Part shown: piece after piece, positions 1-42,059 of the stretch
Layout of the letters: each line of letters starts with the position of its first letter
Numbering within the stretch: the stretch's first letter is position 1
Sequence record: PQ641135
Reading direction: 5' to 3' (one strand)
DNA from: Escherichia phage HHU8
Length of the DNA: 42,059 bases
Position numbers and translations under genes: made by a program
The notes under the pieces: model-generated
The model's input: the letters and a program-made list of their open reading frames with translations, nothing else
Told to the model about the DNA's origin: nothing
The model's database searches: none

Positions 1-6
1 TACTCC

Positions 7-2337
7 TTATCCAAGGTACTGCACAGAGTGTAGGCGTGCCCCGTCGGATACGTAGCAGTTCTCAATTGGTGTTGTACCAGCAGGTATAGTCACTGAAGCG
101 GTACCAACCTGCACAGCTATGGATTTATTCTGGTTGAACGTTATAGTGCAGTCGTACTGACCAGCAGTAACACCCGGAGCAATGTTGTACACAGTGCCAC
201 GGTAGTTAACGTCTAACGCGCCACCCAGCGATGCCAGTGTAATTGTAAGCGCAGTAGAATGGTTAATATCTACCAGCGTCAGAAGCGTACCTGCTGAAGA
301 TGCGTTCAACACGCAGCGCAGCACTGCACCAGCACACAACAGTGGGCGGTTACGTACCTGATTTGCTGCTGTCATACCGGGCTGTACAATCTCACGCGGA
401 ATCAAGCCAACACCAGAGTAGCCGAAGTCTGTACCAGCACCACCCATATCTGAAGTAGCCAGAATAGAGATTACCTGAAGACCAGCGTACAGCTGACACA
501 CCGTTGGTATGTACTGCGCGTCATAGTCAATAGGTATGGCTGTGCCTTGGTCTAAGCCGCCACTGAGCTGGGTACTCAGCAGGTTGCCGCTCAGCCCGAC
601 ACAGCACACAGAACCTGTACCCCACTGTGGCCCGTAGACCGCCAGCACCGTATCGTCGGTCGGGTTGTCCAGAATAACCGCGTGGTTCACACCAGTAGCA
701 GATGCCTGACGGCGGCCAGTAAGACCACCCCCGAAGCGTGAGCCACTTACGTAGTAGCTGCGGTTCAGCGAGATGTTGTCGAAGTACGTCGAGTTGGCCA
801 ACCCTGCCTTATCCCACGGCTTGTACAGCACATGCGCACACACAAGCGGGATAGCCAAGTTGCGGCCCATCTGAGCATACATCAGCGTTGATGGGTGCGC
901 ACCGTCCGGCACCTGCGTGTTAGGCGAGATGTAGCGTGCAGTCTTCTCTGCGTAGTAGTAGTTATCCACTAGGTCGCAGTTCATGGCGTGAGCCACCTCG
1001 CGCATAACCTGCACGTAGTCGCGCAGACGCTTGGACTTGGCTTCGTCAATGATTTGGTACGTAGTGATGCATGGGTTAAGGTTTGGCGTCACAAGGATTG
1101 GCACCTTACCGTACTTGCGCACTGTCTCGACGAACGTTACCACGTTGAGGCGGTACTGCTCAATGCTGTTAGCCAGCTGGCTATCGTTAATGCAGTGGTT
1201 GCAGTAAACGATATTAGCAGACGAGCTGGCCATCTTAGCTTCGAATGTAGAGCCTGAGCCATCGGTACCAGCCAACATCTGAGCCATAGTAGTACCTGAG
1301 ATGCCCTTGTTGTTGACGGTGTTAGCCATACCATAAAGGTTGGTCAACGTCAGACTGAGCACAGCTGGCTGGTTGTTTGGGTCTTGCACGCCAACGTTGA
1401 TTGTAGTGGCACCCCACATAGTGGAGTCACCGTGGCAGTCGATTACCACAGGAGTACCAGCAGCCAGTTGACGGGCGTAATAGGACGCTTTGCGGTACGT
1501 CGGATACTTGAGCTTAGCTACGTCAGCTGACACTGCGCTAACTGAGTCTGCGCTAGCAGCGCCGCCAACCAGCGTATAGCCAGTAGGAGCAGCCAATTCT
1601 TCACGCAGCGACACGTCATGCAGGGGTACCCATGCGCCAGCACTGATACCGCCTGTGGTAGCTGGAGAGCTGCCCAGCGGAACCGTCTTAGGCAATGCCC
1701 CGGCCCACTTGTACTGCTGCCCATTAGCCCGATACAGCACTGTGCGGTTAGCTACAGTGATAGTCGTGCCCGCCTCGAAAGTGCCAATCAGCACACACCC
1801 GGCTTCACGGGCGTCGCGGTAATGCAGCTCGTCCACACTGAGGTTGGTCTTAGCCAGCTCTGCCGCTACACCAGCAGCAGAATCAGTGTCTGGCAGCAGC
1901 ACCTGTGGGTTACCTTCGCTGTCGAAGCCCAGATACTTGCCAGCACGCTCAGCCACGCTAGGGATTAGCGCAATCTCTGGGTCGGAGTCCGGCACGCGAA
2001 GGGTGCGGCCACGGGCATAGTCCGTCAGGTCTGAGTATTCTTGGAAGGCATACAGCAGCTGGTCGAAGTCAGCATCCAAGTTCTGTCCGGTAAACGCAGC
2101 GCCCTGTCCAAACCTGTAGCGCAGCAGGACTGATGTCAAGCGGCGAAGCATGATGGAAGTGCCCGCGTCTGGCGCACCAACGAACGTCACAGTTTTGGCT
2201 ACTATGTCAATCGTGTAGCCAGTGGTCACAATCACGTTATTGAGGCGTACCTCGACCGAGCTGGAGTCCAGCTGGTCGAAGGTATACGTGTATGTGGTTG
2301 TGCTACCATCTGCAATATACAGGTTGTAGCTTGTCAT
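7..2337 (-). CDS. tail fiber / tailspike protein: T7 gp17-like N-terminal adaptor plus central SGNH (GDSL-type) hydrolase domain
   Basis: 776-aa ORF; ATG at 2335-2337 preceded by AGGAG; stop TAA at 7-9. The N-terminal ~150 aa resemble podovirus tail-fiber adaptor regions. Residues ~295-500 carry all four SGNH blocks: GDS (HGDSTMWG), G (NKGISGTT), xND (HCINDS), DxxH (DGAHPS). Last gene of the structural module. Confidence 0.8.
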   Translation of the reverse strand: MTSYNLYIADGSTTTYTYTFDQLDSSSVEVRLNNVIVTTGYTIDIVAKTVTFVGAPDAGTSIMLRRLTSVLLRYRFGQGAAFTGQNLDADFDQLLYAFQEYSDLTDYARGRTLRVPDSDPEIALIPSVAERAGKYLGFDSEGNPQVLLPDTDSAAGVAAELAKTNLSVDELHYRDAREAGCVLIGTFEAGTTITVANRTVLYRANGQQYKWAGALPKTVPLGSSPATTGGISAGAWVPLHDVSLREELAAPTGYTLVGGAASADSVSAVSADVAKLKYPTYRKASYYARQLAAGTPVVIDCHGDSTMWGATTINVGVQDPNNQPAVLSLTLTNLYGMANTVNNKGISGTTMAQMLAGTDGSGSTFEAKMASSSANIVYCNHCINDSQLANSIEQYRLNVVTFVETVRKYGKVPILVTPNLNPCITTYQIIDEAKSKRLRDYVQVMREVAHAMNCDLVDNYYYAEKTARYISPNTQVPDGAHPSTLMYAQMGRNLAIPLVCAHVLYKPWDKAGLANSTYFDNISLNRSYYVSGSRFGGGLTGRRQASATGVNHAVILDNPTDDTVLAVYGPQWGTGSVCCVGLSGNLLSTQLSGGLDQGTAIPIDYDAQYIPTVCQLYAGLQVISILATSDMGGAGTDFGYSGVGLIPREIVQPGMTAANQVRNRPLLCAGAVLRCVLNASSAGTLLTLVDINHSTALTITLASLGGALDVNYRGTVYNIAPGVTAGQYDCTITFNQNKSIAVQVGTASVTIPAGTTPIENCYVSDGARLHSVQYLG

Positions 2338-2342
2338 ATAAG

Positions 2343-5300
2343 TTAATCTCCTTTAACTGCTTCGGTAAGGGCGCGTACGCCGGGGACTATCGACAGCAGT
2401 GGTAGAGCCATTAGTGTGTTGCCAGTAGCCTGACGCGCATTGTTAAGAATACCCCCAGCGTCGCCTTGTAAAGCAGAACGGCCAACACCAGCGACGTTGC
2501 CAGCTACACCATACACACGGTCAATGAACAGCAGGCCCGGCGCACCAAAGCTGCGCTGCTGTCCAGTCAGGACACCAGTGAACTCAGAGGCGAAGCCGAT
2601 GGCACCGAGATAGTTCAGCGCTTGGCCAGCCAGCGCACCAATAGGTCGCTTATCATCAAAGCCTTTGCCAGAGATAACATTGTTCGCAGCTGTAGCCATC
2701 ATCGCCAGCGGATACTGGTAAGCCATAAGCGTAGCCATACCACGGGCACCCTCACGGTTCCAAGTACCAACCAGCGTCTTGTTGTGCGTAGCCGCGACGA
2801 ATCGACGGAACGTAAACAGGAACTTACCGAGGGTACTGAACTCAGCAAATGCAGGCAGCTCACCTACGCGAGCGCGAACAATAGCGTCATCCATGGCGTT
2901 AATCATGACGATGCGGGAGCGATTGAACACCCCTTCATCCCAAGCGTCAGGCTTGGTGCCATGGGTACCAACCTGCTTGCGAATGTCAGCCAGCAGTGCG
3001 TCATTGGCACCGTAGGTTTTCATGGCTGCAATAGCCTTGGCATCACCTTCGGCTGCCTTACGCAGCGTCTGCATCACGAGCGCAGCATTGGTTCGAGTCT
3101 GGTGGAAGTGGATGTACTTCTGCATGTTGATGAACATCGTAGCATCACGCAGGTGTTCCATACGCATGACCCACGGAGACTTATCCGCAGAGAACATGTC
3201 GTCATAGTGCTGCATGATTGGGCGCATACGAATATCACTCGCTACAGCCGCAGTCAGCGCTTCCTCGGCATCCAGAGCCAATTGACGACCTTCCTTAGTA
3301 GACACCCTCATTTGCTTAAATAGTGCGCGTGCTTCGGGAATTGTACGCATCATGGCGCGAAATGTATTGACTGCCCCGAAACGTTGCATCATCGTGCCGT
3401 ATTCCACCAACTGCCACAGGCCAGATGCAGCCAGACCAGTAGCCTGAGTCAGCGCAGAGAGCTGGCGCATGAACTCCGGCATTTCCTCACCAACAGGAGC
3501 ACCTTGGTAGTAAGCCATGATGTTGTCGTATTGGTCGAGAGCCTTGCGACGTGCCGTGCTATCCGGGATGGATTTGGCCAGAGCCTCACGAGCGGCGGCG
3601 CGTTCAGCGTCAGTACCCAGCCCAGCCTCGTGCAGAGCCAGTCGCCCGGTAATGCGGCGGTTGTAGCTGTCCATCATGCTGGTGATACTGTCATCGAACA
3701 GGTCGCGCACCTGCAAGTTCGGGCCAAGCGTGTGCATCATGTCGATGTTGATACGGCTCTTGAGCATCGACGGTCGGCCAGCGTCCGAGCCAGACTCACG
3801 AAGGAGTGCGGAAGCACGGGCTTTGGCAGCCTCGTCGAGACCTTTCGAGTTCTCAATGATTTCGAGCAATTCATCACGACCTTCCTTGTTGATAATCATG
3901 CCGGAGTTGTCGATACCATAACCCTTACGACGAGCACGCTCAACCATGGCATGGGCGATTACGTTGGCAGTCGGGCGGTCAGTACCGATACCACGCTGCA
4001 CCGCAGTCGTCATCTGCTTCATGAATGGCTTCTTGCCGAGCAACTGCTCAGCCTGCTCAATCTTGGTCACGTTCATCCGGCGCGGGTAGTAGTACGGGTT
4101 CTTGTCTACAAAGCCCGGTTCCACCATGCCCTTCGCTTCCAGCTCACGGCCCACGGCGCGGGAGTATTCCCCCAGTCGGTCGGCGGCAGCGGCCACGTTA
4201 GCGTTCGCGCCACGGAACTCCTTGTCAATCATACGCTTGTCCAGCTCGAGACGAACAGCAGCTTCGAACTCCTGCTGCGCCCGGCGATATCCCACCGGGT
4301 CACGGAAGCGACGTAAGTTGCTCCAGCCATCAGAGTTCAGTGCGTTACGCAGAGTGTCCTCGTACTGGTTCAACAGCACACCAAAGCGAGCCTGAGTCTC
4401 GCGCTGGATTGCAGCAGCAGAGGTCATGTTAGGGTTCAGTGGGTCGTCCAGCAATCGCCCGGCGAGAGCGCTGGCTTCATCAGAATGTTGGCTGAATGAT
4501 TTGAACAGCGACCATTCTAGGAACGGACGTTTCGGGTTGGTCTGCTCCCCACGGCGAGCAAGGTCGAGACCGCGCTGGGCAGTGGCCCGGATGGATTCAG
4601 GCACTTCATCGACCACAGCAGCACCTCGCGGCCCGGCACCGAGTGACATGGCCAATGGCGAGGTCATGTTGTTCGGGTCAAACTGCGGCGGGTTGTTCGG
4701 GTCAATACCGTTGCGACGCTGCATCTCCGCTGCAAATTCCTCCGGCGACAGGTCGGCCAGCGAGCGCTGTACCGGGGCCGGGCGATAGAATGCAGTGGTG
4801 GCCGCCCCGTGCAGGGCAGCCGCGAAGATGATTTCGTTCTGAGACACAGGGCGTGCTTCGTTACCCACCGCTGTCATAGTGGCAGCAGTTGAAGCTGCAC
4901 CGACAGCGGCGGTTCCGAGGCGACCTAATTTCAGGGCAGTGCCTGCTCCCATCGAGAGCAGGTCGGTGGCGAGGTACAGCGGGTCAGCGAATTGCAGAAC
5001 CGCGTTCATCACCGGGGCAGTGTGAGCCAACTGAGTACGCTCGCGCATCTCTTGGAGCTGCTGCGTACGCCAGTTGAACTCATCCATAGATTTGGATTTA
5101 AACAGGAAAGTTCTATCGTCTTCACCAATCGGGAACTGAACCTGCTGCAACGCCTCGTTGGGCTTGAAGTCAGGGTCAGCCTGAAAGGTAGGCTTGTTGA
5201 AGGCGGCATCAAAGAGCTGAGTGGTGTCCCAGTTCTTCACAGAAGCGCTCAACGCCGTGGCAATTGGAGTGGCTTCCAGTTCCTGCATCTTTTCGAACTG

Positions 5301-5441
5301 CTCGACGGCACCCTGACGAGTGGCATCCTGCAGTGGAGTGCTGAGCGTCTCAGCTTTTACGGGAGCTGGAATCACCAGCGTAGGGGCGTTGGCCCCCTGC
5401 TTGGAAGCCATGAACTTGTCGAGCGATTCTTGTGTAATCAT
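2343..5441 (-). CDS. internal virion (ejectosome) protein, T7 gp16-like
   Basis: 1032-aa ORF directly upstream of the tail fiber; ATG at 5439-5441 overlaps the stop of the preceding gene (ATGA). Position and size fit the largest internal core protein; the C-terminal segment resembles the gp16 C-terminus by eye. Confidence 0.65.
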   Translation of the reverse strand: MITQESLDKFMASKQGANAPTLVIPAPVKAETLSTPLQDATRQGAVEQFEKMQELEATPIATALSASVKNWDTTQLFDAAFNKPTFQADPDFKPNEALQQVQFPIGEDDRTFLFKSKSMDEFNWRTQQLQEMRERTQLAHTAPVMNAVLQFADPLYLATDLLSMGAGTALKLGRLGTAAVGAASTAATMTAVGNEARPVSQNEIIFAAALHGAATTAFYRPAPVQRSLADLSPEEFAAEMQRRNGIDPNNPPQFDPNNMTSPLAMSLGAGPRGAAVVDEVPESIRATAQRGLDLARRGEQTNPKRPFLEWSLFKSFSQHSDEASALAGRLLDDPLNPNMTSAAAIQRETQARFGVLLNQYEDTLRNALNSDGWSNLRRFRDPVGYRRAQQEFEAAVRLELDKRMIDKEFRGANANVAAAADRLGEYSRAVGRELEAKGMVEPGFVDKNPYYYPRRMNVTKIEQAEQLLGKKPFMKQMTTAVQRGIGTDRPTANVIAHAMVERARRKGYGIDNSGMIINKEGRDELLEIIENSKGLDEAAKARASALLRESGSDAGRPSMLKSRINIDMMHTLGPNLQVRDLFDDSITSMMDSYNRRITGRLALHEAGLGTDAERAAAREALAKSIPDSTARRKALDQYDNIMAYYQGAPVGEEMPEFMRQLSALTQATGLAASGLWQLVEYGTMMQRFGAVNTFRAMMRTIPEARALFKQMRVSTKEGRQLALDAEEALTAAVASDIRMRPIMQHYDDMFSADKSPWVMRMEHLRDATMFINMQKYIHFHQTRTNAALVMQTLRKAAEGDAKAIAAMKTYGANDALLADIRKQVGTHGTKPDAWDEGVFNRSRIVMINAMDDAIVRARVGELPAFAEFSTLGKFLFTFRRFVAATHNKTLVGTWNREGARGMATLMAYQYPLAMMATAANNVISGKGFDDKRPIGALAGQALNYLGAIGFASEFTGVLTGQQRSFGAPGLLFIDRVYGVAGNVAGVGRSALQGDAGGILNNARQATGNTLMALPLLSIVPGVRALTEAVKGD

Positions 5442-8134
5442 TCCTGCATACCTGCGAGTAGAGTTTGGACGTAATACTGCTTACGCTCGTCCTGCGACAG
5501 CTTGTAAGCCGGGGTCGCAGCCAGAGCCTGAACAGCTTTCTCTCGGTCTCCAACACGGATTGCATCAGCCAGTTTGCTGTACGCACCCTCGGTACGATAC
5601 CAGCTTGAACCTGCCTGATAACCCATCTGCATCATGAACTGGAACTGGGCATCGTTATCACGACTCCACCCCAGTGCAGCAGCAGTGCCGGGCATCTGCC
5701 GGGCTACCATGTTGGTGTGTGCTACGAACGTATCGTGGATAGTTCGCGGAGACCATTCAGTACCGCCTTTCATACCGGAAGCCTGACCCTCAGCAAAGTA
5801 CGGGCTGCGGTCGGAGATACCGACCCCGTTCGTCTGCACGCCAGTGCTGTCACGGTAAGTGGTGCTGCGGATACCTTCGAAGTCAATCAGTTTGCCACGG
5901 GCAACAAGCATACGCTGCTCGTTTACCCCAGCAGTATTCACGCCGTTCACGCGGATACCCACGTTACTGGTCTTATCAACAAAGAGTTTCCCGTCGCCGT
6001 AGACTTCGTTATTGGCAGTGGCCGCTGCACGGTCGTCTTCACGGATGCGTTCTTGTACGACCTGCGGCAGAATGCGTACCGAGTTCGGAGAAACGTCACC
6101 TTGCTTGTTGAAGAACTGAACGTTCAGGGAGCCATCTGGCATAAAGGAGTAGGACGACTCGAAGCCTTCTGGTGCCTTGGTCTGGTCAAGTGCGGCGATA
6201 GCGCGACCGATACGGTCGGGGGCTACGTCAGCAGGCAAGCCGAGCATAGACTGAACAGTTTGGCCTCTCGGTGCGATAAGCACAGAGCCGGGGCTGAATG
6301 TGGTTTCCCCAACGCGGAGGACACGGTTGGCCAGCTTCGCAGAGGCCAGAGCTTCCATACCATCCTTCGTGATATTAGGGTTCTTGAGGACAACAGCTTG
6401 CAGTTCCTCGCGGTACGCGGCAGCCACCTCCGACATTTCCTGCGCGGCAGTAATGTCACCAGATGCGACGCGAGCTTGGAACAGGTTCTGCTGAGTGTCT
6501 GAGAACAGACCAGCCAGCCCCTGCCAAGTGCGAGATAAGAAGCCCTGAGCCTCAAGGGAGTTCACCACGTTGTTAACGTCAGATTGACGCTGCGTGAGAA
6601 TTTGAGATTTCTGTGCCGGGGTTAAGCCAGCATAGTCCTGCTGCTGCTTGATGTAACCCTGACCAGCTTGGTCGATGGTGCGCCCGGCCTTAATCTGCTC
6701 GCGCATGTACACCATCTTCTCTTGGTTTTCCTCGGACAGACCGGACAGGAGTTTAGTCCACGCGGTCTTGTCACCCTGATTCTCGGCCACGGTTACGCGG
6801 TCAATCAGCCCGGTCACGGTAGCGGCTGCGTCAGGGTTCATTTCATCCACGGTGCCGAAGTTCGACAGGGATGGTTCAATCAGTTTCGCGGCAGACTTGT
6901 ACGCGGAAGGGAAACCAGTCTGTGCGCCAACTTGCAGCAGGTCGAATGCCACGGAGCTTGCCGTCGCGCCCGGTTGCTTCATGCGAGCCTTGATGAATGC
7001 GTCAGCACCATCCTGCTCGCTCGCGCCCTGCTGGAGCATGTACGTCTGGTTCCCGGTAGCGTAAGCCTGACCGAGCTGACTGGCCTTGGCTTGCTTGGCG
7101 TAATCCTTGTAGAAGGACTCGATAGCCGAGCTGAAACCACTGGCGCTAATCAGTTTGTTGTCCACCATCTGCTGGAGCGTCTGAGTGTACTGCTCCGGCG
7201 TAACGTCACCGAACACTGCTTGCCGTGCGTCGAGCTGACCTTTCTGTGCCAGCAGACCCATGTTGTCCTGAACCTCGGTACGAGATTTGGATTCACGAAT
7301 CTGACCTTGCAGCTTGGCCAAGTCTTCCGCAGGCAGCTCGTTGAACAGCCCGGAGTTCACAGCAGTCTCGACCGGAGTACGCAAATCCTGCTGGAGCATC
7401 AGCCCCATCATGGACGTTACCTGAGTCCGGCGAGTTTCCAGTGGTAGCTTCTCGTCTGCCAGAATGGACTTGGCCCATGCCATGGTCGCAGCCGTAGCGT
7501 TAGCGTACGCGCCGCCGTCACCAGTTGCTTTGGCCTGAGCCGCCAGAGTAACGAGAGTGTTACCCTGCGAGTTGTACATCGCCGCACGCTGCTCAACCAG
7601 ATACTTACCATGCTGGGCAGCCTGCGTACGGATAAGGGTATTGCTGAACGTGAGCTGGTTTTCCAGCAGAGCCTTACGGCCATTCAGCGTCATGCCATCA
7701 GTGTTCTCGAACAGGCCAGTGGTCTTCTCGTCCACCACCTTCAAGAACTCGTCAGGACTCATTTTCGCGTACTGCGGCATGTTAGCCGAGATTTCAGAGG
7801 CGACGTTCGCCATCTGCATACGCTTGTACTGGTCGTTATAACCAGCCTTTTGGAACTGGGCGGTTAGCCAGTTTGAATCCAAATCCTCAACGGCCTTCCC
7901 GCTCGCGGCGGCGTTGGCACCTTTGAGGTATTCTTCCTCGTTCGCACGTTCAGTGACACGACCAGCCAACTGGCTGGCCATGTTCAGTACGCGCTGAATA
8001 GACTCGGTAGGAAACGTGTCGATGCGAGTATCGCGGCCTGCGAGACTAAACGGAGTCTGCGCCTGCTGCACACTTGGTAATCCCTGCTGCGCAGCATTAA
8101 TGTTAGCGCCACGCTGGTCACGCAAAGTAGCCAT
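5438..8134 (-). CDS. internal virion protein, T7 gp15-like
   Basis: 898-aa ORF between the gp14-like and gp16-like genes; ATG at 8132-8134. Call based on synteny and size. Confidence 0.6.
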   Translation of the reverse strand: MATLRDQRGANINAAQQGLPSVQQAQTPFSLAGRDTRIDTFPTESIQRVLNMASQLAGRVTERANEEEYLKGANAAASGKAVEDLDSNWLTAQFQKAGYNDQYKRMQMANVASEISANMPQYAKMSPDEFLKVVDEKTTGLFENTDGMTLNGRKALLENQLTFSNTLIRTQAAQHGKYLVEQRAAMYNSQGNTLVTLAAQAKATGDGGAYANATAATMAWAKSILADEKLPLETRRTQVTSMMGLMLQQDLRTPVETAVNSGLFNELPAEDLAKLQGQIRESKSRTEVQDNMGLLAQKGQLDARQAVFGDVTPEQYTQTLQQMVDNKLISASGFSSAIESFYKDYAKQAKASQLGQAYATGNQTYMLQQGASEQDGADAFIKARMKQPGATASSVAFDLLQVGAQTGFPSAYKSAAKLIEPSLSNFGTVDEMNPDAAATVTGLIDRVTVAENQGDKTAWTKLLSGLSEENQEKMVYMREQIKAGRTIDQAGQGYIKQQQDYAGLTPAQKSQILTQRQSDVNNVVNSLEAQGFLSRTWQGLAGLFSDTQQNLFQARVASGDITAAQEMSEVAAAYREELQAVVLKNPNITKDGMEALASAKLANRVLRVGETTFSPGSVLIAPRGQTVQSMLGLPADVAPDRIGRAIAALDQTKAPEGFESSYSFMPDGSLNVQFFNKQGDVSPNSVRILPQVVQERIREDDRAAATANNEVYGDGKLFVDKTSNVGIRVNGVNTAGVNEQRMLVARGKLIDFEGIRSTTYRDSTGVQTNGVGISDRSPYFAEGQASGMKGGTEWSPRTIHDTFVAHTNMVARQMPGTAAALGWSRDNDAQFQFMMQMGYQAGSSWYRTEGAYSKLADAIRVGDREKAVQALAATPAYKLSQDERKQYYVQTLLAGMQE

Positions 8135-8136
8135 GA

Positions 8137-8877
8137 TTAGCCCCCAAAGATTGAACCTGAGCCGTAGCCCATGTAACGATTTGAATCATATTGCGCCGGA
8201 ACCGGGTTAAATTCCCCAGCCTTTTGCATCCAGTTAGTTGTTCCATAACTCGCTGTCGTAGAGCCGAGGTTACTGAACGTTGACGCTGTAGCGCCTGCAC
8301 TGCCACTCTGCGTGCCAGTACCTTTCGCACCTTCGGTCGGCATGTAGTCGAAGCTGGTCTGCGCGAGGCTTGAAGCGAACTGCATAGCGGATACGCCAAT
8401 GGCGCGACCCACAATCATGCTGTTGCTCGCTGGTTTCTGCGAATAACGCTGAGCTGCGACTGCTGTGTCGATGATATCGTTGATGCTGGTGTCTAGGTTC
8501 ATCTCCTGAATCTGCTCGTTGAACCGGGTCTGCGCTTGGCTTTCCTGATTCTGTCGGTTGATATCCGTAACCGCCTCATCGACCGACGCACCTTCAATCC
8601 CAGCGGCGGCGGCGTTGTTAATGCTCGCCCCGGCTGCGCGGTTCGCTTCCTTGTTGATGTTGTACAGGTCGGTGCCAGTCTGCTGCCGGAGCAGCCCACG
8701 CTGAAGGTTAACGGTATTGATACGCTGGCCCATTGCTTGCCACGTCTGCTTATTCAGCCGCTCATTCTCGGCTTGCACAGCTTTCATCTGCGCACGCTCA
8801 GCGCGTCCTTGCGCATACGTGGTAATGAAAGAGTTCGTGGCGTCAGCACCAGCTTTGGCGAAGGCAGCCCAACCCAT
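8137..8877 (-). CDS. internal virion protein, T7 gp14-like
   Basis: 246-aa Gly/Ala/Ser/Gln-rich ORF immediately after tail tubular protein B; ATG at 8875-8877. Call based on synteny. Confidence 0.5.
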   Translation of the reverse strand: MGWAAFAKAGADATNSFITTYAQGRAERAQMKAVQAENERLNKQTWQAMGQRINTVNLQRGLLRQQTGTDLYNINKEANRAAGASINNAAAAGIEGASVDEAVTDINRQNQESQAQTRFNEQIQEMNLDTSINDIIDTAVAAQRYSQKPASNSMIVGRAIGVSAMQFASSLAQTSFDYMPTEGAKGTGTQSGSAGATASTFSNLGSTTASYGTTNWMQKAGEFNPVPAQYDSNRYMGYGSGSIFGG

Positions 8878-8878
8878 A

Positions 8879-11323
8879 TTAAATTCTCCGTACTCTGTTG
8901 TAAAACTTAACCAAGTACCCCAATGATTGGAGGTTAAAGTCGCCAGCGGTGGTGGACTCGAACGTTATGCTGCTTGATTCCACTTCCATACCGACCCGTA
9001 TTTTCAAGTGCGCACGTGCAGCAAGCATGGCAGAGGTCAGCCCAAGCTCCTCACTGGTATAACTTATGGAGCTAAATTCCTCTCCGGTGTACACGCTTCC
9101 GCCTCTGTCTTCTGCGGTCACAGTGAATGGACTAGTGTATCGCAGGGTTAAGGTGTAGAACTGCACCATCAGTTTATCCACTTCCATATAGGAACCGTCT
9201 TGGTTGAACATACGCGGCGGCGTGGGGCTGAACTGGGACTTGAAGCGGATACCTACGAACAGGTTTGAGTTGCCATAAGTCGGTTGCAGGTAAAGCCTGC
9301 GGTTGGCGGTGTCTATGGACTTGACACCTACCTCGGCACCTATCCACTGACCAGTACCAACCACGCAAGCTACGAAGTCGAGGTTACCTTCAACAGTGTG
9401 TTTACCAACTATGACATCCCACAGACCAGATTCTGCACCAGTTGACTGAAACTGTATGTAGGCTGAATCAGTAGTAGGAGCGATAACAGGCATGTACTGC
9501 CCGTAGTCTATAGCTGGCAGGAACCGCGCGGGGTCAACTGGATTGGGGCTGTCGCGCATGGACAGGGTGAGCACGTGCATATGTCCGCTCTGCTCTATCA
9601 GCACTACCAGAACCTCGCGCACAAACCATGCTGCATGTATAGTCCCGTACAGTTCCCACTTATGCCAAGAAGACATTACCTTTTCGTCGCCAGACCACAG
9701 GTACTCATTGATGTACAGAGTCGAGCGCTCTGTCGTTGAGCCGAACACTACAATGTTATTTGTGGTACTTGCGGATATGTAGCTGTTAGCCCCTTCCAGA
9801 TAGGTGGGTAGGTGGTCTGTTACGTCCTGACTCACATACTGCAAATCAGTGTAGCCTGACGGAACCATTTCCTTTATGGAGAATGAGCTATTGGAGCGCG
9901 GGTACGAGTAATACAGGCTGCGGCCAGATGTACTAGGCGGCACTCTGGTGTCCATCTGGTACGTGGAAGTAAGCACCGCCGTCGCATTGTTAGGCGTGAT
10001 AATCTGGTTGCGTCCGGGCACTATGGCTTGGTGTTCTTCACTGGCCAGTATCAGGTCAGAGTTGAACGGTACGCCATAGCGGAAGGAAGCACCAGCGAAA
10101 CTTGAGGCAGTAAACTCTATCCTATCATCGTCCAGAACCTGAGTAACCGTAGTCCTAAAGAAATTAGTCCTATCGTCCTTGTTGCTAGACCCCATTGTTA
10201 TGTATGGGCCACTAAATATGATGAGCCTACCTTGGAAAGATGACAGCCCTGTTATACCAACACCGTCTGCATCGGTGAATGCAGGCACTGAGTTCGTAAC
10301 ATCGTCCCCGGCCAACCGTCCCGGCCAACTACCTTGCGCGAATGTATGTTGGTTATGTGCGGCAGTGGTGCGGAACAGCAGCGGCATTGTACTTGGGTCT
10401 ATACCAGTAGGGGAACCATAAGCCCCCCGCTCAACCCAGCGGGAATCACTGTAGCTCCACTGGAAGTATTGAGCAAAGCTCGCGTCACCTACAGTCATCA
10501 CGAAGCCGTCAGCCTGCACAGGCAGTCTGGCTGGGAGCTTTGTAGTCAAGTCAACAGTGTGGCTGTTCGACGCGACAGCGTATGTGCTACCAGTATTGGT
10601 GGACACGTTCAAACTAGGATATGCAGCAGACGTTTGCAGGTACATGTACGCACCATCAGTCTGCACTACCTCAAGACCAGTATCGCCGCCAATCTGCGCA
10701 CTGAGTTGCGAGGCAAGCTGACTGATAATGTGTTCAGGAGTGGACTGGGCCGCAGCACCAGTTTCAGAGCTATCTGGCGTTGTGTATGTTGCGGAGTATG
10801 CGCCGCCGCTTGTCTCAACTTTGCACGTGTATTGTTTCCCATATGCACCAGCCAACACAAAGTAGTAGCCCCTACGGGCTGGGTTCATACGAGTATCGTT
10901 TTCCAGAAGCACTGGCATCCTTGAGCAGTTGGCCACATACATCGTACTACCGACTGTGGTGAACACGATATCTTCTGGATTGTCTGCAATCAAGTAGTTA
11001 GATTGGCCCATGTACTGCACGGTGTCGGCCTCTACCACCGACGTGACGTAGCCAGTTAGTGTGTTGACTAGGAATGTGGTTACACCCCACCCTAGGTTAG
11101 TTGTATAAAAGCGTATGTGGCCGAAGTTACCAAGGCTCCACTGAGCAGCACTGTCGGCATCAGCCAGTTGCAGTAATCGTGTGCCGGGTCGCTTTCTCAG
11201 GCCACGCACAGTGTCTGAGGTCATATTGACCTGCTTCTCTACTTGGGTTAGTTGGCGGTCAGTATATATCTGCTCGCTTACCCCACCGAGAACGGATTTG
11301 TAGTTGCCTTGGTATACGGACAT
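8879..11323 (-). CDS. tail tubular protein B (T7 gp12-like)
   Basis: 814-aa ORF; N-terminus (LGGVSEQ...GLRKRPG) resembles the T7 gp12 N-terminus (GGISQQ...GLQKRPP); ATG at 11321-11323 preceded by GGAGG. Confidence 0.8.
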   Translation of the reverse strand: MSVYQGNYKSVLGGVSEQIYTDRQLTQVEKQVNMTSDTVRGLRKRPGTRLLQLADADSAAQWSLGNFGHIRFYTTNLGWGVTTFLVNTLTGYVTSVVEADTVQYMGQSNYLIADNPEDIVFTTVGSTMYVANCSRMPVLLENDTRMNPARRGYYFVLAGAYGKQYTCKVETSGGAYSATYTTPDSSETGAAAQSTPEHIISQLASQLSAQIGGDTGLEVVQTDGAYMYLQTSAAYPSLNVSTNTGSTYAVASNSHTVDLTTKLPARLPVQADGFVMTVGDASFAQYFQWSYSDSRWVERGAYGSPTGIDPSTMPLLFRTTAAHNQHTFAQGSWPGRLAGDDVTNSVPAFTDADGVGITGLSSFQGRLIIFSGPYITMGSSNKDDRTNFFRTTVTQVLDDDRIEFTASSFAGASFRYGVPFNSDLILASEEHQAIVPGRNQIITPNNATAVLTSTYQMDTRVPPSTSGRSLYYSYPRSNSSFSIKEMVPSGYTDLQYVSQDVTDHLPTYLEGANSYISASTTNNIVVFGSTTERSTLYINEYLWSGDEKVMSSWHKWELYGTIHAAWFVREVLVVLIEQSGHMHVLTLSMRDSPNPVDPARFLPAIDYGQYMPVIAPTTDSAYIQFQSTGAESGLWDVIVGKHTVEGNLDFVACVVGTGQWIGAEVGVKSIDTANRRLYLQPTYGNSNLFVGIRFKSQFSPTPPRMFNQDGSYMEVDKLMVQFYTLTLRYTSPFTVTAEDRGGSVYTGEEFSSISYTSEELGLTSAMLAARAHLKIRVGMEVESSSITFESTTAGDFNLQSLGYLVKFYNRVRRI

Positions 11324-11929
11324 TTATCCTCCCCGCGCCGACTCATAGCGCCGCCAGCTCTGACGCTGACGGGCATTGAACTTTCTCTGACGTATGTGCA
11401 TACTCTGACATTGCTGTAGTGCAATAGCATACCCCGTGGCGACGCTGGCAGGGGCATTGTCGCCCACGTCATCCGCATACGCCATCATAGCTGCTTGATA
11501 AGCAATCATTCTTTGTACAGCGTTAGGCAGGTCATCCCAATCTACGTCATATGTAACTAAGCCCGGAACATCCTCAGTAAAAACAAAGGATTTGGCCTTT
11601 GCGTTGTAAAGATACCCACCTCGCGTGATACATTCGAAACCATCAGGTACGAACGCCAGCGCGTCTGCGGGATATGGGACACGTCCATCGCTCTCACGGT
11701 TGACCGTGATACGGATGTTGTTGAACCACCACCCCTCGTTGAGAACGGCCTGCCGAGACTCATCAATCTTGTCTAACGCAAGCGTTACCGATGGGTGTCG
11801 TATTTCCGTAGAGGATACGGTGTGTTCAGATAGTGCCCGAAGAACAATGTTAACTGCTTCGAGTAAAGTCATAGAACCCCCAGTGATAATCATAGAAGCC
11901 CCTCTTGCGAAGGGCTTCGAGTTTACCAT
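11324..11929 (-). CDS. tail tubular protein A (T7 gp11-like)
   Basis: 201-aa ORF between capsid and tail tubular B; ATG at 11927-11929 overlaps the capsid stop. Call based on size and synteny. Confidence 0.65.
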   Translation of the reverse strand: MVNSKPFARGASMIITGGSMTLLEAVNIVLRALSEHTVSSTEIRHPSVTLALDKIDESRQAVLNEGWWFNNIRITVNRESDGRVPYPADALAFVPDGFECITRGGYLYNAKAKSFVFTEDVPGLVTYDVDWDDLPNAVQRMIAYQAAMMAYADDVGDNAPASVATGYAIALQQCQSMHIRQRKFNARQRQSWRRYESARGG

Positions 11930-12921
11930 TAGGTCTCGGTAGTGACGACTGCCACCACGTCTGGACGACGCTGGCCCACGGTGTACATGTGGAAGCTATC
12001 CAGAACGTTGGTCAGTTCACGTTCGTCATCCCATACGCGGTTGAACAGCGGCTGGGCTTCGACAGTGACCAGAGCCAGAGACGGGTCGAAGATAATCATC
12101 TTGCGCTGAATCTCGTCGGCAGTGACGTTGAAGTCAGGGCCGAGGATGTGGTCAGTGATTGCCGCCTGCGGGAACGCGTTGCTCTCGATGATACGGATAC
12201 CGTTCACGTAAGCCACACGGCGCATTGCGAAGTCGTTGACACCACGGCCACCAGTGAACTCAACGTTCATCAGTTTCTTGTGCTCCAGCAGAATGCTGAA
12301 CCACGCCGGGTCAATCAGCGTAACCAGACGGCCAAGGTCAGCGTCGCGGCGAATGAACGCCTCGATAGCTTTCTTGTGGCCATGTACCAGCGCAGACGCG
12401 TCATCTTCCTCAGATGCCACGGTGCCAGTCAGAGTGACCTGCTCCTTGATACCTGCGTTGAACGCGCCAGCCAGAGAAGCCGGAGGCACGAAGTCAGCAG
12501 ACTTCTGGAGCTGGATGACGTGCGCTTGGTCGAACGCCTTAGCCTGAGCAGTGCCCATGTTACGGGTCAGCTCGGCACGGAAGTCCGGCGCAGTCCAGTC
12601 GTCCTGATAGTCAATCGGGATACGGATGTAGGACACGGTATCCACAGTGACAATCAGTTTCTCAGAGCGAACAGGCTGGTTGTCCAGCGCCTCGCCAGAG
12701 CGACGACCTTTAACAGTCACGGAGCCGAGACGGTCGCCACGCCAAGTGTTGGACTGGTTAGCCACAGACTTGAAGTTGGTCAGACCGGAACGGAAGATGG
12801 AGTTGTAAATGAACTGGGTCTGCACGTCACGGTCATACACCTCAAGGTGAATGTCGTTGTCAGAGTTCGCGCCACCCCAGTGTGGACGGAACTGGTTCGG
12901 GGTATAAGCGTTATCAGCCAT
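11929..12921 (-). CDS. major capsid protein (T7 gp10-like)
   Basis: 330-aa ORF following the scaffolding gene; ATG at 12919-12921 preceded by AAGGA. Size and position fit the T7-like major capsid protein. Confidence 0.75.
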   Translation of the reverse strand: MADNAYTPNQFRPHWGGANSDNDIHLEVYDRDVQTQFIYNSIFRSGLTNFKSVANQSNTWRGDRLGSVTVKGRRSGEALDNQPVRSEKLIVTVDTVSYIRIPIDYQDDWTAPDFRAELTRNMGTAQAKAFDQAHVIQLQKSADFVPPASLAGAFNAGIKEQVTLTGTVASEEDDASALVHGHKKAIEAFIRRDADLGRLVTLIDPAWFSILLEHKKLMNVEFTGGRGVNDFAMRRVAYVNGIRIIESNAFPQAAITDHILGPDFNVTADEIQRKMIIFDPSLALVTVEAQPLFNRVWDDERELTNVLDSFHMYTVGQRRPDVVAVVTTET

Positions 12922-12941
12922 GAGAAATCCTTACGAAGAAA

Positions 12942-14171
12942 TTAGTAACCTTGAGCTTTAGCCTGACGGCGCTGCTCTACCAGTACGGCGTAATGCTTGT
13001 TGTATTCCGGGGAACCAACAGGATGCGCCTGCTCAAGCCAGCCAAGATGCTGACGGAATGCCTCGTTGGTCATAACTTCACGAGGTGCTTGACCGCCACC
13101 ATTAGGCGTCAAAGTTTGTCCAGAGCGCTGAATCAAGTTCCCTGCGGAACCAGCGAACTGGAGAATGGTGTTCACTGCCAGACGTACCTGATTAGGGTCG
13201 CCGGAGTTAACAGCCGCAACAACAGCATCAATAGTGCCCTTGTCAGCAGCAGTATTGAATGCCTGTACAGCCAGACCCCATCGTTCCTCGCCGCCAGCCA
13301 TCTGGTAAACCTGCTGCTCGATTGCAGCGTCGCGCTGCTGACCAGCCGCAACCAGTGCGCCGAATTGACCTTTGAGGATTGATACAGTCTGAGGGTCGAA
13401 CTGAGCCAGATAGCGGTCGTTCACCAGAGACGGGTCACGACGCTCGTAGGCAGAACCGAACGCTGCGAGCAGGTCGATGTTCTGGCCACGGGCAATGGTG
13501 TCCATGCCTTGGAATACGGCGCGACTGGTATCGTCCGGGAAAATCTGAGCAACCTGCTCTGCGGTCAGACCACCTTCCTGAGTCGCCAGTTTCTCAGCCG
13601 TGAGGTTGGGATTCTGGAACTGCTGCGGAGGCTGGCCCGGCTGCTGCGGCTGCAACTGTTGGAAAGGCTGCGGCTGCTGCTGGGGCTGCGGTGCCTGCGG
13701 CTGGCCCGGCTGACGACCATACGGGTCGAAAGCATAAGGCTGTGGAGCTACAGGGTTCTGGAACTGCTGTGCCGGGGCCGCTTGGCCCGGTGGCGTTGCG
13801 CCCGGATTCTGATACCCATTAACCGGAATAGGTGGTGCCGCAAACGGAGAGGTCTGCTGCGGAGCACCATACGGGTTCTGCTGAGGTACGGGTGCGTAAG
13901 GACTTGGATTTCCCTGTTGGGGCTGTGCATACGGGTTGTGCTCCTGTGCAGGAATCAGGCCCGGCTGCTGTCCGAACGGCTGCACTGGCTGCGGGGTAGC
14001 GCCACCGCGAGGTAACTCGATAGGCGTACCCAGTCGGCCTAGCGCTGGGTTCTGTACCACCTGTGGGCTTCCACCATAATCATTACCGCCGTGACCAGAG
14101 GGAGCATAGGTCGGGCCAGCGGGTACGTTTTGGGGAGCGGGTGCGGCAGTAGGTTGGGATTCACCAAACAT
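12942..14171 (-). CDS. scaffolding protein with a Pro/Gln-rich low-complexity N-terminal half
   Basis: 409-aa ORF between portal and capsid; ATG at 14169-14171 preceded by GGAGAA. The first ~190 aa are extremely P/Q/G-rich (e.g. QPQAPQPQQQPQPFQQLQPQQPGQPPQQFQNP). Confidence 0.6.
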   Translation of the reverse strand: MFGESQPTAAPAPQNVPAGPTYAPSGHGGNDYGGSPQVVQNPALGRLGTPIELPRGGATPQPVQPFGQQPGLIPAQEHNPYAQPQQGNPSPYAPVPQQNPYGAPQQTSPFAAPPIPVNGYQNPGATPPGQAAPAQQFQNPVAPQPYAFDPYGRQPGQPQAPQPQQQPQPFQQLQPQQPGQPPQQFQNPNLTAEKLATQEGGLTAEQVAQIFPDDTSRAVFQGMDTIARGQNIDLLAAFGSAYERRDPSLVNDRYLAQFDPQTVSILKGQFGALVAAGQQRDAAIEQQVYQMAGGEERWGLAVQAFNTAADKGTIDAVVAAVNSGDPNQVRLAVNTILQFAGSAGNLIQRSGQTLTPNGGGQAPREVMTNEAFRQHLGWLEQAHPVGSPEYNKHYAVLVEQRRQAKAQGY

Positions 14172-14181
14172 GTATTCTCCA

Positions 14182-15747
14182 TTAAATCTGTGCGATGTTA
14201 GGCGCTACATCAACTGCGCCCGGCTGTACGCCAGCGGCGGCAGCGGCTGCATTGTCGATGGCCTGACCTTCTTGGGCCAAGTCTTGTGGCGACTTACGGT
14301 AGTCGTCCAGCGCAACACCATTGGAGGCAAAGATAACCTCAAGGACTTTCTGAGGGTCGATGGTGTTAGCAACGCCATTAATATTCTGGACAGCAACCAT
14401 TGCTGCCTGCGAGTCGGATAGCGCTCTGATAAGCGTCTCAGCTTCAATGCTTCGACCGAGGGCATCCAAGCCTGCTTCGACTTGAAGCGACAGGATGTTG
14501 CCGACGATATCTGGTACGGTGGACTCGTCAATCTCCGCGAGCAGGACATACGCCAGAGGAATTTGGAGGGTCTTAGCCTGCATTGAGTACGGCCCACCCA
14601 GCCCACGCTCGGCGCTGGTTGCTACCTGCTGCACTTCGGTGGCGGTGGTACGTTCGGAGTCACGGAACTCGCCAGTGTACATGAAGGCTTGCGCCAGTCG
14701 CTGCACAATCTGGTTGATTTCGTCACGGGCCTGTTGAACTTTCTGGTAATCCCCGACCTCCAGCCCCGACAACGTGGTGCCGTTCTGGAGTGGAATGACC
14801 TGACCAGTCTCTGCGCTCTCAATGTCATCGACGTTGCCGCCAGAACCAGTGAGCATCCACAGCACGCGCAACGCTTCCTGCATGTACAGAGCAGAATGCT
14901 CAGACAGGAGCGACAGACGTGCGAAATCCCCAGCGTGGTCTTCGACAATCCCGCGACCGTAATGCTCGCCAGACTTCAAAGACCACACTGGGAATAACCA
15001 TGGGCAGACTTTTTCAGGGTAGTAATCTTTACCGGGGGTATAGACGCAGCCTTGGTAGTTGCCAATCTGCTGCGTTACTTCGTAGCCGTAGTTGCCACTG
15101 TCCTTCTGAACGCGAAGGACACGGGTGTACAGCCACACGCGTTTGTTCCCACCGCAGCGGAAGCCTTTGGAGTTCAGCTCATTCTGAAAATCCTTCGGCA
15201 GAGAATCCCACTGGATGCGCTCCTTGATGACGGCATCCACCACAACGCCACGACCGTCGCGCTGCACCACGAAGGATTCCAATCCGTACACTCGGTACGA
15301 ACCAGTCTCCATATCGCGGTACAGCGCGGCGTTTCCGGTCACAGCTTGCTGGGCAATGCACTGGAGCAGGTCAGCGTAGCCGCCATTCTCTTTGGCTTTG
15401 TCTACGATGGCCTTCTCAATAGTGATAAGCGCCTGATTAACTTGTGACATAGACTGCCGCTGTTGGTCAGACACCTTGTTTAATTTCAGCTTCACGAATC
15501 GTGCGGAAGCCGGGAACAGGAACTCACCTAACCTAGCGGTCAGGTTGTTGACGAGCAGAGCGCCGACAGACTGGTAATCACGAGTAATCTGCTGGCGGTT
15601 CATGTCGTCCACATCACTGCGGTCATACTCGCTCACCAGCTTAGCCAGTGTGTAGCGGCTGTATTCCCGCGCTTTCGTGACAACGTTGCTATCCCGGTAC
15701 TTCTGCCACAGAGACTCATAGCTGACGTTCTGCGCGTCTTGAGTCAT
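14182..15747 (-). CDS. portal (head-tail connector) protein, T7 gp8-like
   Basis: 521-aa ORF at the head of the structural module; ATG at 15745-15747. Size and position match the podovirus portal. Confidence 0.75.
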   Translation of the reverse strand: MTQDAQNVSYESLWQKYRDSNVVTKAREYSRYTLAKLVSEYDRSDVDDMNRQQITRDYQSVGALLVNNLTARLGEFLFPASARFVKLKLNKVSDQQRQSMSQVNQALITIEKAIVDKAKENGGYADLLQCIAQQAVTGNAALYRDMETGSYRVYGLESFVVQRDGRGVVVDAVIKERIQWDSLPKDFQNELNSKGFRCGGNKRVWLYTRVLRVQKDSGNYGYEVTQQIGNYQGCVYTPGKDYYPEKVCPWLFPVWSLKSGEHYGRGIVEDHAGDFARLSLLSEHSALYMQEALRVLWMLTGSGGNVDDIESAETGQVIPLQNGTTLSGLEVGDYQKVQQARDEINQIVQRLAQAFMYTGEFRDSERTTATEVQQVATSAERGLGGPYSMQAKTLQIPLAYVLLAEIDESTVPDIVGNILSLQVEAGLDALGRSIEAETLIRALSDSQAAMVAVQNINGVANTIDPQKVLEVIFASNGVALDDYRKSPQDLAQEGQAIDNAAAAAAGVQPGAVDVAPNIAQI

Positions 15748-15749
15748 GC

Positions 15750-16010
15750 TTAGCTCCCAATGCCGAGGTTACTTGCCACACCAGTTCCGGTACGGCGGCG
15801 GCGACCACCCAGTGTGTCAGAGGCCGAGCTTACTTGGCCACCTGCCTGAATGGTTGGGGTGTTCTCACCAGCGAGGTCGGCTGCAAGGTTAGCTTGCATG
15901 GTTTCTGCCTTGACCTGCGCCGGGTCAGTCTTGATAGTGTACTGCGGCTTTTGGCTACCCAGTCCGAAGACGGAGCCAATGCCCTTGAATACTTTGCCTA
16001 CGCTACCCAT
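15750..16010 (-). CDS. small Gly-rich protein, possible virion protein
   Basis: 86-aa ORF; ATG at 16008-16010 preceded by GGAGAA; Gly-rich N-terminus (GSVGKVFKGIGSVFGLGS); immediately upstream of the portal gene. Confidence 0.4.
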   Translation of the reverse strand: MGSVGKVFKGIGSVFGLGSQKPQYTIKTDPAQVKAETMQANLAADLAGENTPTIQAGGQVSSASDTLGGRRRRTGTGVASNLGIGS

Positions 16011-16429
16011 TACGGTTTCTCCAAATCAATGAAGCGGTACTCCTGAACGTAAGGCCGCACCATATGGGAGTAACCGCACCAACGCACACCCGCTGAACGG
16101 GCCACGTCTTTGAGTACACGGAGGATGGCACGCATCACTCCACGGTTTCTGTACTGGGGCCAGACGTATGAGGCCATAACGACCACCATCTCACCCACAT
16201 GAATATCGAATAACCTGCCGATGTGAGCAACAGCCATGAGGCTGCCGTCATCGTCAGTGATGTAAACGTCAACGCAGCCGGAGGCGGTGGCCTCGTACAT
16301 GCTGTCAACAATCACATCGGGAGATAGGTCTGACCATGGCCGCTCAGCTTGAATGCCCTCGGCCACAGCACGGCGAATGTCGAGTGGCATCGTCGTGTGT
16401 GATGTATTTCCCATAGTAGACACTTTCAT
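16010..16429 (-). CDS. putative GNAT-family N-acetyltransferase
   Basis: 139-aa ORF; contains an R-x-x-G-x-G/A acetyl-CoA-binding-like motif (RNRGVMRAIL) followed by an amphipathic helix, as in GNAT motif A. Its ATG (16427-16429) lies inside a copy of the 21-bp ATGAAAGTGTCTA motif. Confidence 0.4.
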   Translation of the reverse strand: MKVSTMGNTSHTTMPLDIRRAVAEGIQAERPWSDLSPDVIVDSMYEATASGCVDVYITDDDGSLMAVAHIGRLFDIHVGEMVVVMASYVWPQYRNRGVMRAILRVLKDVARSAGVRWCGYSHMVRPYVQEYRFIDLEKP

Positions 16430-16430
16430 T

Positions 16431-16616
16431 TCAAATCACTCTTTCTCTGATGAAATCCAGAACGTCTTGCTTACCAGCCTCTCTGTTAATCAGAGGTAGG
16501 TTAGTGTCGGGAGTGACTGTCTTACCTACCTGAGACCATGTACCGAAGTGCTTCTCCAGTAGAGCTATCTGTGCTTTAGTGAACTGAACTCTTTCAAGCG
16601 TAGATTCTTTACCCAT
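16431..16616 (-). CDS. hypothetical protein
   Basis: 61 aa from the ATG at 16614-16616, which is preceded by GAGAGGA; the longer track ORF would begin at a TTG. Confidence 0.4.
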   Translation of the reverse strand: MGKESTLERVQFTKAQIALLEKHFGTWSQVGKTVTPDTNLPLINREAGKQDVLDFIRERVI

Positions 16617-16677
16617 ACAATCCTCTCTTAGTGGCAGCAACCCCCGCCACTGACGGGGCTACCGGTAGCGTGATATC

Positions 16678-16698
16678 TATCACTATAGACACTTTCAT
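16678..16698 (+). promoter_or_regulatory. second copy of the 21-bp promoter-like element (plus strand TATCACTATAGACACTTTCAT) with an adjacent 14-bp palindrome, between the RNA polymerase gene and the late genes
   Basis: Plus strand 16670-16683 GTGATATCTATCAC is a palindrome; 16678-16698 is identical to the minus-strand sequence at 37488-37508. Lies in the 110-nt gap after the RNA polymerase stop. Orientation of function is ambiguous. Confidence 0.4.
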
Positions 16699-16726
16699 TT
16701 AAGTCAATGATACATATCACTATTTA

Positions 16727-19159
16727 TCAGCAGAAAAACTTGCTTGATTGTTTCACAAGTTGGATATCCAGATTGCCACGCTCAGGTGCAACAGCATTGT
16801 ATCGTACAGCAAGTTGTTGAATCGGGTCATGTTGCTCATACATCTGCACGAACTTTTCACGAATGACCTTGTGGAGTAACCCGGCATGAGCTGCTGCCAC
16901 CCCGAACGAATCGTGGATAGACACCATGTACACCCCGTTATTCCACATCTCCCACAACACCTTCATCATGTGGCTGGCATCCATAGCGTGTACGAAATTC
17001 GGAGCAATCGCAGCGGCACACTTCCTGCCATCAGGCTTGTCCAGATACTCGCGCAGCTTAATGCTGTGGATACCCATGAGGTTGATGTTATTGAGCATCG
17101 TCTCCTTGCTGGCTTGATACAGGTTCACCACTCGCAGCCCTGACGGTGCAATGATTTCCACGTACTCACCGTTGGCTGCCGCCTCTACCGCGATAGCCTG
17201 CAACCATGCCATCAGCTCTGCCGCCTTCGGCACAACGCGAGGGATTGCATTCCACATGAACTCTGCGATGAACTGCGCACACTCCAGTAGGCTCTTGCCG
17301 TCCGGCAGCTTGACCCGGTTCTCACGCAGGTACAGGCAGTAGTAGTCCACCATCCCGTGTCGGGTTGCCCCGTACACGTATGTCATCACTGGCTTCTTAG
17401 CCATCGCCCGGACAATGCCGATTGAAACAAGCCACGAACCCATCTGCGTCGGTGACTGCGCTTCACTATCTTCAAGAGCCTGCATCGCCGCTGCTGCCGT
17501 CTTGAGATATATGTCTGCTTTTCTTCCCACGCTATTGATAAGATTGACAGCAGCACCTCCAACTTCATCTCGTAGCATCGCACTGAGGTGCTGGAGTCCT
17601 GAACAGGTAGCATCCCATTGCGTGACCACTCGGCAGGGATAAGTCTCAGGATTTCCTGAGTCGATAGCGCGAATGAGTTCAACAGAGGCAGCCCACGCGC
17701 TGATAGGGCTATCGGCCTCTGACCAGAACGAATCAAATGCCTCTGGAAGACGGCACGCCTCACGTAGTCGGGGGAGTGTCTTGTCCGTCCACGCCGCCCG
17801 GTCGTCGAAGTCTGTTGCGTCGTAGCCGAAGCAATTCGCAACATGAACCTTGAGCCAGAACAGCCCCTCAGTTCCGAGAGCCACTGGTTCCGCAAGCTCA
17901 AGCAGCGCTCGCACCGCGTCGATAGACTGAGGATTAAGGGTCGAAGAATAATAAATTCGGCCCCGCGTATCGGCGTAAGTCGGGAGATAAATCCTATCGT
18001 ACTGCGCATACCTGTCTGCCTCTTTGACTGCACCATTCAGCGCCAGCATCTGTGACGTGAACTTACGCAACTCATTGTAATACAAGCGAGTCTTCACCTT
18101 GTACTCATGAGCTTCGGCATCCATCTGCTGCTGCATCTCTGGTGGGAACTTGCTGATGTACTGTGCAAAGCTCACACCAGCCGGGATGGTAAACGGAAGT
18201 GTAGGTTCACGAGGCGGCACAGGCAGCCCCATAACGCCTGTACGGTTCGTTCGCAGGAACTCCAGTACCATTGGGTTAACTCGGTACGGAACGCTGCTGA
18301 GCATCATACACGGCTCTATAACGGGGGTAGGGTCAACGTTCAATGCACGATACCCTTTATGGTTCATGCGGCTCATTACCCGGTACATCGCTGCCTGCCC
18401 ATCTGAATGCCACATACCGCTGCGACCGTTAGGTGCAATCTGCTTCGGCGGGATAATCAGTGGTGGGCAGCACATGCCATCAGCACGCGGCATGTCCAAC
18501 CAGTCATTCATCGTAGCCAGCACATCCTCGTGCAATGCAAAGTGTGCCGTACCGCGCTGGCGCTGGTTGCCTCCGACACGAATCGTGGACACCAGACCAG
18601 TTGGCTCAACGCACTTCATCATAAGCTTGCCAATGGTAATCAGCGCACGCTGCGGCAGCACATCAATCTCCACCCCAACGTTCGCCGCCGACGCACGCGC
18701 TTTGTTGTAGACGTGGTTCGCTGACTTCGAGCGAGACTTCTTCACGTCCTGCTTAACGCGCTCCATGTACGCCGCCTGCTGCGGCCCGGTCTGCTTCGCC
18801 CGGAGGTACACCACCTCAGCCATCAGTGCCTTGCCCATGCTCTTGAGCAGACTCAGTACCGCCTGCTCCGACGCAGCACCGGACACCGCCATGCTCAGTG
18901 CAAGAGAGGCACACGCTTTGGTGCCAATCTCACGCATGTACGTCCGGTACTGCGCACCATACCCACGGGTCGTTTCGCTCAGGGTTTCTTGCATCGCAGC
19001 TTCGACCAGAGGATAAGCCTCAACCATCATACGCTGGAGCAACGGCACCGACCCGGCGCGGCCACTGGCCATCGCCTCTTTGATATTATCCAGCCAGCCC
19101 TCGCGGTGTCTGGCTCGCGCTTCTTCTTCAAGTCGAATCTGCTCTGCAAGTAAATCCAC
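16727..19159 (-). CDS. single-subunit DNA-dependent RNA polymerase (T7 RNAP family)
   Basis: 810-aa ORF with hallmark motifs: DATCSGLQH (motif A), VMTYVYGAT (motif B region), HDSFG (motif C). Start is GTG at 19157-19159, 5 nt after a perfect AAGGAG. Confidence 0.9.
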   Translation of the reverse strand: MDLLAEQIRLEEEARARHREGWLDNIKEAMASGRAGSVPLLQRMMVEAYPLVEAAMQETLSETTRGYGAQYRTYMREIGTKACASLALSMAVSGAASEQAVLSLLKSMGKALMAEVVYLRAKQTGPQQAAYMERVKQDVKKSRSKSANHVYNKARASAANVGVEIDVLPQRALITIGKLMMKCVEPTGLVSTIRVGGNQRQRGTAHFALHEDVLATMNDWLDMPRADGMCCPPLIIPPKQIAPNGRSGMWHSDGQAAMYRVMSRMNHKGYRALNVDPTPVIEPCMMLSSVPYRVNPMVLEFLRTNRTGVMGLPVPPREPTLPFTIPAGVSFAQYISKFPPEMQQQMDAEAHEYKVKTRLYYNELRKFTSQMLALNGAVKEADRYAQYDRIYLPTYADTRGRIYYSSTLNPQSIDAVRALLELAEPVALGTEGLFWLKVHVANCFGYDATDFDDRAAWTDKTLPRLREACRLPEAFDSFWSEADSPISAWAASVELIRAIDSGNPETYPCRVVTQWDATCSGLQHLSAMLRDEVGGAAVNLINSVGRKADIYLKTAAAAMQALEDSEAQSPTQMGSWLVSIGIVRAMAKKPVMTYVYGATRHGMVDYYCLYLRENRVKLPDGKSLLECAQFIAEFMWNAIPRVVPKAAELMAWLQAIAVEAAANGEYVEIIAPSGLRVVNLYQASKETMLNNINLMGIHSIKLREYLDKPDGRKCAAAIAPNFVHAMDASHMMKVLWEMWNNGVYMVSIHDSFGVAAAHAGLLHKVIREKFVQMYEQHDPIQQLAVRYNAVAPERGNLDIQLVKQSSKFFC

Positions 19160-19161
19160 GA

Positions 19162-19476
19162 CTACTCCTTAACTTGTTTGCTCAGGTGCTCAATCAGCTT
19201 GCCGTCTTCGGCGTATTGCTCGACGAGGCCCACGCCATATGATGGCTTGCTCGGCTCGTCATATCCCGGCTGCGCTTGGTTACGCTGGCCTAAGTCACTC
19301 AGCACAGAATGTTGCAGTACCGGGTCATTCGTACCCGTACCGCCGCAGGCTTCGCAATCCATCAGGACTACTTGCCCACCAATCAACATGCCACGGTAGG
19401 TGCCGCTACCCATGCAGGCACCACACACTTTATGGTCAACCACCGTGTCGTCAATGGCTCTTTGATAACGACTCAT
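19162..19476 (-). CDS. small DnaJ-type zinc-finger protein
   Basis: 105 aa from the ATG at 19474-19476 (AGGAG 6 nt upstream); two CxxCxGxG repeats (CGACMGSG, CEACGGTG). Confidence 0.5.
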   Translation of the reverse strand: MSRYQRAIDDTVVDHKVCGACMGSGTYRGMLIGGQVVLMDCEACGGTGTNDPVLQHSVLSDLGQRNQAQPGYDEPSKPSYGVGLVEQYAEDGKLIEHLSKQVKE

Positions 19477-19484
19477 ATAATCTC

Positions 19485-19661
19485 CTACGCAAGACAGGCG
19501 AACAGAACAGCAGGGATGACAGCCAAGAATACCCACAGGATAAAGCCTTCTGCCCCGGCAGTGTCAACGTGGCTCTTGTTGTACTGGTCGCACGCGGCCA
19601 GACAGACAACAGAGAACAGGGCAAACCATACCACAGCTACAATCCAAAGTAAAACACTCAT
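19485..19661 (-). CDS. small membrane protein with two predicted transmembrane helices
   Basis: 58 aa from the ATG at 19659-19661 (MSVLLWIVAVVWFALFSVV...FILWVFLAVIPAVLFACLA); two hydrophobic stretches separated by a short polar loop. Confidence 0.4.
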   Translation of the reverse strand: MSVLLWIVAVVWFALFSVVCLAACDQYNKSHVDTAGAEGFILWVFLAVIPAVLFACLA

Positions 19662-20236
19662 TTGCGTTTCCTTAATTCGAGTTCCAGAATGAACAGCGCA
19701 TTGCACGCGGCGTGCGCCAGATGGTGCAGGTTGGATTCGCTATCCAGTTCCTCACCCTTACCCACCGCCGTCAGGTGTCGCAGCAGTGCTGACTTGTAGC
19801 GTTCCTCACCTTCCGGTACGGTCTGCCACGAGTGGGCTGCATACTTCTCAGCGCCGAAGGTCAGCACGCTGGCCACAGCCTCCAGTGCATTAGGGCAGCC
19901 GTCGAGCAGCAGTGACATACGAGGCTTGCCGCCGTCGAACTTCATGCCACCCGGCCCAGCGCCCTTGGCCACAGCCACCTCAACATCATGGGCCGGGTCG
20001 TAAGGGTCAACCGGGATGAATGCAATATCGACTTCCTTCACCTCGTAAGGTTCCAGCACCAGCAGGTGTGTCTTGCCATCCTTGACACAGGTGTAATAAT
20101 CACGGCTATCGTTCGGCACATCGTACGGCTCGTCGTACGTCAGGATGACACCTTGCTCAGCAATGTCGCTCAGCAGCGTGCCAGTACCCCAGTTGCGTGC
20201 CGGGTCTAAGATAAACTTCTGACCTTTCTTACCCAT
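19658..20236 (-). CDS. protein with a dATP/dGTP pyrophosphohydrolase-like C-terminal domain
   Basis: 192 aa from the ATG at 20234-20236 (GGAGGT upstream). The C-terminal half (MKFDGGKPRMSLL...LTFGAEKY...W...RYKSALLRHL...ESNLHHLAHAACNALFILE) follows the pattern I recall for the phage dATP/dGTP diphosphohydrolase N-terminal domain family; recalled from memory, not searched. Confidence 0.45.
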   Translation of the reverse strand: MGKKGQKFILDPARNWGTGTLLSDIAEQGVILTYDEPYDVPNDSRDYYTCVKDGKTHLLVLEPYEVKEVDIAFIPVDPYDPAHDVEVAVAKGAGPGGMKFDGGKPRMSLLLDGCPNALEAVASVLTFGAEKYAAHSWQTVPEGEERYKSALLRHLTAVGKGEELDSESNLHHLAHAACNALFILELELRKRK

Positions 20237-20756
20237 TCGCCTTACCTCCATCGACCTTAGAATCAGCGCCATCGTATTTAGCATTGGCATGAACATACTC
20301 ATGATTGTCCTCGTACCGGGTCACTTCATAAACCGTGATGCCGAGGCCACGCATGAAGTCAACGATGTGTGGCAGGTCGTCGAAAGCACACACGATGTTC
20401 TCAATGCCAATGTCCTCCAGCGCCGCCAGCTTCATCTCTGTGTCTTTACGGCAGTCGCCAATCTCTCTCATGATTAGCTTGTCGTAAACCACACCAGCTT
20501 CGTCAAGCCATTGCTCTGTTACTTCACGGGCCACGGCCCCGCGTCCGGTCAGGATGATAATGCGATACGTGAGGGCCAAGGCGTTCACAATATCAATCGT
20601 GTCCTGAAACGCAGGGTCGTCAGCGCCAGCCAAGTTGAACTCGGCCCACGCTTCATCAAGGTGCCGACGCTCCGGTGGAGGCAGCAGGTGTAGACGCCAG
20701 CGGCCATCAGCCAGCGTGCCGTCCAAATCAACGACTACGGTATCTTTCATGTGCAT
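20229..20756 (-). CDS. HAD-superfamily phosphatase (polynucleotide 3'-phosphatase-like)
   Basis: HAD motif I DxDGT at the N-terminus (VVVDLDGTLADG) when started at the ATGs at 20748-20756; the longer track ORF extends upstream in frame. Downstream acidic motifs are consistent with a HAD fold. Confidence 0.55.
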   Translation of the reverse strand: MHMKDTVVVDLDGTLADGRWRLHLLPPPERRHLDEAWAEFNLAGADDPAFQDTIDIVNALALTYRIIILTGRGAVAREVTEQWLDEAGVVYDKLIMREIGDCRKDTEMKLAALEDIGIENIVCAFDDLPHIVDFMRGLGITVYEVTRYEDNHEYVHANAKYDGADSKVDGGKANG

Positions 20757-20946
20757 CGTGTGCTTCCTCAAGAGCGAAGATAATATCTCGGACGTATGCC
20801 CAAGGCAACCAGACTTCCTCACCGTCCTGCGAAATACAGACGGTGCCATCTTTATACAGCTCGACCTGAGTGTTGGCCTCCCACCCAATGGAGAGGCCAT
20901 CCTCTTTGAGCTGCACCACATCTTCTTGGTACAGTGTTCTCGTCAC
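20728..20946 (-). CDS. hypothetical protein
   Basis: 72-aa ORF starting at a GTG that overlaps the upstream stop (GTGA), GGAG 9 nt upstream; no recognisable motif. Confidence 0.3.
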   Translation of the reverse strand: MTRTLYQEDVVQLKEDGLSIGWEANTQVELYKDGTVCISQDGEEVWLPWAYVRDIIFALEEAHDAHERYRSR

Positions 20947-22070
20947 TCCAACATCTCCGGGCTAATAGTGAATCGTGCGACCTCACCGTACCGGGCATGA
21001 TAAGTAATCACGCTCGCGCTGCGCTCACTCAACCAACCACCACGCGAAGCATAGGCATCCTTCGCCGCCAGCGTACGGTGCTGCTCGACAATCATGACAC
21101 CAGACTCCAGTACCTTCTTGTGGTGCAGGTGGCCAACGTGTGCATACGCATGTTTGGTTCGGCCATACACTTCGCGGAACTTGGCGACCAGTACAGTCTC
21201 CAGTTGTTCTGCCTTACGCTTGTGACCATGGTGGAAGAACAGTGCCGTCTCGCCATGCTCATAGCAGTAGTACGGGTCAGGGCTGCGGTCAACGGTAACA
21301 CGCGGCTCGTCGGCGTACAGTACATGCAGCAGCTCACGCATCCAGATTGAGCTGGCCATGTCGTGGTTGCCCTCGGCGCACACTACGTGAACCTGTGGGA
21401 ACTTATCCAGCAGCATACCAATGATGCGGCGCTGCGCCCGGATAGCCACACGCACCAGTTTCTGGAATCGCGTGTCAGCATCAAGCACATGCCCACTCGA
21501 TGGCGTTACTGCATCTAACCCATCCCAGTGCAGGAAGTCACCGAGCTGGCCGAAGATGGCAACCTGTGCTGGCGGCGCACTGGCAATCGCTGCCGAGAAC
21601 CACTTAACCAGCAGGTCTTCTGCAATCTTCATATCCCAGTCGTCGCCAGTTTCATCTGCCCATGCCAGCATACCGAGGTGGTAGTCAGTCAGCACAAACA
21701 GGTTCAGCAGCTCAGCAGGTGCCGCGCCCCCGGCGTACGGTCGGGCAGCTTCCGGGGTGATGCTCTCACTAATTGCATCGACAGCTTCTTGCAGCAGCGC
21801 CAGCTCCTGCTCACGGTCGAGTGCCGTCTTCACCCACTGCATGACAACGTTGCCGTCCTTATCGTACAGCGTGGACGTACCCTTCACCGCATACGGCTCC
21901 GGCACTTCCTTCGTCATGTCGTGCTCAGGACTCCAGCCGCTCTTGGCAAGCTGGCGCTTCCGGTATCGAATGGCGCTCTCGGTCATGTCGTGCTTCTCAG
22001 CAATGGCCTTGGTGCCAAGCCCTTCGGCAATGTCTTCTTTGAGTTGGTGATTAGTTAACTTGGTCATCAT
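20943..22070 (-). CDS. calcineurin-like metallophosphoesterase with N-terminal helix-turn-helix, putative DNA exonuclease
   Basis: 375-aa ORF; phosphoesterase motifs DxH (VLTDYHLG), GD (GQLGDFLH), GNHD (CAEGNHD) and GHxH (VGHLHH); the N-terminal ~40 aa look like a sigma-70 region-4 / LuxR-type HTH. ATG at 22068-22070 with AAGGGG upstream. Confidence 0.65.
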   Translation of the reverse strand: MMTKLTNHQLKEDIAEGLGTKAIAEKHDMTESAIRYRKRQLAKSGWSPEHDMTKEVPEPYAVKGTSTLYDKDGNVVMQWVKTALDREQELALLQEAVDAISESITPEAARPYAGGAAPAELLNLFVLTDYHLGMLAWADETGDDWDMKIAEDLLVKWFSAAIASAPPAQVAIFGQLGDFLHWDGLDAVTPSSGHVLDADTRFQKLVRVAIRAQRRIIGMLLDKFPQVHVVCAEGNHDMASSIWMRELLHVLYADEPRVTVDRSPDPYYCYEHGETALFFHHGHKRKAEQLETVLVAKFREVYGRTKHAYAHVGHLHHKKVLESGVMIVEQHRTLAAKDAYASRGGWLSERSASVITYHARYGEVARFTISPEMLE

Positions 22071-22399
22071 TTCCCCTTAGTGATTAAGGCTCGCGCTTTC
22101 GCGGCTGCCGCCTTCTTACGTCTCTCGGCTGTCGCCGCTTTCTTCTCTGCCTCGGTCTTGTGCGTTGGGTACATCAGACCAGTGTGTTGCTTACGTCGCC
22201 ACTCGATGGCGCTGTCCAGCCAGTCATCAACTGTGCGCTGGCGCTTCGCTCGGTTGGCAGAGTTCTCTACCTTGCCGAGCTGAGCATTACACCAGCGGCA
22301 GATGACACCGCGAATCTCCCCACTCACATGGTCGTGGTCAACCACCATGAGCTTGAGGTCTACCATCGGCTCGTTACAGAGTGGGCAAGGACAGCCCAT
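22067..22399 (-). CDS. endonuclease VII (Holliday-junction resolvase, T4 gp49-like)
   Basis: Zn-binding and catalytic signature CPCPLC...VVDHDHVSGEIRGVICRWCNAQLG matches the Endonuclease VII family pattern. Start is uncertain: ATGs at 22399, 22414 and 22459 all overlap the end of the exonuclease gene. Confidence 0.7.
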   Translation of the reverse strand: MGCPCPLCNEPMVDLKLMVVDHDHVSGEIRGVICRWCNAQLGKVENSANRAKRQRTVDDWLDSAIEWRRKQHTGLMYPTHKTEAEKKAATAERRKKAAAAKARALITKGK

Positions 22400-23348
22400 C
22401 GCATTCTTCCGCATCTGCAACAAGGTCGCGCCAGTCACTTTCCGCATACCATTCCTCATTCAGTTTCTTGTGCAGCCAGACACGCAGCTCCTTGCTCAAG
22501 GTCAGCGTATTGAGGTGGGCTGCGAATGAGTAGGTCGGCGTGCGGTACAGCCACAACGCCACTGCTTCTGGCCATGGGTTCTGGTCGCGCACCATGTACT
22601 CACGGAGCACGAACTCAGCTACAGCCGACTCGTCATCAGTCTCCTGATAATCGACCAGCATATCGTAAGCTGTCTGCTTACCAATCTTCTTGACACCAGC
22701 GATGTTGTCGGCACTGTCGCCCATCAGCATCTGCGCCCAAAAGAAGATAGGCCCATGACCAATCAGCGACTTGTCACTCTTGGTCTCGTGCCACCACAGA
22801 CGGCCCACACCTTTGCACGGCTCCAGTACCTTGTTGTCGTACGGGTCGAGGAACCTGCCCGGCCAGCAGCGCAGGTCTTTATCTGCGCTGTAGATTACTG
22901 CATCGTTAATGCCAATCGTCCACGCGTCCATGATTAAGGTGTCGTCAGCCTCGAACTCAAAGTTCAGGTGAACGTACCAGTCCTCACCATCAGGAACGTT
23001 GAACATGTTCCGGCCAATTGCTTTACGCAACGGCTCAACCAGACCGGGCTTGCGGTCTTTGTCGCGGTTGCCTTGGTACAGCTTGGCCCCACGCAGCTTG
23101 TACCGTCCAGCTTTCGTACACTCCGCAGCGGTCAACTCGATACGAACTGACTGAGCATTGGCGAGGAACTTGGCAGTCAGTACCCCGGAACAGAATCGTG
23201 TCTTCGCCGTCTCGATGTTCTTCGTGGTTGCTGCCGCGACGTAGACTGTCGAGTCAGCATCACACAGCAGAATACGACCAGACACGTAACCATCAAACTG
23301 GTCATCAAGTTCCTCGGCATTGTGAAGCAAGCGTTTCAATCTGCTCAT
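22374..23348 (-). CDS. 5'-3' exonuclease (T7 gp6-like FEN-family nuclease)
   Basis: 324-aa ORF; helix-3-turn-helix motif MLMGDSADNIAGVKKIGKQTA typical of 5' nucleases; ATG at 23346-23348 with GGAGAG upstream. Confidence 0.8.
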   Translation of the reverse strand: MSRLKRLLHNAEELDDQFDGYVSGRILLCDADSTVYVAAATTKNIETAKTRFCSGVLTAKFLANAQSVRIELTAAECTKAGRYKLRGAKLYQGNRDKDRKPGLVEPLRKAIGRNMFNVPDGEDWYVHLNFEFEADDTLIMDAWTIGINDAVIYSADKDLRCWPGRFLDPYDNKVLEPCKGVGRLWWHETKSDKSLIGHGPIFFWAQMLMGDSADNIAGVKKIGKQTAYDMLVDYQETDDESAVAEFVLREYMVRDQNPWPEAVALWLYRTPTYSFAAHLNTLTLSKELRVWLHKKLNEEWYAESDWRDLVADAEECDGLSLPTL

Positions 23349-23502
23349 TCACTCTCTCCATCAGCATGTTCTCAATCATCTTCTTCAAAGTGAAGAACAT
23401 GTCGTAGCTCATTTCAACTCTCTCGCTGCGGCTTTTGATTACCATGCACATGTCGCTAGGCTCGTCGTAAACGATAACCTCGCCCGGCTCTAACTCTCGC
23501 AT
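23305..23502 (-). CDS. hypothetical protein
   Basis: 65 aa from the ATG at 23500-23502, which has GGAGGA upstream; overlaps the exonuclease start by ~44 nt in another frame. Confidence 0.3.
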   Translation of the reverse strand: MRELEPGEVIVYDEPSDMCMVIKSRSERVEMSYDMFFTLKKMIENMLMERVNEQIETLASQCRGT

Positions 23503-23537
23503 GTATCCTCCACGGCACATCCCTGTGCCATTGTCAG

Positions 23538-24437
23538 TTACAGACTCGGCAGGCCGAAGTCAGCATCGCCAGTCACGTCCGGCTCAGGCTTGGACGCTGC
23601 CGACTTGTCAGCCGCGCCAGCCGTTGCCAGCTCCTGCACTTCCTGCTTAACCTCGGCCACTTCCTCCGGCTGGCCCACGTCGCCCAGCTCCGGCAGCTCA
23701 GCGATTGCCGAGCCAGCACCAGCGCCGTTCAGCAGCAGGTCAAGCGGAGAGCCGGGGAACTCAGGAGATTCCAGCAGCTTGTCCTGAATCCAGTTCTTGG
23801 ATTTGCCATCGTCGTTCTTGCCTTCGATGTACAGGGATTCCCAGTCTTCCTTGGTAGGACGGTTCCACAGGAACAGCTTGAACAGCGTCTCGTCCTCAAC
23901 CTCCGGCACCGGGTACGGCTGGTCAGTCACCGGGTCAACCGCGAGCATGATGTTCTCAAGGTCGATGTTGGCGTACACCTTCTTGTTCTCACCCTCGCCC
24001 GATTCGTTGTGGATAATCGGAACGATGAAGGTGTGGTTCAGAAGCTGCGCGAAGTGCTTCGCAGTCTTGTCCGGGTTCATACGCTTGAACAGTTTGTAAG
24101 CGCCTGACTTGCTGTTCAGGTCTTTCTTCACAGCGATGAACTGCGTGCGCACCTTGCCCGGTACCATCTTACCATTGACAACTTCATGGTAAGTCTCGCC
24201 GTTCTTGGCCTTGCCCCACAGTGCGAACTGGAGGAAGAACTTATTGACAGGCGGTTTGTCCGGTGCCTGCTTGGTCACGCTCGGCCCCACTTCAATGTAG
24301 CCAACCAGCCGCGCCAGTGCCTTACCTTCCGGCAGCAGCTTACCACCACCAGACGTGGCTTCGTTAAAGTCAAGTTCTTCCTCGTCAACATACTGTTCGA
24401 CGATGGAGTTCATGCGGTTCAATACAGATGCGGTCAT
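23538..24437 (-). CDS. hypothetical protein with acidic C-terminal tail (possibly ssDNA-binding or replisome accessory)
   Basis: 299-aa ORF immediately downstream of the DNA polymerase (ATGA overlap at 24434-24437); acidic C-terminus (...EVAEVKQEVQELATAGAADK...DVTGDADFGLPSL). Function inferred only from position and the tail. Confidence 0.4.
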   Translation of the reverse strand: MTASVLNRMNSIVEQYVDEEELDFNEATSGGGKLLPEGKALARLVGYIEVGPSVTKQAPDKPPVNKFFLQFALWGKAKNGETYHEVVNGKMVPGKVRTQFIAVKKDLNSKSGAYKLFKRMNPDKTAKHFAQLLNHTFIVPIIHNESGEGENKKVYANIDLENIMLAVDPVTDQPYPVPEVEDETLFKLFLWNRPTKEDWESLYIEGKNDDGKSKNWIQDKLLESPEFPGSPLDLLLNGAGAGSAIAELPELGDVGQPEEVAEVKQEVQELATAGAADKSAASKPEPDVTGDADFGLPSL

Positions 24438-26896
24438 AATGCGATACCCTTACTCGTCAGGAATTGTCTCTTAAACTCCAGCACTTCATCGGCTGTCGTC
24501 TCTACGTGGTGCTTCTCGTACATGCTTGGCCCTGCTTCCACCTCTGCCGGGAACGGCACTGTCAGGTTATACTCTGGCCATACGTGGTTATAGTATTCCG
24601 GGATGCTCTCCATGATTGCCTTGAGTCCAACGAAGAACTCATGAGGGCAGTCAGGTGCAATGTCGAAATAGAATGCGTCATGCACTTGGTTGATGGGAAC
24701 CACACGCCCACCAAAGAAGTCGTTCGATAGCAGCCAGCGGAACAGCAGGCCACCGATTCCCTGTACCCAAAATGCGGTCTCACCCTGAATAGGGTAGTTA
24801 CGCATCTGAGTTGGTTTGTATTCCATCAGGTGAGCACGCGCCGCCTTGTTCCATTTCTCGTACTGACGGAATGAATAACAAGTTCCACCCGGCGACCGGA
24901 AGTGACCACGGCGATACACCTGCCATCTTCCGTTCTCGTCCTGCTCCTTGAACACATTGCTCTGTCCACTTTTCTCTACGGCTGGGAAGATAACCGAGTC
25001 GAACCATTCTTCAACTTCCGGGAACAGACCCTTCTCGTTGTCGATGAACGCTTGAGCTTCTTCCTCAGAGCAACCAGTCGAGTACGCAATGCCTCGCGCT
25101 GTTGCACCATACTGGTATGAGAACGCCTTCGGCTTAATGTCAGTACGCATCTGACTGTATCGTGCATGGTCAGGATGGGATTCATCCTTGCACTTCTTAA
25201 GCACGTCCTCGTATGGCTCGTTGAGCTGAGCTGACAGACGCATACAGTGCATGTCGATACCGTCGAGCAATGCACGAATCAGGTTCTTATCCTTGCTGAA
25301 CCCGGCCAGCCCCACCACTTCCAGTGCCGAGTAGTCAGCCTCAACGATGCGGCCACCTTCACCAAAGCGGGAGGTGAACATCTGCTTAACTTTACTCGTG
25401 CCTTTACGTGGCAAGTTCTGACTGTTAGGTCGCGCCGATGATAGGCGCGTCGTCTCCGTCGCGGTCATGTTGATGGTGTGGTGTACGATACTGTCCGGCT
25501 GGATGAACTGCATCATCCCCGACTGGCCAGTCACGTTCCCTTCTTCATCGAACGTCTCGCTCAGGTAGTAAGTGCCGAGGTCTTTCTGTGCCTTGGCTCG
25601 GTCGGCAATCTCCACCACGCCGGGAATCTTACGCGCTGCCAGAATGTCCAGCACCTCACCCGCCGTACTGAATACCGGACTGCCATCGGCAAGCCTGCGC
25701 TTACCAACCCAGTCACCCGTGCGCCGCAGGTATTCGCCCGGTCGCTTCGGGTCTTCCCATTCGAGGTTGTCTGCAATCTCCTTCGCTCGTTTGTCCTGCA
25801 CACGCAGGAGGCCCGGCATTCGGAACAGCACCTCACCCCACTTGGTATCCACCTCATCCGTTGCCAGCTTCTCGAACTTGGGCGCACCCTTGTACTTCCC
25901 GCTGGTGTAGATGGTCTGGTGTACCTTCTCAACCGGGTCATACCATAGCCCGGTCTCGGCATCCCACTCGCACTCGTTGGTATGCTTGACCCACTTGTCC
26001 TTGCCACGCTTGAACAGTGGTGCATCCACCTTGACGTAAATGAGATTGCCATCCCCATCCCGGCGCTCGACTCGCGCCTTGTACTTCATCACGCCGCCGA
26101 ACACGAACGCACTCATGTGGTAAGCTGACGTGAACTTGAACTGGTCACGCGCTTCCTGTGGCATGTCGGCTGGCAGGTAACTCAGCAGCGTATCAGTCAG
26201 CCCACTGATTGCATCCTGCAACTCACGGCGGTTGCGCTCGGCAACCTCGCGGTCAACGTGCAGACCAGCGTGCATCATGTACGCCCACATGAGCATACCT
26301 TCGAACCGGGTCAGTGCCATTGGCAACATGCCCTGCTTCGTCAGCTCAGACCACTGACCAACGAACAGCTTGGTCGTGTTCTCAATATCGCCGGACGGCC
26401 CGGACAGATATTCGCTCAGCAGCTCAGGGTCAATCTGGCTGGTCAGGTATCCCGACTCCCACATTGCCTTGACTGCATCCACCTTGTGAGTACCACCATA
26501 CTTCGGTGCTGTCTCGTTCAAGGATGGGTACTGGGATTGTTGGTGCGTCAGCAGATACTCAGCATACGCCGTACAGAATACACGGCCACCTCGTTTGAGG
26601 AAGGCGATGAACTCGTCACCGTAATGCTCGAACCACCAACTCAATTCATACGGCGCATTGTGGGCTACCAGAATGTTCGTGTCGGGATGCAGGTGCAGGC
26701 TCTTGTTCTGCAACCAATCCTCCCTCGAACTGTACCGATATTCCTCGCGCTCGTAGAACACCCAGCCATCCTTGGTCAGCACACAGTCACGCTGACCCTG
26801 CATCACCACATAGTTATCAGGGCAGCGGGGAGATGCTAGCTCCCCGTACCACTCGTGGTTCTCTGTTTCATAGTCAATGATACAGAACCTTGGCAT
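24434..26896 (-). CDS. DNA polymerase (family A, T7 gp5-like) with 3'-5' exonuclease domain
   Basis: 820-aa ORF; Exo I motif at the N-terminus (IIDYETE); a polymerase motif B-like K...YG (KPKAFSYQYGAT); C-terminal ...NQVHDAF. Confidence 0.9.
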   Translation of the reverse strand: MPRFCIIDYETENHEWYGELASPRCPDNYVVMQGQRDCVLTKDGWVFYEREEYRYSSREDWLQNKSLHLHPDTNILVAHNAPYELSWWFEHYGDEFIAFLKRGGRVFCTAYAEYLLTHQQSQYPSLNETAPKYGGTHKVDAVKAMWESGYLTSQIDPELLSEYLSGPSGDIENTTKLFVGQWSELTKQGMLPMALTRFEGMLMWAYMMHAGLHVDREVAERNRRELQDAISGLTDTLLSYLPADMPQEARDQFKFTSAYHMSAFVFGGVMKYKARVERRDGDGNLIYVKVDAPLFKRGKDKWVKHTNECEWDAETGLWYDPVEKVHQTIYTSGKYKGAPKFEKLATDEVDTKWGEVLFRMPGLLRVQDKRAKEIADNLEWEDPKRPGEYLRRTGDWVGKRRLADGSPVFSTAGEVLDILAARKIPGVVEIADRAKAQKDLGTYYLSETFDEEGNVTGQSGMMQFIQPDSIVHHTINMTATETTRLSSARPNSQNLPRKGTSKVKQMFTSRFGEGGRIVEADYSALEVVGLAGFSKDKNLIRALLDGIDMHCMRLSAQLNEPYEDVLKKCKDESHPDHARYSQMRTDIKPKAFSYQYGATARGIAYSTGCSEEEAQAFIDNEKGLFPEVEEWFDSVIFPAVEKSGQSNVFKEQDENGRWQVYRRGHFRSPGGTCYSFRQYEKWNKAARAHLMEYKPTQMRNYPIQGETAFWVQGIGGLLFRWLLSNDFFGGRVVPINQVHDAFYFDIAPDCPHEFFVGLKAIMESIPEYYNHVWPEYNLTVPFPAEVEAGPSMYEKHHVETTADEVLEFKRQFLTSKGIAL

Positions 26897-27567
26897 TAAG
26901 TGTTCTCCGACATGCGTTCTACGTAGTCCATAATGTGGCCATACAAGGCAGCATGCTTCTGCATCATATATGCCTTACGTCCATCACTAGCATCTGCACG
27001 CACAGTATGCAGAGTTAGTAAATCCTCGTAGTCTGTAACCTCGCGGAACTCCACAGGGAAATAGCTAGCTGCTTCTGGTGTGAAGCTTGGCTCGTATGGG
27101 TACGCCATGAAGTCGTTAGGGTCACGGCTGTACTGTCCGGAGTATCGCGGGATACTGGACGGGAAGTAGAACTGGTTCAGGTTGAAGTCGAACTCACCCA
27201 GCACCTGTGACCAGCAGCCACACTTGCTCACGATGATATCGACCGGGCCTAACTTGAACACACCATACAGACGGGAACCGAAGTCGCCGCCTTCGCTCGC
27301 ATCGTGGTAGCTTGGCATGAACTCATACGGCAGATTGTGCTGCTTGGCATAGTCCTCCAGTCTGGAGTCCAGCCAGTCCAGTCGGCCAACCACACGGCCT
27401 ATGTCGCTACCCCAACCGAAGACCACAATGTCATAGTCCTTCGGCTCAACACCCAGCGCGGTATCCCTTGCCCCTCCCCCGGCAACCACGAAGTTCAGTT
27501 CTTCGGATTGCAGCAGACGGCAGATATCTTCTGCCCACACGCGCTTGACTTCGGCATTACTTGTCAT
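26896..27567 (-). CDS. Pol-beta-superfamily nucleotidyltransferase (CCA-adding enzyme / poly(A) polymerase head-domain-like)
   Basis: 223-aa ORF; N-terminal motif FVVAGGGARDTALGVEPKDYDIVVFG is a close match to the class II CCA-adding / poly(A) polymerase head domain signature (GGxxRD...KDxDxxV). ATG at 27565-27567 with AAGGGG upstream. Confidence 0.55.
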   Translation of the reverse strand: MTSNAEVKRVWAEDICRLLQSEELNFVVAGGGARDTALGVEPKDYDIVVFGWGSDIGRVVGRLDWLDSRLEDYAKQHNLPYEFMPSYHDASEGGDFGSRLYGVFKLGPVDIIVSKCGCWSQVLGEFDFNLNQFYFPSSIPRYSGQYSRDPNDFMAYPYEPSFTPEAASYFPVEFREVTDYEDLLTLHTVRADASDGRKAYMMQKHAALYGHIMDYVERMSENT

Positions 27568-27748
27568 GCTTCTGTTTCCCCTTACGATAAGTGAAGTTCA
27601 CCACGGCCACCACATCAGCAGGCGGCACATTGAATCGCTCAGCCAGCGCCTCAGCACCACGGAACGCATCACCCTTCCGGTACTGCGCCCGGATGGTAGC
27701 CTGCTCACGTTGGTTTAAGGGTGCCGCTCGATACGTGCGTTCTTCCAT
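27557..27748 (-). CDS. small putative helix-turn-helix DNA-binding protein
   Basis: 63-aa ORF; ATG at 27746-27748 with GGAG upstream; the segment IRAQYRKGDAFRGAEALAERFNVPPADVVAVV resembles a sigma-70 region-4-like HTH. Confidence 0.4.
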   Translation of the reverse strand: MEERTYRAAPLNQREQATIRAQYRKGDAFRGAEALAERFNVPPADVVAVVNFTYRKGKQKHDK

Positions 27749-27868
27749 ACTGCTTTACTCCACACTTTTCACATTCATAAATCACCAGCACTTTGCCAGT
27801 GGCCTTGCCCTTTACCTGCTCAGTAAGCAGGCTGCTGCCGCAAGAGCAACGGTGATAGCTGCGCCCCT

Positions 27869-28210
27869 TCACCACTTACTCGGCGTGGAACCGGGAAGGT
27901 AGTTGGTCGTAGGCTTGCGCTCGACGTACTGATTGTATGCAGACATGGCATCACACGCTGCCTGATACAGTCGTTCAGCTTCTGCATAGCTCCAGTCCTC
28001 GACAGGTTGTACTGGCTCAGCTACCTCTGCGAGCTGCCAAGACTTGGGCCGCGCAGTCCATGAGCCGCCGACACCGGAACCTCGCGCACCATCATCACGG
28101 TCGATGCTGATGTAGCGGTCGCTCACATCCACGATGGTGCCAGTCGCACCGTAATGCACAGTGCCCTTATCTACGTTTACTACGCGGTCGCCTACTTTCA
28201 GTCTGCTCAT
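27869..28210 (-). CDS. hypothetical protein
   Basis: 113-aa ORF; ATG at 28208-28210 with GAGGA upstream. Confidence 0.45.
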   Translation of the reverse strand: MSRLKVGDRVVNVDKGTVHYGATGTIVDVSDRYISIDRDDGARGSGVGGSWTARPKSWQLAEVAEPVQPVEDWSYAEAERLYQAACDAMSAYNQYVERKPTTNYLPGSTPSKW

Positions 28211-29475
28211 TACATATCCTCATATTGGCAGCGGTCAGCAAAGAAGTGTACCTGTGACCGCACGTTGCTCGGACGCCCAGCAATCTGGCGTTTGTTCTTC
28301 GGCGTACTGACACCGCGCCGCGCCGCCAGCGATGGGTCATCCACGCTGCCGAGCATCACGATAACATCAGTCGCCCCTTGGATACCAGTCTTGGAATCCT
28401 TCAATGCGTCAAGCGCCGGGAACATATCATCGGCACCATCGGCTGATACCTGAACCGTAGCCAGTGACACGAAGTTGTGTCGCACTGCCAGCTCACGTAC
28501 CTCCTGCCATAGCTGCTCAACCTGACTCGCCTTGTTGCTCGACGGGTCAGACACAGACAGCTTGAAGTTGGCAAGCATATCCCACACCACGATGCACGGG
28601 TTCATCGCTTCGATAACCTGCTCAGCTTTCGCCAGCGTCGCGCCGTGCATATCCTTCACACGAATCACGTTGGCTGGCGCACCCAGTGCTTTGGCGTACG
28701 CAGCGTGCAGCTTGCTCCTGTCCTCGCCCAGCTCTTTCAGTTCCGGGAGCGTACAGTTGAGCGCCGCCTGATAGATGCGCGGGATGATGTTGATGCCCTG
28801 CCCTTCGTTGTTGAACCACAGGATTGGTCTGCCCGGATACAGCTTCGCTGCTGTCGCCGCCATTCGCGTAAGGTTAAACGCGATGAAGCTGGTCTTCCCA
28901 CTGTCAGGTCGGGCAGCGATTGCAACGGAGTCGCCGGGAAGCAGTACGCGTACGCTATCTTGCAGACACATGAGACCGAACTTAAAGCCTTGGTCATCAT
29001 CAGTGCGATTAATAATGTCAACCACATCGTCATCGACGTAATCGGTAACTGATGATTGGCCCCGACTGCGGCGTGCGCCCTCAGCCAGACGGCCAAGCTC
29101 ATAGATAATATCCAGTTCTTCACCATTGTCGTACCTCTGCATCAGCAGGTTCGCACGGCCAGCGGTGTCCAACTCTACGAGCTGGTCAAGGATGCCTTCC
29201 TTCTGTTCCTTCGTGGGCTGATACTCTTTGAGCTGAGCACACAATGAATCGAAGGCTGCCATCTGTTCAGGCGTGCTGCCTGTCTTCAAACGAACATGCG
29301 TACCCAGTGTCTCAATGTCAATGAAGTCACTGTCCGGGAACGCGTCAAAGTATGAGCCGTAAGCACGCAGCATATAGCCCGTGGTCTGGCTCATTGTATC
29401 TTCCGGGATGGCGTGTCGCAGGGAGTTATACTTCCCGCGCTCGCGCATCACCGTTAACAACAGCTTGTCAAGCAC
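28210..29475 (-). CDS. replicative DNA helicase (DnaB / T7 gp4 helicase-domain-like)
   Basis: 421-aa ORF with Walker A (AARPDSGKTSF) and downstream helicase-like motifs; GTG start at 29473-29475 with AGGAG 7 nt upstream (an ATG start at 29448 is the alternative). Confidence 0.8.
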   Translation of the reverse strand: MLDKLLLTVMRERGKYNSLRHAIPEDTMSQTTGYMLRAYGSYFDAFPDSDFIDIETLGTHVRLKTGSTPEQMAAFDSLCAQLKEYQPTKEQKEGILDQLVELDTAGRANLLMQRYDNGEELDIIYELGRLAEGARRSRGQSSVTDYVDDDVVDIINRTDDDQGFKFGLMCLQDSVRVLLPGDSVAIAARPDSGKTSFIAFNLTRMAATAAKLYPGRPILWFNNEGQGINIIPRIYQAALNCTLPELKELGEDRSKLHAAYAKALGAPANVIRVKDMHGATLAKAEQVIEAMNPCIVVWDMLANFKLSVSDPSSNKASQVEQLWQEVRELAVRHNFVSLATVQVSADGADDMFPALDALKDSKTGIQGATDVIVMLGSVDDPSLAARRGVSTPKNKRQIAGRPSNVRSQVHFFADRCQYEDM

Positions 29476-29476
29476 A

Positions 29477-30187
29477 TCACTCTCCTACGATTTGCACACG
29501 CCCAACGACACGCAGCTCCCGGCGTATGCGCTGAGCACTTGGGTGGTGGCAGATAACCACGAGGTTGTATCCATACGCCAGCGTCACACTGACCAGCGCC
29601 TGCAACGTTGAGTCGTCCACGTTTGGAACGAACGCGCAGTTGCCGCCGTCGCGTACCTGCTGGAGATACTCGTCCACCTCACCATAAATCCAGAGGCAGT
29701 TGGTCTCAGCATTACCACGAGGGCTGACCTTCATTGCCAAGCTGTGCTTGTGCGGCGAGCGCCACGGGATGAACTGCCTACCAGTGTAGTCCAGACCACA
29801 GTAGCTGCCCGTGTCGTCCGGCAGATACAGCCTGCCATACGTTGGGCTTGCAGTCAGGATAGACAGGTGAGGCATCAGGTTCTCCCGCTCCAGCACAGGT
29901 AGCAGCAAGCGCGGCTGCTTGGCAATCACCTCAGTGATAGGCACTACATCCGTAGGCACCTTCACTTGCACCTCCGCTGGCGGCACATACACAGCATGGG
30001 TTAAGTCATGCTTGCGGCTGTACCCGCAGCGGTGGCACTTGCACCAGATGTAATCCGGCGCACGACCGTACTCGAAGTTGGTCTTGTTGAATGACCGCGA
30101 GCAACTGTGAAACGTCCTTCGCTTTTGTCCTACTGGCAGACGCTTCGCCAGCTCCGGCCACTCGTCGTTGCTCACTGATTTCATCAT
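29477..30187 (-). CDS. DNA primase (zinc-ribbon plus primase core)
   Basis: 236-aa ORF immediately upstream of the helicase; Cys/His cluster (FHSCS...WCKCHRCG) consistent with a primase zinc-binding domain. Split primase and helicase genes are typical of phiKMV-like genomes. Confidence 0.65.
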   Translation of the reverse strand: MMKSVSNDEWPELAKRLPVGQKRRTFHSCSRSFNKTNFEYGRAPDYIWCKCHRCGYSRKHDLTHAVYVPPAEVQVKVPTDVVPITEVIAKQPRLLLPVLERENLMPHLSILTASPTYGRLYLPDDTGSYCGLDYTGRQFIPWRSPHKHSLAMKVSPRGNAETNCLWIYGEVDEYLQQVRDGGNCAFVPNVDDSTLQALVSVTLAYGYNLVVICHHPSAQRIRRELRVVGRVQIVGE

Positions 30188-30624
30188 TCGTTATCCCAGT
30201 CCGGTATGTACTGAATCTTCTTCTTCATCTTCACGCTGGCTACAACTTGCAGCACACGGACAGTACCGCCGTGGCATTCAGCCAGACGCTCAGCTTCTTC
30301 ACGCGCATCCAGTTCAGTGATGTGCTCAACCTTCGGCGGCGCATTGCTACCCACGACCAAGCACATATAGCGGCCCCGGTCTTCCGGCTTGCGGCTGACC
30401 AGACTGGTGTTGTCTTCGAGCCACTCGGATTTGTAGTGGCTGATATCCGGCTGCGCATTCAGGCGCTCACCAATCCAGCTCACGATGTAACGAGTCTCCC
30501 CGCTGCGCTCCCACGCTCGGCGGTCAGGGTTAACCCACGCGATGATACCCAGCTTACCCGACCGGGTGCCAGTGCCATCGTCGCCTACGATTTCATCCCC
30601 GACTTTATACTTTGGCTTCACCAT
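30184..30624 (-). CDS. hypothetical protein
   Basis: 146-aa ORF; ATG at 30622-30624 with GGAGGTGGA upstream. Confidence 0.5.
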   Translation of the reverse strand: MVKPKYKVGDEIVGDDGTGTRSGKLGIIAWVNPDRRAWERSGETRYIVSWIGERLNAQPDISHYKSEWLEDNTSLVSRKPEDRGRYMCLVVGSNAPPKVEHITELDAREEAERLAECHGGTVRVLQVVASVKMKKKIQYIPDWDNE

Positions 30625-30821
30625 TTAATCCACCTCCGGCTCTGGCCTACACTCAGGCTCAACTGCATCAGACCCCAGCCCACCAGCATACCGAGCAGCG
30701 TGCCCAGTGTTGAAGTGGCTGACTCACCGACAGTAGGGATAAGCACCAGTGATGCAAGACCCACCCACAATGCTCCCCAAATAATTACCAGAAGCAGGAA
30801 CAACAATATTACTTTGAACAT
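30618..30821 (-). CDS. small membrane protein with two predicted transmembrane helices
   Basis: 67-aa ORF (MFKVILLFLLLVIIWGALWVGLASLVLIP...LGTLLGMLVGWGLMQLSL); ATG at 30819-30821 with GTGAGGTGA upstream; preceded by a hairpin and a copy of the ATGAAGGTGTCTATA motif. Confidence 0.45.
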   Translation of the reverse strand: MFKVILLFLLLVIIWGALWVGLASLVLIPTVGESATSTLGTLLGMLVGWGLMQLSLSVGQSRRWIKW

Positions 30822-30893
30822 AGTTCACCTCACGTTGGCCAATATAGACACCTTCATAATGCCTGCTAAATAATAACAGGCATGAGTAGATGA

Positions 30894-31064
30894 CTACGCC
30901 GGAATAACATTACGCACTATACGTTGCAGGTCTTCGAGTTTACTCTCGGCCTCCCACTTTGTATCACGTACAGCCAAAGGTTTATTCGGCTGGAGTTTAT
31001 TAACAACCCACCAGAATAATCCGGTGGGTGATTTGATTACGGCCAGCTTAGTGTCGCGTTGCAT
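30894..31064 (-). CDS. hypothetical protein
   Basis: 56 aa from the ATG at 31062-31064 (GGAG upstream); the longer track ORF starts at a GTG. Confidence 0.35.
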   Translation of the reverse strand: MQRDTKLAVIKSPTGLFWWVVNKLQPNKPLAVRDTKWEAESKLEDLQRIVRNVIPA

Positions 31065-31560
31065 TCTTCGACTCCAGCATTGCACGAATCATTTTTTCAA
31101 CGTTACCCTTGAGGGTACGAATCGTTGCGTCAATGAACTCACCCACGAACAGCAGACCCAGCGCAGTCTCGCTGATATCCTTCGGCACGTTGGCACACGC
31201 CATGTACCAGTCGTGATACTGCTCAGCAATATCCTTGCTCGACATAGCCTGCGCCGCCAGCTTGCCAGCCAGACGCAGCTCGACCTGTGCTTCTTCATCG
31301 CCAGCAGCCTGCGCCACCCGCATGTTCATGCCGATGATGACGCTGACGTTGCGAGCCAGCAGCGCACCAGTACGAGTGGCCGGGATAATGTCCAGTGCCG
31401 CCTCTTTACCAGCACGCACCGCGCCGATGTAGCTTTGCTTCGGCATGTACCCGCCTTTGTACTCAATGATTTCACTGAGCATCGGCTCGCTGTCGATGTG
31501 CTCAGCCAGCAGCTTGATTACTTCCAACTGCTTAGGGTTAAATGTTTTGAAGTCAATCAT
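31048..31560 (-). CDS. hypothetical protein
   Basis: 170-aa ORF; ATG at 31558-31560 overlaps the upstream stop (ATGA). Confidence 0.5.
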   Translation of the reverse strand: MIDFKTFNPKQLEVIKLLAEHIDSEPMLSEIIEYKGGYMPKQSYIGAVRAGKEAALDIIPATRTGALLARNVSVIIGMNMRVAQAAGDEEAQVELRLAGKLAAQAMSSKDIAEQYHDWYMACANVPKDISETALGLLFVGEFIDATIRTLKGNVEKMIRAMLESKNATRH

Positions 31561-31856
31561 TTGTTATCCTCTTTCAGAATACGCACGGTGAACTCGTCGT
31601 CCTCGTACGCCTGCCACTCACGTTCAGGGCCATGTCCCAGTTTGGTAACAACCAGTCGGCTGCCGTCATACTCAACGGCACCGATGCGCTGGATGTACCC
31701 GCCGTATGCTACCACGTAGTCGCCCAGCTTAAGCTCCTGCGTTTTCTTCTCGACGTACTGAAACGGCGAGTCGTCATGCACAGGGACTGGCGGTGCGCCA
31801 AAGGCATCCACCAACCAGCGCTGTAGCTTGGCTACGTTCTCACTCCACTTACTCAT
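31557..31856 (-). CDS. hypothetical protein
   Basis: 99 aa from the ATG at 31854-31856, just after the upstream gene's stop. Confidence 0.45.
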   Translation of the reverse strand: MSKWSENVAKLQRWLVDAFGAPPVPVHDDSPFQYVEKKTQELKLGDYVVAYGGYIQRIGAVEYDGSRLVVTKLGHGPEREWQAYEDDEFTVRILKEDNK

Positions 31857-31858
31857 AG

Positions 31859-32143
31859 TCACACCTCTCTTTCTTCCAGCCATTGTTGCGCGGCTGCATA
31901 CGCATCTTCATAACTGATGAAGCCGTCGAACTCGTCGCCGTTCGGTGCGAGGAAGCACCAGTCGAGCTTCACATTAGGATTGCCACGAGCAAAGATAACG
32001 CAGGGAAACACACCGCCTACGCTGTGACCACGCAGGCCACCGTTGCCAGAGAGATGACCACGGGTAGCTGCGACCCCGCGCTTTTCAACTGCCGCCCGGA
32101 TATCTGCGGCGTGCTCAATGATTGATTCGGATGCCAGTACCAT
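31859..32143 (-). CDS. hypothetical protein
   Basis: 94-aa ORF; ATG at 32141-32143 with GTGAGGT upstream. Confidence 0.45.
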   Translation of the reverse strand: MVLASESIIEHAADIRAAVEKRGVAATRGHLSGNGGLRGHSVGGVFPCVIFARGNPNVKLDWCFLAPNGDEFDGFISYEDAYAAAQQWLEEREV

Positions 32144-32145
32144 GA

Positions 32146-32298
32146 TTAATACCTCACTAAATAATATTCCCAGTGCATGAAGTGGCCGCCGAGATACACG
32201 GCATGGCTCACCAGATTAGGGTTGCTTGCCCCACCCAGCGCACAGTAACCAGCGTAGGTTAACTGATTGGCGTGAGCATTATATGTGCTGCCGCCCAT
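32146..32298 (-). CDS. small hypothetical protein (50 aa), below the ORF-track length cutoff
   Basis: My own translation: ATG at 32296-32298 preceded by GGAGGT with ~6-nt spacing; 50 codons (MGGSTYNAHANQLTYAGYCALGGASNPNLVSHAVYLGGHFMHWEYYLVRY) ending at TAA 32146-32148, directly upstream of the next gene's start. Confidence 0.3.
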   Translation of the reverse strand: MGGSTYNAHANQLTYAGYCALGGASNPNLVSHAVYLGGHFMHWEYYLVRY

Positions 32299-32355
32299 AC
32301 TTACCTCCATCGTTTGATAATGACACTGCCCCCGGCACGCAGAGGCAGTAGCTTA

Positions 32356-32601
32356 TCACACTTCGATGGTGCCAGCCAGTTCATACGGGCCGAAGCAATT
32401 GATGACAGCTTGCGACTTGACATGCGTGCGGTTAGCTTCGAAGCCTGCACGCTTGGTGGTTGCGATGCGCTGCACATCAGCCAGTGTCTCAGCCGCCGCG
32501 CCGTTCATTGCAATCACATCGACCGGAGCTACAATCTGCTGCCCTTCCGGTACGATAGTCCAGTCACCCTCGCCGTCTTTGTATACGTCATACTTAGCCA
32601 T
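32356..32601 (-). CDS. hypothetical protein
   Basis: 81-aa ORF; ATG at 32599-32601 with GAGAGG upstream. Confidence 0.45.
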   Translation of the reverse strand: MAKYDVYKDGEGDWTIVPEGQQIVAPVDVIAMNGAAAETLADVQRIATTKRAGFEANRTHVKSQAVINCFGPYELAGTIEV

Positions 32602-32659
32602 GTTTGCCTCTCGTTTATTTGATAGTGGTACAGCCCCTGCAAGCAGAGGCTATAGATTA

Positions 32660-32911
32660 TTACTCGACGAACTTGAATGACTTACCTTCATGGTAGTCAA
32701 TGTGTGCGCTAGCTAAGTCACCCACTTCATCACGGAAACTGACCGAGCGCTTGTCAACTTCATCCCCTTCGGCGTCCACTTCGCCCGGTTCGAGGATGAG
32801 TACATCGTACTCTTTACCCTCAACGGTATCGAGGAACGGACAGAAGGTGCCGAACGGAGTAGGACGGCCACAGTCGTTGCGCAGAATTACAATCTTAGCT
32901 TGAGTGCTCAT
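32660..32911 (-). CDS. hypothetical acidic protein
   Basis: 83 aa from the ATG at 32909-32911 (GAGGT upstream); acidic stretch EPGEVDAEGDEVD. Confidence 0.45.
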   Translation of the reverse strand: MSTQAKIVILRNDCGRPTPFGTFCPFLDTVEGKEYDVLILEPGEVDAEGDEVDKRSVSFRDEVGDLASAHIDYHEGKSFKFVE

Positions 32912-32999
32912 ATAAAACCTCACGTTAGGTTGATGTTATGACCGATGATGCGAATCAGAATTGAACGTGCCATGTTGTTACCCTCTCTTGTGTTGTGGA

Positions 33000-33242
33000 T
33001 TAAACGATTTCAAACCAGTCGTGAGACTGCGTGAAGAAGTCACACGGATGGCCGCGCTCGTCCAGTACAGCCACGGTCTCGAAGCCTGCTACATCTTCGG
33101 CGTTCTTACCGTAGACTTTGGCCAGCTTGGGGAAAGCCTTGACCAGATTCTCGCCAGCATCAATGAGCACTGCATCGTACTCGTTGCCAACGGTGAAGCC
33201 AGCGCGACGGCCTACTACTTTCAACTTAACTTTCTTGCTCAT
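33000..33242 (-). CDS. hypothetical protein
   Basis: 80-aa ORF; ATG at 33240-33242 with GAGGAA upstream; overlaps the upstream stop. Confidence 0.45.
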   Translation of the reverse strand: MSKKVKLKVVGRRAGFTVGNEYDAVLIDAGENLVKAFPKLAKVYGKNAEDVAGFETVAVLDERGHPCDFFTQSHDWFEIV

Positions 33243-33580
33243 GATTGTTCCTCGTTGTCAATACCAAAGAGATACATCTGCCCTTCATAGATGGGAGTCA
33301 GTACCTTGAGCCACGTCTGGACAGCCAGCGGCGCGGCGCTATGATGTTGCTCGTTCAGCAGGTCAATGATGAATGGCCTGCGCCCGGCGTACGCTTTGAA
33401 GCGGTCGATGATTTGCTCGTCGGTCGCCTCGCTCGTCAGCATGTGCTGACCTAAGATTTCAATCTGGTCAATGACGACCAGCCCTTCCTGACCATCGGGC
33501 AGGCGGTACAGCAGTACCGCCACGTCTTGCCCATCCGTAATGTCAGGCCCACGGAATACCTTGACCGGATGCAGCGCCAT
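33239..33580 (-). CDS. hypothetical acidic protein
   Basis: 113-aa ORF; ATG at 33578-33580 with GAGGT upstream. Confidence 0.45.
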   Translation of the reverse strand: MALHPVKVFRGPDITDGQDVAVLLYRLPDGQEGLVVIDQIEILGQHMLTSEATDEQIIDRFKAYAGRRPFIIDLLNEQHHSAAPLAVQTWLKVLTPIYEGQMYLFGIDNEEQS

Positions 33581-33582
33581 GC

Positions 33583-33867
33583 TTAGACCTCGAAGCTACC
33601 AATCGCCTCGTAGCCCTGAGCAGGCATGTTCTCAGCCGCGCTAGCGTTCAAGGTGCCTCCGTTCAGCAGGAACGCCAAGTCACCCATGCGGCTGATATCA
33701 GATTCCAGCGATGGCAGCGCAGCCTTAGCATCTTCCACCGTGTTCAGTTCCGGTACTTCTTTGCAGCCAGAGATACACAGCGCCATGTTGCCTTCTTCGA
33801 ATCCATCGCCCACGACTGCAACGATATCTTTTTGGGAAGCAGAGTAGTAAGCAGTTACTTTAGCCAT
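33583..33867 (-). CDS. small acidic early protein (member of the hairpin/box-preceded array)
   Basis: 94 aa from the ATG at 33865-33867 (GAGGG upstream); preceded by hairpin 33905-33928 and box GGCATGATTGCC 33890-33901 (plus-strand view). Confidence 0.45.
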   Translation of the reverse strand: MAKVTAYYSASQKDIVAVVGDGFEEGNMALCISGCKEVPELNTVEDAKAALPSLESDISRMGDLAFLLNGGTLNASAAENMPAQGYEAIGSFEV

Positions 33868-33889
33868 GATAAAACCCTCAGTTAGTTGC

Positions 33890-33928
33890 GGCATGATTGC
33901 CCTACAGCCCACCGCTACGGATGGGCTG
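33890..33928 (-). promoter_or_regulatory. intergenic hairpin plus GCAATCATGCC box (unit 1 of 4-5)
   Basis: Minus strand: stop, hairpin CAGCCCA-N10-TGGGCTG, then GCAATCATGCC, then ~20 nt, SD, ATG at 33867. Confidence 0.45.
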
Positions 33929-33935
33929 ACAGAAA

Positions 33936-34166
33936 TCACGCAGTCGCTATGACTTCACCTTCGAGTGCAGCTTCCACCGCCTCAGCGTAGCCCGGAATGG
34001 CCTGCGCTTCTTCGATATCTTCCATGTCATCATCGACTTTGAACCAGCGACGAGCGCTGTGTTCGCTGTTGTAGATGGCGACCAGCGTGCGGTCATTAGC
34101 AAACTGCGCGAATGTTTCTTCGCCATCGTTCGGGTCGATGAAGCGTACCAGTTCAAACTTAGCCAT
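33936..34166 (-). CDS. small acidic early protein
   Basis: 76-aa ORF; ATG at 34164-34166 with AGGAG upstream; acidic (DDDMEDIEEAQ). Confidence 0.45.
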   Translation of the reverse strand: MAKFELVRFIDPNDGEETFAQFANDRTLVAIYNSEHSARRWFKVDDDMEDIEEAQAIPGYAEAVEAALEGEVIATA

Positions 34167-34194
34167 GCTTTGTACTCCTATTGTTGGTGGTCGG

Positions 34195-34470
34195 TTACTC
34201 GAAGTCAGCCGCGTCTACGTTGTCGGCTTCGAAGCTGGTGATGAAGCTCGGCTCCAGTTCGTTCAGCTTCTCGACTGACAGCTTGCCACCTTGAATGGCA
34301 ATCAGCATACCGCCGAGGTCTTCCAGAGCCTCGCGCACTTCACCGATTACTTCATCGTGGCTTGCGTCCGGCTTCGGCTGCACGCCCAGCGACGGTGCGT
34401 TATCTTTGGTCTCGCCTACGATGAAAGCCAGACCGCCGTTGTTCAGTGCAAACACATTGATAGTGGACAT
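34195..34470 (-). CDS. small acidic early protein (member of the hairpin/box-preceded array)
   Basis: 91 aa from the ATG at 34468-34470; acidic C-terminus (EADNVDAADFE); preceded by box GGCATGATTGCC at 34492-34503 and a GC-rich hairpin. Confidence 0.45.
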   Translation of the reverse strand: MSTINVFALNNGGLAFIVGETKDNAPSLGVQPKPDASHDEVIGEVREALEDLGGMLIAIQGGKLSVEKLNELEPSFITSFEADNVDAADFE

Positions 34471-34491
34471 AATAAATCCTCGATAGGTTAG

Positions 34492-34530
34492 GGCATGATT
34501 GCCGCATTGCCCCCTCGCAAGGAGGCAACA
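34492..34530 (-). promoter_or_regulatory. intergenic hairpin plus GCAATCATGCC box (unit 2)
   Basis: Box (plus-strand view GGCATGATTGCC) at 34492-34503, preceded on the minus strand by an imperfect GC-rich hairpin (TTGCCTCC...GGGGGCAA); ATG of the downstream gene at 34470. Confidence 0.45.
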
Positions 34531-34535
34531 AGGTA

Positions 34536-34877
34536 TCACGCGTCGAAGTCGATATCGTCTTCCGCGTCGTACTCTTTGAGCACGTTGATAACCACATCTT
34601 CACCCAGTGTTTCGGTGTCGATGTAGGAGTGGCCGCCCATGAGAGCGAACAGTTCCAGCGGGAAGCCAGACTCGCGGAACTCTGCGAAGCTGGTGTCGTT
34701 ATCGAAGTGCGCCACGATAGCGTCAGGTGAATCGCCGTCGCGGTTGCGGCCTGCAATCAGGTAACGCTCGTCGTCCTGAGTGAAGCCAACCCACTCGCTG
34801 GTGATAGCGTCAGCCGGAACGCCTGCACCAAAAGCAGAGGCAGCGATGTTGGACAGCAGAACCAGTTTGATAGACAT
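34536..34877 (-). CDS. small acidic early protein (member of the hairpin/box-preceded array)
   Basis: 113 aa from the ATG at 34875-34877; acidic C-terminus (EYDAEDDIDFDA); preceded by box GGCATTATTGCC at 34900-34911 and hairpin 34915-34937. Confidence 0.45.
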   Translation of the reverse strand: MSIKLVLLSNIAASAFGAGVPADAITSEWVGFTQDDERYLIAGRNRDGDSPDAIVAHFDNDTSFAEFRESGFPLELFALMGGHSYIDTETLGEDVVINVLKEYDAEDDIDFDA

Positions 34878-34899
34878 AGTAAAACCCTCAATTGAGTAA

Positions 34900-34937
34900 G
34901 GCATTATTGCCACGCTGCGCCCTCGTTGAAGGCGCAG
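34900..34937 (-). promoter_or_regulatory. intergenic hairpin plus GCAATAATGCC box (unit 3)
   Basis: Box at 34900-34911, hairpin CTGCGCC-N9-GGCGCAG at 34915-34937; ATG of the downstream gene at 34877. Confidence 0.45.
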
Positions 34938-34948
34938 CAGGACAACGC

Positions 34949-35230
34949 TTACTCGTCGTCAACCTCGGCTTCAAAGGTGCCGATTTCTTCCAGCGTCAGG
35001 CCGCTACCGTGACGCGCTTTCAGCTCGTCTTCATCATGCTCAGCCAGCATGATGATGAACTCATGCGGCAGCGGGATGCCTTTCAGCGTTTCAAGGATGC
35101 CAGCGGCATCGGTCGGCTCACCGTCTTCACGAACGTGGTGCAGGTACTGGCCCGGATTGATGGACACAGCATAGCCGTACACTTCGCCGTCACGATTGGT
35201 AGTGAATGCAGTTACAGTTTTGGTAGTCAT
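34949..35230 (-). CDS. small acidic early protein (member of the hairpin/box-preceded array)
   Basis: 93 aa from the ATG at 35228-35230; acidic (EHDEDELK...EAEVDDE); preceded by box GGCAGAATTGCC at 35254-35265 and hairpin 35269-35292. Confidence 0.45.
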   Translation of the reverse strand: MTTKTVTAFTTNRDGEVYGYAVSINPGQYLHHVREDGEPTDAAGILETLKGIPLPHEFIIMLAEHDEDELKARHGSGLTLEEIGTFEAEVDDE

Positions 35231-35253
35231 GGATGATACTCCGTAATGGTTGG

Positions 35254-35292
35254 GGCAGAATTGCCATAAAGCCAGCGCCTTGACACTGGCTT
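35254..35292 (-). promoter_or_regulatory. intergenic hairpin plus GCAATTCTGCC box (unit 4)
   Basis: Box at 35254-35265, hairpin AAGCCAG-N10-CTGGCTT at 35269-35292; ATG of the downstream gene at 35230. Confidence 0.45.
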
Positions 35293-35306
35293 GAGTCAAT
35301 CCCGGC

Positions 35307-35501
35307 CTATTCCTCACAGATGAGGTAGCGGGTTCCGCTTTCAGTGACCGCAACGGCACCTTCGAACGATGCGACAGGTGAAGTCGTTACAGGCGTGCCA
35401 TTACTGAAACGCTGGTCACGGTCATTGTAGATATGACCTACGAGGCAGCGCCCTCTGGTGATGCTGCTGCGGGTTACGAGAACCGCGTCGAACTCTTGCA
35501 T
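35307..35501 (-). CDS. hypothetical protein
   Basis: 64-aa ORF; ATG at 35499-35501 with GGAG upstream; preceded by hairpin 35532-35552. Confidence 0.4.
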   Translation of the reverse strand: MQEFDAVLVTRSSITRGRCLVGHIYNDRDQRFSNGTPVTTSPVASFEGAVAVTESGTRYLICEE

Positions 35502-35560
35502 GTTTACACTCCAGTTGTGTGGTTACAATTCAGGCCACTCAGTGAATGGCCTGTCAGTAA

Positions 35561-36088
35561 TCACGCAGCTTTCAGCTTGCGCAGCCCGTCCAGTACGTTC
35601 TGAGGCACGACAACCTTGTTCGCGTCCTCATCGCGCCCTTCATGGCGCAGCTCGTTCGCCTTGCTCATTGCTTTTTCAGCTTTGGCAATGAGCTTGTCCA
35701 GCGCTTCTTGCAGGTCGAAGCCTTCGAACGCTGGCTCAGGCTTGCAAGTCCACCACATCGTGGCTTTCGCCTTGTCGATGTTCAGCTTGATATGCTCCGC
35801 GCCTTTCCAGCCCACGAAGCCCGTCTTGCCGTCGTCCTTCTCGCCCACAATCAGTCCGCCGAACTGGACGAACCAGTCAACCAGCGCTTTACCACGGACG
35901 CCTTCACCCAGTTGGTTGGTGAAGGTTTCAGCACGGGTGTAGTCGCCGTGGTTGTAAGCGTGCAGGATAATGCCGACCGCAACGTTCTGAATCTCATTAC
36001 GGAGTGAGTGCGCCTTTTTAACAGTCGCTTCGATAGCTTTGTCCAGCGCCGCAGCGTCTTTGAACGCGGTATATTTAACAGTAGTCAT
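35561..36088 (-). CDS. hypothetical early protein
   Basis: 175 aa from the ATG at 36086-36088 (AAGGTGA upstream); the track ORF begins 3 codons earlier at a GTG. Confidence 0.5.
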   Translation of the reverse strand: MTTVKYTAFKDAAALDKAIEATVKKAHSLRNEIQNVAVGIILHAYNHGDYTRAETFTNQLGEGVRGKALVDWFVQFGGLIVGEKDDGKTGFVGWKGAEHIKLNIDKAKATMWWTCKPEPAFEGFDLQEALDKLIAKAEKAMSKANELRHEGRDEDANKVVVPQNVLDGLRKLKAA

Positions 36089-36163
36089 GATAGTCACCTT
36101 GTCGGTTGGTTGATTTCACATAGCGCCCCGCAGGACGCTATAGGCTATCAGCCACGGCGTTTG

Positions 36164-36556
36164 CTACGCCTCTACTACCCAAAATTGCGCACCATCGTAA
36201 GTCCAAGCAGTGTACTGCCCGGCTTCCATCTCGGCCTCAGTCTTACTGACTAACTTGCCAGCAGGCTTGCCCGGACATGGTGAATCCATGAAGATTGCAT
36301 CATCATCATCAGTCACTACCATGATGCAGTCCTGTTCAAGAGCCTTACAGAACAGCTTAATAGCCTGCCTGATTTCATAGATTCCATCGACAGGAAATAC
36401 CATGCTCAACTCGTACTGATTGTCGAACTTGCCTGTCAGTGTGACCGGAATCACTCCGAACATATCCTGCACCGTTCGCAGTGCCTTGCAATGAAGCGCC
36501 AGATTAACACACTCAGCATTGTTCTGACGATATGCGCTTGCATAGATACGGTACAT
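36164..36556 (-). CDS. hypothetical protein, first early gene downstream of the sigma70-type promoters
   Basis: 130-aa ORF; ATG at 36554-36556 with GGAGAA upstream; lies ~450 nt downstream of the tandem promoters. Confidence 0.5.
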   Translation of the reverse strand: MYRIYASAYRQNNAECVNLALHCKALRTVQDMFGVIPVTLTGKFDNQYELSMVFPVDGIYEIRQAIKLFCKALEQDCIMVVTDDDDAIFMDSPCPGKPAGKLVSKTEAEMEAGQYTAWTYDGAQFWVVEA

Positions 36557-37014
36557 AGTTATTTCTCCAGTTGTTGGCTATTTTCAGGTGGATAGTGAAC
36601 CCATTGTGACGCGCCGTACAGTCTGCACTCGTTGGCATTGATTGGCTTGTCGGATTCACTACCCTGAAAAATCGCCCCGCCCATTTCGCGCTGTGAGTAT
36701 TGTCTTCACTCACTCTCAGGAGTCTTCCAGCAGTCCGGCTCACCGTCACCAGCTTATGCCTACCTACCCGCTATACTCCGCGCCTTATAAGACGTTTGGG
36801 ATTGTGCTGATACTGCGCTGCGTCTATCGCGCTTCTCCGTTCCCTTGCATCGGGCGCTACCCCTACGGCGTTAGCATTGTTGCGATACCGTTGCCTTTCG
36901 GCGATGCCTCACCCAGTTCCAACCTGCGGCGGATACCCAGTGAGCCGTGACACTACGCGGCCAGTTTGCGTTCACTCAGAGCAGGATGCTTTCCATCCTT
37001 TCAACTCGGTGCTG

Positions 37015-37043
37015 ATTACAACACAGTGTATTCAGCTTGTCAA
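37015..37043 (-). promoter_or_regulatory. sigma70-type early promoter P3 (TTGACA - 17 bp - TGTAAT)
   Basis: Minus strand TTGACA (37038-37043), 17-nt spacer, TGTAAT (37015-37020) with TGT upstream; third tandem copy. Confidence 0.6.
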
Positions 37044-37083
37044 CTACTTTTTACTTCTGACTGACTGGCTTACTGCCTGTCAA

Positions 37084-37112
37084 TCTGGTGTGTATTACAG
37101 CATACTCGTTCC
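37084..37112 (-). promoter_or_regulatory. sigma70-type early promoter P2 (TTGACA - 17 bp - TGTAAT)
   Basis: Minus strand TTGACA (37107-37112), 17-nt spacer, TGTAAT (37084-37089) with TGC upstream; same architecture as P1. Confidence 0.6.
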
Positions 37113-37229
37113 ATCCTGTCAACCGATTTAATCAGCGCCCGTTCTGAGATGATTAGACCGTACCAGTTTGCCTGCGTGGGTTTTAACGTCTTTATCCATG
37201 ACTGTTTGGCTTGCTGGTTGACTGGAAGC

Positions 37230-37258
37230 ATTACAGCATAGTGAGTTTGCCTTGTCAA
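37230..37258 (-). promoter_or_regulatory. sigma70-type early promoter P1 (TTGACA - 17 bp - TGTAAT)
   Basis: On the minus strand: TTGACA (plus coordinates 37253-37258), exact 17-nt spacer, TGTAAT (37230-37235), with TGC immediately upstream of the -10 hexamer (extended -10-like). Points toward the early genes. Confidence 0.6.
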
Positions 37259-37330
37259 CACACCAGATTGTTAAAGAGCAGTGTTACCGTTCAATCTTGT
37301 CTACTGGGCTAGTGCCTTTCGACGTGATGA

Positions 37331-37360
37331 ATTACAGCACATAACCAAAACAGTTTGCAA
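37331..37360 (-). promoter_or_regulatory. possible weaker sigma70-type promoter P4 (TTGCAA - 18 bp - TGTAAT)
   Basis: Minus strand TTGCAA (37355-37360), 18-nt spacer, TGTAAT (37331-37336). Confidence 0.35.
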
Positions 37361-37381
37361 GTATTATTTTCAAGAAAAGTG

Positions 37382-37479
37382 ATAAGTTACTGTAATCATT
37401 GAGATTAAAGTTTGATTGGATAATCACAACACTGGATAGAATACCGTTATCAGATAGGTCATAAGTTACTGTAATCATT
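37382..37479. repeat. AT-rich region with a 19-bp perfect direct repeat (ATAAGTTACTGTAATCATT x2)
   Basis: Identical 19-mers at 37382-37400 and 37461-37479 within an AT-rich block between the T-depleted tract and the sigma70 promoters. Confidence 0.5.
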
Positions 37480-37487
37480 AGATAATT

Positions 37488-37508
37488 ATGAAAGTGTCTA
37501 TAGTGATA
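37488..37508 (-). promoter_or_regulatory. promoter-like element with T7-class core (minus strand reads TATCACTATAGACACTTTCAT), upstream of the sigma70 promoters
   Basis: Minus strand carries ...GATACTATATCACTATAG|ACAC...; the core TCACTATAG matches the conserved -8..+1 of T7/SP6/K11-group promoters. It sits just upstream of the tandem early promoters, comparable to the T7 left-end phage promoter. Perfect 21-bp inverted copy of 16678-16698. Confidence 0.4.
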
Positions 37509-37519
37509 TAGTATCGCTA

Positions 37520-37960
37520 GATACGCAGAGCGAGCGCGGCGCAGCCGAAACAAGCGAGCGCGGAACGTCAACGGATGGAATCCGACAGGATGACAGGCGG
37601 CAGACAGTGAACGCAGTAGGACAGTAGACAGAGTGTAACAGCAGGTAGCAGAGCATGACGCGCAGAGCTGGAGGCGCAGACAGTAGACCAGCAGACAGGA
37701 CAGCACCACGCAGCACCACGCCGCGCCACGAAAAGAGACAGATACCCGCCCGACCACAGGCAGCACGCAGCACCGCGCAGCCAGCGCAGAGCGTCCCCAT
37801 AGGACAGCACCGCACAGCACAGCCAGCAGGACAGCACCGCGCCGAGTGATGAAACGCGACACGCACGAGCTATACCGCACGCAGGCAATCCTCTTGACGC
37901 GCCGCGCAGCGCACGCGAGCAATTATCGCGCACGTCGCGAGGCTAAACCGCGCACACGCT
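37520..37960. repeat. thymine-depleted, short-repeat-rich non-coding tract (candidate terminal-repeat / concatemer-junction region)
   Basis: About 440 bp in which the plus strand is nearly devoid of T and is built from degenerate short repeats (AGGACAGCACC at 37697, 37800 and 37828; GACAGTAGAC at 37625 and 37681; many ACGCAG/CAGCAC units). No credible ORF; lies between the last gene (endolysin) and the early promoters. Confidence 0.5.
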
Positions 37961-38072
37961 ATGGGGGCACGCGCGGTCATTTGGGTCGAGGGAGGGGCAC
38001 GTACAAATAGTCAATTTTCAAGCCGGGGTATTGCACCCACGGCCTGTTCATTGCATCAGCTTTTGGATACCC

Positions 38073-38609
38073 CTACAGCGTCGCACAGTAAGCGCTACAG
38101 CGTTTTGCACGGGCAACCAAGGCATCCCTATAGCGAACCACTGTCGGGGCTGTAGAAGCCTTTAGGAACGCAATACGAAGGTCACAGATGGCTGCTGCTG
38201 CGGAGTGAGGTTCCAGACGTTTGGCTGCTGCCACGGTAGCAGGGCCAATAACCCCGTCTTGTGCAACACCGCATACCCGCTGTAGAGCTTTCGCAGCACG
38301 GGAGACGCCGGAGTTGACGCCGTAATCAAACACGGCACATGCAATCGCAGGGTGAAGCTCGTCACCTCTGATGGGGCTGTAGTAGTCCCGGCGATAGATT
38401 GCCTCGGCTTGCTCTTTGGTGAGCTGCTTGATAGGCACACACACAGTGCCGCCAAGCCCAGTAGGGACACCACAAGCTCTACCATCCAGCTTCCCATCAC
38501 GAGCGTCACTAATTCCATGGTTGGTCTCCCCTCCAGTGTCACCGGGCAGCTTGGTGTACCCACCCTCGGCCAGCCCGGTGAACTTCATACAGATTTCAAA
38601 GTTAGTCAT
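38073..38609 (-). CDS. endolysin: glycoside hydrolase family 108-like N-terminal domain plus PG_binding_3-like C-terminal domain
   Basis: 178-aa ORF; N-terminal GLAEGGYTKLPGDTGGETNHGI fits the GH108 lysozyme motif pattern (EGGY...D.GG.T..GI), and the C-terminal GVAQDGVIGPATVAAAKR fits a peptidoglycan-binding domain. No signal peptide, so holin-dependent. ATG at 38607-38609 overlaps the upstream stop (TAATG). Confidence 0.75.
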   Translation of the reverse strand: MTNFEICMKFTGLAEGGYTKLPGDTGGETNHGISDARDGKLDGRACGVPTGLGGTVCVPIKQLTKEQAEAIYRRDYYSPIRGDELHPAIACAVFDYGVNSGVSRAAKALQRVCGVAQDGVIGPATVAAAKRLEPHSAAAAICDLRIAFLKASTAPTVVRYRDALVARAKRCSAYCATL

Positions 38610-38992
38610 TACATCCCCATAATCGTTGTGATAAAGGACTGGAGCGCCGTGAGGTCGCCAGCCTTGACCGCAAGATAGATACCGCTAACGAGTGAAGCGG
38701 TCAGGAGACACCACTTGACGGCGTGAGCCGCGTAAGAGAGTAGCTTACCGATGTGGCTCATAGTCTTTTGAATGTCCTGAATTTGCTCGACGACACGGAG
38801 CTGCTGCTGAATCTCCAGCCACCGGGAGTCGTTCTCCGATAGCTTGGCCAGCATAGCAGCGTCACCTTTTTCCAGCGATGCGATTTGCAGTTCGTGTTTG
38901 TCGAGGCGAGTTTCTACGGATTGCATACGAGCCTCCACAGCGCCCATACGCGAGTGGATGTTAGGAGCTGGCTCCTTCTTTGCTTCCGTCAT
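38609..38992 (-). CDS. membrane protein with N-terminal coiled coil and single C-terminal transmembrane helix; candidate atypical holin
   Basis: 127-aa ORF; ATG at 38990-38992 with GAAGGTGA upstream; heptad-like N-terminal ~90 aa, hydrophobic stretch AVKWCLLTASLVSGIYLAV near the C-terminus. Embedded in the lysis cassette, overlapping the end of the lipoprotein gene. Confidence 0.45.
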   Translation of the reverse strand: MTEAKKEPAPNIHSRMGAVEARMQSVETRLDKHELQIASLEKGDAAMLAKLSENDSRWLEIQQQLRVVEQIQDIQKTMSHIGKLLSYAAHAVKWCLLTASLVSGIYLAVKAGDLTALQSFITTIMGM

Positions 38993-39449
38993 CTTTCACC
39001 TTCTTCTTCCACGGAGATGGTACAAACCACATCACCAGACCTAAGATACAAGTAAGGCCCATGCCAAATGCCCACAGGAGACTGCGTGGGTCGCTCTGAG
39101 AGACAACAATAGTCTTAGCCTGCACGTTTCCATTGGTAATCTGCGAACCCTGCTTAGAAGCGTTTACAGAGCCTCCTGTGACATTCTTCACAGTCGTCGA
39201 ATCACTACCCTGTTTAGCGGTATCCACTTGCGCGTTACCAGATACGTCACCGACCTTCGTTTCGTCGGACTGTTTCGCAGTCAAGCCGATGCCTTGTTTC
39301 GTGTTCTCTGCGCCAACCTGTGCCGTTAGTTCCGGCTTATTGGGAGAGACAGCCGAGGTTACAGCAGACAGTGCGCTTGTTGCGGAGCAGCCCGTCAAAG
39401 TCAAGGACAGTGACAGGACTGCCCCGGCCATAAGCCGAGACAGTTTCAT
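38961..39449 (-). CDS. lipoprotein with C-terminal transmembrane helix; candidate unimolecular spanin
   Basis: 162-aa ORF; N-terminal signal with lipobox (LSLSLTLTG-C-SA), polar Ser/Thr/Gln-rich middle, C-terminal hydrophobic helix (LLWAFGMGLTCILGLVMWFV) then a basic tail. This is the architecture of a u-spanin such as phage T1 gp11. ATG at 39447-39449 with AAGGGG upstream. Confidence 0.5.
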   Translation of the reverse strand: MKLSRLMAGAVLSLSLTLTGCSATSALSAVTSAVSPNKPELTAQVGAENTKQGIGLTAKQSDETKVGDVSGNAQVDTAKQGSDSTTVKNVTGGSVNASKQGSQITNGNVQAKTIVVSQSDPRSLLWAFGMGLTCILGLVMWFVPSPWKKKVKDDGSKEGASS

Positions 39450-39458
39450 ATTGACCCC

Positions 39459-39644
39459 TTAGTTGGTCAGTGCAGTGAGGGCGTTCGACACGCGGGTAAC
39501 AAAGGTCTGGTAGTAAGCCACCAGCGCAGTGTTGGTCGTGTCGAAGTAACCGTCCTCAACCCAAACGTTCAGATACTTGGCCGCCATATTACAGGCTGCC
39601 ACGAACTCCGCACGTTCAGCAGCGGTAGAGTCAACAAGTGCCAT
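39459..39644 (-). CDS. hypothetical protein
   Basis: 61-aa ORF; ATG at 39642-39644 with AAGGAGA upstream; no hydrophobic segment. Confidence 0.4.
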   Translation of the reverse strand: MALVDSTAAERAEFVAACNMAAKYLNVWVEDGYFDTTNTALVAYYQTFVTRVSNALTALTN

Positions 39645-39826
39645 AAAGATTCTCCTTAAGAGAGTGTGATGCCAGTGATTGCACCAGCGGAAATAGCGAA
39701 GGTCGCGGTGTCGGTGTACGTGCCAGTGACCGGGATGGTCAGTGCATCACCGTTATCCACCATAGCCACAGTAGCGCCGTCCTCCAGCAGAGCGGAACCT
39801 TCCGGCGTACCCGCGTAACCAGCAGC

Positions 39827-39991
39827 CTAAAGTACCACCACCAGATTTGTGATGGCAGTTTCAATGTCAGCAGCCTGAGCTGCCGTCACTGTACGGGTAC
39901 CATTGATGAAGCGTTGAGTCACGTTAGCTGCGATACCACAGCGATAACCAAGCTCGTAACGCTGAGCATCAGTGATGGTGGTGATGGACAT
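39827..39991 (-). CDS. hypothetical small protein; reading frame continues 57 codons past its TAG stop
   Basis: 54 aa from the ATG at 39989-39991 (GGAGAA upstream; ATG overlaps the terminase stop as TAATG). Its TAG at 39827-39829 is followed in frame by an open stretch down to TAA at 39656-39658. Confidence 0.35.
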   Translation of the reverse strand: MSITTITDAQRYELGYRCGIAANVTQRFINGTRTVTAAQAADIETAITNLVVVL

Positions 39992-41751
39992 TATTTGATT
40001 CTCCGTCGCGTGCCGCGCACAGGTTTGTGGCTGCGCCACTTCGAGTCGTCGTAACCCATCGGGTTGGCAAGGAACTCTCGTGCAGCAGCAGTCTCACGCT
40101 TGGCGGCTTCTTCATGTTCGTCCTGCTGTAGCACCTCAGCGTGCAGGTACACGGCAGCAGACAGGGTTTCAATGCGGTCGTCGTGGGGGATGGATTGACG
40201 GTCTTGTGTCAGGTTCTGGAGCTGCCAGAACAGACTGAACTCACGACCACCGTTATTCATGCCCCGGCACAGCCGCAGGTCTTCTTCAACAACACACCAA
40301 TGCACAACGACACGGTGGCGCTGCATGATTGGGCCGAGGCGGTTGATGATACGCACCTCTTTCTGACCGGACGAGTACACGCCATCACAGCCAATGGTCA
40401 AGCTCTGACGCTTAACCTCACCTCGGTACATGTTGGTCACGGTGCCGTGGCCCATGTTATCCTCAATGACCAGTCGCTTAACCCCGGTTTCAGCAAGCCA
40501 CTCTACCGCCGCCTTGATGTTTTCCTCCGTCTGACCGCCGTGGTAGACGTGCATACCGATGACGTGGATAAACGGGCCGACAGAAGCGGTGGCAATGATA
40601 ACTGATTCGTCCGACCCACCACCAGCAGGGTCAAGAAACGCCGAGGTATTTTCGAATGGTACATAAGTGTCCGAGAAATCAGCAGCCAAGAATAGCTGAG
40701 CGCGAGCCAGTGGGAAATCCAATGGCAGCTCGGCGGCATGGCGCGGGTGGTTCGACCAATGCAGAACCTCCGGCGCAGACTGCGTAGAGCCGTGGAAGAA
40801 GATTAAGTCTTTGAGATGTAACGTCTGTTTGAGCGCATCCGACAGCGACGTGTCCAGCATGAACTGCAACTGGAAGCCTGCCTGCTGGTAGTCTCGTTCG
40901 TTCTGCAACTGCTTCTCTTCGGAGTAGCGTTGCGGGTCAGTCTGTGCGCCACGGTTCCCAAGGATACCGTACCCAGTACGCAGTTCAGGGTGGCCATCCA
41001 TCTTCTGCTTAATCCACGGGGCCAGACAGCCGCCGTAGCGTTCTTCTTCCTCAACCGTTGGGAAACGACCGGGCCAGATGCGAACGTCGAAGCCACGCTG
41101 CGGGAGCGTGTTGTAGATGGAGTCCTGAGTCTGCGGTGTACCAAGGTACAGAATCTCTGCACCATCATTGGCGATAGCCGCGAACTCTTTGGTCAGAGTG
41201 TTGATACGGGCGCGGTTGGCAGGAGAGCTACCGTTACTGGTAGTCTCCACGTCATCGGCAATCAACAGCGATACGTGGTTCCCCTGCAACTGGCCGAAGA
41301 TACCAACTGCTTTGACAGAGGGCTGTTTGTCAGGAATACGAAATGCGTGGTGTACGTCGAAACCGTCCGTATAGGAGGTACGTGCGCCAGCGCGAGTTTC
41401 AGGGCGCAGCCATTCCAGTCTGTCCCATTGCATAATGGCAGACACGATGGCGTGCGAGAGCGTACCCGCATAGTCGTCAGAACCAGATACCAGCAGCACA
41501 GTGGCGTTAGGCATCTGGATGAACTCATACAGAGCACGGGCAATGCCGATGGTGGACTTAGCCTCACCGCGCTGAGCCATGACGCACTTGTTCTTTAGCG
41601 TCCGGTCGGCCATGTAGCGGCCAATATCGAGCTGCATTTCAGTGAGGTCAAAGCCCAGCCATGCGAAGTAGTCATGCAGGAACAGCGGGAAGTTGTTCTC
41701 GTAGTGGGCGCGAACAATTCCTGCCATCACCATGCGGCGTTGTAAATCCAT
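39991..41751 (-). CDS. terminase large subunit (T7 gp19-like)
   Basis: 586-aa ORF, the same length as T7 gp19; N-terminal region resembles T7-group terminases; follows the small-terminase gene with a TAATG overlap. Confidence 0.85.
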   Translation of the reverse strand: MDLQRRMVMAGIVRAHYENNFPLFLHDYFAWLGFDLTEMQLDIGRYMADRTLKNKCVMAQRGEAKSTIGIARALYEFIQMPNATVLLVSGSDDYAGTLSHAIVSAIMQWDRLEWLRPETRAGARTSYTDGFDVHHAFRIPDKQPSVKAVGIFGQLQGNHVSLLIADDVETTSNGSSPANRARINTLTKEFAAIANDGAEILYLGTPQTQDSIYNTLPQRGFDVRIWPGRFPTVEEEERYGGCLAPWIKQKMDGHPELRTGYGILGNRGAQTDPQRYSEEKQLQNERDYQQAGFQLQFMLDTSLSDALKQTLHLKDLIFFHGSTQSAPEVLHWSNHPRHAAELPLDFPLARAQLFLAADFSDTYVPFENTSAFLDPAGGGSDESVIIATASVGPFIHVIGMHVYHGGQTEENIKAAVEWLAETGVKRLVIEDNMGHGTVTNMYRGEVKRQSLTIGCDGVYSSGQKEVRIINRLGPIMQRHRVVVHWCVVEEDLRLCRGMNNGGREFSLFWQLQNLTQDRQSIPHDDRIETLSAAVYLHAEVLQQDEHEEAAKRETAAAREFLANPMGYDDSKWRSHKPVRGTRRRIK

Positions 41752-42056
41752 TAGTGCATCACCCCGCTATCTTCTGCAATCTTGTCGATTGCTGCTTTCA
41801 AGATTGACTTGCGCTCTGCTTCCGTGCGCTCGCCGTCGAGTTGTGCCTGCAATGCCAGCAGGTCGTCAGCATCACCTTTGTCGGCTGCTATGCCGTTATC
41901 CTTTAGGAACTGTCGAAGCACAGATAACTCAGCAGCAGGCATTGGGGCGATGATGTTGCCATCATCGTCCTTTTTCATGGATGCATGAAGCCGTTCTGTG
42001 AGGTATTCGACCAGCGCCCTATGCAGGGCGTCGAGTTCCTTGTTAGTGCCAGCCAT
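41751..42056 (-). CDS. terminase small subunit (T7 gp18-like)
   Basis: 101-aa ORF with ATG at 42054-42056, charged helical protein directly upstream of the large terminase. Its Shine-Dalgarno (GGAG) lies at window positions 2-5, i.e. across the circular junction. Confidence 0.55.
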   Translation of the reverse strand: MAGTNKELDALHRALVEYLTERLHASMKKDDDGNIIAPMPAAELSVLRQFLKDNGIAADKGDADDLLALQAQLDGERTEAERKSILKAAIDKIAEDSGVMH

Positions 42057-42059
42057 GAT

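Follow-up and report, generated by a model that had tools for sequence, protein, structure and literature searches.

Contiguity of the record ends and predicted position of the physical ends in the genome of Escherichia phage HHU8

Gene content of the window

The window analysed here is the complete 42,059-nt record of Escherichia phage HHU8 (PQ641135). All long ORFs are on one strand (minus), and the window is the reverse complement of the coding orientation. The genes that frame the window ends and the main non-coding interval, together with the RNA polymerase gene, are as follows.

7..2337, minus strand: tail fibre/tailspike, 776 aa, the last structural gene (Pfam: Phage_T7_tail N-terminal adaptor, Tail_spike_N and an SGNH/GDSL esterase domain)
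16727..19159: RNA polymerase gene (aligns to the annotated RNA polymerase genes of relatives)
36164..36556, minus strand: SAM lyase (anti-restriction SAMase), the first early gene and the lower limit of the non-coding interval (PF23780, E 2.2e-25; SAMase annotation in relatives)
38073..38609, minus strand: endolysin (GH108), the last gene before the genome right end (PF05838; position as for the J8-65 endolysin, 40114..40650)
39991..41751, minus strand: large terminase (TerL), 586 aa, T7 gp19 type (PF22530, E 3.8e-23; aligns to the annotated TerL of relatives)
41751..42056, minus strand: small terminase (TerS), 101 aa, T7 gp18 family (PF11123, E 1.6e-17)

All 19 of the 19 near matches were bonnellviruses, and identity to members of the genus ranged from 82 to 97%. 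Sequence comparison thus places the window in Bonnellvirus (Autographiviridae), with a phiKMV-type gene order. No tRNA genes were found in the window.

The tailspike has been replaced by one of the SGNH-esterase type. Its best protein match was the tail spike of Pectobacterium phage PP99 (41.6% over residues 277-772), while a protein-based IMG/VR search returned only two partial relatives (L007 and L008) and an exact-sequence look-up of the protein returned no record. A search of the phage collection with the tail-fibre DNA in distant mode gave no match, so that the tail-fibre side of the join described below is uncheckable in GenBank phages.

Contiguity of the window ends

The two window ends carry the parts of a single short spacer between the tail-fibre and TerS genes.

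1..6, minus strand: first 6 nt (GGAGTA) of the 9-nt tail-fibre/TerS spacer, a Shine-Dalgarno sequence for TerS cut off from its gene by the window boundary
42057..42059, minus strand: last 3 nt (ATC) of the same spacer, directly 5' of the TerS ATG

The original prediction had placed a Shine-Dalgarno sequence across the boundary, and every coordinate given for it was confirmed in the sequence. Positions 1-9 read TACTCCTTA on the plus strand and TAA GGAGTA on the minus strand, with the stop of the tail-fibre ORF at 7-9. Positions 42054-42059 read CATGAT on the plus strand and ATC ATG on the minus strand, with the ATG of the TerS ORF at 42054-42056. When the ends are joined, the minus strand runs from TTGGATAAGGAGTA directly into ATCATGGCTGGC; the order on this coding strand is the tail-fibre TAA, GGAGTA, the join, ATC and the TerS ATG, with GGAG 5 nt 5' of the ATG. 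The prediction had concluded from this arrangement that the ends are contiguous. The conclusion was right, but the Shine-Dalgarno sequence is too weak to carry it by itself: similar 4-mers are found at 32 of the 56 crude ORF starts and turn up at 12% of random positions as well, and a Shine-Dalgarno sequence straddling the join is, taken alone, weak evidence for contiguity.

The comparative evidence, by contrast, is far beyond chance. The 17-mer TAAGGAGTAATCATGGC, rebuilt from the joined ends, is present uninterrupted within the records of J8-65 and Lidtsur, and the 9-nt spacer GGAGTAATC is the same in the window, J8-65, Lidtsur and a contig from the Logan assemblies. A spacer of 9 nt was also found in glasur and RZ4, while other relatives (Kc261, LF82-23, BHUENT7) have 10-11 nt. 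The layout of stop codon, Shine-Dalgarno sequence and ATG is common to Kc261, glasur, RZ4, BHUENT7, Ec1-ASingh, SS-2025 and LF82-23. The spacer length shows that joining the ends neither loses nor duplicates a base. The window ends have no exact overlap in the range of 8-2000 nt, and the exact 41-nt pattern spanning the join had no match in IMG/VR.

Collinearity extends this agreement to the whole genome. Eight bonnellvirus genomes whose records begin elsewhere are collinear with the window; in ordered blastn blocks against four full genomes (J8-65, Kc261, glasur and RZ4) it was fully collinear and only the rotation differed. BHUENT7, megetsur, mellemsur and LF82-23 were 93-97% identical to the window over 24.6 kb (coverage 95-99%).

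Contiguity is most directly shown by the Logan contig DRR868800_6892 (43,228 bp), since tail fibre and TerS adjoin in its middle. This independent public assembly was reached by a look-up of the TerS protein sequence and encodes a TerS identical to that of the window. The joined window ends aligned to it in one HSP of 5,064 nt at 91.1% identity, and at least 80 nt around the join, which sits mid-contig, were identical. The contig carries a 776-aa SGNH-type tail fibre (94.5% identical), the 9-nt spacer and then TerS. It was opened elsewhere, in the early/replication region, and is about 91% identical to the window overall; it differs further in that about 270 nt, with a 58-aa ORF, are inserted downstream of the first early promoter, and in a strongly divergent interior of the repeat region described below, which it holds once (collapsed), as the window does. 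Taken together, the junction kept in relatives, the genome collinearity and the Logan contig spanning the join confirm, at the level of sequence comparison, that the window ends are adjacent in the real phage DNA and that the record is a complete T7-like (Bonnellvirus) genome.

The left-end non-coding region and the predicted terminal repeat

The original prediction had also placed the physical ends inside 36557-38072, the non-coding stretch between the endolysin gene and the first early gene. Along the coding strand, this part of the genome runs endolysin, hairpin, predicted repeat, A-poor arrays, a 21-nt element containing CACTATAG, an AT-rich block, four promoters, a 440-nt leader and SAM lyase.

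38022..38043, minus strand: terminator-like stem-loop 3' of the endolysin gene, just before the predicted repeat (dG -21 kcal/mol, z -4.5, 0 of 200 shuffles as stable)
37756..37989, minus strand: predicted direct terminal repeat (DTR) of about 234 bp, one collapsed copy (homology to the J8-65 259-bp repeat)
37520..37755, minus strand: conserved GGGTATCTGTCTCTTTT motif, then G/C/T-rich imperfect repeats, nearly A-free on the coding strand (repeat family D7)
37488..37508, minus strand: 21-nt element TATCACTATAGACACTTTCAT (repeat I2; 100% complementary to the inverted copy at 16678-16698)
37360-37331, 37259-37230, 37123-37094 and 37044-37015, minus strand: four predicted early sigma-70-like promoters (TTGACA/TTGCAA, N17-18, TGnTGTAAT)

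The stem-loop is kept in nine of 11 aligned relatives. In the segment made up of the GGGTATCTGTCTCTTTT motif and the A-poor repeats, conservation is 0.97 at 37745-37731 and AT skew reaches 0.70; it corresponds to the repeat arrays that flank the terminal repeat in T7. The four promoters form repeat family D2 and are conserved in relatives, and host promoters are annotated at the same place in LIMEzero. A consensus promoter scan returned 0 sites, because the -10 hexamer TGTAAT fails the scan rule. An Rfam scan of 36300-38200 gave nothing credible.

The position of the ends was approached through J8-65 (KM247287), the only record in the genus with an annotated DTR. An exact repeat_region of 259 bp is given at each end of that record; it begins 72 nt past the stop of the endolysin gene and is placed, to our knowledge, where all T7-like and phiKMV-like phages have theirs. 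Its homologue maps to window positions 37989-37756 and is single-copy in the window, in all other collapsed records and in the Logan contig. By this homology, which is the sole support for the predicted interval, the virion left end is predicted at 37989 (the T of TCGACCC, minus strand) and the right end at 37756, after the second repeat copy. The motif at the left boundary, CCTCCC/TCGACCC, is invariant in 11 sequences and occurs in LIMEzero, which belongs to another genus, as CCTCCCTCGAC. The predicted boundaries may be off by a few to tens of nucleotides; the right one rests on a gapped alignment, because J8-65 and the window share only about 77% identity in the repeat interior, which is strongly divergent in the Logan contig. 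The conservation profile of the non-coding alignment is too flat to set the boundaries independently, since most relatives are close.

Other possible sources for the ends were considered and rejected. The records of usur, glasur, RZ4, BHUENT7, Kc261 and Lidtsur break off at differing non-coding places, and these points were not accepted as physical ends; that of glasur begins exactly at the 21-nt repeat, where the assembly graph probably broke. The LIMEzero record has no terminal repeat and was cut simply after the last ORF. None of the papers on J8-65, the '-sur' phages from Denmark, Kc261 or LF82 describes how ends were determined.

Ends that lie within 36557-38072 but away from the positions homologous to J8-65, with a longer, shorter or shifted repeat (for example extending to about 37520 through the A-poor arrays), seem unlikely, though they are the most serious of the alternatives. 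The poor conservation of the repeat interior would allow such a shift, the method behind the J8-65 ends is unpublished, and repeat lengths vary in the Autographiviridae (180-183 bp in przondoviruses and 222 bp in fHe-Kpn01). Against it stand the invariant left-boundary motif, retained even in LIMEzero, and the highly conserved block GGGTATCTGTCTCTTTT directly after the predicted right boundary. We keep the J8-65-homologous positions, and infer that the real ends are about 4 kb from the window ends, within the 1.5 kb of non-coding sequence that separates the endolysin gene from SAM lyase.

The 21-nt element sits where T7 has its phiOL promoter. Inverted copies lie just after the RNA polymerase gene, at 16678-16698 and, in part, at about 16410-16431. 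The core of the element contains TAGACACTTTCAT in the window, BHUENT7, Ec1-ASingh and SS-2025, TAGTCACTTTCAT in glasur and RZ4, TAGTAGCTTTCAT in Kc261 and CAGTTACTTTCAT in J8-65. The copies co-vary between genomes although one is non-coding and the others overlap start codons, so that a shared trans-acting reader or gene conversion is needed. As a speculation that we would not favour, the three copies might be one functional set, for example phage-polymerase promoters or site-specific nick sites, with the left-end copy acting in replication initiation or concatemer-junction processing like T7 phiOL/phiOR. This reading leaves the verdict on the window ends unaffected.

Opening of the record, packaging and comparison with known phages

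In T7-like phages, replication yields head-to-tail concatemers in which a single copy of the terminal repeat separates neighbouring units. A T7-type terminase (TerS and TerL) cuts these at fixed sites and the repeat is duplicated, so that each end of the linear virion DNA carries a direct terminal repeat. Linear virion DNA with direct terminal repeats is thus expected from the T7-type terminase of this phage, and we infer a DTR packaging mode. In assembly, reads from the two repeat copies would be indistinguishable, and the assembler would close a circle with one copy. That circle would then have been opened, by software or by hand, beside the small terminase gene, at a point 3 nt ahead of the TerS ATG. 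This opening would make the window ends artificial: the TerS start codon would have been parted from the spacer GGAGTAATC, which holds the ribosome-binding site of the gene. The DTRs of T7-like phages are often lost in short-read assemblies (PMC10438801). We consider it highly probable that the record as a whole is explained in this way, as a unit-length bonnellvirus genome collapsed to a circle and opened at TerS, with its true ends in the non-coding stretch.

That the record was rotated to the small terminase, as originally predicted, is very likely, if not provable from the sequence. It was opened within the 9-nt spacer, 3 nt 5' of the TerS ATG, and a random cut would fall in this spacer with a chance of 9/42059 (about 2e-4). 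Beginning genome records with the terminase is documented practice; LF82-23, too, was cut at this gene, at the TerS ATG. These observations also make it improbable that the ends are contiguous while the cut point is an assembler accident and not a deliberate rotation. An accident would suit a cut that falls 3 nt before the ATG in a window that is antisense, and other records of the genus do begin arbitrarily. For the same reason (the 3-nt offset and the antisense orientation), it is unproven that a standard 'start at terminase' tool was the cause. A point chosen on purpose at the small terminase remains our reading.

A genome that is truly permuted and terminally redundant, packaged by headful without unique ends and correctly shown as a circular map, is very improbable. 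Most bonnellvirus records do start at differing, arbitrary points, several are labelled circular, and only one has annotated terminal repeats. The varied starts, however, are explained by assembler behaviour: the records of RZ4 and BHUENT7 hold 121-nt overlaps that are assembler leftovers, and trimming by SPAdes is on record. In addition, both terminase subunits belong to the T7 gp18/gp19 type, with TerL matching only the T7-type domain, J8-65 has an exact, fixed 259-bp DTR, and the left end, with its repeat, repeat arrays and early promoters, resembles that of T7. The TerL domain and the fixed repeats of J8-65 thus speak, indirectly, against headful packaging, for which a lack of fixed ends and a terminase of P22, T4 or SPP1 type would be expected.

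That the window boundaries are the true molecular ends, with virion DNA beginning at TerS and ending after the tail fibre, is next to impossible: only the linear form of the record with those start and end points speaks for it, whereas joining the ends rebuilds the conserved 17-mer and the TerS ribosome-binding site, an independent contig covers the join in its interior and so refutes these ends to the extent that sequence alone can, the window ends carry no terminal repeat, J8-65, whose terminal repeats are annotated, has the junction at 36.3 kb of 41 kb, and a cut there would part TerS from its Shine-Dalgarno sequence.

For the collapsed and rotated circle, several practical points follow. 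Positions 42059 and 1 should be treated as neighbours in annotation and comparison, and the window ends should not be taken as packaging sites. The virion DNA would be the window plus one further repeat copy of about 234 bp, or about 42.3 kb. True ends, early promoters, and origin or packaging signals are to be sought in the region of about 37000-38070. Among public bonnellvirus records, most are collapsed circles opened at arbitrary points, and two still contain the assembler overlap; J8-65 is therefore the single source for the ends in the genus. A rotated circular assembly cut before the small terminase is a common, ordinary artefact, and the value of the finding is one of bookkeeping, with no new biology from the finding itself.

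A close relative is J8-65 (KM247287 / NC_025445), the type species of Bonnellvirus. Its gene order from SAM lyase to endolysin is that of the window, DNA identity is 80-88% over most of the genome, and the two share an identical junction of tailspike stop, spacer and TerS ATG and the same non-coding left-end layout. The J8-65 record is written from the physical left end with its repeat at both ends; the window differs in having one repeat copy, a rotation of about 4 kb and the reverse-complement orientation. The tailspike of J8-65 is a colanidase and that of the window an SGNH-esterase, without DNA similarity between the two.

LF82-23 (PV660458), a bonnellvirus labelled circular, has the same permutation as the window. 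Its record opens with the TerS ATG and closes with a 10-nt spacer behind the stop codon of the tailspike gene, and it is 93% identical to the window over 24.6 kb. It was made by SPAdes circularisation followed by Pharokka --dnapler, and it was cut exactly at the ATG in the coding orientation, whereas the window was cut 3 nt earlier and is antisense. Unlike in the window, the tailspike is a colanidase.

The left end of T7 consists of the terminal repeat, short repeat arrays, a phage promoter, strong host promoters, a leader and an anti-restriction gene. The order predicted from sequence in the window matches that of T7 and T3 (in T7, phiOL, the A1-A3 promoters and gene 0.3). T3 and the window share a SAM lyase as the first gene, and the terminase subunits of the window are T7-type. 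The window differs from T7 in its phiKMV-like order, with the RNA polymerase gene mid-genome and the terminase and lysis genes last, and has no detectable DNA similarity to it.

Continuity of the record across its ends

All coordinates given in the original prediction for the two ends of the Escherichia phage HHU8 record were correct on re-reading of the window, and its gene names were borne out by Pfam. The plus strand starts with TACTCCTTATCC and finishes with GCCAGCCATGAT, while all long ORFs are carried on the minus strand. On that strand, the join of position 42059 to position 1 was rebuilt as ...CAGTACCTTGGATAA GGAGTA|ATC ATGGCTGGCACT.... The genes nearest the join and those flanking the long non-coding stretch are as follows.

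7..2337, minus strand: tail-fibre ORF, TAA stop at 9-7; 776-aa product with a T7-tail-fibre N-terminal domain, Tail_spike_N and a GDSL/SGNH esterase domain (Pfam)
36164..36556, minus strand: SAM lyase ORF (Pfam)
38073..38609, minus strand: GH108 endolysin ORF (Pfam)
41751..42056, minus strand: small terminase (TerS) ORF, ATG start at 42056-42054; 101-aa product of the T7 gp18 small-terminase family PF11123 (Pfam), followed by a gene with the T7 large-terminase nuclease domain PF22530 (Pfam)

The ends had been proposed to be contiguous in the real molecule because a Shine-Dalgarno sequence straddles the join. Standing alone this argument is weak, since SD-like 4-mers occur within -16..-4 of 12% of random positions, against 32 of 56 crudely called ORF starts; the conclusion was nevertheless upheld by comparative evidence. 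In the records of the bonnellviruses J8-65 (KM247287) and Lidtsur, which are uncut here, the stretch from the tailspike stop through the spacer to the TerS start is TAAGGAGTAATCATGGC, identical to the rebuilt join. Kc261, glasur, RZ4, BHUENT7, Ec1-ASingh, SS-2025 and LF82-23 share this layout, their spacers differing slightly. No overlap was found between the window ends, and the spacer is 9 nt long in the joined window as in J8-65, Lidtsur, glasur and RZ4; hence no base was lost or duplicated at the join.

The DNA of the tail-fibre gene had no match in a phage collection of 50,697 records, and the GenBank relatives therefore vouch only for the TerS side and the spacer. An exact look-up of the TerS protein returned one public contig, DRR868800_6892 of the Logan assemblies (43,228 bp), in which a 776-aa tail fibre of identical domain make-up, a 9-nt spacer and an identical TerS follow one another in the interior of the record, at approximately 14 kb. 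When joined, the window ends matched this contig in one HSP of 5,064 nt (91.1%), with at least 80 identical nucleotides around the join; 43 of 776 residues differ between the two tail fibres. The tail fibre and TerS of this phage thus lie side by side in a real assembly with a different opening point. That the window boundaries are genuine molecular ends is opposed both by this spanning contig and by the conservation of the junction in relatives and, to the extent that sequence alone allows, is excluded. The observation is confirmed and its interpretation supported. Contiguity of this kind is a routine property of how genomes of phages with direct terminal repeats (DTRs) are assembled and deposited.

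Genome layout and the choice of start point

The 19 near matches from the phage collection all belong to Bonnellvirus, which places the window in this genus; the closest (BHUENT7, megetsur, mellemsur and LF82-23) were 93-97% identical over 24.6 kb. Using blastn against the full J8-65, Kc261, glasur and RZ4 records, ordered collinear blocks were obtained across the whole window, with only start point and strand differing. On the coding strand the order runs from SAM lyase through early genes, primase/helicase, DNA polymerase, RNA polymerase, portal and scaffold to capsid, tail tube, internal virion proteins, tailspike, TerS, the large terminase subunit, small genes and endolysin, which is a phiKMV-type order. 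Given this order and the full-length collinearity, the window is a complete unit genome.

The tailspike module has been exchanged. DNA homology to all bonnellviruses stops at approximately 2499, within the C-terminal end of the internal virion protein gene, and returns at the tail-fibre stop codon. The best match of the catalytic part is the tail spike of Pectobacterium phage PP99 (41.6%), and the SGNH/GDSL esterase domain of the window contrasts with a colanidase in relatives, suggesting a different host receptor.

The record was also said to have been rotated to the small terminase. The cut falls within the 9-nt spacer, 3 nt upstream of the TerS ATG, for which the probability under random cutting is approximately 2e-4. 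The LF82-23 record (PV660458), labelled circular, opens on the TerS ATG and closes 10 nt past the tailspike stop; it was built from a SPAdes contig whose k-mer overlap its authors trimmed to make a circle, and Pharokka was run with the --dnapler option. The window has the same permutation, reverse-complemented. From the cut position and this permutation, deliberate rotation to TerS is very likely, although sequence cannot prove it. Other records start elsewhere. In the RZ4 (LC778449) and BHUENT7 (PV874197) records the two ends still share an exact 121-nt overlap, which was rejected as a terminal repeat because the two records end at unrelated places, making it an assembler leftover. The glasur record (MN850583) begins at the exact first base of a 21-nt element described below, probably through a break in the assembly graph at this repeat.

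Physical ends and the predicted terminal repeat

T7-like phages have DTRs, which short-read assemblies often lose (PMC10438801). Among bonnellvirus records, repeats are annotated in J8-65 alone; these are exact, 259 bp long (1-259 and 40723-40981) and begin 72 nt past the endolysin stop. The J8-65 paper gives no method for determining the ends. The J8-65 junction, taken as the right end followed by the unique sequence of the left, was aligned with the window and a further nine relatives. The predicted repeat starts at 37989, the T of TCGACCC, directly after an invariant CCTCCC, and ends at approximately 37756, giving a length of approximately 234 bp. The motif CCTCCCTCGAC also occurs at the record start of LIMEzero, a phage of a different genus, and in the Logan contig, and the block GGGTATCTGTCTCTTTT adjoining the predicted right boundary is the best-conserved stretch nearby (score 0.97). 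Since both the collapsed smaasur record (93% identical to J8-65) and the Logan contig pass colinearly across the J8-65 junction and hold the repeat once, collapsed circles are taken to correspond to the concatemer junction.

By homology to J8-65, the interval of 36557-38072 originally predicted for the physical ends is right and can be narrowed to approximately 37756-37989. The boundaries here may differ from those of J8-65, as the repeat interior is only about 77% identical between J8-65 and the window and is divergent in the Logan contig. A genome truly permuted by headful packaging is unlikely: this is opposed by the T7-type terminase (Pfam) and the exact repeats of J8-65, and the scattered record starts across the genus are put down to assembly practice, as the 121-nt overlaps illustrate. 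For Kc261 (MW250275), the paper gives 42,203 bp and the record 42,432 bp, a 229-bp difference near the predicted repeat length; no duplicated block was found by blastn of the window against the full record. For annotators, positions 42059 and 1 should be treated as adjacent, with the real ends placed near 37.8-38.0 kb.

The non-coding stretch around the predicted ends

Read along the coding strand from 38072 to 36557, the stretch contains the following features.

38043-38022, minus strand: stable, conserved hairpin (dG -21 kcal/mol, z -4.5)
37989-37756, minus strand: predicted terminal repeat, by homology to J8-65
37520-37735, minus strand: imperfect GCTG/GTCC-type repeats, rich in G, C and T, coding strand nearly without A
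37508-37488, minus strand: 21-nt element TATCACTATAGACACTTTCAT
Immediately to the right of the 21-nt element: AT-rich block (32% GC) with two AATGATTACAGTAACTTAT copies
37373-37400 and 37452-37479: direct copies of AATGATTACAGTAACTTAT(C/G)AC, 79 nt apart
37015-37360, minus strand: four conserved tandem early promoter-like sites, TTGACA/TTGCAA-N17-18-TGnTGTAAT
Downstream of these sites, minus strand: leader of approximately 440 nt, followed by the SAM lyase gene

The hairpin lies 30 nt past the endolysin stop and approximately 30 nt ahead of the predicted genome end, and is partly deleted in J8-65 and smaasur. The block at 37520-37735, between the predicted repeat and the 21-nt element, has an AT skew of up to 0.70 on the plus strand and a GC content of 63-66%, and varies in length among relatives. 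Both AATGATTACAGTAACTTAT(C/G)AC copies are highly conserved in relatives (0.97), and as a pair they look like iterons or an origin. The consensus promoter scan reported none of the four early promoter-like sites, because their -10 hexamer has a G at position 2. In the Logan contig the interior of the predicted repeat is strongly divergent with both boundaries retained, and an extra insert of approximately 270 nt with a 58-aa ORF, absent from the window, lies between the first and second early promoters (14540-14830).

The 21-nt element contains the T7/SP6 promoter core CACTATAG. Besides the copy near the predicted left end, two oppositely oriented copies lie just after the RNA polymerase gene: a perfect inverted copy directly after it at 16678-16698 on the plus strand (chance approximately 4e-4) and a partial copy at approximately 16410-16431, at the start of ORF 16010..16429. 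Each of these two reads ATGAAAGTGTCTA and sits at the start codon of a small ORF. Across eight bonnellvirus genomes, the copies are the same variant within a genome and different between genomes (core GACA, GTCA, GTAG or GTTA). Possible explanations for the element are a phage promoter, a nick site or gene conversion.

The order of elements in this non-coding stretch is that of the T7/T3 left end, and LIMEzero has annotated host promoters at the place matching the four promoter-like sites of the window.

Follow-up and report, generated by a model that had tools for sequence, protein, structure and literature searches.

The tailspike of Escherichia phage HHU8 carries a complete SGNH/GDSL esterase domain with intact catalytic residues, as judged from sequence and structural modeling. 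Sequence analysis, conservation across the family, the predicted fold and the properties of characterized homologs all support the proposal, made in an earlier sequence-only reading of this DNA, that the protein is an esterase or deacetylase and not a glycosidase or lyase. The DNA analyzed here (record PQ641135, 42,059 nucleotides; hereinafter the window) represents the whole genome, in circularly permuted form, of a phage of the genus Bonnellvirus in the family Autographiviridae. We consider it probable that the tailspike is an active O-acetyl esterase that acts on a surface polysaccharide, most likely the O-antigen, without cleaving the polysaccharide backbone.

The tailspike gene (7..2337, minus strand, as are all its domains and motifs described below) encodes 776 amino acids plus a stop and was delineated from the list of open reading frames and by matches to PHROG tail fiber and tail spike families, with phrog_8011 at 1e-62. 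Amino acids 1 to ~150 (1888..2337) comprise the particle-binding anchor, a T7 tail-fiber N-terminal domain in which the Phage_T7_tail profile (Pfam PF03906) matches residues 3-106 with 34.8 bits (cut-off 25.2). The following neck, amino acids 151-294 (1456..1887), consists of helices and a small beta domain, Tail_spike_N, followed by a helical linker, as delineated by Pfam (PF18668) and by the secondary structure of the AlphaFold model. The Tail_spike_N domain itself spans residues 185-239 (1621-1785; Pfam E 3.6e-16), and sequence matches in PDB connect it to the same domain in B2 gp48, the tailspikes (TSPs) of CBA120 and G7C gp63.1; this domain, lodged between the anchor and the esterase, was absent from the earlier description. 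The SGNH/GDSL esterase domain, amino acids 295-500 (838..1455), is identified by PF13472, PF00657, AlphaFold and Foldseek; coordinate mapping places residue 295 at 1453-1455 and residue 500 at 838-840. The C-terminal region, amino acids 501-776 (10..837), is made up of two beta-sandwich (jelly-roll) domains resembling carbohydrate-binding modules of the CBM6/35/36 type. The sequence-only reading had flanked the enzyme with a T7-type particle-binding N-terminus and a beta-rich C-terminal region, and both stand: the anchor profile scores above its cut-off and the C-terminal region is all-beta in the AlphaFold model.

With respect to genomic context, the tailspike gene is flanked by the gene for an internal virion protein (2343-5441) and, across the ends of the window, by TerS (41751-42056). 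More broadly, the neighboring genes recognized through PHROGs encode internal virion proteins, tail tube proteins, the capsid and portal proteins and, again across the window ends, TerS and TerL. The protein has a Phage_T7_tail domain, and its gene occupies the place of a tailspike gene in this order, next to those for the internal virion protein and TerS; particle attachment of this kind marks esterase tailspikes. The collinear relative megetsur has one tailspike gene, in the same position, and 7..2337 is expected to be the sole tailspike or fiber gene for a genome of this type. Short open reading frames on the plus strand within the gene (988-1257 and 1618-1968) were taken as chance occurrences, the coding region of the tailspike being well supported.

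All four SGNH blocks occur in order within residues 295-500, at the positions originally reported, and the profile matches agree with them. Block I, G303-D304-S305 (1423..1431), comes right after the first beta-strand of the domain in the AlphaFold model and contains the predicted nucleophile, S305; the G, D and S are each invariant in 83 of 83 homologs. Block II is represented by G348 (1294..1296) within the GISGTT motif (residues 345-350), a predicted oxyanion-hole glycine that is present in 80 of the 83. In block III, N384-D385 (1183..1188) of the CIND motif (382-385), the predicted oxyanion-hole asparagine N384 is found in all 83 homologs and D385 in 79; the position that precedes the xND signature is C, G or A among the homologs, and C382 in the tailspike itself. 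Block V, D478-G-A-H481 (895..906) in the DGAHP motif (478-482), supplies the predicted Asp and His of the triad, both of which are invariant (83/83), and aligns with the DGxH of the Moo19 gp82 and 9lna esterase spikes. These counts come from an alignment of 83 of the 117 relatives that were retrieved with residues 270-776 as the query; the best of the 117 is 54% identical, and identity in the alignment extends down to 24%. Outside the canonical blocks, the homologs share a C379-N380-H381 signature just before block III (window 1189-1203, residues 379-383, in a YCNHC context), with C in 81, N in 83 and H in 81 of the 83 sequences; this signature may have a part in shaping the substrate pocket.

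Among 20,000 shuffles of the protein, just 67 (0.3%) contained the blocks in the order GDS..G..ND..DxxH with SGNH-like spacing. For the predicted SGNH domain the profile evidence is much stronger than this motif test: Lipase_GDSL_2 (PF13472) aligns with residues 301-488 over profile positions 1-177 of 178, with an E-value of 5.2e-14 and a score of 53.6 bits (cut-off 32.9); Lipase_GDSL (PF00657) matches at E 1e-8, with 36.0 bits (cut-off 23.6). A search of the tailspike against NCBIfam returned no family match. The protein accordingly displays the features that define the SGNH/GDSL superfamily in sequence, namely the GDS of block I, the oxyanion residues of blocks II and III, the DxxH of block V and profile scores above threshold. 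Inactive, enzyme-derived binding domains are known in phage receptor-binding proteins, and this precedent makes it conceivable that the SGNH domain of the tailspike is a catalytically inactive relic that now serves as a binding or structural module. We regard this as highly improbable, given that the four blocks are intact, that the homologs assayed so far are active, and that the nucleophile, Asp and His are invariant among the 83 homologs even at 24% identity, as would be expected if selection had maintained catalysis.

The predicted structure points in the same direction. The AlphaFold2 model of amino acids 150-776, a monomer built on the homolog alignment, has a mean pLDDT of 91.2 and a pTM of 0.80; strands and helices alternate over residues ~298-493, with pLDDT of 94-99, and are followed by an all-beta region. 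The domain adopts the three-layer alpha/beta/alpha fold with a parallel central sheet that is typical of SGNH enzymes, so that the esterase fold anticipated in the sequence-only reading was indeed obtained with AlphaFold2 and Foldseek. Against solved SGNH enzymes (3RJT, Axe2, TesA and 4RSH), Foldseek gives target-normalized TM scores of 0.70-0.81 for this domain. When amino acids 150-776 are compared with PDB, the top ranks are held by esterase tailspikes, namely G7C gp63.1 (4QNL; E 1e-24), B2 gp48 (9D84; 1e-23) and Moo19 gp82 (9D81; 2e-14), followed by the carbohydrate acetylesterases CEX, Axe2 and Est24, which are acetyl-mannan and acetyl-xylan esterases, and by other SGNH enzymes. Among the predicted viral structures in BFVD, the best match is the tail spike of phage PP99 (E 1e-67, target-normalized TM 0.87), and after it come the SGNH spikes of phages CB3, Q19 (E 1e-17) and Possum.

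The Pfam families concerned are named for GDSL lipases and acylhydrolases, and E. coli TesA/lysophospholipase L1 and aryl esterases also appear in the Foldseek results, at E ~1e-7; one could accordingly picture a lipase, phospholipase or peptidoglycan O-acetylesterase that acts on the envelope during entry instead of a deacetylase of surface polysaccharide. We give this reading hardly any credence. The esterase tailspikes as well as CEX, Axe2 and Est24 all outrank the lipases in Foldseek, the domain is fused to CBM-like beta-sandwiches, and it resides in a distal, receptor-facing virion protein, whereas in this genome type degradation of the envelope falls to the internal virion proteins with lysozyme motifs.

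As for the region beyond the esterase, the models of amino acids 501-776 show two CBM-like beta-sandwiches, and the best structural match of this region is the C-terminus of G7C gp63.1. The tailspike as a whole reproduces the arrangement of solved and characterized esterase tailspikes, in which an SGNH domain is followed by distal beta-sandwiches. We infer that these domains bind polysaccharide, and they possibly contribute to trimer formation. A Pfam search with the C-terminal 285 amino acids gave no match even at E 10, and the positions retained in at least 80% of the homologs are mainly Gly, Leu, Trp and Tyr, along with one Asp, so that few of them are polar. A bifunctional spike, in which the jelly-roll domains house a second, depolymerizing active site of the lyase or glycanase type, appears extremely unlikely: non-catalytic CBM6/35/36 modules and galectins score equally well or higher in comparisons of this region, few polar residues are conserved in it, its best match belongs to G7C gp63.1, an enzyme whose action leaves the polysaccharide backbone intact, and PP99 gp55, which possesses the same region, yielded deacetylated polymer with no depolymerization reported. 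A beta-helix depolymerase tailspike was likewise considered and rejected; neither Pfam nor the models, which consist of SGNH and beta-sandwich domains, revealed a beta-helix or depolymerase family in the tailspike, and homology to the megetsur colanidase ends after ~150 amino acids.

The closest characterized homolog is gp55 of Pectobacterium phage PP99 (Autographiviridae, Gajwadongvirus), which is also the closest phage match to the tailspike in the collection searched; BLASTP aligns the two proteins over 516 amino acids with 41% identity (E 2e-121), and the alignment takes in the C-terminus as well as the four blocks. In recombinant form, PP99 gp55 is trimeric and, as determined by NMR, deacetylates the 6-deoxytalose side chain of the host O-polysaccharide and leaves the backbone and the acetylated mannose unchanged (PMC6989608). 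Both proteins are receptor-binding spikes of podophages of the T7 supergroup, and the SGNH domain and both C-terminal beta-sandwiches are common to the two. Unlike PP99 gp55, which is 550 amino acids long, the tailspike possesses residues 1-272, that is, the T7-type anchor and the Tail_spike_N neck, without a counterpart in the BLASTP alignment; moreover, the PP99 gene lies at the genome end, after the terminase, and the host genus differs. Substrate specificity is not transferable across these distances, because the closest characterized homolog is 41% identical and the closest sequence over residues 270-776 is 54% identical.

Other spikes of this class are more remote. G7C gp63.1, from an E. 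coli phage of the Schitoviridae, is a deacetylase; infection requires its activity, and host mutants that lack O-unit acetylation are resistant (PMC10743462). It differs from the tailspike in showing just 10-15% identity in structural alignments and in joining the virion via a second spike, gp66, within a branched adsorption apparatus (PMC7693777), whereas a T7-type anchor is part of the tailspike itself, and no second spike is encoded by the collinear relatives of HHU8. The spikes of Shigella phages B2 (gp48, 9D84) and Moo19 (gp82, 9D80/9D81) hydrolyze 4-nitrophenyl acetate, and both are dependent on modifications of the O-antigen (PMC11654681). Sequence matches between the tailspike and these two run from Tail_spike_N into the GDS block and, in the case of Moo19 gp82, through block V; B2 and Moo19 are, unlike HHU8, N4-like phages with another mode of virion attachment (B2 gp48 is complexed with gp49), and the sequence similarity of the enzyme domains is low. 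Furthermore, a T7-like N-terminal domain followed by an SGNH hydrolase C-terminal part has been described for the tail spikes of the Pectobacterium Studiervirinae Q19, PP47, PP81, PPWS4, MA6 and MA1A, for which horizontal transfer was invoked (PMC7693777). These share the order of domains with the tailspike, and they differ from it in that they belong to another subfamily and host, are more distant than PP99 gp55, and have an activity that is itself predicted.

The HHU8 genome is collinear with, and 88-96% identical at the DNA level to, those of megetsur, mellemsur, altidsur, the Enterobacter phages SS-2025 and BHUENT7, and others. In megetsur, J8-65 and other relatives, the position of the tailspike gene is held by a gene annotated as 'tailspike colanidase', and DNA similarity to megetsur is lost from window position 41961 to the end and over 1-2499. 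Within this block of ~2.6 kb lie the entire tailspike gene, ~32 codons from the start of TerS and the ~52 final codons of the 1032-amino-acid internal virion protein. Given that the replaced block exceeds the tailspike gene and extends into its neighbors, the recombination breakpoints lie inside those flanking genes. The tailspike shares its genome position and its T7-type anchor family with the Bonnellvirus colanidases (megetsur, J8-65 and the colanic acid-degrading protein of phage NST1). In contrast to this shared position, homology is confined to just the first ~150 amino acids, at ~33-43% identity, and the remainder of the colanidases is a depolymerase without an SGNH domain. The anchor (window 1888-2337) is 33-43% identical to its counterparts, versus 83-92% DNA identity for the tail tube genes in the same phages; apparently, a strongly diverged anchor still fits a conserved tail.

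The annotated colanidase at the same position in the closest genome relatives, for which colanic acid is the receptor polymer, together with the O-acetyl groups that colanic acid bears, raises the question of whether the substrate of this enzyme is a capsule or exopolysaccharide, such as a K-antigen or O-acetylated colanic acid, in place of the O-antigen. SGNH receptor-binding proteins have, moreover, been reported to be widespread in Klebsiella prophages and to be capsule-associated esterases (PMC13123978), and because related SGNH spikes also act on capsules, the O-antigen is named here as just the most likely substrate. A capsular or colanic acid substrate is nonetheless unlikely, in our estimate, since the spikes of PP99, G7C, B2 and Moo19, the nearest characterized homologs by sequence and fold, all act on, or depend on, O-antigen acetylation, and since replacement of the entire gene, anchor included, suggests a change of receptor as opposed to its retention.

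No DNA match to the tailspike gene was found when window positions 1-2700 were searched against phages in distant mode or against complete E. coli genomes, and an exact match to the 776-amino-acid protein is not on record in public assemblies. When the part of the protein from the esterase to the C-terminus served as the query, IMG/VR and the GTDB species genomes yielded only relatives at 37-45% identity, with no clue to the host. Partial copies do occur: 28 short partial proteins, which touch residues 1-580, form one cluster, and the 15 that were compared (P0116 and P0118-P0131) are 96-100% identical to the tailspike. The copies listed reside on contigs of 261-1115 bp in NCBI assemblies labeled Cutibacterium acnes (most of them), Streptococcus suis and Enterococcus faecalis, and this looks like carry-over into, or contamination of, assemblies of unrelated Gram-positive isolates by an identical or near-identical enterobacterial phage.

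A separate observation concerns an E. coli prophage homolog (P0031) that is 50% identical to residues 270-776 and adjoins an Acyl_transf_3 gene on the opposite strand (prophage regions L003 8001-11145 and L004 8001-12206); in L004, a second small gene of the GDSL family lies beside this pair. By sequence, an E. coli prophage pairs a predicted esterase tailspike with a putative polysaccharide O-acetyltransferase. Proteins of the Acyl_transf_3 family commonly acetylate surface polysaccharides, for example the O-antigen, so that this neighbor of P0031 fits a biology of acetylated polysaccharides for the tailspike family.

Taking the tailspike as an O-acetyl esterase, we propose the following mode of action. 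The protein would be a trimer, as are PP99 gp55 and the solved spikes (PMC6989608, PMC11654681), in which a T7-type anchor, the Tail_spike_N neck, the SGNH esterase and two carbohydrate-binding-like beta-sandwiches follow one another. Binding to the polysaccharide on the host surface, most likely an enterobacterial O-antigen, would involve the SGNH domain together with the neighboring CBM-like domains, and on contact O-acetyl groups would be removed and the chain left uncut. In the predicted active site, S305 serves as the nucleophile, G348 and N384 form the oxyanion hole, and H481 and D478 act as the acid-base pair. With recognition coupled to deacetylation, the phage could then attach specifically, reversibly and possibly processively, and its tail would thereby reach the outer membrane, as has been proposed for G7C and PP99.

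Such a mechanism is not new. Structures, activity assays and reviews of esterase tailspikes are already available, and T7-type anchors joined to an SGNH domain have likewise been published for other phages of the Autographiviridae (PMC7693777). The sole new point is that an esterase spike had not been recorded before in Bonnellvirus; in a literature search that combined the genus with esterase or SGNH, the ten top-ranked papers do not mention the genus. A bolder interpretation, which we hold to be improbable, is that HHU8 represents the first recorded wholesale swap in Bonnellvirus of a colanic acid-depolymerizing tailspike for a deacetylating one, perhaps on one and the same kind of polymer. 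If the substrate were indeed the same kind of polymer (colanic acid in O-acetylated form or an exopolysaccharide related to it), near-identical virions would apply cutting in one case and deacetylation in the other to a single receptor, and they would constitute a natural pair for the 'cut or pull' hypothesis of podovirus penetration, parallel to G7C and Alt63.

HHU8 also offers a clear example of modular tailspike exchange in a genome backbone that is otherwise 90% identical. The predicted activity implies that the host range of the phage would depend on O-acetylation of the surface polysaccharide, in which case resistance could arise by loss of an acetyltransferase alone. These predictions could be of use for host prediction and for the design of phage cocktails.

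Follow-up and report, generated by a model that had tools for sequence, protein, structure and literature searches.

In P22, the scaffolding protein gp8 binds the coat protein through a C-terminal U-shaped hook, a helix-turn-helix; it also has a helical column and flexible segments, and one of its ends touches the portal (PMC12005531; bioRxiv 10.1101/539965). How scaffold is organized inside the procapsid is poorly resolved, much of the protein being flexible (PMC12005531). P22 gp8 is a functional analogue of the protein described here; no sequence or fold match between the two was detected, and gp8 is without a long Pro/Gln (P/Q) tract. T7 gp9 is encoded at the same position between portal and capsid and has the same two-part plan, with Pfam covering residues 123-305 and a low-complexity region before them. 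The T7 arm, however, is strongly acidic (E 18%, D 11%), in contrast to the uncharged P/Q arm of the Escherichia phage HHU8 scaffold. The scaffolds of phiKMV-like phages (PAXYB1, 322 aa; KP34 gp41, 280 aa; LIMEzero ORF39, 387 aa) share the gene position, a homologous helical core and C-terminal hairpin (25-74% identity to HHU8), and, as in HHU8, a Pro-rich low-complexity N-terminal arm with short motifs of the [VLI]P[PA]G type. In the literature on Bonnellvirus, LIMEzero scaffolding, and phiKMV proline-rich scaffolding, we found no description of a P/Q-rich arm, and the Bonnellvirus papers found do not mention the scaffold.

Here we analyzed the scaffold gene of HHU8 in a window of 42,059 nucleotides (the whole stretch of DNA in record PQ641135), to which all coordinates refer. 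The arm of this scaffold is an unusually long, tyrosine-rich version of a common family feature and not a new kind of protein.

The scaffold gene and its family

The open reading frame at 12942-14171 on the minus strand (409 aa, about 43.5 kDa) encodes a genuine full-length head-scaffolding protein of the phiKMV-like family. The HHU8 genome belongs to Bonnellvirus (Autographiviridae), with 98.5% nucleotide identity to Escherichia phage megetsur. The scaffold gene lies directly downstream of the portal (head-tail connector) gene (14182-15747, minus strand; Pfam Head-tail_con PF12236 1.6e-50, PHROG 449 2.4e-138) and directly upstream of the major capsid protein gene (11929-12921, minus strand; PHROG 267 1.4e-79, with a weak Pfam Gp10A-like match). 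All three genes are on the minus strand, and their order is the same in megetsur, LIMEzero, KP34, PAXYB1, and T7. The protein matches the profiles PHROG 36307 (3.4e-213, residues 1-409) and PHROG 1018 (1.9e-15, residues 133-409), and public genomes already list the homologous gene of megetsur and other relatives as a scaffolding protein. These matches, the synteny, and the annotation in 98.5%-identical phages uphold the assignment made in a preliminary description of this DNA.

A Foldseek search of the HHU8 model against BFVD, in which a prediction is compared with predictions, gave 17 matches at E<=1e-3. Sixteen are annotated as scaffold or capsid-assembly proteins of short-tailed phages, among them those of LIMEzero (2.8e-29), RSB3, phi2, and LIMElight, and one has no name. 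Foldseek also matched the capsid assembly protein of the T7-like phage phi15 (E 0.013, probability 0.98), and hhalign of HHU8 against the T7 gp9 family gave E values of 0.0028-0.0041 at a probability of only 8-11%, with an AGGxE(R)W/F motif in register. No match to PF05396 (Phage_T7_Capsid) was obtained with the full HHU8 protein at E<=0.1 or with its C-terminal domain at E<=1, whereas T7 gp9 scores 6.6e-76. Against the PDB, Foldseek found nothing below E=2, and a sequence search with two profiles returned only non-significant compositional or helical matches, to Nup54 (E 0.028) and to the galectin-3 N-terminal domain.

The predicted structure falls into four parts. In an AlphaFold2 model built from 66 sequences (an earlier input of 15 sequences was too shallow, with a mean pLDDT of 45), pLDDT is 30-44 over residues 1-199 and the arm has no helices, whereas the helical C-terminal part reaches 65-91 (residues 200-344 and 369-406). 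The arm also falls on the disordered side in charge-hydropathy (0.389, below the boundary of 0.417), and the two results agree with the earlier claim of a disordered N-terminal half. A helical core domain conserved across the family follows (13140-13601, minus strand, residues 191-344), with helices at 192-343 and pLDDT of 65-89 from residue 200; the alignment with phiKMV-, KP34-, and Proteus-type scaffolds begins at about residue 192-233 and continues through the C-terminus. After a short linker predicted to be flexible (NLIQRSGQTLTPNGGGQAPR; 13080-13139, minus strand, residues 345-364, pLDDT <50, without secondary structure), the protein ends in a predicted helix-turn-helix that is basic at its end (12954-13067, minus strand, residues 369-406). 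Its helices, 369-382 and 388-406, have a pLDDT of about 90, and L397 and R401 are invariant. Following the hook of P22 gp8, we infer that this element is a coat-binding hook, a role drawn by analogy only because the predicted fold is without a solved counterpart.

To place the arm within its family, we used a set of 171 cluster representatives (E<=1e-3) from a search with the C-terminal domain alone; arm statistics were taken over 139 phiKMV-like scaffold representatives. The earlier view that such a sequence is unusual in a scaffolding protein did not survive this comparison. A P/Q/A-rich N-terminal tract is the norm in the 139 representatives, with a median arm of 75 aa (typically 60-87 aa) and 30% P+Q, and T7 gp9 too has a 122-aa low-complexity, in its case acidic, N-terminus outside the Pfam domain. 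The first 138 aa of the PAXYB1 (Phikmvvirus) scaffold, for example, contain 24% P, 15% A, and 14% Q. What is unusual in HHU8 is the length of the arm, its aromatic content, and its organization into short motifs, P-[Y/F] repeats, and a hypervariable spacer. The HHU8 arm has 190 aa and 45% P+Q; none of the 139 reaches that length and 4% reach that P+Q content. Aromatics make up 7.9% of it, against a family median of 1.8% (1.4% of the 139 reach 7.9%). Compared with the phiKMV-like family, it has twice the Gln, four times the aromatics, and fewer acidic residues. The estimate of roughly 100 extra residues was sound, as 409 aa is 120 above the family median of 289 and 102 above T7 gp9 (307 aa), and the comparison with related scaffolds that had been proposed shows that Bonnellvirus phages and LIMEzero share the long arm.

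Translation and selection

Judged from its conservation, the arm is translated and under purifying selection. A Shine-Dalgarno GGAG (14177-14180, minus strand) precedes the ATG at 14169-14171 by 5 nt, next to the portal stop codon at 14182-14184. LIMEzero and 8 Bonnellvirus relatives have it at this spacing, and the more distant scaffold genes of KP34, PAXYB1, Proteus 309, and T7 are likewise preceded by GGAG or GAGG. In 15 diverged sequences the reading frame is open through the 190 arm codons, and every indel preserves it. Of the gapped columns in the Bonnellvirus alignment, 24 fall in residues 131-190 and 1 in residues 1-130, with none in the C-terminal domain. The dN/dS ratio is 0.15-0.27 for residues 1-190 and 0.03-0.10 for the C-terminal domain, and purifying selection is 2-4 times weaker on the arm than on the core; for residues 1-60 it is 0.05-0.10 (against usur, Kc261, and ROV85).

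The same data bear on whether the annotated start is an artefact, the real one lying downstream and the P/Q tract being an untranslated leader or a segment translated only occasionally. This was the point on which the preliminary description had made its reading depend, and we consider it highly improbable. An in-frame ATG past the arm does exist at residue 223, and an internal Met was taken as the start of one database cluster (P0015, 305 aa). However, M223 is invariant, lies within a conserved core helix, and is without a good ribosome-binding site, and P0015 merely begins at the residue equivalent to 96 of the near-identical P0009 (396 aa). The conserved GGAG and ATG, the exclusively in-frame indels in a frame that is open throughout, and the dN/dS of the arm all argue for the upstream start.

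Overlapping genes were also considered, such as the open reading frame at 13509-14015 on the plus strand (168 aa). This was dismissed because the tract shows no reduction in synonymous divergence and because such frames are a Leu/Arg-rich mirror image of the CAG and CCG codons of the scaffold.

Composition, motifs, and repeats of the arm

The arm (13602-14171, minus strand) corresponds exactly to codons 1-190 of the scaffold gene. It is P/Q/G/A-rich, nearly uncharged, and predicted to be disordered, with 46 P (24%), 39 Q (21%), 21 G (11%), 20 A (11%), and 11 N (6%), and its charged residues are limited to 2 D, 3 E, 3 R, and 0 K. In 40-residue windows, P+Q peaks at 29/40 in the arm, the next best stretch on the coding strand of the 42-kb genome reaching 13/40. 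Typical prion-forming domains are Q/N-rich and of low charge, with few prolines, and a proline content as high as this is incompatible with them. The term prion-like, applied to the arm earlier, is a poor fit by composition (no dedicated predictor was used), as Q at 21%, N at 6%, and low charge are accompanied by P at 24%.

The sequence of the arm is more than a biased composition. In 20,000 shuffles, the placement of aromatics after proline (8 of 15; P=0.011), the share of arm Asn found in N-P dipeptides (7 of 11; P=0.005), and the spacing of Y81, Y92, Y101, F110, and Y120 by 9-11 residues (P=0.002) all stood out, while the evenness of aromatic spacing over the whole arm was marginal (P=0.053). 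In distant homologs, aromatic positions are kept at 0.62, compared with 0.42 for other residues (P=0.028).

Several conserved islands can be recognized. V-P-A-G (residues 16-19; 14115-14126, minus strand) is an instance of the family-wide motif [VLI]P[PA]G, present in 34/140 family representatives where shuffles lead one to expect 6, at a median position of 12. The most conserved island, VVQNPALGRLGTPIELP (residues 38-54; 14010-14060, minus strand), has V39, N41, P42, A43, L44, G45, and P54 invariant across 15 sequences with identities as low as 57%, and mean column identity over residues 37-56 is 0.75. A related motif, NP[MA]L[SG]x[LM], occurs in 9/140 family representatives against 0.4 expected. 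TPPGQAAP (residues 126-133; 13773-13796, minus strand) has P127, Q130, and P133 invariant and G129 nearly so in the 15 sequences; in the alignment of 66 sequences, conservation of P127 and Q130 is also 90% or higher, although these columns are not independent because 51 of the 66 sequences, the more distant family members, are largely KP34-like. MAFFT aligned residues 38-54 with GGPxIPG and residues 126-133 with (A/P)PNxQGVP of KP34-like scaffolds, an equivalence with short-armed scaffolds that rests on alignment through low-complexity sequence and may be spurious. An aromatic island, PYAFDPYG (residues 145-152; 13716-13739, minus strand), still has aromatics at positions 146, 148, and 151 in 8-9 of 9 distant homologs, and P150 is invariant.

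Between the second and third of the motifs aligned across the family lie five degenerate repeats of about 10 residues, each with x-P-[Y/F] or G-Y (residues 77-120; 13812-13943, minus strand). Their aromatics Y81, Y92, Y101, F110, and Y120 are 11, 9, 9, and 10 residues apart, and N79, P80, Y81, Y92, Q97, N99, P100, Y101, G102, S108, P109, A111, A112, and P114 are fully or almost fully conserved. This array is absent from the short-armed members. KP34-like scaffolds match the two motif islands in the alignment and are gapped across residues 55-125, and the repeat segment thus appears, from this alignment, to have been inserted between two family-wide motifs.

The remainder of the arm is a hypervariable poly-(Q/P) spacer (residues 153-190; 13602-13715, minus strand) with the highest dS and the lowest conservation. 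It includes a 38-nt GGCTGC hexamer array detected by TRF at 13666-13703, and the usur record carries a repeat_region annotation at the corresponding place. A recent tandem DNA duplication is not supported as the source of the extension, this array being all that TRF shows.

One could imagine that the arm as a whole is only a passive spacer, an entropic bristle or volume filler without partners, for which composition and length matter and sequence does not. P/Q linkers do serve as flexible tethers in bacterial proteins such as ZipA. Residues 153-190 fit this description, as length variation, the highest dS, and the lowest conservation are all found there, and across the family arms are 0 to 187 residues long and little conserved in sequence. 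For the arm as a whole this is possible but unlikely: residues 1-152 contain islands that are invariant over 57-100% identity, the dN/dS of residues 1-60 is as low as that of the folded core, aromatic positions are preferentially kept, and the motifs are enriched well above shuffles.

The preliminary description also raised a fused second function, in which the N-terminal half would be a module acquired from the host or another gene, such as a host-factor binder or a virion internal protein. The arm is long enough for a module and has conserved islands, and dS differs between the two halves of the protein in comparisons with smaasur and Lidtsur, for which reason mosaicism is possible. Nevertheless, we found this origin very unlikely. 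The arm has no Pfam or other domain match, no structure is predicted for it, and there is no independent homolog; all homologs of the full protein also carry the scaffold core. The family motifs are apparently at equivalent positions in short-armed relatives, as judged by alignment through low-complexity sequence. A blastn search of the arm DNA against 5,426 complete E. coli genomes gave no match, which leads us to reject a recent capture from the host or a prophage. With the arm alone as query, nothing was retrieved from 5.8 billion proteins; because even the identical protein was missed, presumably through composition filtering, this negative result is uninformative as to independent homologs.

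Possible roles in procapsid assembly

We favor, with moderate confidence, the interpretation that HHU8 encodes a true family-type scaffold whose arm was expanded in place and would reach flexibly into the procapsid interior, where its contacts would be weak and multivalent. Its architecture is the usual one of the family: a proline-rich arm predicted to be disordered, then about 150 residues of helical core, a short linker, and a C-terminal helix-turn-helix that presumably hooks the coat. In Bonnellvirus, Waewaevirus/LIMEzero, and a few metagenomic relatives, the arm would have grown from about 75 to about 190 residues. The family motifs VPAG (16-19), NPALG..TPIxLP (41-54), and PPGQAAP (127-133) were apparently retained, and new sequence would have been placed between and after them. 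The apparently equivalent places of these motifs in short arms are what points to expansion in place. A first addition would have supplied the five repeats of about 10 residues and the further island that carries conserved P-Tyr/Phe, and a second the poly-Q/P spacer, whose length appears free to vary. Counting against this interpretation are the weaker purifying selection on the arm than on the core, the marginal overall evenness of the aromatics, the low-complexity sequence through which the motifs were aligned, and the lack of a solved counterpart for the predicted fold.

How the arm is oriented, what it binds, and whether it self-associates are matters of inference. The arm would point into the procapsid interior, and its Pro/Gln backbone would hold it extended, soluble, and uncharged. 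The conserved aromatics and short motifs may then make many weak contacts, either between scaffolds or between scaffold and the portal or internal core. Such contacts would concentrate and organize the scaffold during shell assembly, and exit of the scaffold at DNA packaging would still be possible because the arm is unfolded.

Similar features are found in two unrelated systems. The galectin-3 N-terminal domain, which self-associates, has uncharged Pro-rich (Pro/Gly/Tyr) repeats with regularly placed aromatics, as does the HHU8 arm, although its repeats are Gly-rich and not Gln-rich. It was the sole PDB sequence match of the full-length profile, and the likeness does not amount to homology because the match is compositional and non-significant (E=0.17). 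In adenovirus, the L1-52/55K protein is absent from the mature particle, and the disordered region of 52K is the driver of condensate formation. Like the HHU8 scaffold, this is a viral assembly protein, and packaging and capsid assembly are coordinated by the condensates of 52K (PMC10897327). However, it is unrelated in sequence, belongs to a eukaryotic virus, and is regulated by phosphorylation.

The aromatics could act as stickers in a Pro/Gln spacer and make the scaffold phase-separate, a dense droplet then nucleating and filling the procapsid in a phage counterpart of the adenovirus 52K condensates. The 15 Tyr/Phe of the arm, partly regular and conserved, in an uncharged P/Q/G background, an aromatic content four times the family median, the galectin-3 match, and the condensates of adenovirus 52K are consistent with this proposal, which we nonetheless judge quite unlikely. 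The literature on scaffold, phase separation, procapsid, and phage yielded no case of a phage scaffold, and the overall evenness of the aromatics is marginal. Moreover, most relatives build a T=7 capsid of the same size with a 75-residue arm almost without aromatics, and condensation can therefore not be essential to the family mechanism. We regard with considerable doubt the further proposal that such a droplet would recruit coat through the C-terminal hairpin and nucleate procapsids, which would make it the first condensate-driven capsid assembly in a bacteriophage.

The HHU8 scaffold arm is, in our interpretation of an arm expanded in place, an unsurprising elaboration of a known protein type. 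From a biological perspective, the family offers a natural series of arm lengths, from about 30 to 190 residues, on the same core and in the same T=7 shell, and in its long-armed clade a conserved array of aromatic repeats is present in addition. The role of a disordered arm, as a spacer, as a tether to the portal or core, or in self-association, thereby becomes testable by swaps and deletions. If the condensate proposal were true, long and short arms could be compared within one protein family, and if the arm self-associates, phage assembly would be linked to the condensate-assisted assembly of adenovirus.

The scaffold gene and its start

At 42,059 bases, the HHU8 record is a near-complete phage genome, and every gene lies on the minus strand. 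Its structural region shares 98.5% DNA identity with Escherichia phage megetsur and related 'sur' phages (genus Bonnellvirus, family Autographiviridae). Read along that strand, the RNA polymerase gene (16727-19159) comes first and small ORFs come next. The order continues with a 139-aa GNAT-type acetyltransferase-like protein (16010-16429; Pfam Acetyltransf_1, 6.3e-5; PHROG 3986, 5.8e-37), an 86-aa virion protein (15750-16010), the portal (14182-15747; Pfam Head-tail_con, 1.6e-50), the 409-aa scaffolding protein (12942-14171), the major capsid protein (11929-12921; PHROG 267, 1.4e-79), and tail tubular proteins A and B. The GNAT-like gene, between the RNA polymerase and structural genes, is kept in all Bonnellvirus relatives. 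The start of tail tubular protein A is ambiguous: the longest ORF (11324-11929, minus strand) encodes 201 aa and adjoins the capsid stop codon, and related records annotate 549-, 570- or longer versions. On the plus strand, a 346-aa antisense ORF (11905-12945) covers the entire capsid gene. A second one of 168 aa (13509-14015), opposite the Pro/Gln tract, is Leu/Arg-rich and mirrors the CAG/CCG codons.

The ORF between the portal and capsid genes matches PHROG 36307 ('head scaffolding protein') over its full length (3.4e-213) and the broader PHROG 1018 over residues 133-409 (1.9e-15), which confirms its earlier assignment as the scaffolding gene; a Pfam search of the 409-aa protein gave no match. 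Public records already contain near-identical genes with a scaffolding-protein annotation, and the literature on Bonnellvirus and phiKMV-like phages, as far as searchable, does not discuss the arm.

The arm (13602-14171) is precisely codons 1-190. The ATG at 14171, 10 nt past the portal stop codon, has a Shine-Dalgarno-type GGAG 5 nt ahead of it. This arrangement recurs in eight Bonnellvirus relatives and in phage LIMEzero, and GGAG or GAGG also precedes the scaffold start in KP34, PAXYB1, Proteus phage 309, and T7. In comparisons with relatives at dS 0.3-0.5, dN/dS is 0.19-0.21 over residues 1-190, 0.05-0.10 over residues 1-60, and 0.06-0.10 over residues 191-409, so the arm is under purifying selection. 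Length differences among relatives are in frame without exception; 24 gapped columns fall in residues 131-190 and a single one in residues 1-130, and the C-terminal half has no gaps. The first in-frame ATG downstream of the tract, M223, is an invariant residue of a conserved helix and lacks a good ribosome-binding site. Together, the conserved GGAG/ATG, the selection pattern, the in-frame indels, and the poor context of M223 argue against the internal start that the preliminary description had raised. The arm is translated; that the tract is left untranslated is contradicted by the selection on residues 1-190 and is very improbable.

Composition and motifs of the arm

The Pro/Gln/Gly-rich tract is real: residues 1-190 contain 24% P, 21% Q, 11% G, 11% A, and 6% N, with just eight charged residues, and P+Q peaks at 29/40 versus 13/40 for the runner-up stretch on the coding strand of the whole window. 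At 24% proline, a prion-like amyloid is unlikely, and the earlier comparison with prion-like sequences fits poorly. The arm has order beyond its composition. In shuffle tests, Pro precedes 8 of the 15 aromatics (P=0.011), 7 of the 11 Asn stand directly before Pro (P=0.005), and Y81, Y92, Y101, F110, and Y120 are spaced by 9-11 residues (P=0.002).

Across 15 homologues, with identity down to 57%, invariant or near-invariant arm residues fall into islands (V39, N41, P42, A43, L44, G45, L53, P54; N79, P80, Y81; Y92; Q97, N99, P100, Y101, G102; S108, P109, A111, A112, P114; P127, G129, Q130, P133, Q136; F148, P150). Of all residue classes, aromatics are conserved best: positions 81, 92, 101, 110, 120, 146, 148, and 151 retain an aromatic in the nine most divergent homologues, at 0.62 versus 0.42 for other residues (P=0.028). 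It is rather unlikely that the arm is a purely passive spacer, a reading consistent with residues 153-190 but at odds with these islands.

Some motifs extend to the family. [VLI]P[PA]G around position 12 (V16-P-A-G19 in HHU8) occurs in 34 of 140 representatives versus 6 expected, and NP[MA]L[SG]x[LM] in 9 versus 0.4. In a 66-sequence alignment, which needs caution because of its low complexity and majority of KP34-like rows, KP34-like GGPxIPG aligns with residues 47-54 and (A/P)PNxQGVP with residues 126-133, and these scaffolds are gapped over residues 55-125. The comparison suggests that the short family motifs were retained but became separated by an insertion of P-Tyr/Phe repeats, some 70 residues in all, and that a variable poly-Q/P spacer was added ahead of the core.

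The tract contains no recent DNA tandem repeats except a 38-nt GGCTGC array (13666-13703), which encodes Q-P in the hypervariable spacer. At the matching place, the usur record (L002, 3288-3337) carries a 50-nt repeat_region annotation; together, these suggest that slippage drives spacer length change. The forsur record also has a repeat_region somewhere under the matched stretch. Synonymous divergence over residues 1-190 and 191-409 was 0.40 and 0.99 against smaasur and 0.69 and 1.40 against Lidtsur; against usur, Kc261, and ROV85, it was closer (0.45-0.51 and 0.30-0.37). The roughly two-fold difference seen with smaasur and Lidtsur may reflect within-gene recombination or codon constraints in the CAG/CCG tract.

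The arm across the scaffold family

With the C-terminal domain alone as query against 1.84 billion cluster representatives, we found 171 relatives and retrieved sequences for 150, in each of which the arm was measured as the region ahead of the conserved domain. Almost all have Pro/Ala/Gln-rich N-termini. Among 139 representatives outside the long-armed clade of HHU8, the median arm is 75 aa (interquartile range 60-87), and none reaches the 190 of HHU8. Median composition is 19% P (HHU8 24%, reached by 21% of representatives), 9% Q (21%, reached by 11%), 30% P+Q (45%, reached by 4%), 1.8% aromatics (7.9%, reached by 1.4%), and 6.3% acidic residues (2.6%, reached by 91%). The first 138 residues of the Phikmvvirus PAXYB1 scaffold are 24% P, 15% A, and 14% Q, whereas T7 gp9 has its own 122-residue N-terminus, acidic and outside the Pfam domain. 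A disordered low-complexity arm is thus normal for scaffolds in this phage family, as is a Pro-rich one within the phiKMV-like branch. Contrary to the earlier suggestion, the tract is therefore not unusual for a scaffolding protein; by the same comparison, HHU8 is an outlier by degree, not by kind.

The extension is conserved in the nearest neighbors: a search of 5.8 billion proteins gave 17 long-armed clusters, Pantoea phage LIMEzero (387 aa) among them. Intermediate arms of 124-132 residues with differing composition occur in separate lineages (family proteins P0025, P0043, and P0130), so expansion probably occurred more than once. The Pectobacterium phage Peat1 scaffold is 363 aa in whole length. 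A 184-aa partial protein deposited under Cutibacterium acnes (P0166) shares 74% identity with the scaffold core; its most likely source is a phage contaminant in that assembly.

Predicted structure and possible role

An AlphaFold2 model built from the 66-sequence alignment, shallow over the arm itself, gave no secondary structure for residues 1-199 (pLDDT 30-44), a helical domain at 200-344 (65-89), a flexible linker at 345-364 (below 50), and a helical hairpin at 369-406 (about 90). The low values are meaningful because the contrast arises inside one model. By charge-hydropathy, residues 1-190 fall on the disordered side of the boundary (0.389 versus 0.417), in agreement with the disorder first suspected, and residues 191-409 plot as folded. 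Foldseek found nothing in the PDB and 17 matches at E<=1e-3 among predicted viral structures, 16 of them annotated as scaffold or capsid-assembly proteins from short-tailed phages and one without a name; the next was the T7-like capsid assembly protein of phage phi15 (E 0.013). T7 gp9 shows weak profile-profile similarity to the HHU8 protein (E 0.003-0.004, probability 8-11%); in that alignment, a common AGGxE(R)W/F motif is matched up and the gp9 Pfam domain starts opposite approximately residue 219. The suggested fused second function was not borne out: a foreign module is highly doubtful, as we found no domain, independent homologue or host match for the arm, and its motifs are shared with the family.

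In P22, the scaffold grips coat protein through its C-terminal hook, oligomerises through helical parts, and touches the portal with its other end (PMC12005531). By analogy, the HHU8 hairpin would attach to the capsid protein, with the arms projecting inward. A Pro/Gln chain without charge would remain extended and soluble, and its conserved motifs and approximately ten conserved aromatics could make many weak contacts among scaffold copies packed in the procapsid or, alternatively, with the portal and internal core. Being unfolded, the arm would not hinder exit during DNA packaging. We consider a flexible interior arm making weak contacts, as a whole, somewhat probable, its self-association part being much less certain than the remainder. 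The aromatic pattern makes it attractive to suppose that the arm drives condensate formation, for which adenovirus 52K, an assembly protein, sets a precedent (PMC10897327), but short-armed relatives build the same shell, evidently without needing a condensate, and we regard this as improbable.

The HHU8 arm is an extreme, aromatic-rich expansion of the disordered arm typical of its family, and its worth lies in the natural length series it offers for probing the function of scaffold disorder.

Follow-up and report, generated by a model that had tools for sequence, protein, structure and literature searches.

The locus and its gene order

Escherichia phage HHU8 is a Bonnellvirus, a phiKMV-like coliphage of the Autographiviridae with ~98.5% identity to phage megetsur, and the window analyzed here is its 42,059-nt sequence record PQ641135. 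An earlier note, made from the letters of the window, had drawn attention to a 139-aa ORF at 16010..16429 and had placed it between the genes for the phage RNA polymerase and the portal protein. Both the ORF, which begins with ATG on the minus strand, and its position were confirmed, although the gene abuts neither of the two. The genes of the locus are as follows.

14182..15747, minus strand: portal (head-tail connector) gene (PF12236, E 1.6e-50; phrog_449, 2.4e-138)
15750..16010, minus strand: 86-aa small virion structural protein (phrog_35536, 4.9e-47; phrog_3112, 1.1e-10)
16010..16429, minus strand: GNAT-fold protein of 139 aa, orthologous to LUZ19 gp28 (Rac), with T7 gp7 as a distant homolog
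16431..16616, minus strand: 61-aa ORF, homolog of LUZ19 gp27 (phrog_6575, 2.6e-5)
16727..19159, minus strand: single-subunit phage RNA polymerase gene (PF00940, E 2.1e-83; phrog_414, 4.5e-213)

The dN/dS ratio of the GNAT ORF was 0.09, 0.17 and 0.08 against its orthologs in Lidtsur, J8-65 and L005, respectively, which indicates that it is a real gene under purifying selection. A single nucleotide separates the TGA stop of the 61-aa ORF from the GNAT ATG, the same ATG that is annotated in megetsur, and translation of the GNAT gene may therefore be coupled to that of the 61-aa ORF. At the other end, the GNAT stop and the start of the 86-aa ORF overlap in the sequence TAATG. LUZ19 gp27 matched phrog_6575 at 1.2e-53, and LUZ19 gp29 and LKA1 gp40, the counterparts of the 86-aa protein, fell into the same PHROGs as that protein. 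A related-locus search with the ortholog alignment recovered only 7 loci, all close. The module of gp27-like ORF, GNAT gene, small virion-protein gene and portal gene is kept in LUZ19, LKA1, LIMEzero, Lidtsur, J8-65 and one metagenomic contig. The Lidtsur ortholog is annotated as 'GNAT family N-acetyltransferase'; most close relatives, including the nearest one, are annotated as 'hypothetical protein'.

GNAT fold, motifs and kinship with Rac

The GNAT identity proposed in the earlier note was supported by the profile search that it had suggested: the protein matched PF00583 with E 6.3e-5 and 23.7 bits, above the gathering cut-off of 20.7 bits, over HMM positions 15-93 of 116 only. The same family was matched by 59 of the 76 family representatives (best 3.3e-16). 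A profile search of PDB sequences returned mostly GNATs (spermidine/spermine N-acetyltransferase, SSAT, and thialysine acetyltransferases, best 7.6e-4) together with a few weak ribosomal uL14 chains, and a PDB search with the single GNAT sequence gave nothing significant (best E 0.36). The 31 weak matches of a 3393-aa repeat protein (P0024) to profile positions 37-83 were set aside as a probable repeat-summed artefact.

The canonical GNAT fold has the order beta1-alpha1-alpha2-beta2-beta3-beta4-alpha3-beta5-alpha4-beta6-beta7, in which helix alpha4 after beta5 constitutes motif B and lines the cofactor cleft. The order predicted for the HHU8 protein is beta1-alpha1-alpha2-beta2-beta3-beta4-alpha3-beta5-beta6. 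Structure prediction thus returned the mixed alpha/beta GNAT fold but not helix alpha4: in the predicted structure, beta5 (117-125) turns straight to beta6 (128-135). Motif A, with the consensus Q/R-x-x-G-x-G/A in the beta4-alpha3 loop, binds the pyrophosphate of the cofactor. Two conserved elements were located in the HHU8 protein.

16130..16159, minus strand: beta4-alpha3 loop, motif A/pyrophosphate-binding, P91-Q-Y-R94-N-R-G97-V-M-R100 (from conservation and alignment)
16193..16207, minus strand: family signature D75-I-H77-V-G79 in the predicted beta3-beta4 turn, invariant in orthologs

The stretch RNRGVMRAIL (residues 94-103, nt 16121-16150), which had been read as an acetyl-CoA-binding-like motif, does overlap the motif A loop, but the final position of the motif is M99 and not G/A. 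Motif A reads R94-N-R-G97-V-M99; its R and G are kept, except that G97 is replaced by N in 2 of the 16 orthologs, and the final residue is T, A, S or P in orthologs. P91, Y93 and R94 are invariant in all 16, the pattern P-x-[YF]-R-x-x-G is present in most distant family representatives, and the loop aligns with motif A in the structures of thialysine acetyltransferase and SSAT. In the DxHVG signature, G79 is invariant and D75, H77 and V78 are at least 90% conserved among the 76 representatives. The signature was found in 64 of 74 distant representatives and reads DPHVG in Rac. By analogy with canonical GNATs, this most conserved motif of the family would lie far from the thioester site.

Rac, the product of LUZ19 gene 28, has been published as a GNAT; it brings about the cleavage of the alpha subunit of host RNAP and does so when expressed alone (PMC7552054). 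The HHU8 ORF and Rac share phrog_3986 (5.8e-37 and 2e-66, respectively). BLASTP aligned the two proteins with 28% identity over 109 aa (E 2e-9), hhalign gave 98.4% with E 4.5e-15, and their PF00583 scores are 23.7 bits (HHU8) and 23.0 bits (Rac). Table A1 of PMC7552054 counts ORF36 of LIMEzero, which is 54% identical to the HHU8 protein, among the Rac homologs. The HHU8 protein and Rac both carry the DxHVG and PxYRNxGV motifs, and their genes occupy the same genomic slot, in which the RNAP gene and a gp27-like ORF are followed by a GNAT gene that abuts or overlaps the first small virion-protein gene and then by the portal gene (gp26, gp27, gp28, gp29 and gp30 in LUZ19). The HHU8 GNAT is thus an ortholog of Rac and a further member of an already published family. 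It differs from Rac in its length (139 aa versus 157 aa), in the lack of the C-terminal tail and in the host of the phage, which is E. coli. The pocket positions required in Rac (Q, Y, V ... R) correspond to S87-Y88-V89 ... M99-R100, so that Y, V and R are kept whereas the Q of the Rac 'QYV' is S87. Y88, V89 and R100 are the counterparts of residues whose mutation inactivated Rac (PMC7552054).

These features bear on whether the protein is an enzyme. If it were a catalytically inactive GNAT fold acting by binding, for instance in assembly or as an inhibitor or adaptor of a host protein, one could understand that alpha4/motif B is absent from the model, that motif A is imperfect with G97 not invariant, and that the strongest conservation (DxHVG, and RWCGYSH on beta5) falls outside the canonical cofactor loop. 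The loss of Y-R in the T7 gp7 branch is in line with this reading, as is the failure to identify an acetylated peptide or a direct substrate for Rac (PMC7552054). However, P-x-Y-R-x-x-G is strongly conserved in most of the family, Rac with a mutated predicted acetyl-CoA pocket was inactive, and lysine acetylation was higher in Rac-expressing cells (PMC7552054). The inactivity of the mutant could reflect misfolding, since both Y and V, the residues that were mutated, belong to the core of beta4. On balance, we consider an inactive fold distinctly unlikely.

Canonical small GNATs (8yv7 and 2b3u, thialysine/spermidine N-acetyltransferases; 3te4, dopamine N-acetyltransferase) are 7-12% identical to the HHU8 protein, which lacks their alpha4/motif B and longer C-terminal substrate-binding elements and has M instead of G/A as the last motif A residue. 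The closest PDB sequence matches are thialysine/diamine acetyltransferases and NCBIfam returned sub-threshold AAC(6') matches, as would suit an acetyltransferase for small molecules (polyamines, thialysine, aminoglycosides or the like) encoded by an auxiliary metabolic or resistance gene. We nevertheless hold such a function to be extremely improbable: the matches are limited to the generic motif A region (16.7 bits against a family cut-off of 325), the protein has no C-terminal half of the kind that forms small-molecule pockets, and a protein target is suggested by the kinship with Rac and by the constant place of the gene in the late/structural module of Autographiviridae. Since the NCBIfam matches to AAC(6') and N-acetylglutamate synthase (NAGS) were far below threshold, an equivalog of aminoglycoside or amino-acid acetyltransferases was rejected. 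A parallel in concept is AcrVA5, with which a prophage acetylates Cas12a (section 4.3 of PMC7552054): it too is a small GNAT of a mobile element that modifies a single host protein. Its relatedness to the HHU8 protein would go no further than the superfamily, and its genomic context differs.

T7 gene 7 and a possible role in the virion

The HHU8 protein also matched phrog_2746, the family of T7 gp7 (E 3.6e-12, residues 48-118). This match is weaker than that to phrog_3986, which argues for a sister family rather than strict gp7 orthology. Of the 76 family representatives, 57 matched phrog_2746, and hhalign of the ortholog profile with the T7 gp7 profile gave 89.6% and E 1.9e-6. T7 gp7 (133 aa) has an identical predicted order of secondary structures and a GNAT fold; an AF2 model of a 98%-identical T7 gp7 showed the same topology and GNAT matches only, and alpha4 is likewise absent from the predicted gp7 model. 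Judged from profiles and predicted models, T7 gp7 belongs to the same GNAT-fold family, within which it has diverged considerably: identity is ~13%, T7 gp7 has no Pfam match, its signature DIHHKG is one residue longer, and its cofactor loop P-E-A-D-S-K-G is missing Y-R. In T7, too, a small virion-protein gene lies between the gp7 gene and the portal gene, whereas the T7 RNAP gene is an early gene located at a distance and gene 7.7 intervenes between 7.3 and the portal gene. Literature searches for a link between T7 gp7 and acetyltransferases found none.

This homology raises the question of a role in virion maturation or 'host range', in which the GNAT-fold protein acylates or chaperones a virion component, the obvious candidate being the small ejected protein encoded directly downstream. 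Particles made without the GNAT would then infect some hosts less well, and the effect of Rac on alpha would be a lineage-specific extra. The RefSeq note on T7 gp7 reads 'gene 7, host range', and 'host specificity protein A' of T7-like phages is among the BFVD neighbours. The order GNAT gene, small virion-protein gene and portal gene was found in 7 of 8 phage or contig contexts, with a stop/start overlap in most, and T7 gene 7 is followed by gene 7.3 after a 3-nt gap, though with gene 7.7 before the portal gene. By eye, a basic C-terminal R-R-R...G-I/L-G-I-N-like tail is common to the small proteins and T7 gp7.3. Alignment of the 86-aa family with T7 gp7.3 by hhalign was, however, negative (probability 0.2%), so that their equivalence rests on position, this C-terminal motif and weak PHROG bridges (8.9e-4 and 0.031); the 86-aa protein is possibly an analog of gp7.3. 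It also speaks against a virion role that one distant homolog (P0023) is located among DNA-metabolism genes, that T7 gp7 without Y-R in its cofactor loop may be non-catalytic, that a cryo-EM study mentions no modification of small T7 virion proteins, and that literature searches for a primary account of the T7 gene 7 phenotype gave nothing usable. We regard a virion role as possible but, on the whole, unlikely.

Promoter-like copies and the proposed function

The earlier note had placed the GNAT start codon within a repeated motif. This proved correct, the ATG at 16427-16429 being the first three bases of an exact copy of ATGAAAGTGTCTA. The copies of this promoter-like core are as follows.

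3299..3311, minus strand: copy inside the gene for the 1032-aa internal virion protein, ~956 nt before the gene end
16417..16429, minus strand: exact copy of the phage-promoter-like core ATGAAAGTGTCTA, encoding M-K-V-S at the GNAT start
16686..16698, minus strand: exact copy directly downstream of the RNAP gene
30845..30857, minus strand: pattern match before the primase/replication block
37488..37500, plus strand: opposite-strand copy within the non-coding region at the genome end

With at most one mismatch, ATGAARGTGTCTA occurs 5 times in the 42,059-nt window against 0.06 expected, and none of 100 shuffles reached 5. The context of the copy at 16686..16698, AAATGAAAGTGTCTATAGTGATA, resembles T7/SP6-type promoters, and its equivalent in LIMEzero is annotated as 'putative phage specific promoter'. 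The repeated motif is probably the core of the promoter of the phage RNA polymerase. The copy at 30845 has counterparts at 7298 in LIMEzero (an annotated phage promoter) and 5664 in J8-65. That at 3299 corresponds to LIMEzero 33870, within ORF45 and ~965 nt before the gene end, and that at 37488 to LIMEzero 640-652(-) and J8-65 536-548(-), the latter 277 bp inside the 259-bp terminal repeat. LIMEzero has five copies and J8-65 four at equivalent genome positions, with a sequence specific to each phage; the copies are thus conserved in position and covary between lineages. The overlap with the GNAT ATG was also found in LIMEzero, J8-65, Lidtsur, L005, L008 and L010, where the sequences all differ. 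At the start of the Rac gene, LUZ19 and LKA1 lack a promoter-like copy, which indicates that the overlap is specific to the Bonnellvirus and Waewaevirus lineages.

Scans of 15600-16900 for sigma70 promoters and intrinsic terminators gave nothing above chance, and a stem-loop between the promoter at 16686 and the 61-aa ORF was not significant (z = -1.43). A leaderless mRNA starting at the second ATG, Met6, was rejected, Met6 not being conserved (L, V or K in orthologs).

Most likely, and in our estimate with somewhat better than even probability, the HHU8 GNAT is an acetyl-CoA-dependent protein acetyltransferase that would aid host takeover. Acetyl-CoA binding, catalysis and the identity of the target are inferred, as are the transcription start sites. 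Synthesis of the enzyme would begin when the phage RNA polymerase becomes active, and one or a few proteins would be its targets. The presence of a promoter-like element just downstream of the RNAP gene makes expression with the late genes plausible. Transcription would start at the copy at 16686-16698, and GNAT translation would be coupled to the 61-aa ORF through TGA-A-ATG. Transcripts from the copy on the GNAT ATG (16417-16429) would begin downstream of that ATG, so that they would include the virion-protein, portal and capsid genes without a translatable GNAT. The second promoter may in this way keep the level of the enzyme below that of the structural proteins.

In Phikmvvirus, the outcome is the removal of the C-terminal domain of RNAP alpha by a host protease. 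The target in this E. coli phage may differ. RpoA of E. coli K-12 contains DLRDVRQPEVKEEKPEF and no EEQEDE, and its linker is without the EEQ/EDE context in which cleavage occurs in P. aeruginosa. Alpha is not cleaved with the LKA1 homolog (PMC7552054), and the phenotype is genus-specific. Rac had no effect on the growth of P. putida.

A wider reading joins these observations, and we put it forward as an improbable one: Rac and T7 gp7 would belong to a single GNAT-fold family spanning the Autographiviridae, with acylation of a virion component as its ancestral activity and the attack of Rac on alpha as a derived one. The likeliest target would be the small basic ejected gp7.3-like protein encoded next, with the N-terminus MG.... 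If this reading were true, ancestral acylation would explain the decades-old 'host range' phenotype of T7 gene 7. In enterobacterial phiKMV-like phages, the enzyme dose would then be set by a promoter within the first five codons of the GNAT gene, a dual-coding element that co-evolves with phage RNA polymerase specificity.

The GNAT call itself adds little, as Rac is published and one ortholog is already annotated. However, an unannotated gene in easily handled E. coli phages gains a testable function, and the mechanism of Rac (the acetylated protein and the protease) becomes approachable with E. coli genetics. In the conserved, covarying copies, a set of candidate promoters is at hand for these RNA polymerases, and the GNAT start is a clear case of a promoter and a protein N-terminus using the same bases. 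T7 gene 7, a classic gene, is joined to the same GNAT-fold family, which suggests experiments in the best-understood phage system.

Gene neighbourhood and fold of the predicted acetyltransferase

The 1.1 kb around the GNAT gene showed 98.5% identity with Escherichia phage megetsur and three Enterobacter/Escherichia phages, and 76% with phage Lidtsur; the window and these relatives belong to Bonnellvirus (Autographiviridae). All long ORFs of the window are carried by the minus strand. An earlier note had placed a 139-aa ORF at 16010-16429, between the RNA polymerase and portal genes. The ORF exists, on the minus strand, which the note did not give, and its placement holds, but two small ORFs absent from the note intervene.

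Genes around the GNAT gene in the window
16727..19159, minus strand, single-subunit RNA polymerase gene, upstream of GNAT (PF00940, 2.1e-83)
16431..16616, minus strand, 61-aa ORF, upstream of GNAT (phrog_6575)
16010..16429, minus strand, GNAT ORF, ATG start, 139 aa
15750..16010, minus strand, 86-aa 'virion structural protein' ORF, downstream of GNAT (phrog_35536, 4.9e-47)
14182..15747, minus strand, portal gene, downstream of GNAT (PF12236, 1.6e-50)

The stop codon of the 61-aa ORF and the GNAT start form a TGA-A-ATG junction, which is equally tight in Lidtsur and J8-65. The GNAT stop is overlapped by the ATG of the 86-aa ORF (TAATG), which has a GGAG Shine-Dalgarno sequence of its own. Comparison with orthologs of 71-74% DNA identity gave dN/dS values of 0.09, 0.17, and 0.08, indicating purifying selection on the GNAT gene. 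The order of RNA polymerase, gp27-like ORF, GNAT, small virion protein, and portal is common to LUZ19, LKA1, LIMEzero, Lidtsur, J8-65, and a metagenomic contig. The distant relative P0023, encoded at 423-836 of metagenomic contig SRR20950699_622 (L017), has no adjoining portal gene and lies upstream of a polynucleotide-kinase-like fragment and an exonuclease; therefore, members of the family are not always syntenic with the structural module.

Elsewhere in the window, the gene that follows tail tubular protein B (8137-8877, minus strand) encodes a 246-aa internal virion protein of the T7 gp14 family (PF24072, 7.3e-30), and no gp13 (IVP-A)-like gene was found between the two. The region 37560-38000, with the lysis genes on one side and the AT-rich early region on the other, is GC-rich, non-coding, and dense in short CTG/GCG-type repeats (…GGTGCTGTCCTG… recurring). 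It presumably corresponds to the terminal repeat or genome end, in an assembly that is circularly permuted.

The earlier note had named the protein a putative GNAT, citing the motif RNRGVMRAIL, and had proposed a profile search against GNAT families and structure prediction as checks. The motif was located at residues 94-103. PF00583 matched with an E-value of 6.3e-5, and its 23.7 bits exceed the gathering score of 20.7 bits. In a PDB search with a profile built from 16 orthologs, most matches were GNAT chains, the best being thialysine N-acetyltransferase 8yv7 (7.6e-4), aligned over beta3, beta4, alpha3, and motif A; ribosomal uL14 chains also gave a few weak matches. The AlphaFold2 model, built from 18 sequences (pLDDT 95.3, pTM 0.88), showed the GNAT fold; in it, beta6 follows beta5 without an intervening alpha4 helix (motif B).

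Predicted secondary structure of the window protein (AlphaFold2, residues)
First half: beta1 (2-8), alpha1 (16-29), alpha2 (37-47), beta2 (52-58), beta3 (64-75)
Second half: beta4 (79-89), alpha3 (98-113), beta5 (117-125), beta6 (128-135)

Motif A reads R94-N-R-G97-V-M99 and lacks the final G/A. Since all available tests (Pfam, PDB profile search, and model) agree, the GNAT fold is secure, and both the observation and the interpretation in the earlier note were correct. The predicted acetyltransferase is probably catalytically competent.

Relationship to Rac and T7 gp7

When 1.84 billion representatives were searched exhaustively with the profile, only 86 clusters reached E<=1e-3, most of them with proteins of 135-160 aa. 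The family signatures are D-x-H-V-G at the beta3-beta4 turn and P-x-[YF]-R-x-x-G 16 residues further on. In a PHROG/Pfam scan of 76 members, phrog_3986 matched 75, phrog_2746 57, and PF00583 59. The first is the family of LUZ19 gp28 (score 2e-66), which is Rac (PMC7552054, 2020). Rac aligned with the window protein at 28% identity over 109 residues (E 2e-9) and with the ortholog profile at 98.4% probability (E 4.5e-15). LIMEzero ORF36, which shares 54% identity with the window protein, is included among the Rac homologs in Table A1 of PMC7552054. The window protein is a Rac-like GNAT of phiKMV-like phages, a kind already published. Its Lidtsur ortholog (YP_009821635.1) is annotated as 'GNAT family N-acetyltransferase', and the gene in the nearest relatives as 'hypothetical protein'.

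Within the family, the highest conservation across Rac and gp7 relatives falls on D75-I-H77-V-G79 (window 16193-16207, minus strand), at the predicted beta3-beta4 hairpin turn and outside the canonical cofactor loop; possible roles are partner binding, dimerization, or catalysis at a second active site. The search also returned a giant, repeat-rich, surface-type protein of 3393 aa (P0024) with 31 weak matches to profile positions 37-83 (summed E 2.4e-35), which is probably a repeat-summed artefact.

Expression of gp28 alone in P. aeruginosa led to RpoA cleavage at Gln244-Glu245, by which the alpha C-terminal domain was lost and transcription fell by 76% (PMC7552054). Purified Rac had no protease activity; Ala substitutions in the predicted acetyl-CoA pocket (Q, Y, V, R) abolished its effect, and Rac increased cellular lysine acetylation (PMC7552054). 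ClpX and HslU were enriched, no acetylated peptide was found, and alpha cleavage persisted in ClpX and HslU knockouts (PMC7552054). The LKA1 homolog caused no alpha cleavage (PMC7552054), and the phenotype is therefore 'genus-specific'. Growth of P. putida was unaffected by Rac. The E. coli RpoA linker differs from that of P. aeruginosa (…DLRDVRQPEVKEEKPEF…) and lacks EEQEDE, so the Rac mechanism is not simply transferable to HHU8. We rank first a Rac-like protein acetyltransferase, for which one candidate target is a host factor whose modification would inactivate the RNA polymerase alpha subunit, as with Rac.

The family of T7 gp7 is phrog_2746 (score 3.1e-51). This protein has no Pfam match and is labeled 'host range and adsorption protein; gene 7, host range' in RefSeq. 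The ortholog profile matched a profile of 11 T7-gp7 relatives with 89.6% probability (E 1.9e-6, 81 columns), and gp7, modeled with AF2 through a 98%-identical protein (pLDDT 90.6), shares its strand/helix order with the window protein. Past its own orthologs, the BFVD neighbours of the window model included 'host specificity protein A' and 'host range protein' of T7-like phages. T7 gp7 retains a D-I-H-(H-K)-G turn, but its cofactor loop, P-E-A-D-S-K-G, lacks the Y-R pair. Three nucleotides separate T7 gene 7 from gene 7.3 downstream, which encodes a small virion protein; this parallels GNAT and the small virion protein of the window, although in T7 gene 7.7 lies between 7.3 and the portal gene. 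A direct homology between gp7.3 and the 86-aa protein was not supported, the two being connected by weak PHROG bridges only. A virion component is another candidate target, suggested by the 'host range' label of T7 gp7 and by the conserved position of GNAT next to the small ejected protein; we rank it after the Rac-like reading.

No literature link of T7 gp7 to GNATs or Rac was found in the searchable library, which is not proof of novelty. Since Hardies et al. (PMC4819975) report matches of T7 gp13 itself to acetyltransferases, T7 may have two GNAT-like proteins tied to virion infectivity.

A promoter-like element at the GNAT start codon

As the earlier note had reported, the GNAT start lies in a repeated motif: its ATG makes up the first three bases of a copy of ATGAAAGTGTCTA without mismatches. 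With at most one mismatch, ATGAARGTGTCTA occurs five times in the window against 0.06 expected. LIMEzero, of another genus, has its own 13-mer, AAGGCAAGCACTA, at five equivalent places (0.07 expected), two of which its authors annotated as 'putative phage specific promoter'. J8-65 has four copies of a third sequence, ATGAAAGTAACTG (0.02 expected).

Promoter-like copies
Window 30845-30857, minus strand, ahead of the primase block
Window 16686, minus strand, directly past the RNA polymerase gene
Window 16417, minus strand, over the GNAT ATG
Window 3299-3311, minus strand, in the 1032-aa internal virion protein gene (ORF 2343..5441), 956 nt from its end
Window 37488-37500, plus (opposite) strand, non-coding genome-end region
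LIMEzero 7298, 20334, and 20744 (ORF36 ATG), equivalents of window sites
LIMEzero 33870-33882, inside ORF45, 965 nt from its end
LIMEzero 640-652, minus strand, reverse-strand equivalent
J8-65 536-548 (minus strand), 5664-5676, 19630, and 19870 (GNAT ATG)

In Lidtsur and three further loci with orthologs (L005, L008, L010), the GNAT-start sequence again resembles the post-RNA polymerase intergenic element of the same phage. By inspection, the context AAATGAAAGTGTCTATAGTGA is like T7/SP6-class promoters (…CTATAG). Conserved positions, strand bias (4/5 with the genes), lineage-specific covariation, and resemblance to known promoters together identify the element as the core of the putative promoter used by the phage RNA polymerase. 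These properties make the copy on the GNAT start codon a conserved feature rather than a coincidence. The first five GNAT codons double as promoter bases (MKVST; MKAST in LIMEzero, MKVSV in J8-65), and their residues lie in strand beta1 of the model (mean pLDDT 97 for residues 1-10). LUZ19 and LKA1 differ in having no promoter-like overlap on the start of Rac or its homolog.

The copy at 30845-30857 opens a 10-codon mini-ORF (MKVSILANVR-stop), and its J8-65 counterpart (5664-5676) supplies the annotated gp11 start codon (MKVTVLHN...); thus, the promoter-core ATG serves repeatedly as a start codon. The copy in the internal virion protein gene, ~960 nt before its end in both genera, may act as an internal promoter from which the tail fiber or tailspike gene downstream is transcribed. 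The opposite-strand copy is kept in the window, LIMEzero, and J8-65, a few hundred bp in from the left genome end. Because it is conserved against the strand of all genes and faces the terminal repeat (1-259 in J8-65), it suggests a role in replication priming or concatemer processing/packaging rather than gene expression.

Proposed expression and activity

Beyond the fold, homology, and synteny established here, we infer the following steps of expression and acetylation. Once the phage RNA polymerase is made, transcription from the 16686 promoter would give an mRNA for the 61-aa protein, on which GNAT would be translated by termination-reinitiation at TGA-A-ATG, with the 86-aa virion protein (TAATG) and then the portal further along. 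Transcripts from the second promoter, which overlies the GNAT ATG, would begin a few bases 3' of that ATG, and would boost the structural genes without increasing GNAT. The protein would bind acetyl-CoA via beta4 and the P-Q-Y-R-N-R-G loop and probably acetylates a protein target. An inactive scaffold, in which the fold has become a binding module and acetylates nothing, is also ranked after the Rac-like acetyltransferase. Two side results accompany this assignment: the connection to T7 gp7, and a set of putative promoters that covaries with the RNA polymerase lineage, one of them within the GNAT start.

Follow-up and report, generated by a model that had tools for sequence, protein, structure and literature searches.

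A dispersed element in an Escherichia phage of the genus Bonnellvirus as a probable promoter for the phage's own T7-family RNA polymerase

Introduction

The transcription of the Pseudomonas phage LUZ19 (Phikmvvirus) has been mapped by ONT-cappable-seq, which places two promoters directly downstream of the RNA polymerase (RNAP) gene, one in the structural region (P009) and one, antisense, at the left end of the genome (P001); the antisense promoter is conserved in 15 Phikmvvirus species, and its function is a hypothesis in LUZ19 too (PMC10914365). Promoters validated in vitro with their cognate phage RNAPs include T(A/G)ATGTTACAGGAGTA followed by G for KP34 (PMC6834552) and AATGTATACCCCTATATACAC for CD23823 (PMC12272871). 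The record of the Pantoea phage LIMEzero (NC_015585) annotates only two sites, a 'putative phage specific promoter' at 20330-20349 after the RNAP gene and a promoter at 7294-7313, which lies directly behind a factor-independent terminator and ahead of the primase.

The promoters of T7, T3 and SP6 resemble the element described here in that the proposed reader is a homologous single-subunit RNAP, in their organisation (~20 bp: a binding region upstream, then an AT-rich stretch for melting and the G at which transcription starts) and in the co-evolution of the specificity loop with the upstream bases; T7, however, has 17 copies compared to five here, and a different consensus. The T7 promoter phiOL fires rightward, and T7 is not known to have an antisense promoter. 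Here we report a family of repeats in Escherichia phage HHU8 (record PQ641135). The window, by which we mean the whole stretch of 42,059 nucleotides that was analysed, represents a Bonnellvirus, a phiKMV-like coliphage with all of its genes on the minus strand.

Copies and layout of the element

The initial annotation had described an exact inverted pair of a 21-mer together with two degenerate copies. Both positions and strands of the pair are borne out: ATGAAAGTGTCTATAGTGATA occurs exactly only twice in the window, at 16678-16698 (minus) and 37488-37508 (plus), and the similarity of the flanks, also noted there, extends across ~50 bp if small gaps are permitted (TGT(A)ATCATT...CGCTA). The 13-base core is found again at 16417-16429, 30845-30857 and 3299-3311. 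The first two of these are the degenerate copies, which are real (13/13 identity to the first 13 bases of ATGAAAGTGTCTATAGTGATA and 12/13 identity to the core, respectively), and the third, on the minus strand with 11/13 identity, is a fifth family member that had been overlooked. The copies, with their predicted start bases, are as follows:

16678..16698, minus strand: post-RNAP (late) putative phage-polymerase promoter, exact 21-mer; predicted start G at 16681, alternatively G at 16683
16686-16698, minus strand: proposed binding region of the post-RNAP copy, the 13-mer
37488..37508, plus strand: left-end antisense copy of the putative promoter, exact reverse complement of the post-RNAP copy; predicted start G at 37505, alternatively 37503
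30837..30857, minus strand: pre-primase (middle) putative promoter copy, ATGAAGGTGTCTATATTGGCC; predicted start G at 30840
16409..16429, minus strand: second late putative promoter copy, ATGAAAGTGTCTACTATGGGA; predicted start G at 16412
3291..3311, minus strand: putative promoter copy in the internal-virion-protein gene (2343-5441), ATGAGGGTGTCTACTAAGGAA; predicted start G at 3294

Allowing up to three mismatches, ATGAAAGTGTCTATAGTGATA had no match across 100 dinucleotide-preserving shuffles, and the 13-mer with up to two mismatches has six matches in the window versus 0.79 expected, a count that none of the shuffles attained. The earlier suggestion of a dispersed regulatory element unlikely to arise by chance is well founded, the family lying far beyond the shuffle expectation. 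Neither a sigma70-like site, an Rfam family nor a conserved ORF accounts for the copies. The core match at 39437-39449 was rejected as a chance resemblance: it forms the start codon of the spanin gene, behind a normal ribosome-binding site, and is the same in 8/8 genomes.

The post-RNAP copy is located 28 bp past the RNAP stop (16727) and upstream of a 61-aa gene starting at 16616, and the pre-primase copy precedes a gene starting at 30821 and the primase/helicase module; these are the two positions annotated as promoters in LIMEzero. Directly adjoining the pre-primase copy is a further feature:

30859..30883, minus strand: 10-bp hairpin, RNA fold z-score -3.67

Judged by its fold and by the LIMEzero annotation, the hairpin and this copy make up a putative terminator-then-promoter arrangement. 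The 16409..16429 copy overlaps the beginning of an acetyltransferase gene (16010-16429), start codon included; the product of this gene has a GNAT domain above the Pfam cutoff. The 3291..3311 copy is read in frame and encodes MRVSTKEG.

Every copy starts with ATG, two are in frame with real genes and the 16698 copy begins a 29-codon ORF, and one might suppose a translational feature, a common start codon and leader (MKVS...) for small peptides or genes. The 16698, 30857 and 37488 copies, however, have no Shine-Dalgarno sequence and open ORFs of just 7, 10 or 29 codons, the intergenic copies of LIMEzero start with ATA and TTA rather than ATG, and amino acids vary so that the DNA motif stays, not the reverse. 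The 29-codon ORF exists as annotated but is not a conserved gene, given that its frame or length changes among the relatives, and we attach next to no credence to a coding role.

Orientation of the element

Four copies run along the gene direction and the fifth (37488-37508) is inverted. The element had been read as a promoter of the T7/SP6/K11 type, TATCACTATAG followed by ACAC, whereby the left-end copy would fire toward the early genes in the manner of T7 phiOL, and the polymerase gene would be transcribed antisense from the 16678-16698 copy. CACTATAG does fit T7 positions -7 to +1, the upstream flank of the 16698 copy also fits T7 at several positions, and KP34 has a forward-pointing phage promoter at the left end at an equivalent distance from its direct terminal repeat (DTR). 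Yet CACTATAG is present in only 2/5 copies, and because CTATAG is a palindrome the resemblance to the T7 core appears on both strands. The T7-type reading would moreover put the 13-mer that all copies have in common, which lies on the other side, within the transcript at +1..+11, and the lineage-specific bases at +2..+4, although these co-vary with a specificity loop that in T7 reads upstream bases; four of the five copies would run counter to every gene. The exact 21-mer spans about -17/-15 to +4/+6 only if read in the opposite orientation. We consider the T7-type reading very improbable, and would place the apparent CACTATAG match on the non-functional strand. The opposite orientation, which the initial annotation had offered as an alternative with three copies in the gene direction at gene starts 16429, 16616 and 30821, is the correct option, and the same starts are annotated in megetsur, a near-identical phage. 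Read this way, the post-RNAP copy would direct transcription into the late genes.

Co-variation with the RNA polymerase

We sampled two to five sites in each of 11 relatives, giving 12 genomes with the window, of which 8 were examined as complete genomes. The 12 genomes show five core variants, and every sampled site carries its lineage's own variant:

GTGTCTA: window, megetsur, altidsur
GTGACTA: RZ4, ROV85
GCTACTA: Kc261, usur
GTA(A/T)CTG (elsewhere given as GTAACTG): J8-65, smaasur, Lidtsur
GGCAAGCACTA: LIMEzero

The post-RNAP copy co-varies in all relatives and the pre-primase copy in Kc261, J8-65, smaasur and Lidtsur, this site having been re-anchored in a second comparison for Kc261 only. 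The inverted left-end copy is found with the lineage's own variant in 8/8 complete genomes. The two coding-embedded copies follow the lineage variant at the expense of amino-acid changes. The N-terminal codons of the acetyltransferase vary accordingly (MKVST, MKATT, MKVTV/MKVSV, MRVTA, MKAST), and the homologous codons of the internal virion protein take the form ATGAGGGCTACTA in Kc261, ATGAAGGTATCTG in Lidtsur and ATGAGGGCAAGCA in LIMEzero, including a switch of serine codon family from TCT to AGC. The look-alike at the spanin start, which served as negative control, shows no co-variation.

The proposed reader of the element is encoded immediately upstream of the post-RNAP copy:

16727..19159, minus strand: phage single-subunit RNA polymerase gene, 810 aa
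17057..17101, minus strand: RNAP residues 687-701, homologue of the T7 promoter-specificity loop, ETMLNNINLMGIHS, aligned to T7 residues ~739-760

The product matches T7 RNA polymerase structures in phmmer (E = 1e-57, residues 6-781) and its homologues are annotated as RNA polymerase in the relatives. No 15-aa stretch diverges more between the RNAPs of the window and Kc261 than the loop homologue, with 9 differences versus a mean of 1.3, and 9/18 residues differ across 686-703 (hypergeometric p = 4.8e-6); between the window and altidsur, which have a promoter variant in common, the loop has 0 differences. The usur and RZ4/ROV85 loops follow the same pattern, the loop being identical in genomes with a common promoter variant and changing in step with the core variants. 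The match is not one-to-one, as Lidtsur and J8-65 have a core variant in common and somewhat different loops. The homologue of the AT-rich loop (TRGxGAQYR) and the upstream half of the element (ATGAAAG) are both conserved.

This co-variation also bears on the possibility of an operator, at which another phage DNA-binding protein would regulate nearby transcription or replication irrespective of orientation. A candidate binder is the small, lineage-variable protein with two CxxCxGxG zinc-finger motifs encoded just upstream of the polymerase ('Q-like antiterminator' in relatives), and both the inversion of one copy, of little matter to an operator, and the overlap of two copies with coding sequence would be compatible with it. 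The variable segment of the zinc-finger protein is, however, out of step with the cores: Kc261 and Lidtsur are alike there while their cores differ, and J8-65 and Lidtsur share a core while the segment differs. Its Pfam match is under the cutoff, none of the copies is a palindrome, in position and (T/A)AATG start they fit mapped or validated single-subunit RNAP promoters, and the co-variation of the RNAP loop is specific and significant. An operator is hence unlikely.

The left-end antisense copy

The features surrounding the inverted copy are:

37755..37989, minus strand: approximate DTR, by homology with J8-65, whose 259-bp DTR and ends are annotated
37503..37989, plus strand: 487 nt from the antisense copy to the genome end, transcript-sense strand 8.8% T

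We infer the DTR boundaries from this homology, which would put the physical left end at ~37989 (TCGACCCAAA... on the gene strand). The position of the copy, ~250 bp inward of the DTR and ~230 bp to the left of the first sigma70 promoter, corresponds to that at which P001 was mapped experimentally in LUZ19. In the orientation preferred here the copy would not fire toward the early genes, as first annotated, but in the opposite direction, to the terminal repeat and the end of the genome. The stretch downstream is poor in T (A 0.28, C 0.31, G 0.31, T 0.09), a skew that recurs at the same region in J8-65 (9.0%) and LUZ19 (6.8%) against ~23% genome-wide and is weaker in KP34 (15.8%), while its sequence is not conserved between the window and J8-65.

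These features also permit a reading in which the copies are promoters but the inverted one serves DNA transactions, either the priming or opening of replication at the left end or concatemer processing and terminal repeat duplication for packaging. In T7, replication starts from phage promoters, and concatemer processing requires the RNAP. The copy is aimed straight at the DTR at a near-constant distance (~250-277 bp in the window and J8-65; 264 bp in LUZ19, where the motif is at 736-748, minus), and the region that it would transcribe has diverged in sequence but retained a strong strand bias (7-13% T), which points to a role for transcription as such and not for the RNA made. Downstream of the copy, though, the region is GC-rich with no AT-rich origin-like stretch, and KP34 manages with a forward-pointing copy. 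Nothing in the sequence tells such a role from an insulator role; we regard it as a minor but appreciable possibility.

Comparison with described promoters

The Bonnellvirus element is like that of LUZ19 in comprising few copies of one ~20-bp motif, in placing two of them behind the RNAP gene and one among the structural genes, and in having, genus-wide, an opposite-strand copy that separates the terminal repeat, ~260 bp away, from the sigma70 early promoters. In contrast, the motifs are unrelated (GgtTATGTCACacACAnnGG versus AATGAAAGTGTCTATAGTG), with no similarity found between the window element and the LUZ19 motif, Bonnellvirus has an additional copy ahead of the primase module and two copies embedded in coding sequence, and the LUZ19 promoters were mapped on transcripts, those of Bonnellvirus being predicted from sequence. 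The LIMEzero element is recognisably homologous (TAAAGGCAA(G/T)CACTA versus AAATGAAAGTGTCTA) and the RNAPs are 70% identical, but the specificity bases differ; beyond its annotated sites we found three more, one where ORF36 starts, one within ORF45 and an inverted one close to the left end (~639-660). The KP34 and CD23823 promoters share with the window the upstream (T/A)AATG and the presence of copies downstream of the RNAP gene and among the structural genes, CD23823 also CTATA just ahead of the start and KP34 a copy ~260 bp inside its DTR. They differ in the central specificity bases, and their RNAPs are distant (30% identity for CD23823); the strong KP34 promoter had no match within three mismatches, only the TAATG start being common to KP34 and the element. 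The left-end copy of KP34 is forward rather than inverted, showing that an antisense left-end copy is not universal in phiKMV-like phages, and Dev-CD-23823 has an inverted copy directly after the RNAP gene.

A model for phage-polymerase transcription

The co-variation of the sites, the loop changing in step and the positions matching the LUZ19 map lead us to read the element as a promoter recognised by the phage's own T7-family single-subunit RNAP, in the direction ATGAAAGTGTCTA→ (ATGAAAG→), with a probability of roughly 0.85; a phage promoter was among the options originally listed, and it remains the best reading. The shared 13-mer would be the polymerase-binding region, at about -17 to -5, followed by a short AT-rich melting stretch. 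We infer that transcription initiates at the G that is invariant in 5/5 window copies, 18 nt from the A of the ATG, with the G at position 16 as an alternative in the two TATAG-type copies. This geometry is provisional, since the spacing between the 13-mer and a plausible start varies by copy type (TATAG versus CTA(A/T)GG), as it also does among the validated relatives (15 nt in KP34, ~17 nt in CD23823).

Past the hairpin, the 30857 copy would boost the replication module; the 16698 copy, directly after the polymerase gene, would turn on the late genes, with the 16429 copy within the first acetyltransferase codons as a second late promoter; and the 3311 copy may re-initiate transcription for the tailspike, terminase and lysis genes. 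The fifth copy, flanked by the terminal repeat on one side and the early promoters of the host polymerase on the other, would direct phage-polymerase transcription leftward through the U-poor 487-nt stretch and then the terminal repeat; in a concatemer, this transcription would continue into the preceding unit, antisense to the last genes there. By analogy, its role is most likely that proposed for LUZ19 P001, namely to meet and block late read-through before it re-enters the early region. The window would thus provide a new example of a known design, the layout of which has been mapped experimentally in Pseudomonas phage LUZ19.

Genome context of the repeat family

The window represents a circularly permuted phage genome, complete or nearly so, that belongs to the genus Bonnellvirus (phiKMV-like coliphages within the Autographiviridae); its identity to the Escherichia phages mellemsur and megetsur is ~97%. 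All of its genes reside on the minus strand, for which three genes serve as landmarks:

16727-19159, minus strand: single-subunit RNA polymerase (RNAP) gene
36164-36556, minus strand: SAMase gene, the first early gene
38073-38609, minus strand: endolysin gene, the last gene

The genome ends are held in a 1.5-kb non-coding stretch between the endolysin and SAMase genes. Homology with phage J8-65, whose 259-bp terminal repeats are annotated, places the left end at about 37989, with the direct terminal repeat (DTR) extending down to about 37755.

A 21-bp inverted pair belongs to a family of five sites

The exact inverted pair described in the initial annotation, ATGAAAGTGTCTATAGTGATA, is real, as are the similar flanks (approximately 50 bp can be aligned around both perfect copies if small gaps are permitted) and the two degenerate copies. 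The 21-mer was never matched in shuffled sequences, even when three mismatches were allowed. A search with the first 13 bases, allowing two mismatches, gave 6 matches in the window vs 0.79 expected and added a fifth site, so that the observation is confirmed and the family enlarged:

37488-37508, plus strand: perfect 21-bp copy near the left genome end, the exact reverse complement of the copy following the RNAP gene
30845-30857, minus strand: 13-mer with one mismatch (30857 copy)
16678-16698, minus strand: perfect 21-bp copy following the RNAP gene (16698 copy)
16417-16429, minus strand: first 13 bases exact (16429 copy)
3299-3311, minus strand: copy within the internal-virion-protein gene (3311 copy)

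Two copies are thus identical over 21 bp, and the others carry at most two mismatches in the 13-mer core. Four of the five lie on the gene strand, in positions that agree with those in Pantoea phage LIMEzero and Pseudomonas phage LUZ19. The sixth 13-mer match (39437-39449) coincides with the spanin start codon and was discarded: lineages do not differ there, all eight genomes compared having the identical sequence.

Co-variation among relatives

The decisive evidence for the identity of the element is its co-variation across a comparison set of seven complete and three partial relatives: every lineage has the same sites filled, and each lineage fills them with a core version of its own.

Core variants of the element by lineage
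ATGAA(A/G)GTGTCTA: window, megetsur, altidsur
ATGAAAGTGACTA: RZ4, ROV85
ATGAAAGCTACTA: Kc261, usur
ATGAAAGTA(A/T)CTG: J8-65, smaasur, Lidtsur
(A/T)(T/A)(G/A)AAGGCAA(G/T)CACTA: LIMEzero

Comparison with related genomes, which the initial annotation had proposed as a check, found the inverted left-end copy with the lineage's own variant in all eight complete genomes (seven Bonnellvirus and LIMEzero). The two copies embedded in coding sequence also track the lineage variant, at the cost of amino-acid changes. The acetyltransferase encoded from 16429 begins MKVST, MKATT, MKVTV/MKVSV, MRVTA or MKAST according to lineage, and the internal-virion-protein codons read MRVSTKEG, MRATTKEG or MRASTKEG, including a switch of serine codon family. 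The look-alike spanin start, which serves as a negative control, is unchanged (8/8 genomes).

Direction and anatomy of the probable promoter

The interpretation of the element as a phage promoter is most likely right; the strand preferred in the initial annotation is not. The T7/SP6/K11-type reading ending in CACTATAG applies to only two of the five copies, the 13-mer common to all five lies on the other side, and the firing directions that follow from it would set four of the five copies against every gene. It would moreover place the conserved 13-mer downstream of the supposed start and the lineage-specific bases at +2 to +4, inside the transcript, leaving nothing for the specificity loop of the polymerase to read. 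CTATAG is palindromic and both strands therefore resemble a T7 core, which explains the initial reading of TATCACTATAG followed by ACAC.

Judged from its sequence, the promoter reads in the direction of ATGAAAG. Read thus, the exact 21-mer would cover approximately -17/-15 to +4/+6, as is canonical for a promoter of the T7 type. After the 13-mer come four bases, most of them A or T, and then, in all five copies, a G at index 18. A G is found 18 nt from the A of the ATG in 5/5 copies and additionally at 16 nt in the two perfect ones; the TATAG and CTA(A/T)GG copy types allow two start registers, and the spacing also differs among validated relatives. Transcription activity and start sites are predictions, the starts being placed at 16681 or 16683, 16412, 30840 and 3294 (minus) and at 37503 or 37505 (plus); the literature yielded no Bonnellvirus transcript data, and two reports on genomes of the genus make no mention of promoters.

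Several alternatives were considered. A sigma70 promoter is rejected: a consensus scan of 16300-16900 and 36400-38200 gave no site, and the TTGACT upstream of the 16698 copy lies only 14 bp from TATAGT, sigma70 spacing being 16-18 bp. A known RNA family is likewise rejected, a search of the whole window against Rfam having matched none. The 29-codon ORF that begins at the 16698 copy had been pointed out in the initial annotation; it has 29 codons in the window and 27 in altidsur, is read through in a different frame in Kc261, and its region is replaced by unrelated sequence in J8-65 and Lidtsur. Together with a 7-codon ORF at the left end it is rejected as a gene because the frame is not conserved. 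The small zinc-finger protein whose gene precedes that of the RNAP is unlikely to use the element as an operator, as its variation does not track the promoter variants.

Immediately upstream of the RNAP gene, 19162-19476 (minus) encodes a 104-aa protein with two CxxCxGxG motifs and a weak match to the DnaJ central domain (20 bits, under the Pfam cutoff). It is annotated as 'anti-termination protein Q-like' in relatives, varies in C-terminal length between lineages (77-104 aa) and is a possible RNAP cofactor.

The phage polymerase as the probable reader of the element

The 810-aa ORF at 16727-19159 (minus) matches T7 RNA polymerase structures (E = 1e-57), and the counterpart of the T7 promoter-specificity loop falls at approximately residues 684-712. 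The window and Kc261 enzymes are 91% identical overall, with residues 687-701 forming the most divergent 15-residue stretch (nine differences plus an indel, mean 1.3); over residues 686-703, 9 of 18 positions differ (p = 4.8e-6). The loop reads ETMLNNINLMGIHS in the window vs ESPM-HLHLMGVHQ in Kc261. Altidsur, which has the same promoter variant as the window, shows 0 differences in residues 687-701, usur combines the promoter variant of Kc261 with exactly its loop, and in RZ4 and ROV85 a promoter variant one base off is accompanied by three loop differences. All five core variants pair with lineage-specific loop sequences, although the pairing is not strictly one-to-one, since Lidtsur and J8-65 share a core and have somewhat different loops. 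Conservation is seen both in TRGxGAQYR, the counterpart of the T7 AT-rich recognition loop, and in ATGAAAG, the upstream half of the element.

Relation to known phage promoters

Two promoters of related phages have been validated in vitro, T(A/G)ATGTTACAGGAGTA of KP34 (PMC6834552) and AATGTATACCCCTATATACAC of the CD23823 polymerase (PMC12272871). Both share a (T/A)AATG beginning with the window element, and transcription starts 15 nt (KP34) and ~17 nt (CD23823) from the A of the ATG. The KP34 motif itself is absent from the window; KP34 does have a left-end copy equally far from its repeat, yet in forward orientation, so inversion is not universal. Cronobacter phage Dev-CD-23823 carries the validated CD23823 promoter as a divergent pair right after the RNAP gene, at 19301 (minus) and 19334 (plus), one copy firing into the late genes and the other back antisense into the RNAP gene; a further forward copy lies at record position 19.

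In the LIMEzero record, 'putative phage specific promoters' are entered at two places, one right behind the RNAP gene and the other between a terminator and the primase. They are counterparts of the 16698 and 30857 copies; a significant hairpin (z = -3.7) precedes the 30857 copy too. Three motif copies in LIMEzero are unannotated, one inverted near the left end (~639-685, minus), one at the ORF36 start codon and one inside ORF45 (20742 and 33868, plus). Approximately 20 bp upstream of the inverted copy is a relic resembling the Bonnellvirus-type element (ATGTAAGTGTATGTATTGAT).

The closest parallel in layout is LUZ19, for which ONT-cappable-seq has revealed four promoters with a common 20-bp motif, two of them after the RNAP gene, one in the structural region and an antisense one close to the left end, whose transcripts reach the right end of the genome (PMC10914365). 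The antisense promoter is conserved in 15 other Phikmvvirus species and was suggested to keep transcription out of the early genes (PMC10914365). Its position was taken here from the genome sequence itself: the DTR occupies 1-472, the motif 736-748 (minus), and the sigma70 promoters begin at 913, which puts the motif 264 bp inward of the 472-bp repeat, with the first sigma70 promoter ~165 bp to its right. The window has the LUZ19 layout with a pre-primase copy in addition and an unrelated motif; the Phikmvvirus motif GgtTATGTCACacACAnnGG gave 6 matches in the window vs 11.5 expected, 0 of them at the five sites. A different motif is to be expected with a different RNAP, and the likeness to LUZ19 is one of layout, not of sequence family.

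The inverted copy and the genome end

The inverted copy is situated between the DTR (~37989-37755) and three TTGACA-N17-TGTAAT repeats at 37259, 37123 and 37044, ~250 bp inside the DTR and ~230 bp left of the first of these repeats; the corresponding distance from the DTR in J8-65 is ~277 bp. The three repeats, GTTGACA-N17-TGTAAT on the gene strand (37015-37044, 37094-37123 and 37230-37259, minus), are probably early promoters of the host polymerase, though the consensus scanner did not call them; their region is 88.6% identical to J8-65 vs ~75% genome-wide.

The 487 nt that follow the inverted copy (37503-37989, plus) contain 8.8% T on the transcript-sense strand vs ~23% genome-wide. T-poor left ends are likewise found in J8-65 (9.0%), LIMEzero (13%) and LUZ19 (6.8%), and the skew is weaker in KP34 (15.8%), where the left-end promoter points forward. 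Downstream of the inverted copy, sequence conservation between the window and J8-65 is lost but the compositional bias is kept, which suggests that the act of transcription matters and not the RNA product. Antisense primary transcripts toward and past the genome end have been shown for LUZ19 only (PMC10914365).

A number of further elements occur in this region. Short CAGCAGACAGGACAGCAC-type repeats (family D7) lie inside 37503-37989. Two 28-nt direct repeats (…ATAAGTTACTGTAATCATT; 37373-37400 and 37452-37479, plus) are spaced 79 bp apart, with the second lying a short way before the inverted promoter. Similar sequence, TGTATCATTGACTTAA, stands ahead of the post-RNAP copy, and TCATTAGA is also present ahead of the left-end copy of LIMEzero. 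An upstream promoter element is one possible explanation, and a relic of tandem duplication another.

The T7 class II pause/termination signal consists of ATCTGTT followed by a U-run and is located at the concatemer junction in T7. Immediately inside the DTR on the gene strand, 37733-37751 (minus) carries the similar sequence GGGTATCTGTCTCTTTTCG (= TATCTGTCTCTTTT). This look-alike is conserved in 7/7 Bonnellvirus genomes, where it lies to the left of the inverted promoter by 242-296 nt, and the search pattern gave no match in LIMEzero.

The inverted copy may insulate against late read-through, which is the purpose proposed for LUZ19, or may instead contribute to junction processing or to replication. 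A bolder reading, which we consider unlikely, is that the backward left-end promoter, instead of being a minor insulator, belongs to the genome-end machinery of phiKMV-like phages as an ancient and indispensable component, with convergent transcription marking or opening the junction. This would fit a promoter held ~250-280 bp inside the repeat across Pseudomonas and enterobacterial genera with unrelated promoter sequences, and facing a conserved T7 class II-like pause signal on the opposite strand; the transcript driven across the repeat and the concatemer junction would be U-poor by design and hard to terminate, and convergent transcription by the phage polymerase could prepare the junction for cutting, repeat duplication or replication restart.

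A proposed transcription programme

The host polymerase would transcribe the early and middle genes, among them that for the phage RNAP. The phage RNAP would then bind the 13-mer, melt the AT-rich bases that follow and initiate at a G. The 30857 copy would reinforce expression of the replication genes and of the RNAP's own gene, the 16698 copy and a start at 16412 would give rise to late transcripts, and re-initiation at 3294 would supply transcripts of the tailspike, terminase and lysis genes. From the inverted copy the RNAP would run leftward through the 487-nt stretch and over the terminal repeat, and on concatemers its transcription would continue antisense into the lysis genes of the preceding unit.

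Neither the late nor the antisense transcript has a predicted 5' leader that folds better than shuffles (z = -1.5 and +1.2, respectively). Within the late leader (16625-16668, minus) are a palindrome, GCTACCGGTAGC, and a hairpin, CCCCGTCAGTGGCGGGG, both kept in altidsur, Kc261, usur, RZ4 and ROV85 and absent from J8-65 and Lidtsur. The gene that carries a promoter copy in its first codons (16010-16429, minus) encodes a 139-aa GNAT acetyltransferase (PF00583, above cutoff) and may be the counterpart of Rac, the RNAP-alpha-cleavage acetyltransferase of phiKMV-like phages (PMC7552054). Between the early genes a 41-nt repeat, GGCAATCATGCC…GAGGGTTTTATCATGGCTA on the gene strand, occurs three times (33861-33901, 34463-34503 and 34871-34911); the copies resemble a common unit of hairpin, ribosome-binding site and start codon at the junctions of early genes.

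Implications for phiKMV-like phages

The element is of an already known kind and would not surprise a specialist aware of the LUZ19 map; what it adds is an unusually clean natural series of co-evolving RNAP-promoter pairs and the antisense left-end promoter in enterobacterial phiKMV-like genera. The Bonnellvirus coliphages gain a promoter map of five sites with predicted direction and start, and LIMEzero gains three unannotated sites. The two coding-embedded copies provide a clear example of a DNA signal inside coding sequence that overrides the protein sequence. The close lineages constitute a natural RNAP/promoter series with differences of one to three bases and a handful of loop residues, which is usable for the engineering of orthogonal transcription and for specificity rules beyond the T7 group. 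Finally, the LUZ19-type antisense left-end promoter is extended from Pseudomonas Phikmvvirus to two enterobacterial genera with an unrelated motif, which argues that the arrangement is selected and not a quirk of one lineage.

Follow-up and report, generated by a model that had tools for sequence, protein, structure and literature searches.

Why does a small lytic phage encode a stand-alone protein that resembles the catalytic head of a CCA-adding enzyme, and what could such a protein do directly ahead of the DNA polymerase gene? The locus lies in a window of 42,059 nucleotides, the whole stretch of Escherichia phage HHU8 DNA (record PQ641135) analyzed in this study, and the gene in question is referred to here as the NTase (Table 1). 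An initial annotation, made from the letters alone, had described the ORF, placed it in a lytic podovirus, noted its translational coupling to the polymerase gene and proposed that it repairs tRNA ends. The ORF is real and lies on the minus strand, which that annotation had left out; the source phage is a lytic podovirus of the Autographivirales, genus Bonnellvirus; and the coupling is visible as a TAATG in which the NTase TAA (26896-26898) and the polymerase ATG (26894-26896) have one base in common. A Shine-Dalgarno-like AAGGGG (27578-27583) lies 10 nt 5′ of the NTase start, which overlaps the 3′ end of the preceding 63-aa ORF by 11 nt. All seven Bonnellvirus/LIMEzero-type loci have this small ORF immediately before the NTase, and six of the seven have either an overlap or a gap of 0-49 nt between the NTase and the polymerase. 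The NTase region is 98.8% identical to that of Enterobacter phage BHUENT7, and the records of relatives name the downstream counterpart "DNA polymerase".

Table 1. Coordinates of the NTase gene, its motifs and the associated features within the window
Feature	Position	Strand	Evidence or remark
HAD ORF with PNKP-type phosphatase domain	20229-20756		Pfam HAD_PNKP, E = 1.2e-14
Family A DNA polymerase gene, 820 aa	24434..26896	minus	directly downstream of the NTase; operon context
Recombination patch: NTase C-terminal ~75 codons and polymerase first ~20 codons	26830..27130	none	identity drop
TAATG, overlap of NTase stop and DNA polymerase start	26894..26898	minus	
NTase ORF, stand-alone, 223 aa, ATG start	26896..27567	minus	PHROG 1614 family
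C-terminal signature L186-x3-R190-x-D192-x-S194-x2-R197-x6-K204	26956..27012	minus	start of long helix 195-222
Degenerate motif B, residues 126-133, FDFNLNQF	27169..27192	minus	approximates class II RRDFTxNA; both Arg lost
D110, putative third catalytic carboxylate, strand 109-114	27238..27240	minus	Asp in 219/224 sequences
Motif A, residues 27-51, VVAGGGARDTALGVEPKDYDIVVFG	27415..27489	minus	aligns to GGxVRD...DxD of E. coli PAP and CCA
Basic ORF, 63 aa	27557..27748	minus	PHROG 31596 (E = 1e-37)

The NTase matched PHROG 1614, "nucleotidyltransferase", over its full length (residues 2-219, E = 1.9e-39). Members of this large family are phage-restricted, stand-alone proteins of 140-290 aa, encoded with few exceptions by T7-like, phiKMV-like, and related podoviruses, with 562 representatives (50% identity) at E ≤ 1e-10 and 3816 at E ≤ 1e-3. 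The NTase was present in 188 phage records, mostly of Pseudomonas and Vibrio podoviruses, and its identity ranged from 60-83% to the Bonnellvirus homologues to 38% to that of LIMEzero. Acidity is uniform across the family (median pI 4.8, median net charge −10, no member above pI 8). A scan of bacterial genomes from 185,579 species, done with one stringent peptide pattern that divergent cellular relatives may escape, returned three loci, all on Pseudomonas contigs resembling T7-type phage DNA. These three phage-like loci therefore offer no cellular context to learn from. The RefSeq "nucleotidyltransferase" proteins of phages J8-65, Lidtsur, LIMEzero, Phi-S1, and LKD16 belong to PHROG 1614 and share the size, the motifs, and the genome region of the NTase. 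Database labels vary among "nucleotidyltransferase", "tRNA nucleotidyltransferase", "poly(A) polymerase", and "tRNA maturase". Previously, Evseev et al. (2020) discussed the family as a putative tRNA nucleotidyltransferase and counted the gene in 37 of 46 Pectobacterium Autographiviridae as against about 60 of 500 others (PMC7693777). Apart from annotation and this one comparative discussion, our literature search found no experiment on any member. Since the family had been annotated and discussed before (PMC7693777), it does not count as newly discovered.

The NTase shares ancestry with the catalytic head domain of CCA- and poly(A)-adding enzymes, which act on RNA ends. [quoted passage not shown] Lower ranks in the structure comparison went to SAS (7.3), TENT5 (7.3), MenT1 (6.6), and CD-NTases (5.4-6.8), and ANT(2″)-Ia was among the Foldseek matches with an E of about 1e-2, also below class II. 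Membership in the MNT, MenT, ANT, CD-NTase, or small alarmone synthetase groups was rejected, as each of them ranks below class II. The family profile recovered only class II CCA/PAP enzymes among PDB sequences (E = 5.4e-7 to 4e-3). Furthermore, hhalign aligned the family with class II over 170 columns (probability 94.7%, E = 6e-8), the class II side being an alignment of nine sequences from E. coli and phage genes, built because single E. coli CCA/PAP sequences covered motif A only. Together with the PHROG 1614 match, these E values put the relationship well outside what chance would give. This profile and structure comparison, which the initial annotation had named as its check, thus came out in favor of class II over the other Pol-beta subfamilies.

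Searches with single sequences (Pfam, NCBIfam, PDB phmmer) reached ~25 residues of motif A with weak or non-significant E values. Against Pfam PolyA_pol (PF01743) the NTase alone scored 14.8 bits (cut-off 23), and 64 of 75 family members gave matches, the best with E = 3e-5. Weak Pfam matches were also obtained to Aminoglyc_resit (11/75 members; E = 3e-4 for member P0139), DUF6932 (22/75), DUF2204 (7/75), and AbiEii (1/75). PF26128, a precomputed domain of many homologues, was absent from our Pfam scans, and the longest family members carried no informative domain fusions.

Class II enzymes of known structure (PDB 3aql, 4wby, 3h37, 1miv) have a five-stranded head fold in common with the NTase; they measure ~400-470 aa, whereas the NTase lacks the body, tail, and HD domains, for which it had rightly been called too short. 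A bacterial stand-alone "CCA-adding enzyme head domain" of 191 aa exists in Streptococcus pneumoniae (NP_344798.1, PDB 2la3); it is 11% identical to the NTase and scores below the full-length class II enzymes. The MenT/AbiEii tRNA nucleotidyltransferase toxins (PDB 8an4) belong to another subfamily (DUF1814/AbiEii) and also score below class II; unlike them, the NTase has no antitoxin partner.

Motif A of the NTase reads GGGARD-x8-DYD (residues 29-46, PKDxD included). The GGxxRD...DxD signature reported earlier is therefore present, although an N-terminal helix precedes it, so that it does not stand at the very start of the protein. Among 224 family sequences, G30, G31, R34, D44, and D46 were kept in 100% and D35 in 99%. 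G30, G31, R34, and D35 form the nucleotide-binding glycine turn, and D44 and D46 are the two metal-binding carboxylates. The third carboxylate of class II, the E in ExAxxR, corresponds to Asp99 of TmCCA and Glu74 of AaL (PMC3925840). In the AF2 model, D110 lies on a β-strand of the hairpin 100-106/109-114, which resembles the class II FPVFL...EYALAR hairpin; the topology makes D110 the putative equivalent, in a stretch that hhalign misregisters. Class II and the NTase share motif A with its GGxxRD-x8-DxD spacing, the motif B Asp and x-N (D127 and N131 in the NTase), the DPxxG-turn Gly (G144), and, if D110 is the true counterpart, a conserved acidic residue on the adjacent hairpin strand. In the C-terminal signature R197 is invariant (224/224), with L186 at 88% and K204 at 79%. 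A low-confidence hhalign pairing sets this signature against E. coli CCA 165-188, and a vestigial class II neck segment (LSxERIxxExxK) is one possible origin for it. Since the carboxylates and the glycine turn are kept at 98-100% in 224 divergent sequences, a working enzyme under selection is indicated, and on this conservation the NTase is probably a small active enzyme.

The elements that make a CCA-adding enzyme specific are changed or missing. In motif B, hhalign places EFDFNLNQ opposite RRDLTINA, so that the counterpart of RRD is E125-F126-D127, in which position 125 is variable and the Asp alone of the RRD is kept. Conservation across this motif was 96% for F126 (215/224), 100% for D127, 97% each for N129 and N131, and 92% for Q132. 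The Arg residues of RRD take part in ribose recognition, and the BxA motif and the flexible loop are needed for A addition (PMC2910056). With RR replaced by x-Phe, the use of NTPs over dNTPs is not assured. BxA and the flexible loop are deleted from the NTase, the 20-residue loop region having shrunk to four residues, K115-C118 (KCGC), which connect strand 109-114 to the motif B helix; the E. coli CCA counterpart has about 22 residues (positions 66-87), and the family shows no conservation at positions 115 and 117. The EDxxR template, whose Asp and Arg were irreplaceable in selection experiments (PMC11784652), has no equivalent in the NTase: EDPLR fell opposite a non-conserved insert at ~150-169 with zero hhalign confidence, whereas ED[PGA]xR was kept in 9/9 class II comparators, the phage versions of 243-246 aa included. 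Two of these, A3Wally gp272 (Microbacterium phage, 246 aa) and Synechococcus phage B3 gp211 (243 aa), were found by tblastn with E. coli CCA in genomes of about 195 and 245 kb, respectively. They are phage-encoded, cut to about head and neck and similar in length to the NTase; unlike it, they have retained the loop region as well as RRD and EDPLR. As judged from its motifs and domains, the NTase is not a genuine CCA-adding enzyme. Since the CCA-specific machinery is absent, the tRNA and CCA labels in the databases go beyond the evidence.

The explanation we place first, at somewhat short of an even chance, is that the NTase is an active, metal-dependent, template-independent nucleotidyltransferase working on RNA 3′ ends. 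The ORF, its fold, the class II homology, the conserved catalytic residues, the lost CCA-specific elements, the restriction to phages, and the gene linkage are shown here; that the NTase is active and accepts RNA, how many and which nucleotides it adds, and what it does in infection are inferred. The glycine turn G30-G31-x2-R34-D35 would grip the nucleotide triphosphate, D44, D46, and D110 would coordinate two Mg2+ ions, and a nucleoside monophosphate would be passed to the 3′-OH of the acceptor. All characterized members of the class II clade transfer NMPs to RNA 3′-OH ends (PMC3925840). Given this descent, the acceptor would most likely be an exposed single-stranded RNA 3′ end, for example the acceptor end of a tRNA or the end of a different RNA. 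Because there is neither a protein-based CCA template nor a set of tRNA-measuring domains, one or a few nucleotides would be added in an unprogrammed manner, not CCA. The NTase would be expressed with the replisome in the middle, DNA-metabolism phase of infection; the TAATG coupling here and the position of the NTase in phage Phi-S1, first after a phage promoter and ahead of primase/helicase, support such co-expression. Against RNA 3′ ends as the substrate stand the lack of an RNA-binding platform in an acidic family, the loss of the ribose-reading RR of motif B, the base-templating EDxxR without a counterpart, and a linkage to DNA replication genes, not to RNA genes.

Repair of tRNA CCA ends as a counter-defense, in which C, C, or A would be restored to tRNAs trimmed by immunity systems or toxins and translation thereby sustained, appears unlikely. 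The homology to CCA-adding enzymes and the "tRNA nucleotidyltransferase" label in some records speak for it. So does the behavior of the gene as a local recombination hot spot, as counter-defense genes often are. Identity to BHUENT7 falls to 28-67% within the recombination patch, as against 97-100% on either side; the C-terminal 64 aa of the NTase are identical to metagenomic protein P0003, and its N-terminal part matches P0001. Compared with its closest relatives, this NTase is a mosaic with the C-terminal third from another lineage. Further points in favor are that a bacterial immunity clipping tRNA 3′ CCA tails does exist, in the form of Cas12a3 (PMC12851939), and that the gene is accessory, with a patchy and host-biased distribution (PMC7693777).

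However, the NTase is without BxA, flexible loop, RRD, EDxxR, body, and tail, and genuine phage CCA enzymes keep those motifs, even the short ones. We found such genuine enzymes in 423 records; a sample of 30 came mostly from large genomes (about 84-386 kb). The window contains no tRNA genes, and hosts encode their own Cca. The HAD phosphatase, which the initial annotation had offered as a partner supplying 3′-phosphate removal, does not co-vary with the NTase. Its phosphatase domain is real, but the link is not borne out: the two genes lie 6.1 kb apart in the window, they occur within 10 kb of each other in 9 of 46 related loci, and the HAD protein occurs across 1251 phage records, the majority from Klebsiella and Escherichia phages, a host and taxon spectrum unlike that of the NTase. 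A T4-type RNA repair set of NTase and PNKP-type 3′-phosphatase was therefore rejected, as the HAD gene is distributed independently. Altogether, with the CCA elements missing or changed, the family acidic, and no tRNAs in the window, none of our tests supported the proposed tRNA-end repair.

A transfer of NMP to an acceptor other than nucleic acid, such as a host protein or a small molecule, for instance to disarm a host defense effector, is quite unlikely. MNT antitoxins AMPylate HEPN toxins, and ANT(2″)-Ia and related enzymes modify small molecules. An acidic Pol-beta head with a short helical tail in 140-290 aa is closer to these ANT- and MNT-like proteins than to RNA-polymerizing enzymes, and the weak Aminoglyc_resit, DUF6932, and DUF2204 matches of some members, as well as the ANT(2″)-Ia structure match, point the same way. 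In contrast, those folds all score well below class II, and the GGxxRD-x8-DxD spacing and the D-x-N-x-N of motif B are class II hallmarks. Besides, four family members gave no match to the PADLOC defense-system models, and no partner gene was conserved across lineages in the 46 related loci.

There is a slim chance that the NTase is a replisome-linked (deoxy)nucleotidyl transferase that extends the 3′ ends of DNA or primers by untemplated nucleotides, perhaps dNMPs, in the course of phage DNA replication or end processing. Among the 46 related loci in which an NTase ORF was called, 37 have the NTase immediately upstream of a replisome gene, either the T7-type primase/helicase (23) or the DNA polymerase (14). 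The gaps are mostly at or below about 25 nt or are overlaps, with two larger ones of 49 and 452 nt. The arrangement of the NTase and the replisome gene differs between lineages, and in Drulisvirus the NTase is directly downstream of the polymerase. The ribose-recognizing Arg pair is lost, its second residue being Phe in 215 of 224 sequences, and an aromatic residue at such a position could exclude a 2′-OH, like the steric-gate residues of DNA polymerases. In its more specific form, the family would be a phage-specific terminal (deoxy)nucleotidyl transferase acting with the replisome, the Phe being a possible steric gate and dNMPs, or nucleotides regardless of the sugar, being added to DNA or primer ends; we consider this slimmer still. 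It would explain why the gene is fused into operons with primase/helicase or polymerase in several independent arrangements. However, we know of no class II relative that naturally uses DNA primers or dNTPs, the acidic protein carries no domain for DNA binding, and 7 of the 46 loci have no adjoining replisome gene. Adjacency itself is weak evidence, since the middle region of these small genomes is made up entirely of genes for DNA metabolism. A structural or regulatory protein with no catalytic activity, in which only the fold was kept, to which the loss of several class II motifs might point, is hardly tenable with three carboxylates and the glycine turn so strongly conserved.

The observation itself is not new, and the NTase offers a cheap and well-defined target for biochemistry in a family whose carriers include many phages under consideration as therapeutics against Pseudomonas, Klebsiella, Acinetobacter, and Pectobacterium. 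Were tRNA tails its substrate, the NTase would amount to a compact answer to recently discovered immunity that cleaves these tails, such as Cas12a3. Action on DNA or primers would instead make it a new accessory factor of T7-type replication and the first member of the CCA/PAP lineage directed at DNA.

The nucleotidyltransferase (NTase) gene is preceded, 10 nt upstream of its ATG, by a Shine-Dalgarno-like AAGGGG, and at its other end a TAATG gives one base common to the NTase TAA stop and the DNA polymerase ATG. The spacing and overlaps of the minus-strand ORFs make the helicase, two small ORFs, the NTase and the polymerase a single tightly packed block. The initial annotation was accurate on coordinates, the 223-aa length, the catalytic motif, the shortness of the protein and the gene overlap; only its placement of the motif at the protein start needs correction, as VVAGGGARDTALGVEPKDYDIVVFG spans residues 27-51 and is preceded by an N-terminal helix. 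In each of the seven Bonnellvirus/LIMEzero-type loci the 63-aa ORF is conserved immediately before the NTase gene; T7-type loci lack it. The 56-aa ORF overlaps the small ORFs on both sides, carries no annotation in relatives and sits in a stretch of ~118 nt that phage LF82-23 lacks.

Coordinates of the NTase gene and of the other features discussed (window positions unless a locus is named)
Feature	Coordinates	Strand	Remarks
NTase ORF, 223 aa	26896..27567	-	ATG start
DNA polymerase ORF, 820 aa	24434..26896	-	downstream of NTase
63-aa basic ORF	27557..27748	-	PHROG 31596; its end overlaps NTase start by 11 nt
56-aa ORF	27705-27875	-	CxC...CxxC, zinc-ribbon-like
Stretch lacking in phage LF82-23	27749-27865		~118 nt
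Recombination patch	26830-27130		last ~75 NTase codons and first ~20 DNA polymerase codons
PNKP-type HAD phosphatase domain ORF	20229-20756		Pfam E = 1.2e-14; PHROG 415 'polynucleotide kinase' E = 9e-55
MazZ-like ORF, 214 aa	19658-20302	-	PF18909 E = 5e-33
Microbacterium phage A3Wally short class II CCA enzyme, 246 aa	L061:992-1732		motifs A, B (RRD) and D (ED-x-LR) kept
Synechococcus phage B3 short class II CCA enzyme, 243 aa	L063:983-1714		motifs A, B (RRD) and D (ED-x-LR) kept

As a single sequence, the NTase is nearly invisible in general libraries (Pfam PolyA_pol head, 14.8 bits at a cut-off of 23), and against the PDB motif A alone aligns, to E. coli poly(A) polymerase. Along its full length it fits PHROG 1614 'nucleotidyltransferase' (E = 1.9e-39). 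A homologue search run for two rounds yielded 86 relatives, each of 160-254 aa; those with an informative longest contig sit on about 40-47 kb, as expected of podovirus genomes. When 1.84 billion cluster representatives were searched exhaustively with the family profile, 3816 proteins passed E <= 1e-3, of which 562 also passed E <= 1e-10; the 150 top matches are all 138-292 aa long and cover almost the whole family profile. A stringent pattern scan of one genome per species, for 185,579 bacterial and archaeal species, found three loci only, all on Pseudomonas contigs resembling T7-type phage DNA. The family thus appears to be essentially phage-restricted.

[quoted passage not shown] The AlphaFold2 model of the NTase (mean pLDDT 90.3, pTM 0.88; 75-sequence alignment) runs from the N-terminal helix through a strand-glycine turn-helix, the DxD strand, a long helix and three further strands to a short helix that runs on into FDFNLNQF, an insert that is largely coil, and a long C-terminal helix (195-222). 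Its highest fold scores were with E. coli PAP I (10.1), the Aquifex A-adding enzyme (9.7), the CCA enzymes of T. maritima (8.8) and Geobacillus (8.4), Aquifex 3wfo (8.3), and the human (7.5) and Arabidopsis (7.3) CCA enzymes; S. pneumoniae 2la3, a stand-alone 'CCA head domain', scored 7.0. We also looked for a better assignment to other Pol-beta families, and class II ranked above them (small alarmone synthetase and TENT5, 7.3 each; MenT1, 6.6; CD-NTases, 5.4-6.8). Foldseek ranks 1-26 in the PDB were all class II, followed by MenT1 at 27 and ANT(2'')-Ia at 35. Profile and structure comparisons therefore bear out the earlier proposal of a CCA-enzyme-like head, the catalytic domain of class II enzymes.

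We compared a class II reference alignment of nine sequences (E. coli Cca, PcnB and seven phage enzymes) with a 224-sequence family alignment; hhalign placed residues 24-209 opposite E. coli CCA 1-188 (probability 94.7%, E = 6e-8). Motif A is kept, with G30, G31, R34, D44 and D46 invariant and D35 at 99%. So is the motif B Asp (D127, 100%; N129, N131 and Q132, 92-97%), opposite D-F-T-x-N-A, and G144 (95%) faces the Gly of the class II DPxxG turn. An acidic residue on the hairpin strand, D110 (98%), would by topology be the third class II carboxylate, an equivalence put conditionally because hhalign is unreliable in that stretch. S194, the invariant R197 and K204 stand opposite the class II LSxERIxxExxK segment, where alignment confidence is low, and are possibly a remnant of the class II neck. 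Both Arg of RRD, which has a role in ribose recognition (PMC2910056), are lost: position 125 varies, and 215 of the 224 sequences have Phe at position 126. Also lost are the BxA motif, which positions the tRNA end, and the flexible-loop region, which A addition requires (PMC2910056); four residues replace about 22. The EDxxR template, whose Asp and Arg are not replaceable (PMC11784652), has no counterpart in the family when aligned to the class II reference. In class II enzymes the base is read by the neck Asp and Arg, and the acceptor/T-arm is bound by the body and tail domains (PMC3925840); these two domains are absent from the NTase. In contrast, the short phage enzymes of A3Wally and Synechococcus phage B3 retain RRD, the loop region and ED-x-LR, so small size alone does not explain the losses. 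The A3Wally gene adjoins one for a SpoT-like HD protein, reminiscent of the HD domain fused in E. coli Cca. The NTase is thus homologous to the class II head but lies outside the CCA-adding enzymes proper, and the motif-by-motif comparison marks its family as a minimal class II offshoot without CCA-specific elements.

All characterised class II enzymes act on RNA 3' ends (PMC3925840). Because of the specific class II descent and the near-absolute conservation of catalytic residues, we tentatively favour an active enzyme: by two-metal nucleotidyl transfer, it would extend exposed RNA 3'-OH ends by one or a few nucleotides with no protein template to guide it, and it would be expressed together with the replisome. 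The weak points of this reading are an RNA-binding surface that is not evident and the loss of the ribose-reading residues.

Genuine tRNA CCA repair as a counter-defence seems unlikely, although it would accord with the class II homology, with a patchy, host-biased distribution and with a locus that is a recombination hot spot. The window phage is a lytic Autographivirales podovirus of the genus Bonnellvirus, and its NTase region is 98.8% identical to Enterobacter phage BHUENT7 and Escherichia phages Ec1-ASingh and megetsur. Identity to BHUENT7 falls to 28-67% within a sharp patch, against 97-100% on either flank; the C-terminal 64 aa are those of one metagenomic homologue (P0003), and the N-terminal part matches another lineage (P0001). 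This NTase copy is therefore a mosaic with its C-terminal third swapped. By tblastn, the family occurs in 188 records of roughly 40-kb podoviruses (hosts including Pseudomonas, 110; Vibrio, 24; Escherichia, 16; Klebsiella, 12). A bona fide class II CCA enzyme is present in 423 phage records, and the 30 of these that were sampled are mostly large genomes (about 84-386 kb); the window holds no tRNA genes. Counting against repair are the loss of the CCA machinery, the Cca that the host itself supplies, and the lack of any conserved partner for end healing. The HAD phosphatase proposed as that partner does have a real phosphatase domain, with no kinase domain in the ORF, but its link to the NTase fails. 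Its homologues occur in 1251 phage records, mainly of Klebsiella and Escherichia phages (many about 50 kb) and Streptomyces phages, and only 9 of 46 loci carry it within 10 kb of the NTase, all from the Bonnellvirus/LIMEzero group and two others. With distributions that differ, the two genes are inherited independently, and an obligate repair pair is therefore rejected. The C-terminal half of the MazZ-like ORF, which overlaps the start of the HAD ORF, is a dATP/dGTP diphosphohydrolase N-terminal domain; this nucleotide-pool gene pair adjoins the RNA polymerase gene.

Transfer of an NMP to a protein or small molecule, as by MNT- or ANT-like enzymes, is rather improbable. Size and charge would suit it, as would some weak Pfam and Foldseek matches; the class II match is clearly better. 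The family is uniformly acidic (median pI 4.8, median charge -10, no member above pI 8). The head and neck of E. coli Cca are likewise acidic (pI 5.3), and the RNA affinity of that enzyme comes from domains that the NTase family lacks.

A role with the replisome, in which the transferase would act on the ends of DNA or primers and possibly use dNTPs, seems quite doubtful to us and would be without precedent in the class II lineage; the motif B Arg-to-Phe change and the gene linkage favour it. In 37 of the 46 IMG/VR loci where an NTase ORF was called, a gene for a T7-type primase/helicase (23) or a DNA polymerase (14) immediately follows that of the NTase; overlap or a gap of about 25 nt at most is usual in these 37, and also among the 14, where two gaps are larger. 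Four loci have the NTase gene about 0.9 kb before the primase, three have it flanked by the 5'-3' exonuclease and endonuclease VII genes, and two have it elsewhere. Autographivirales genomes carry it in at least four different positions; in Drulisvirus it is directly downstream of the polymerase, and in Phi-S1 no other gene separates it from a phage promoter upstream. Such recurrent tight linkage in differing arrangements is suggestive of a replisome tie. It is not decisive, since DNA-metabolism genes fill the entire middle region of these genomes. An inactive protein is scarcely credible given the conservation pattern of the family.

Previously, Evseev et al. (2020) reported putative CCA-nucleotidyltransferases for 37 of the 46 Pectobacterium Autographiviridae and for about 60 of >500 others; they modelled one such enzyme and rooted their tree on LIMEzero (PMC7693777). 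RefSeq and several submitters already label such genes 'nucleotidyltransferase', and UniProt/BFVD labels include 'Nucleotidyltransferase', 'tRNA nucleotidyltransferase', 'Poly A polymerase head domain-containing protein' and 'tRNA maturase'; we found no experimental work on any family member in the literature. The finding is thus real but re-describes a known, already annotated phage family. What our study adds is the motif-by-motif class II comparison, the evidence against the HAD link, the recurrent replisome-adjacent placement and the mosaic C-terminal third. Cas12a3, a new CRISPR effector that cuts tRNA 3' CCA tails (PMC12851939), supplies a conceivable target for the tRNA-repair idea. The NTase family is large, present in therapy-relevant phages and would be easy to assay.
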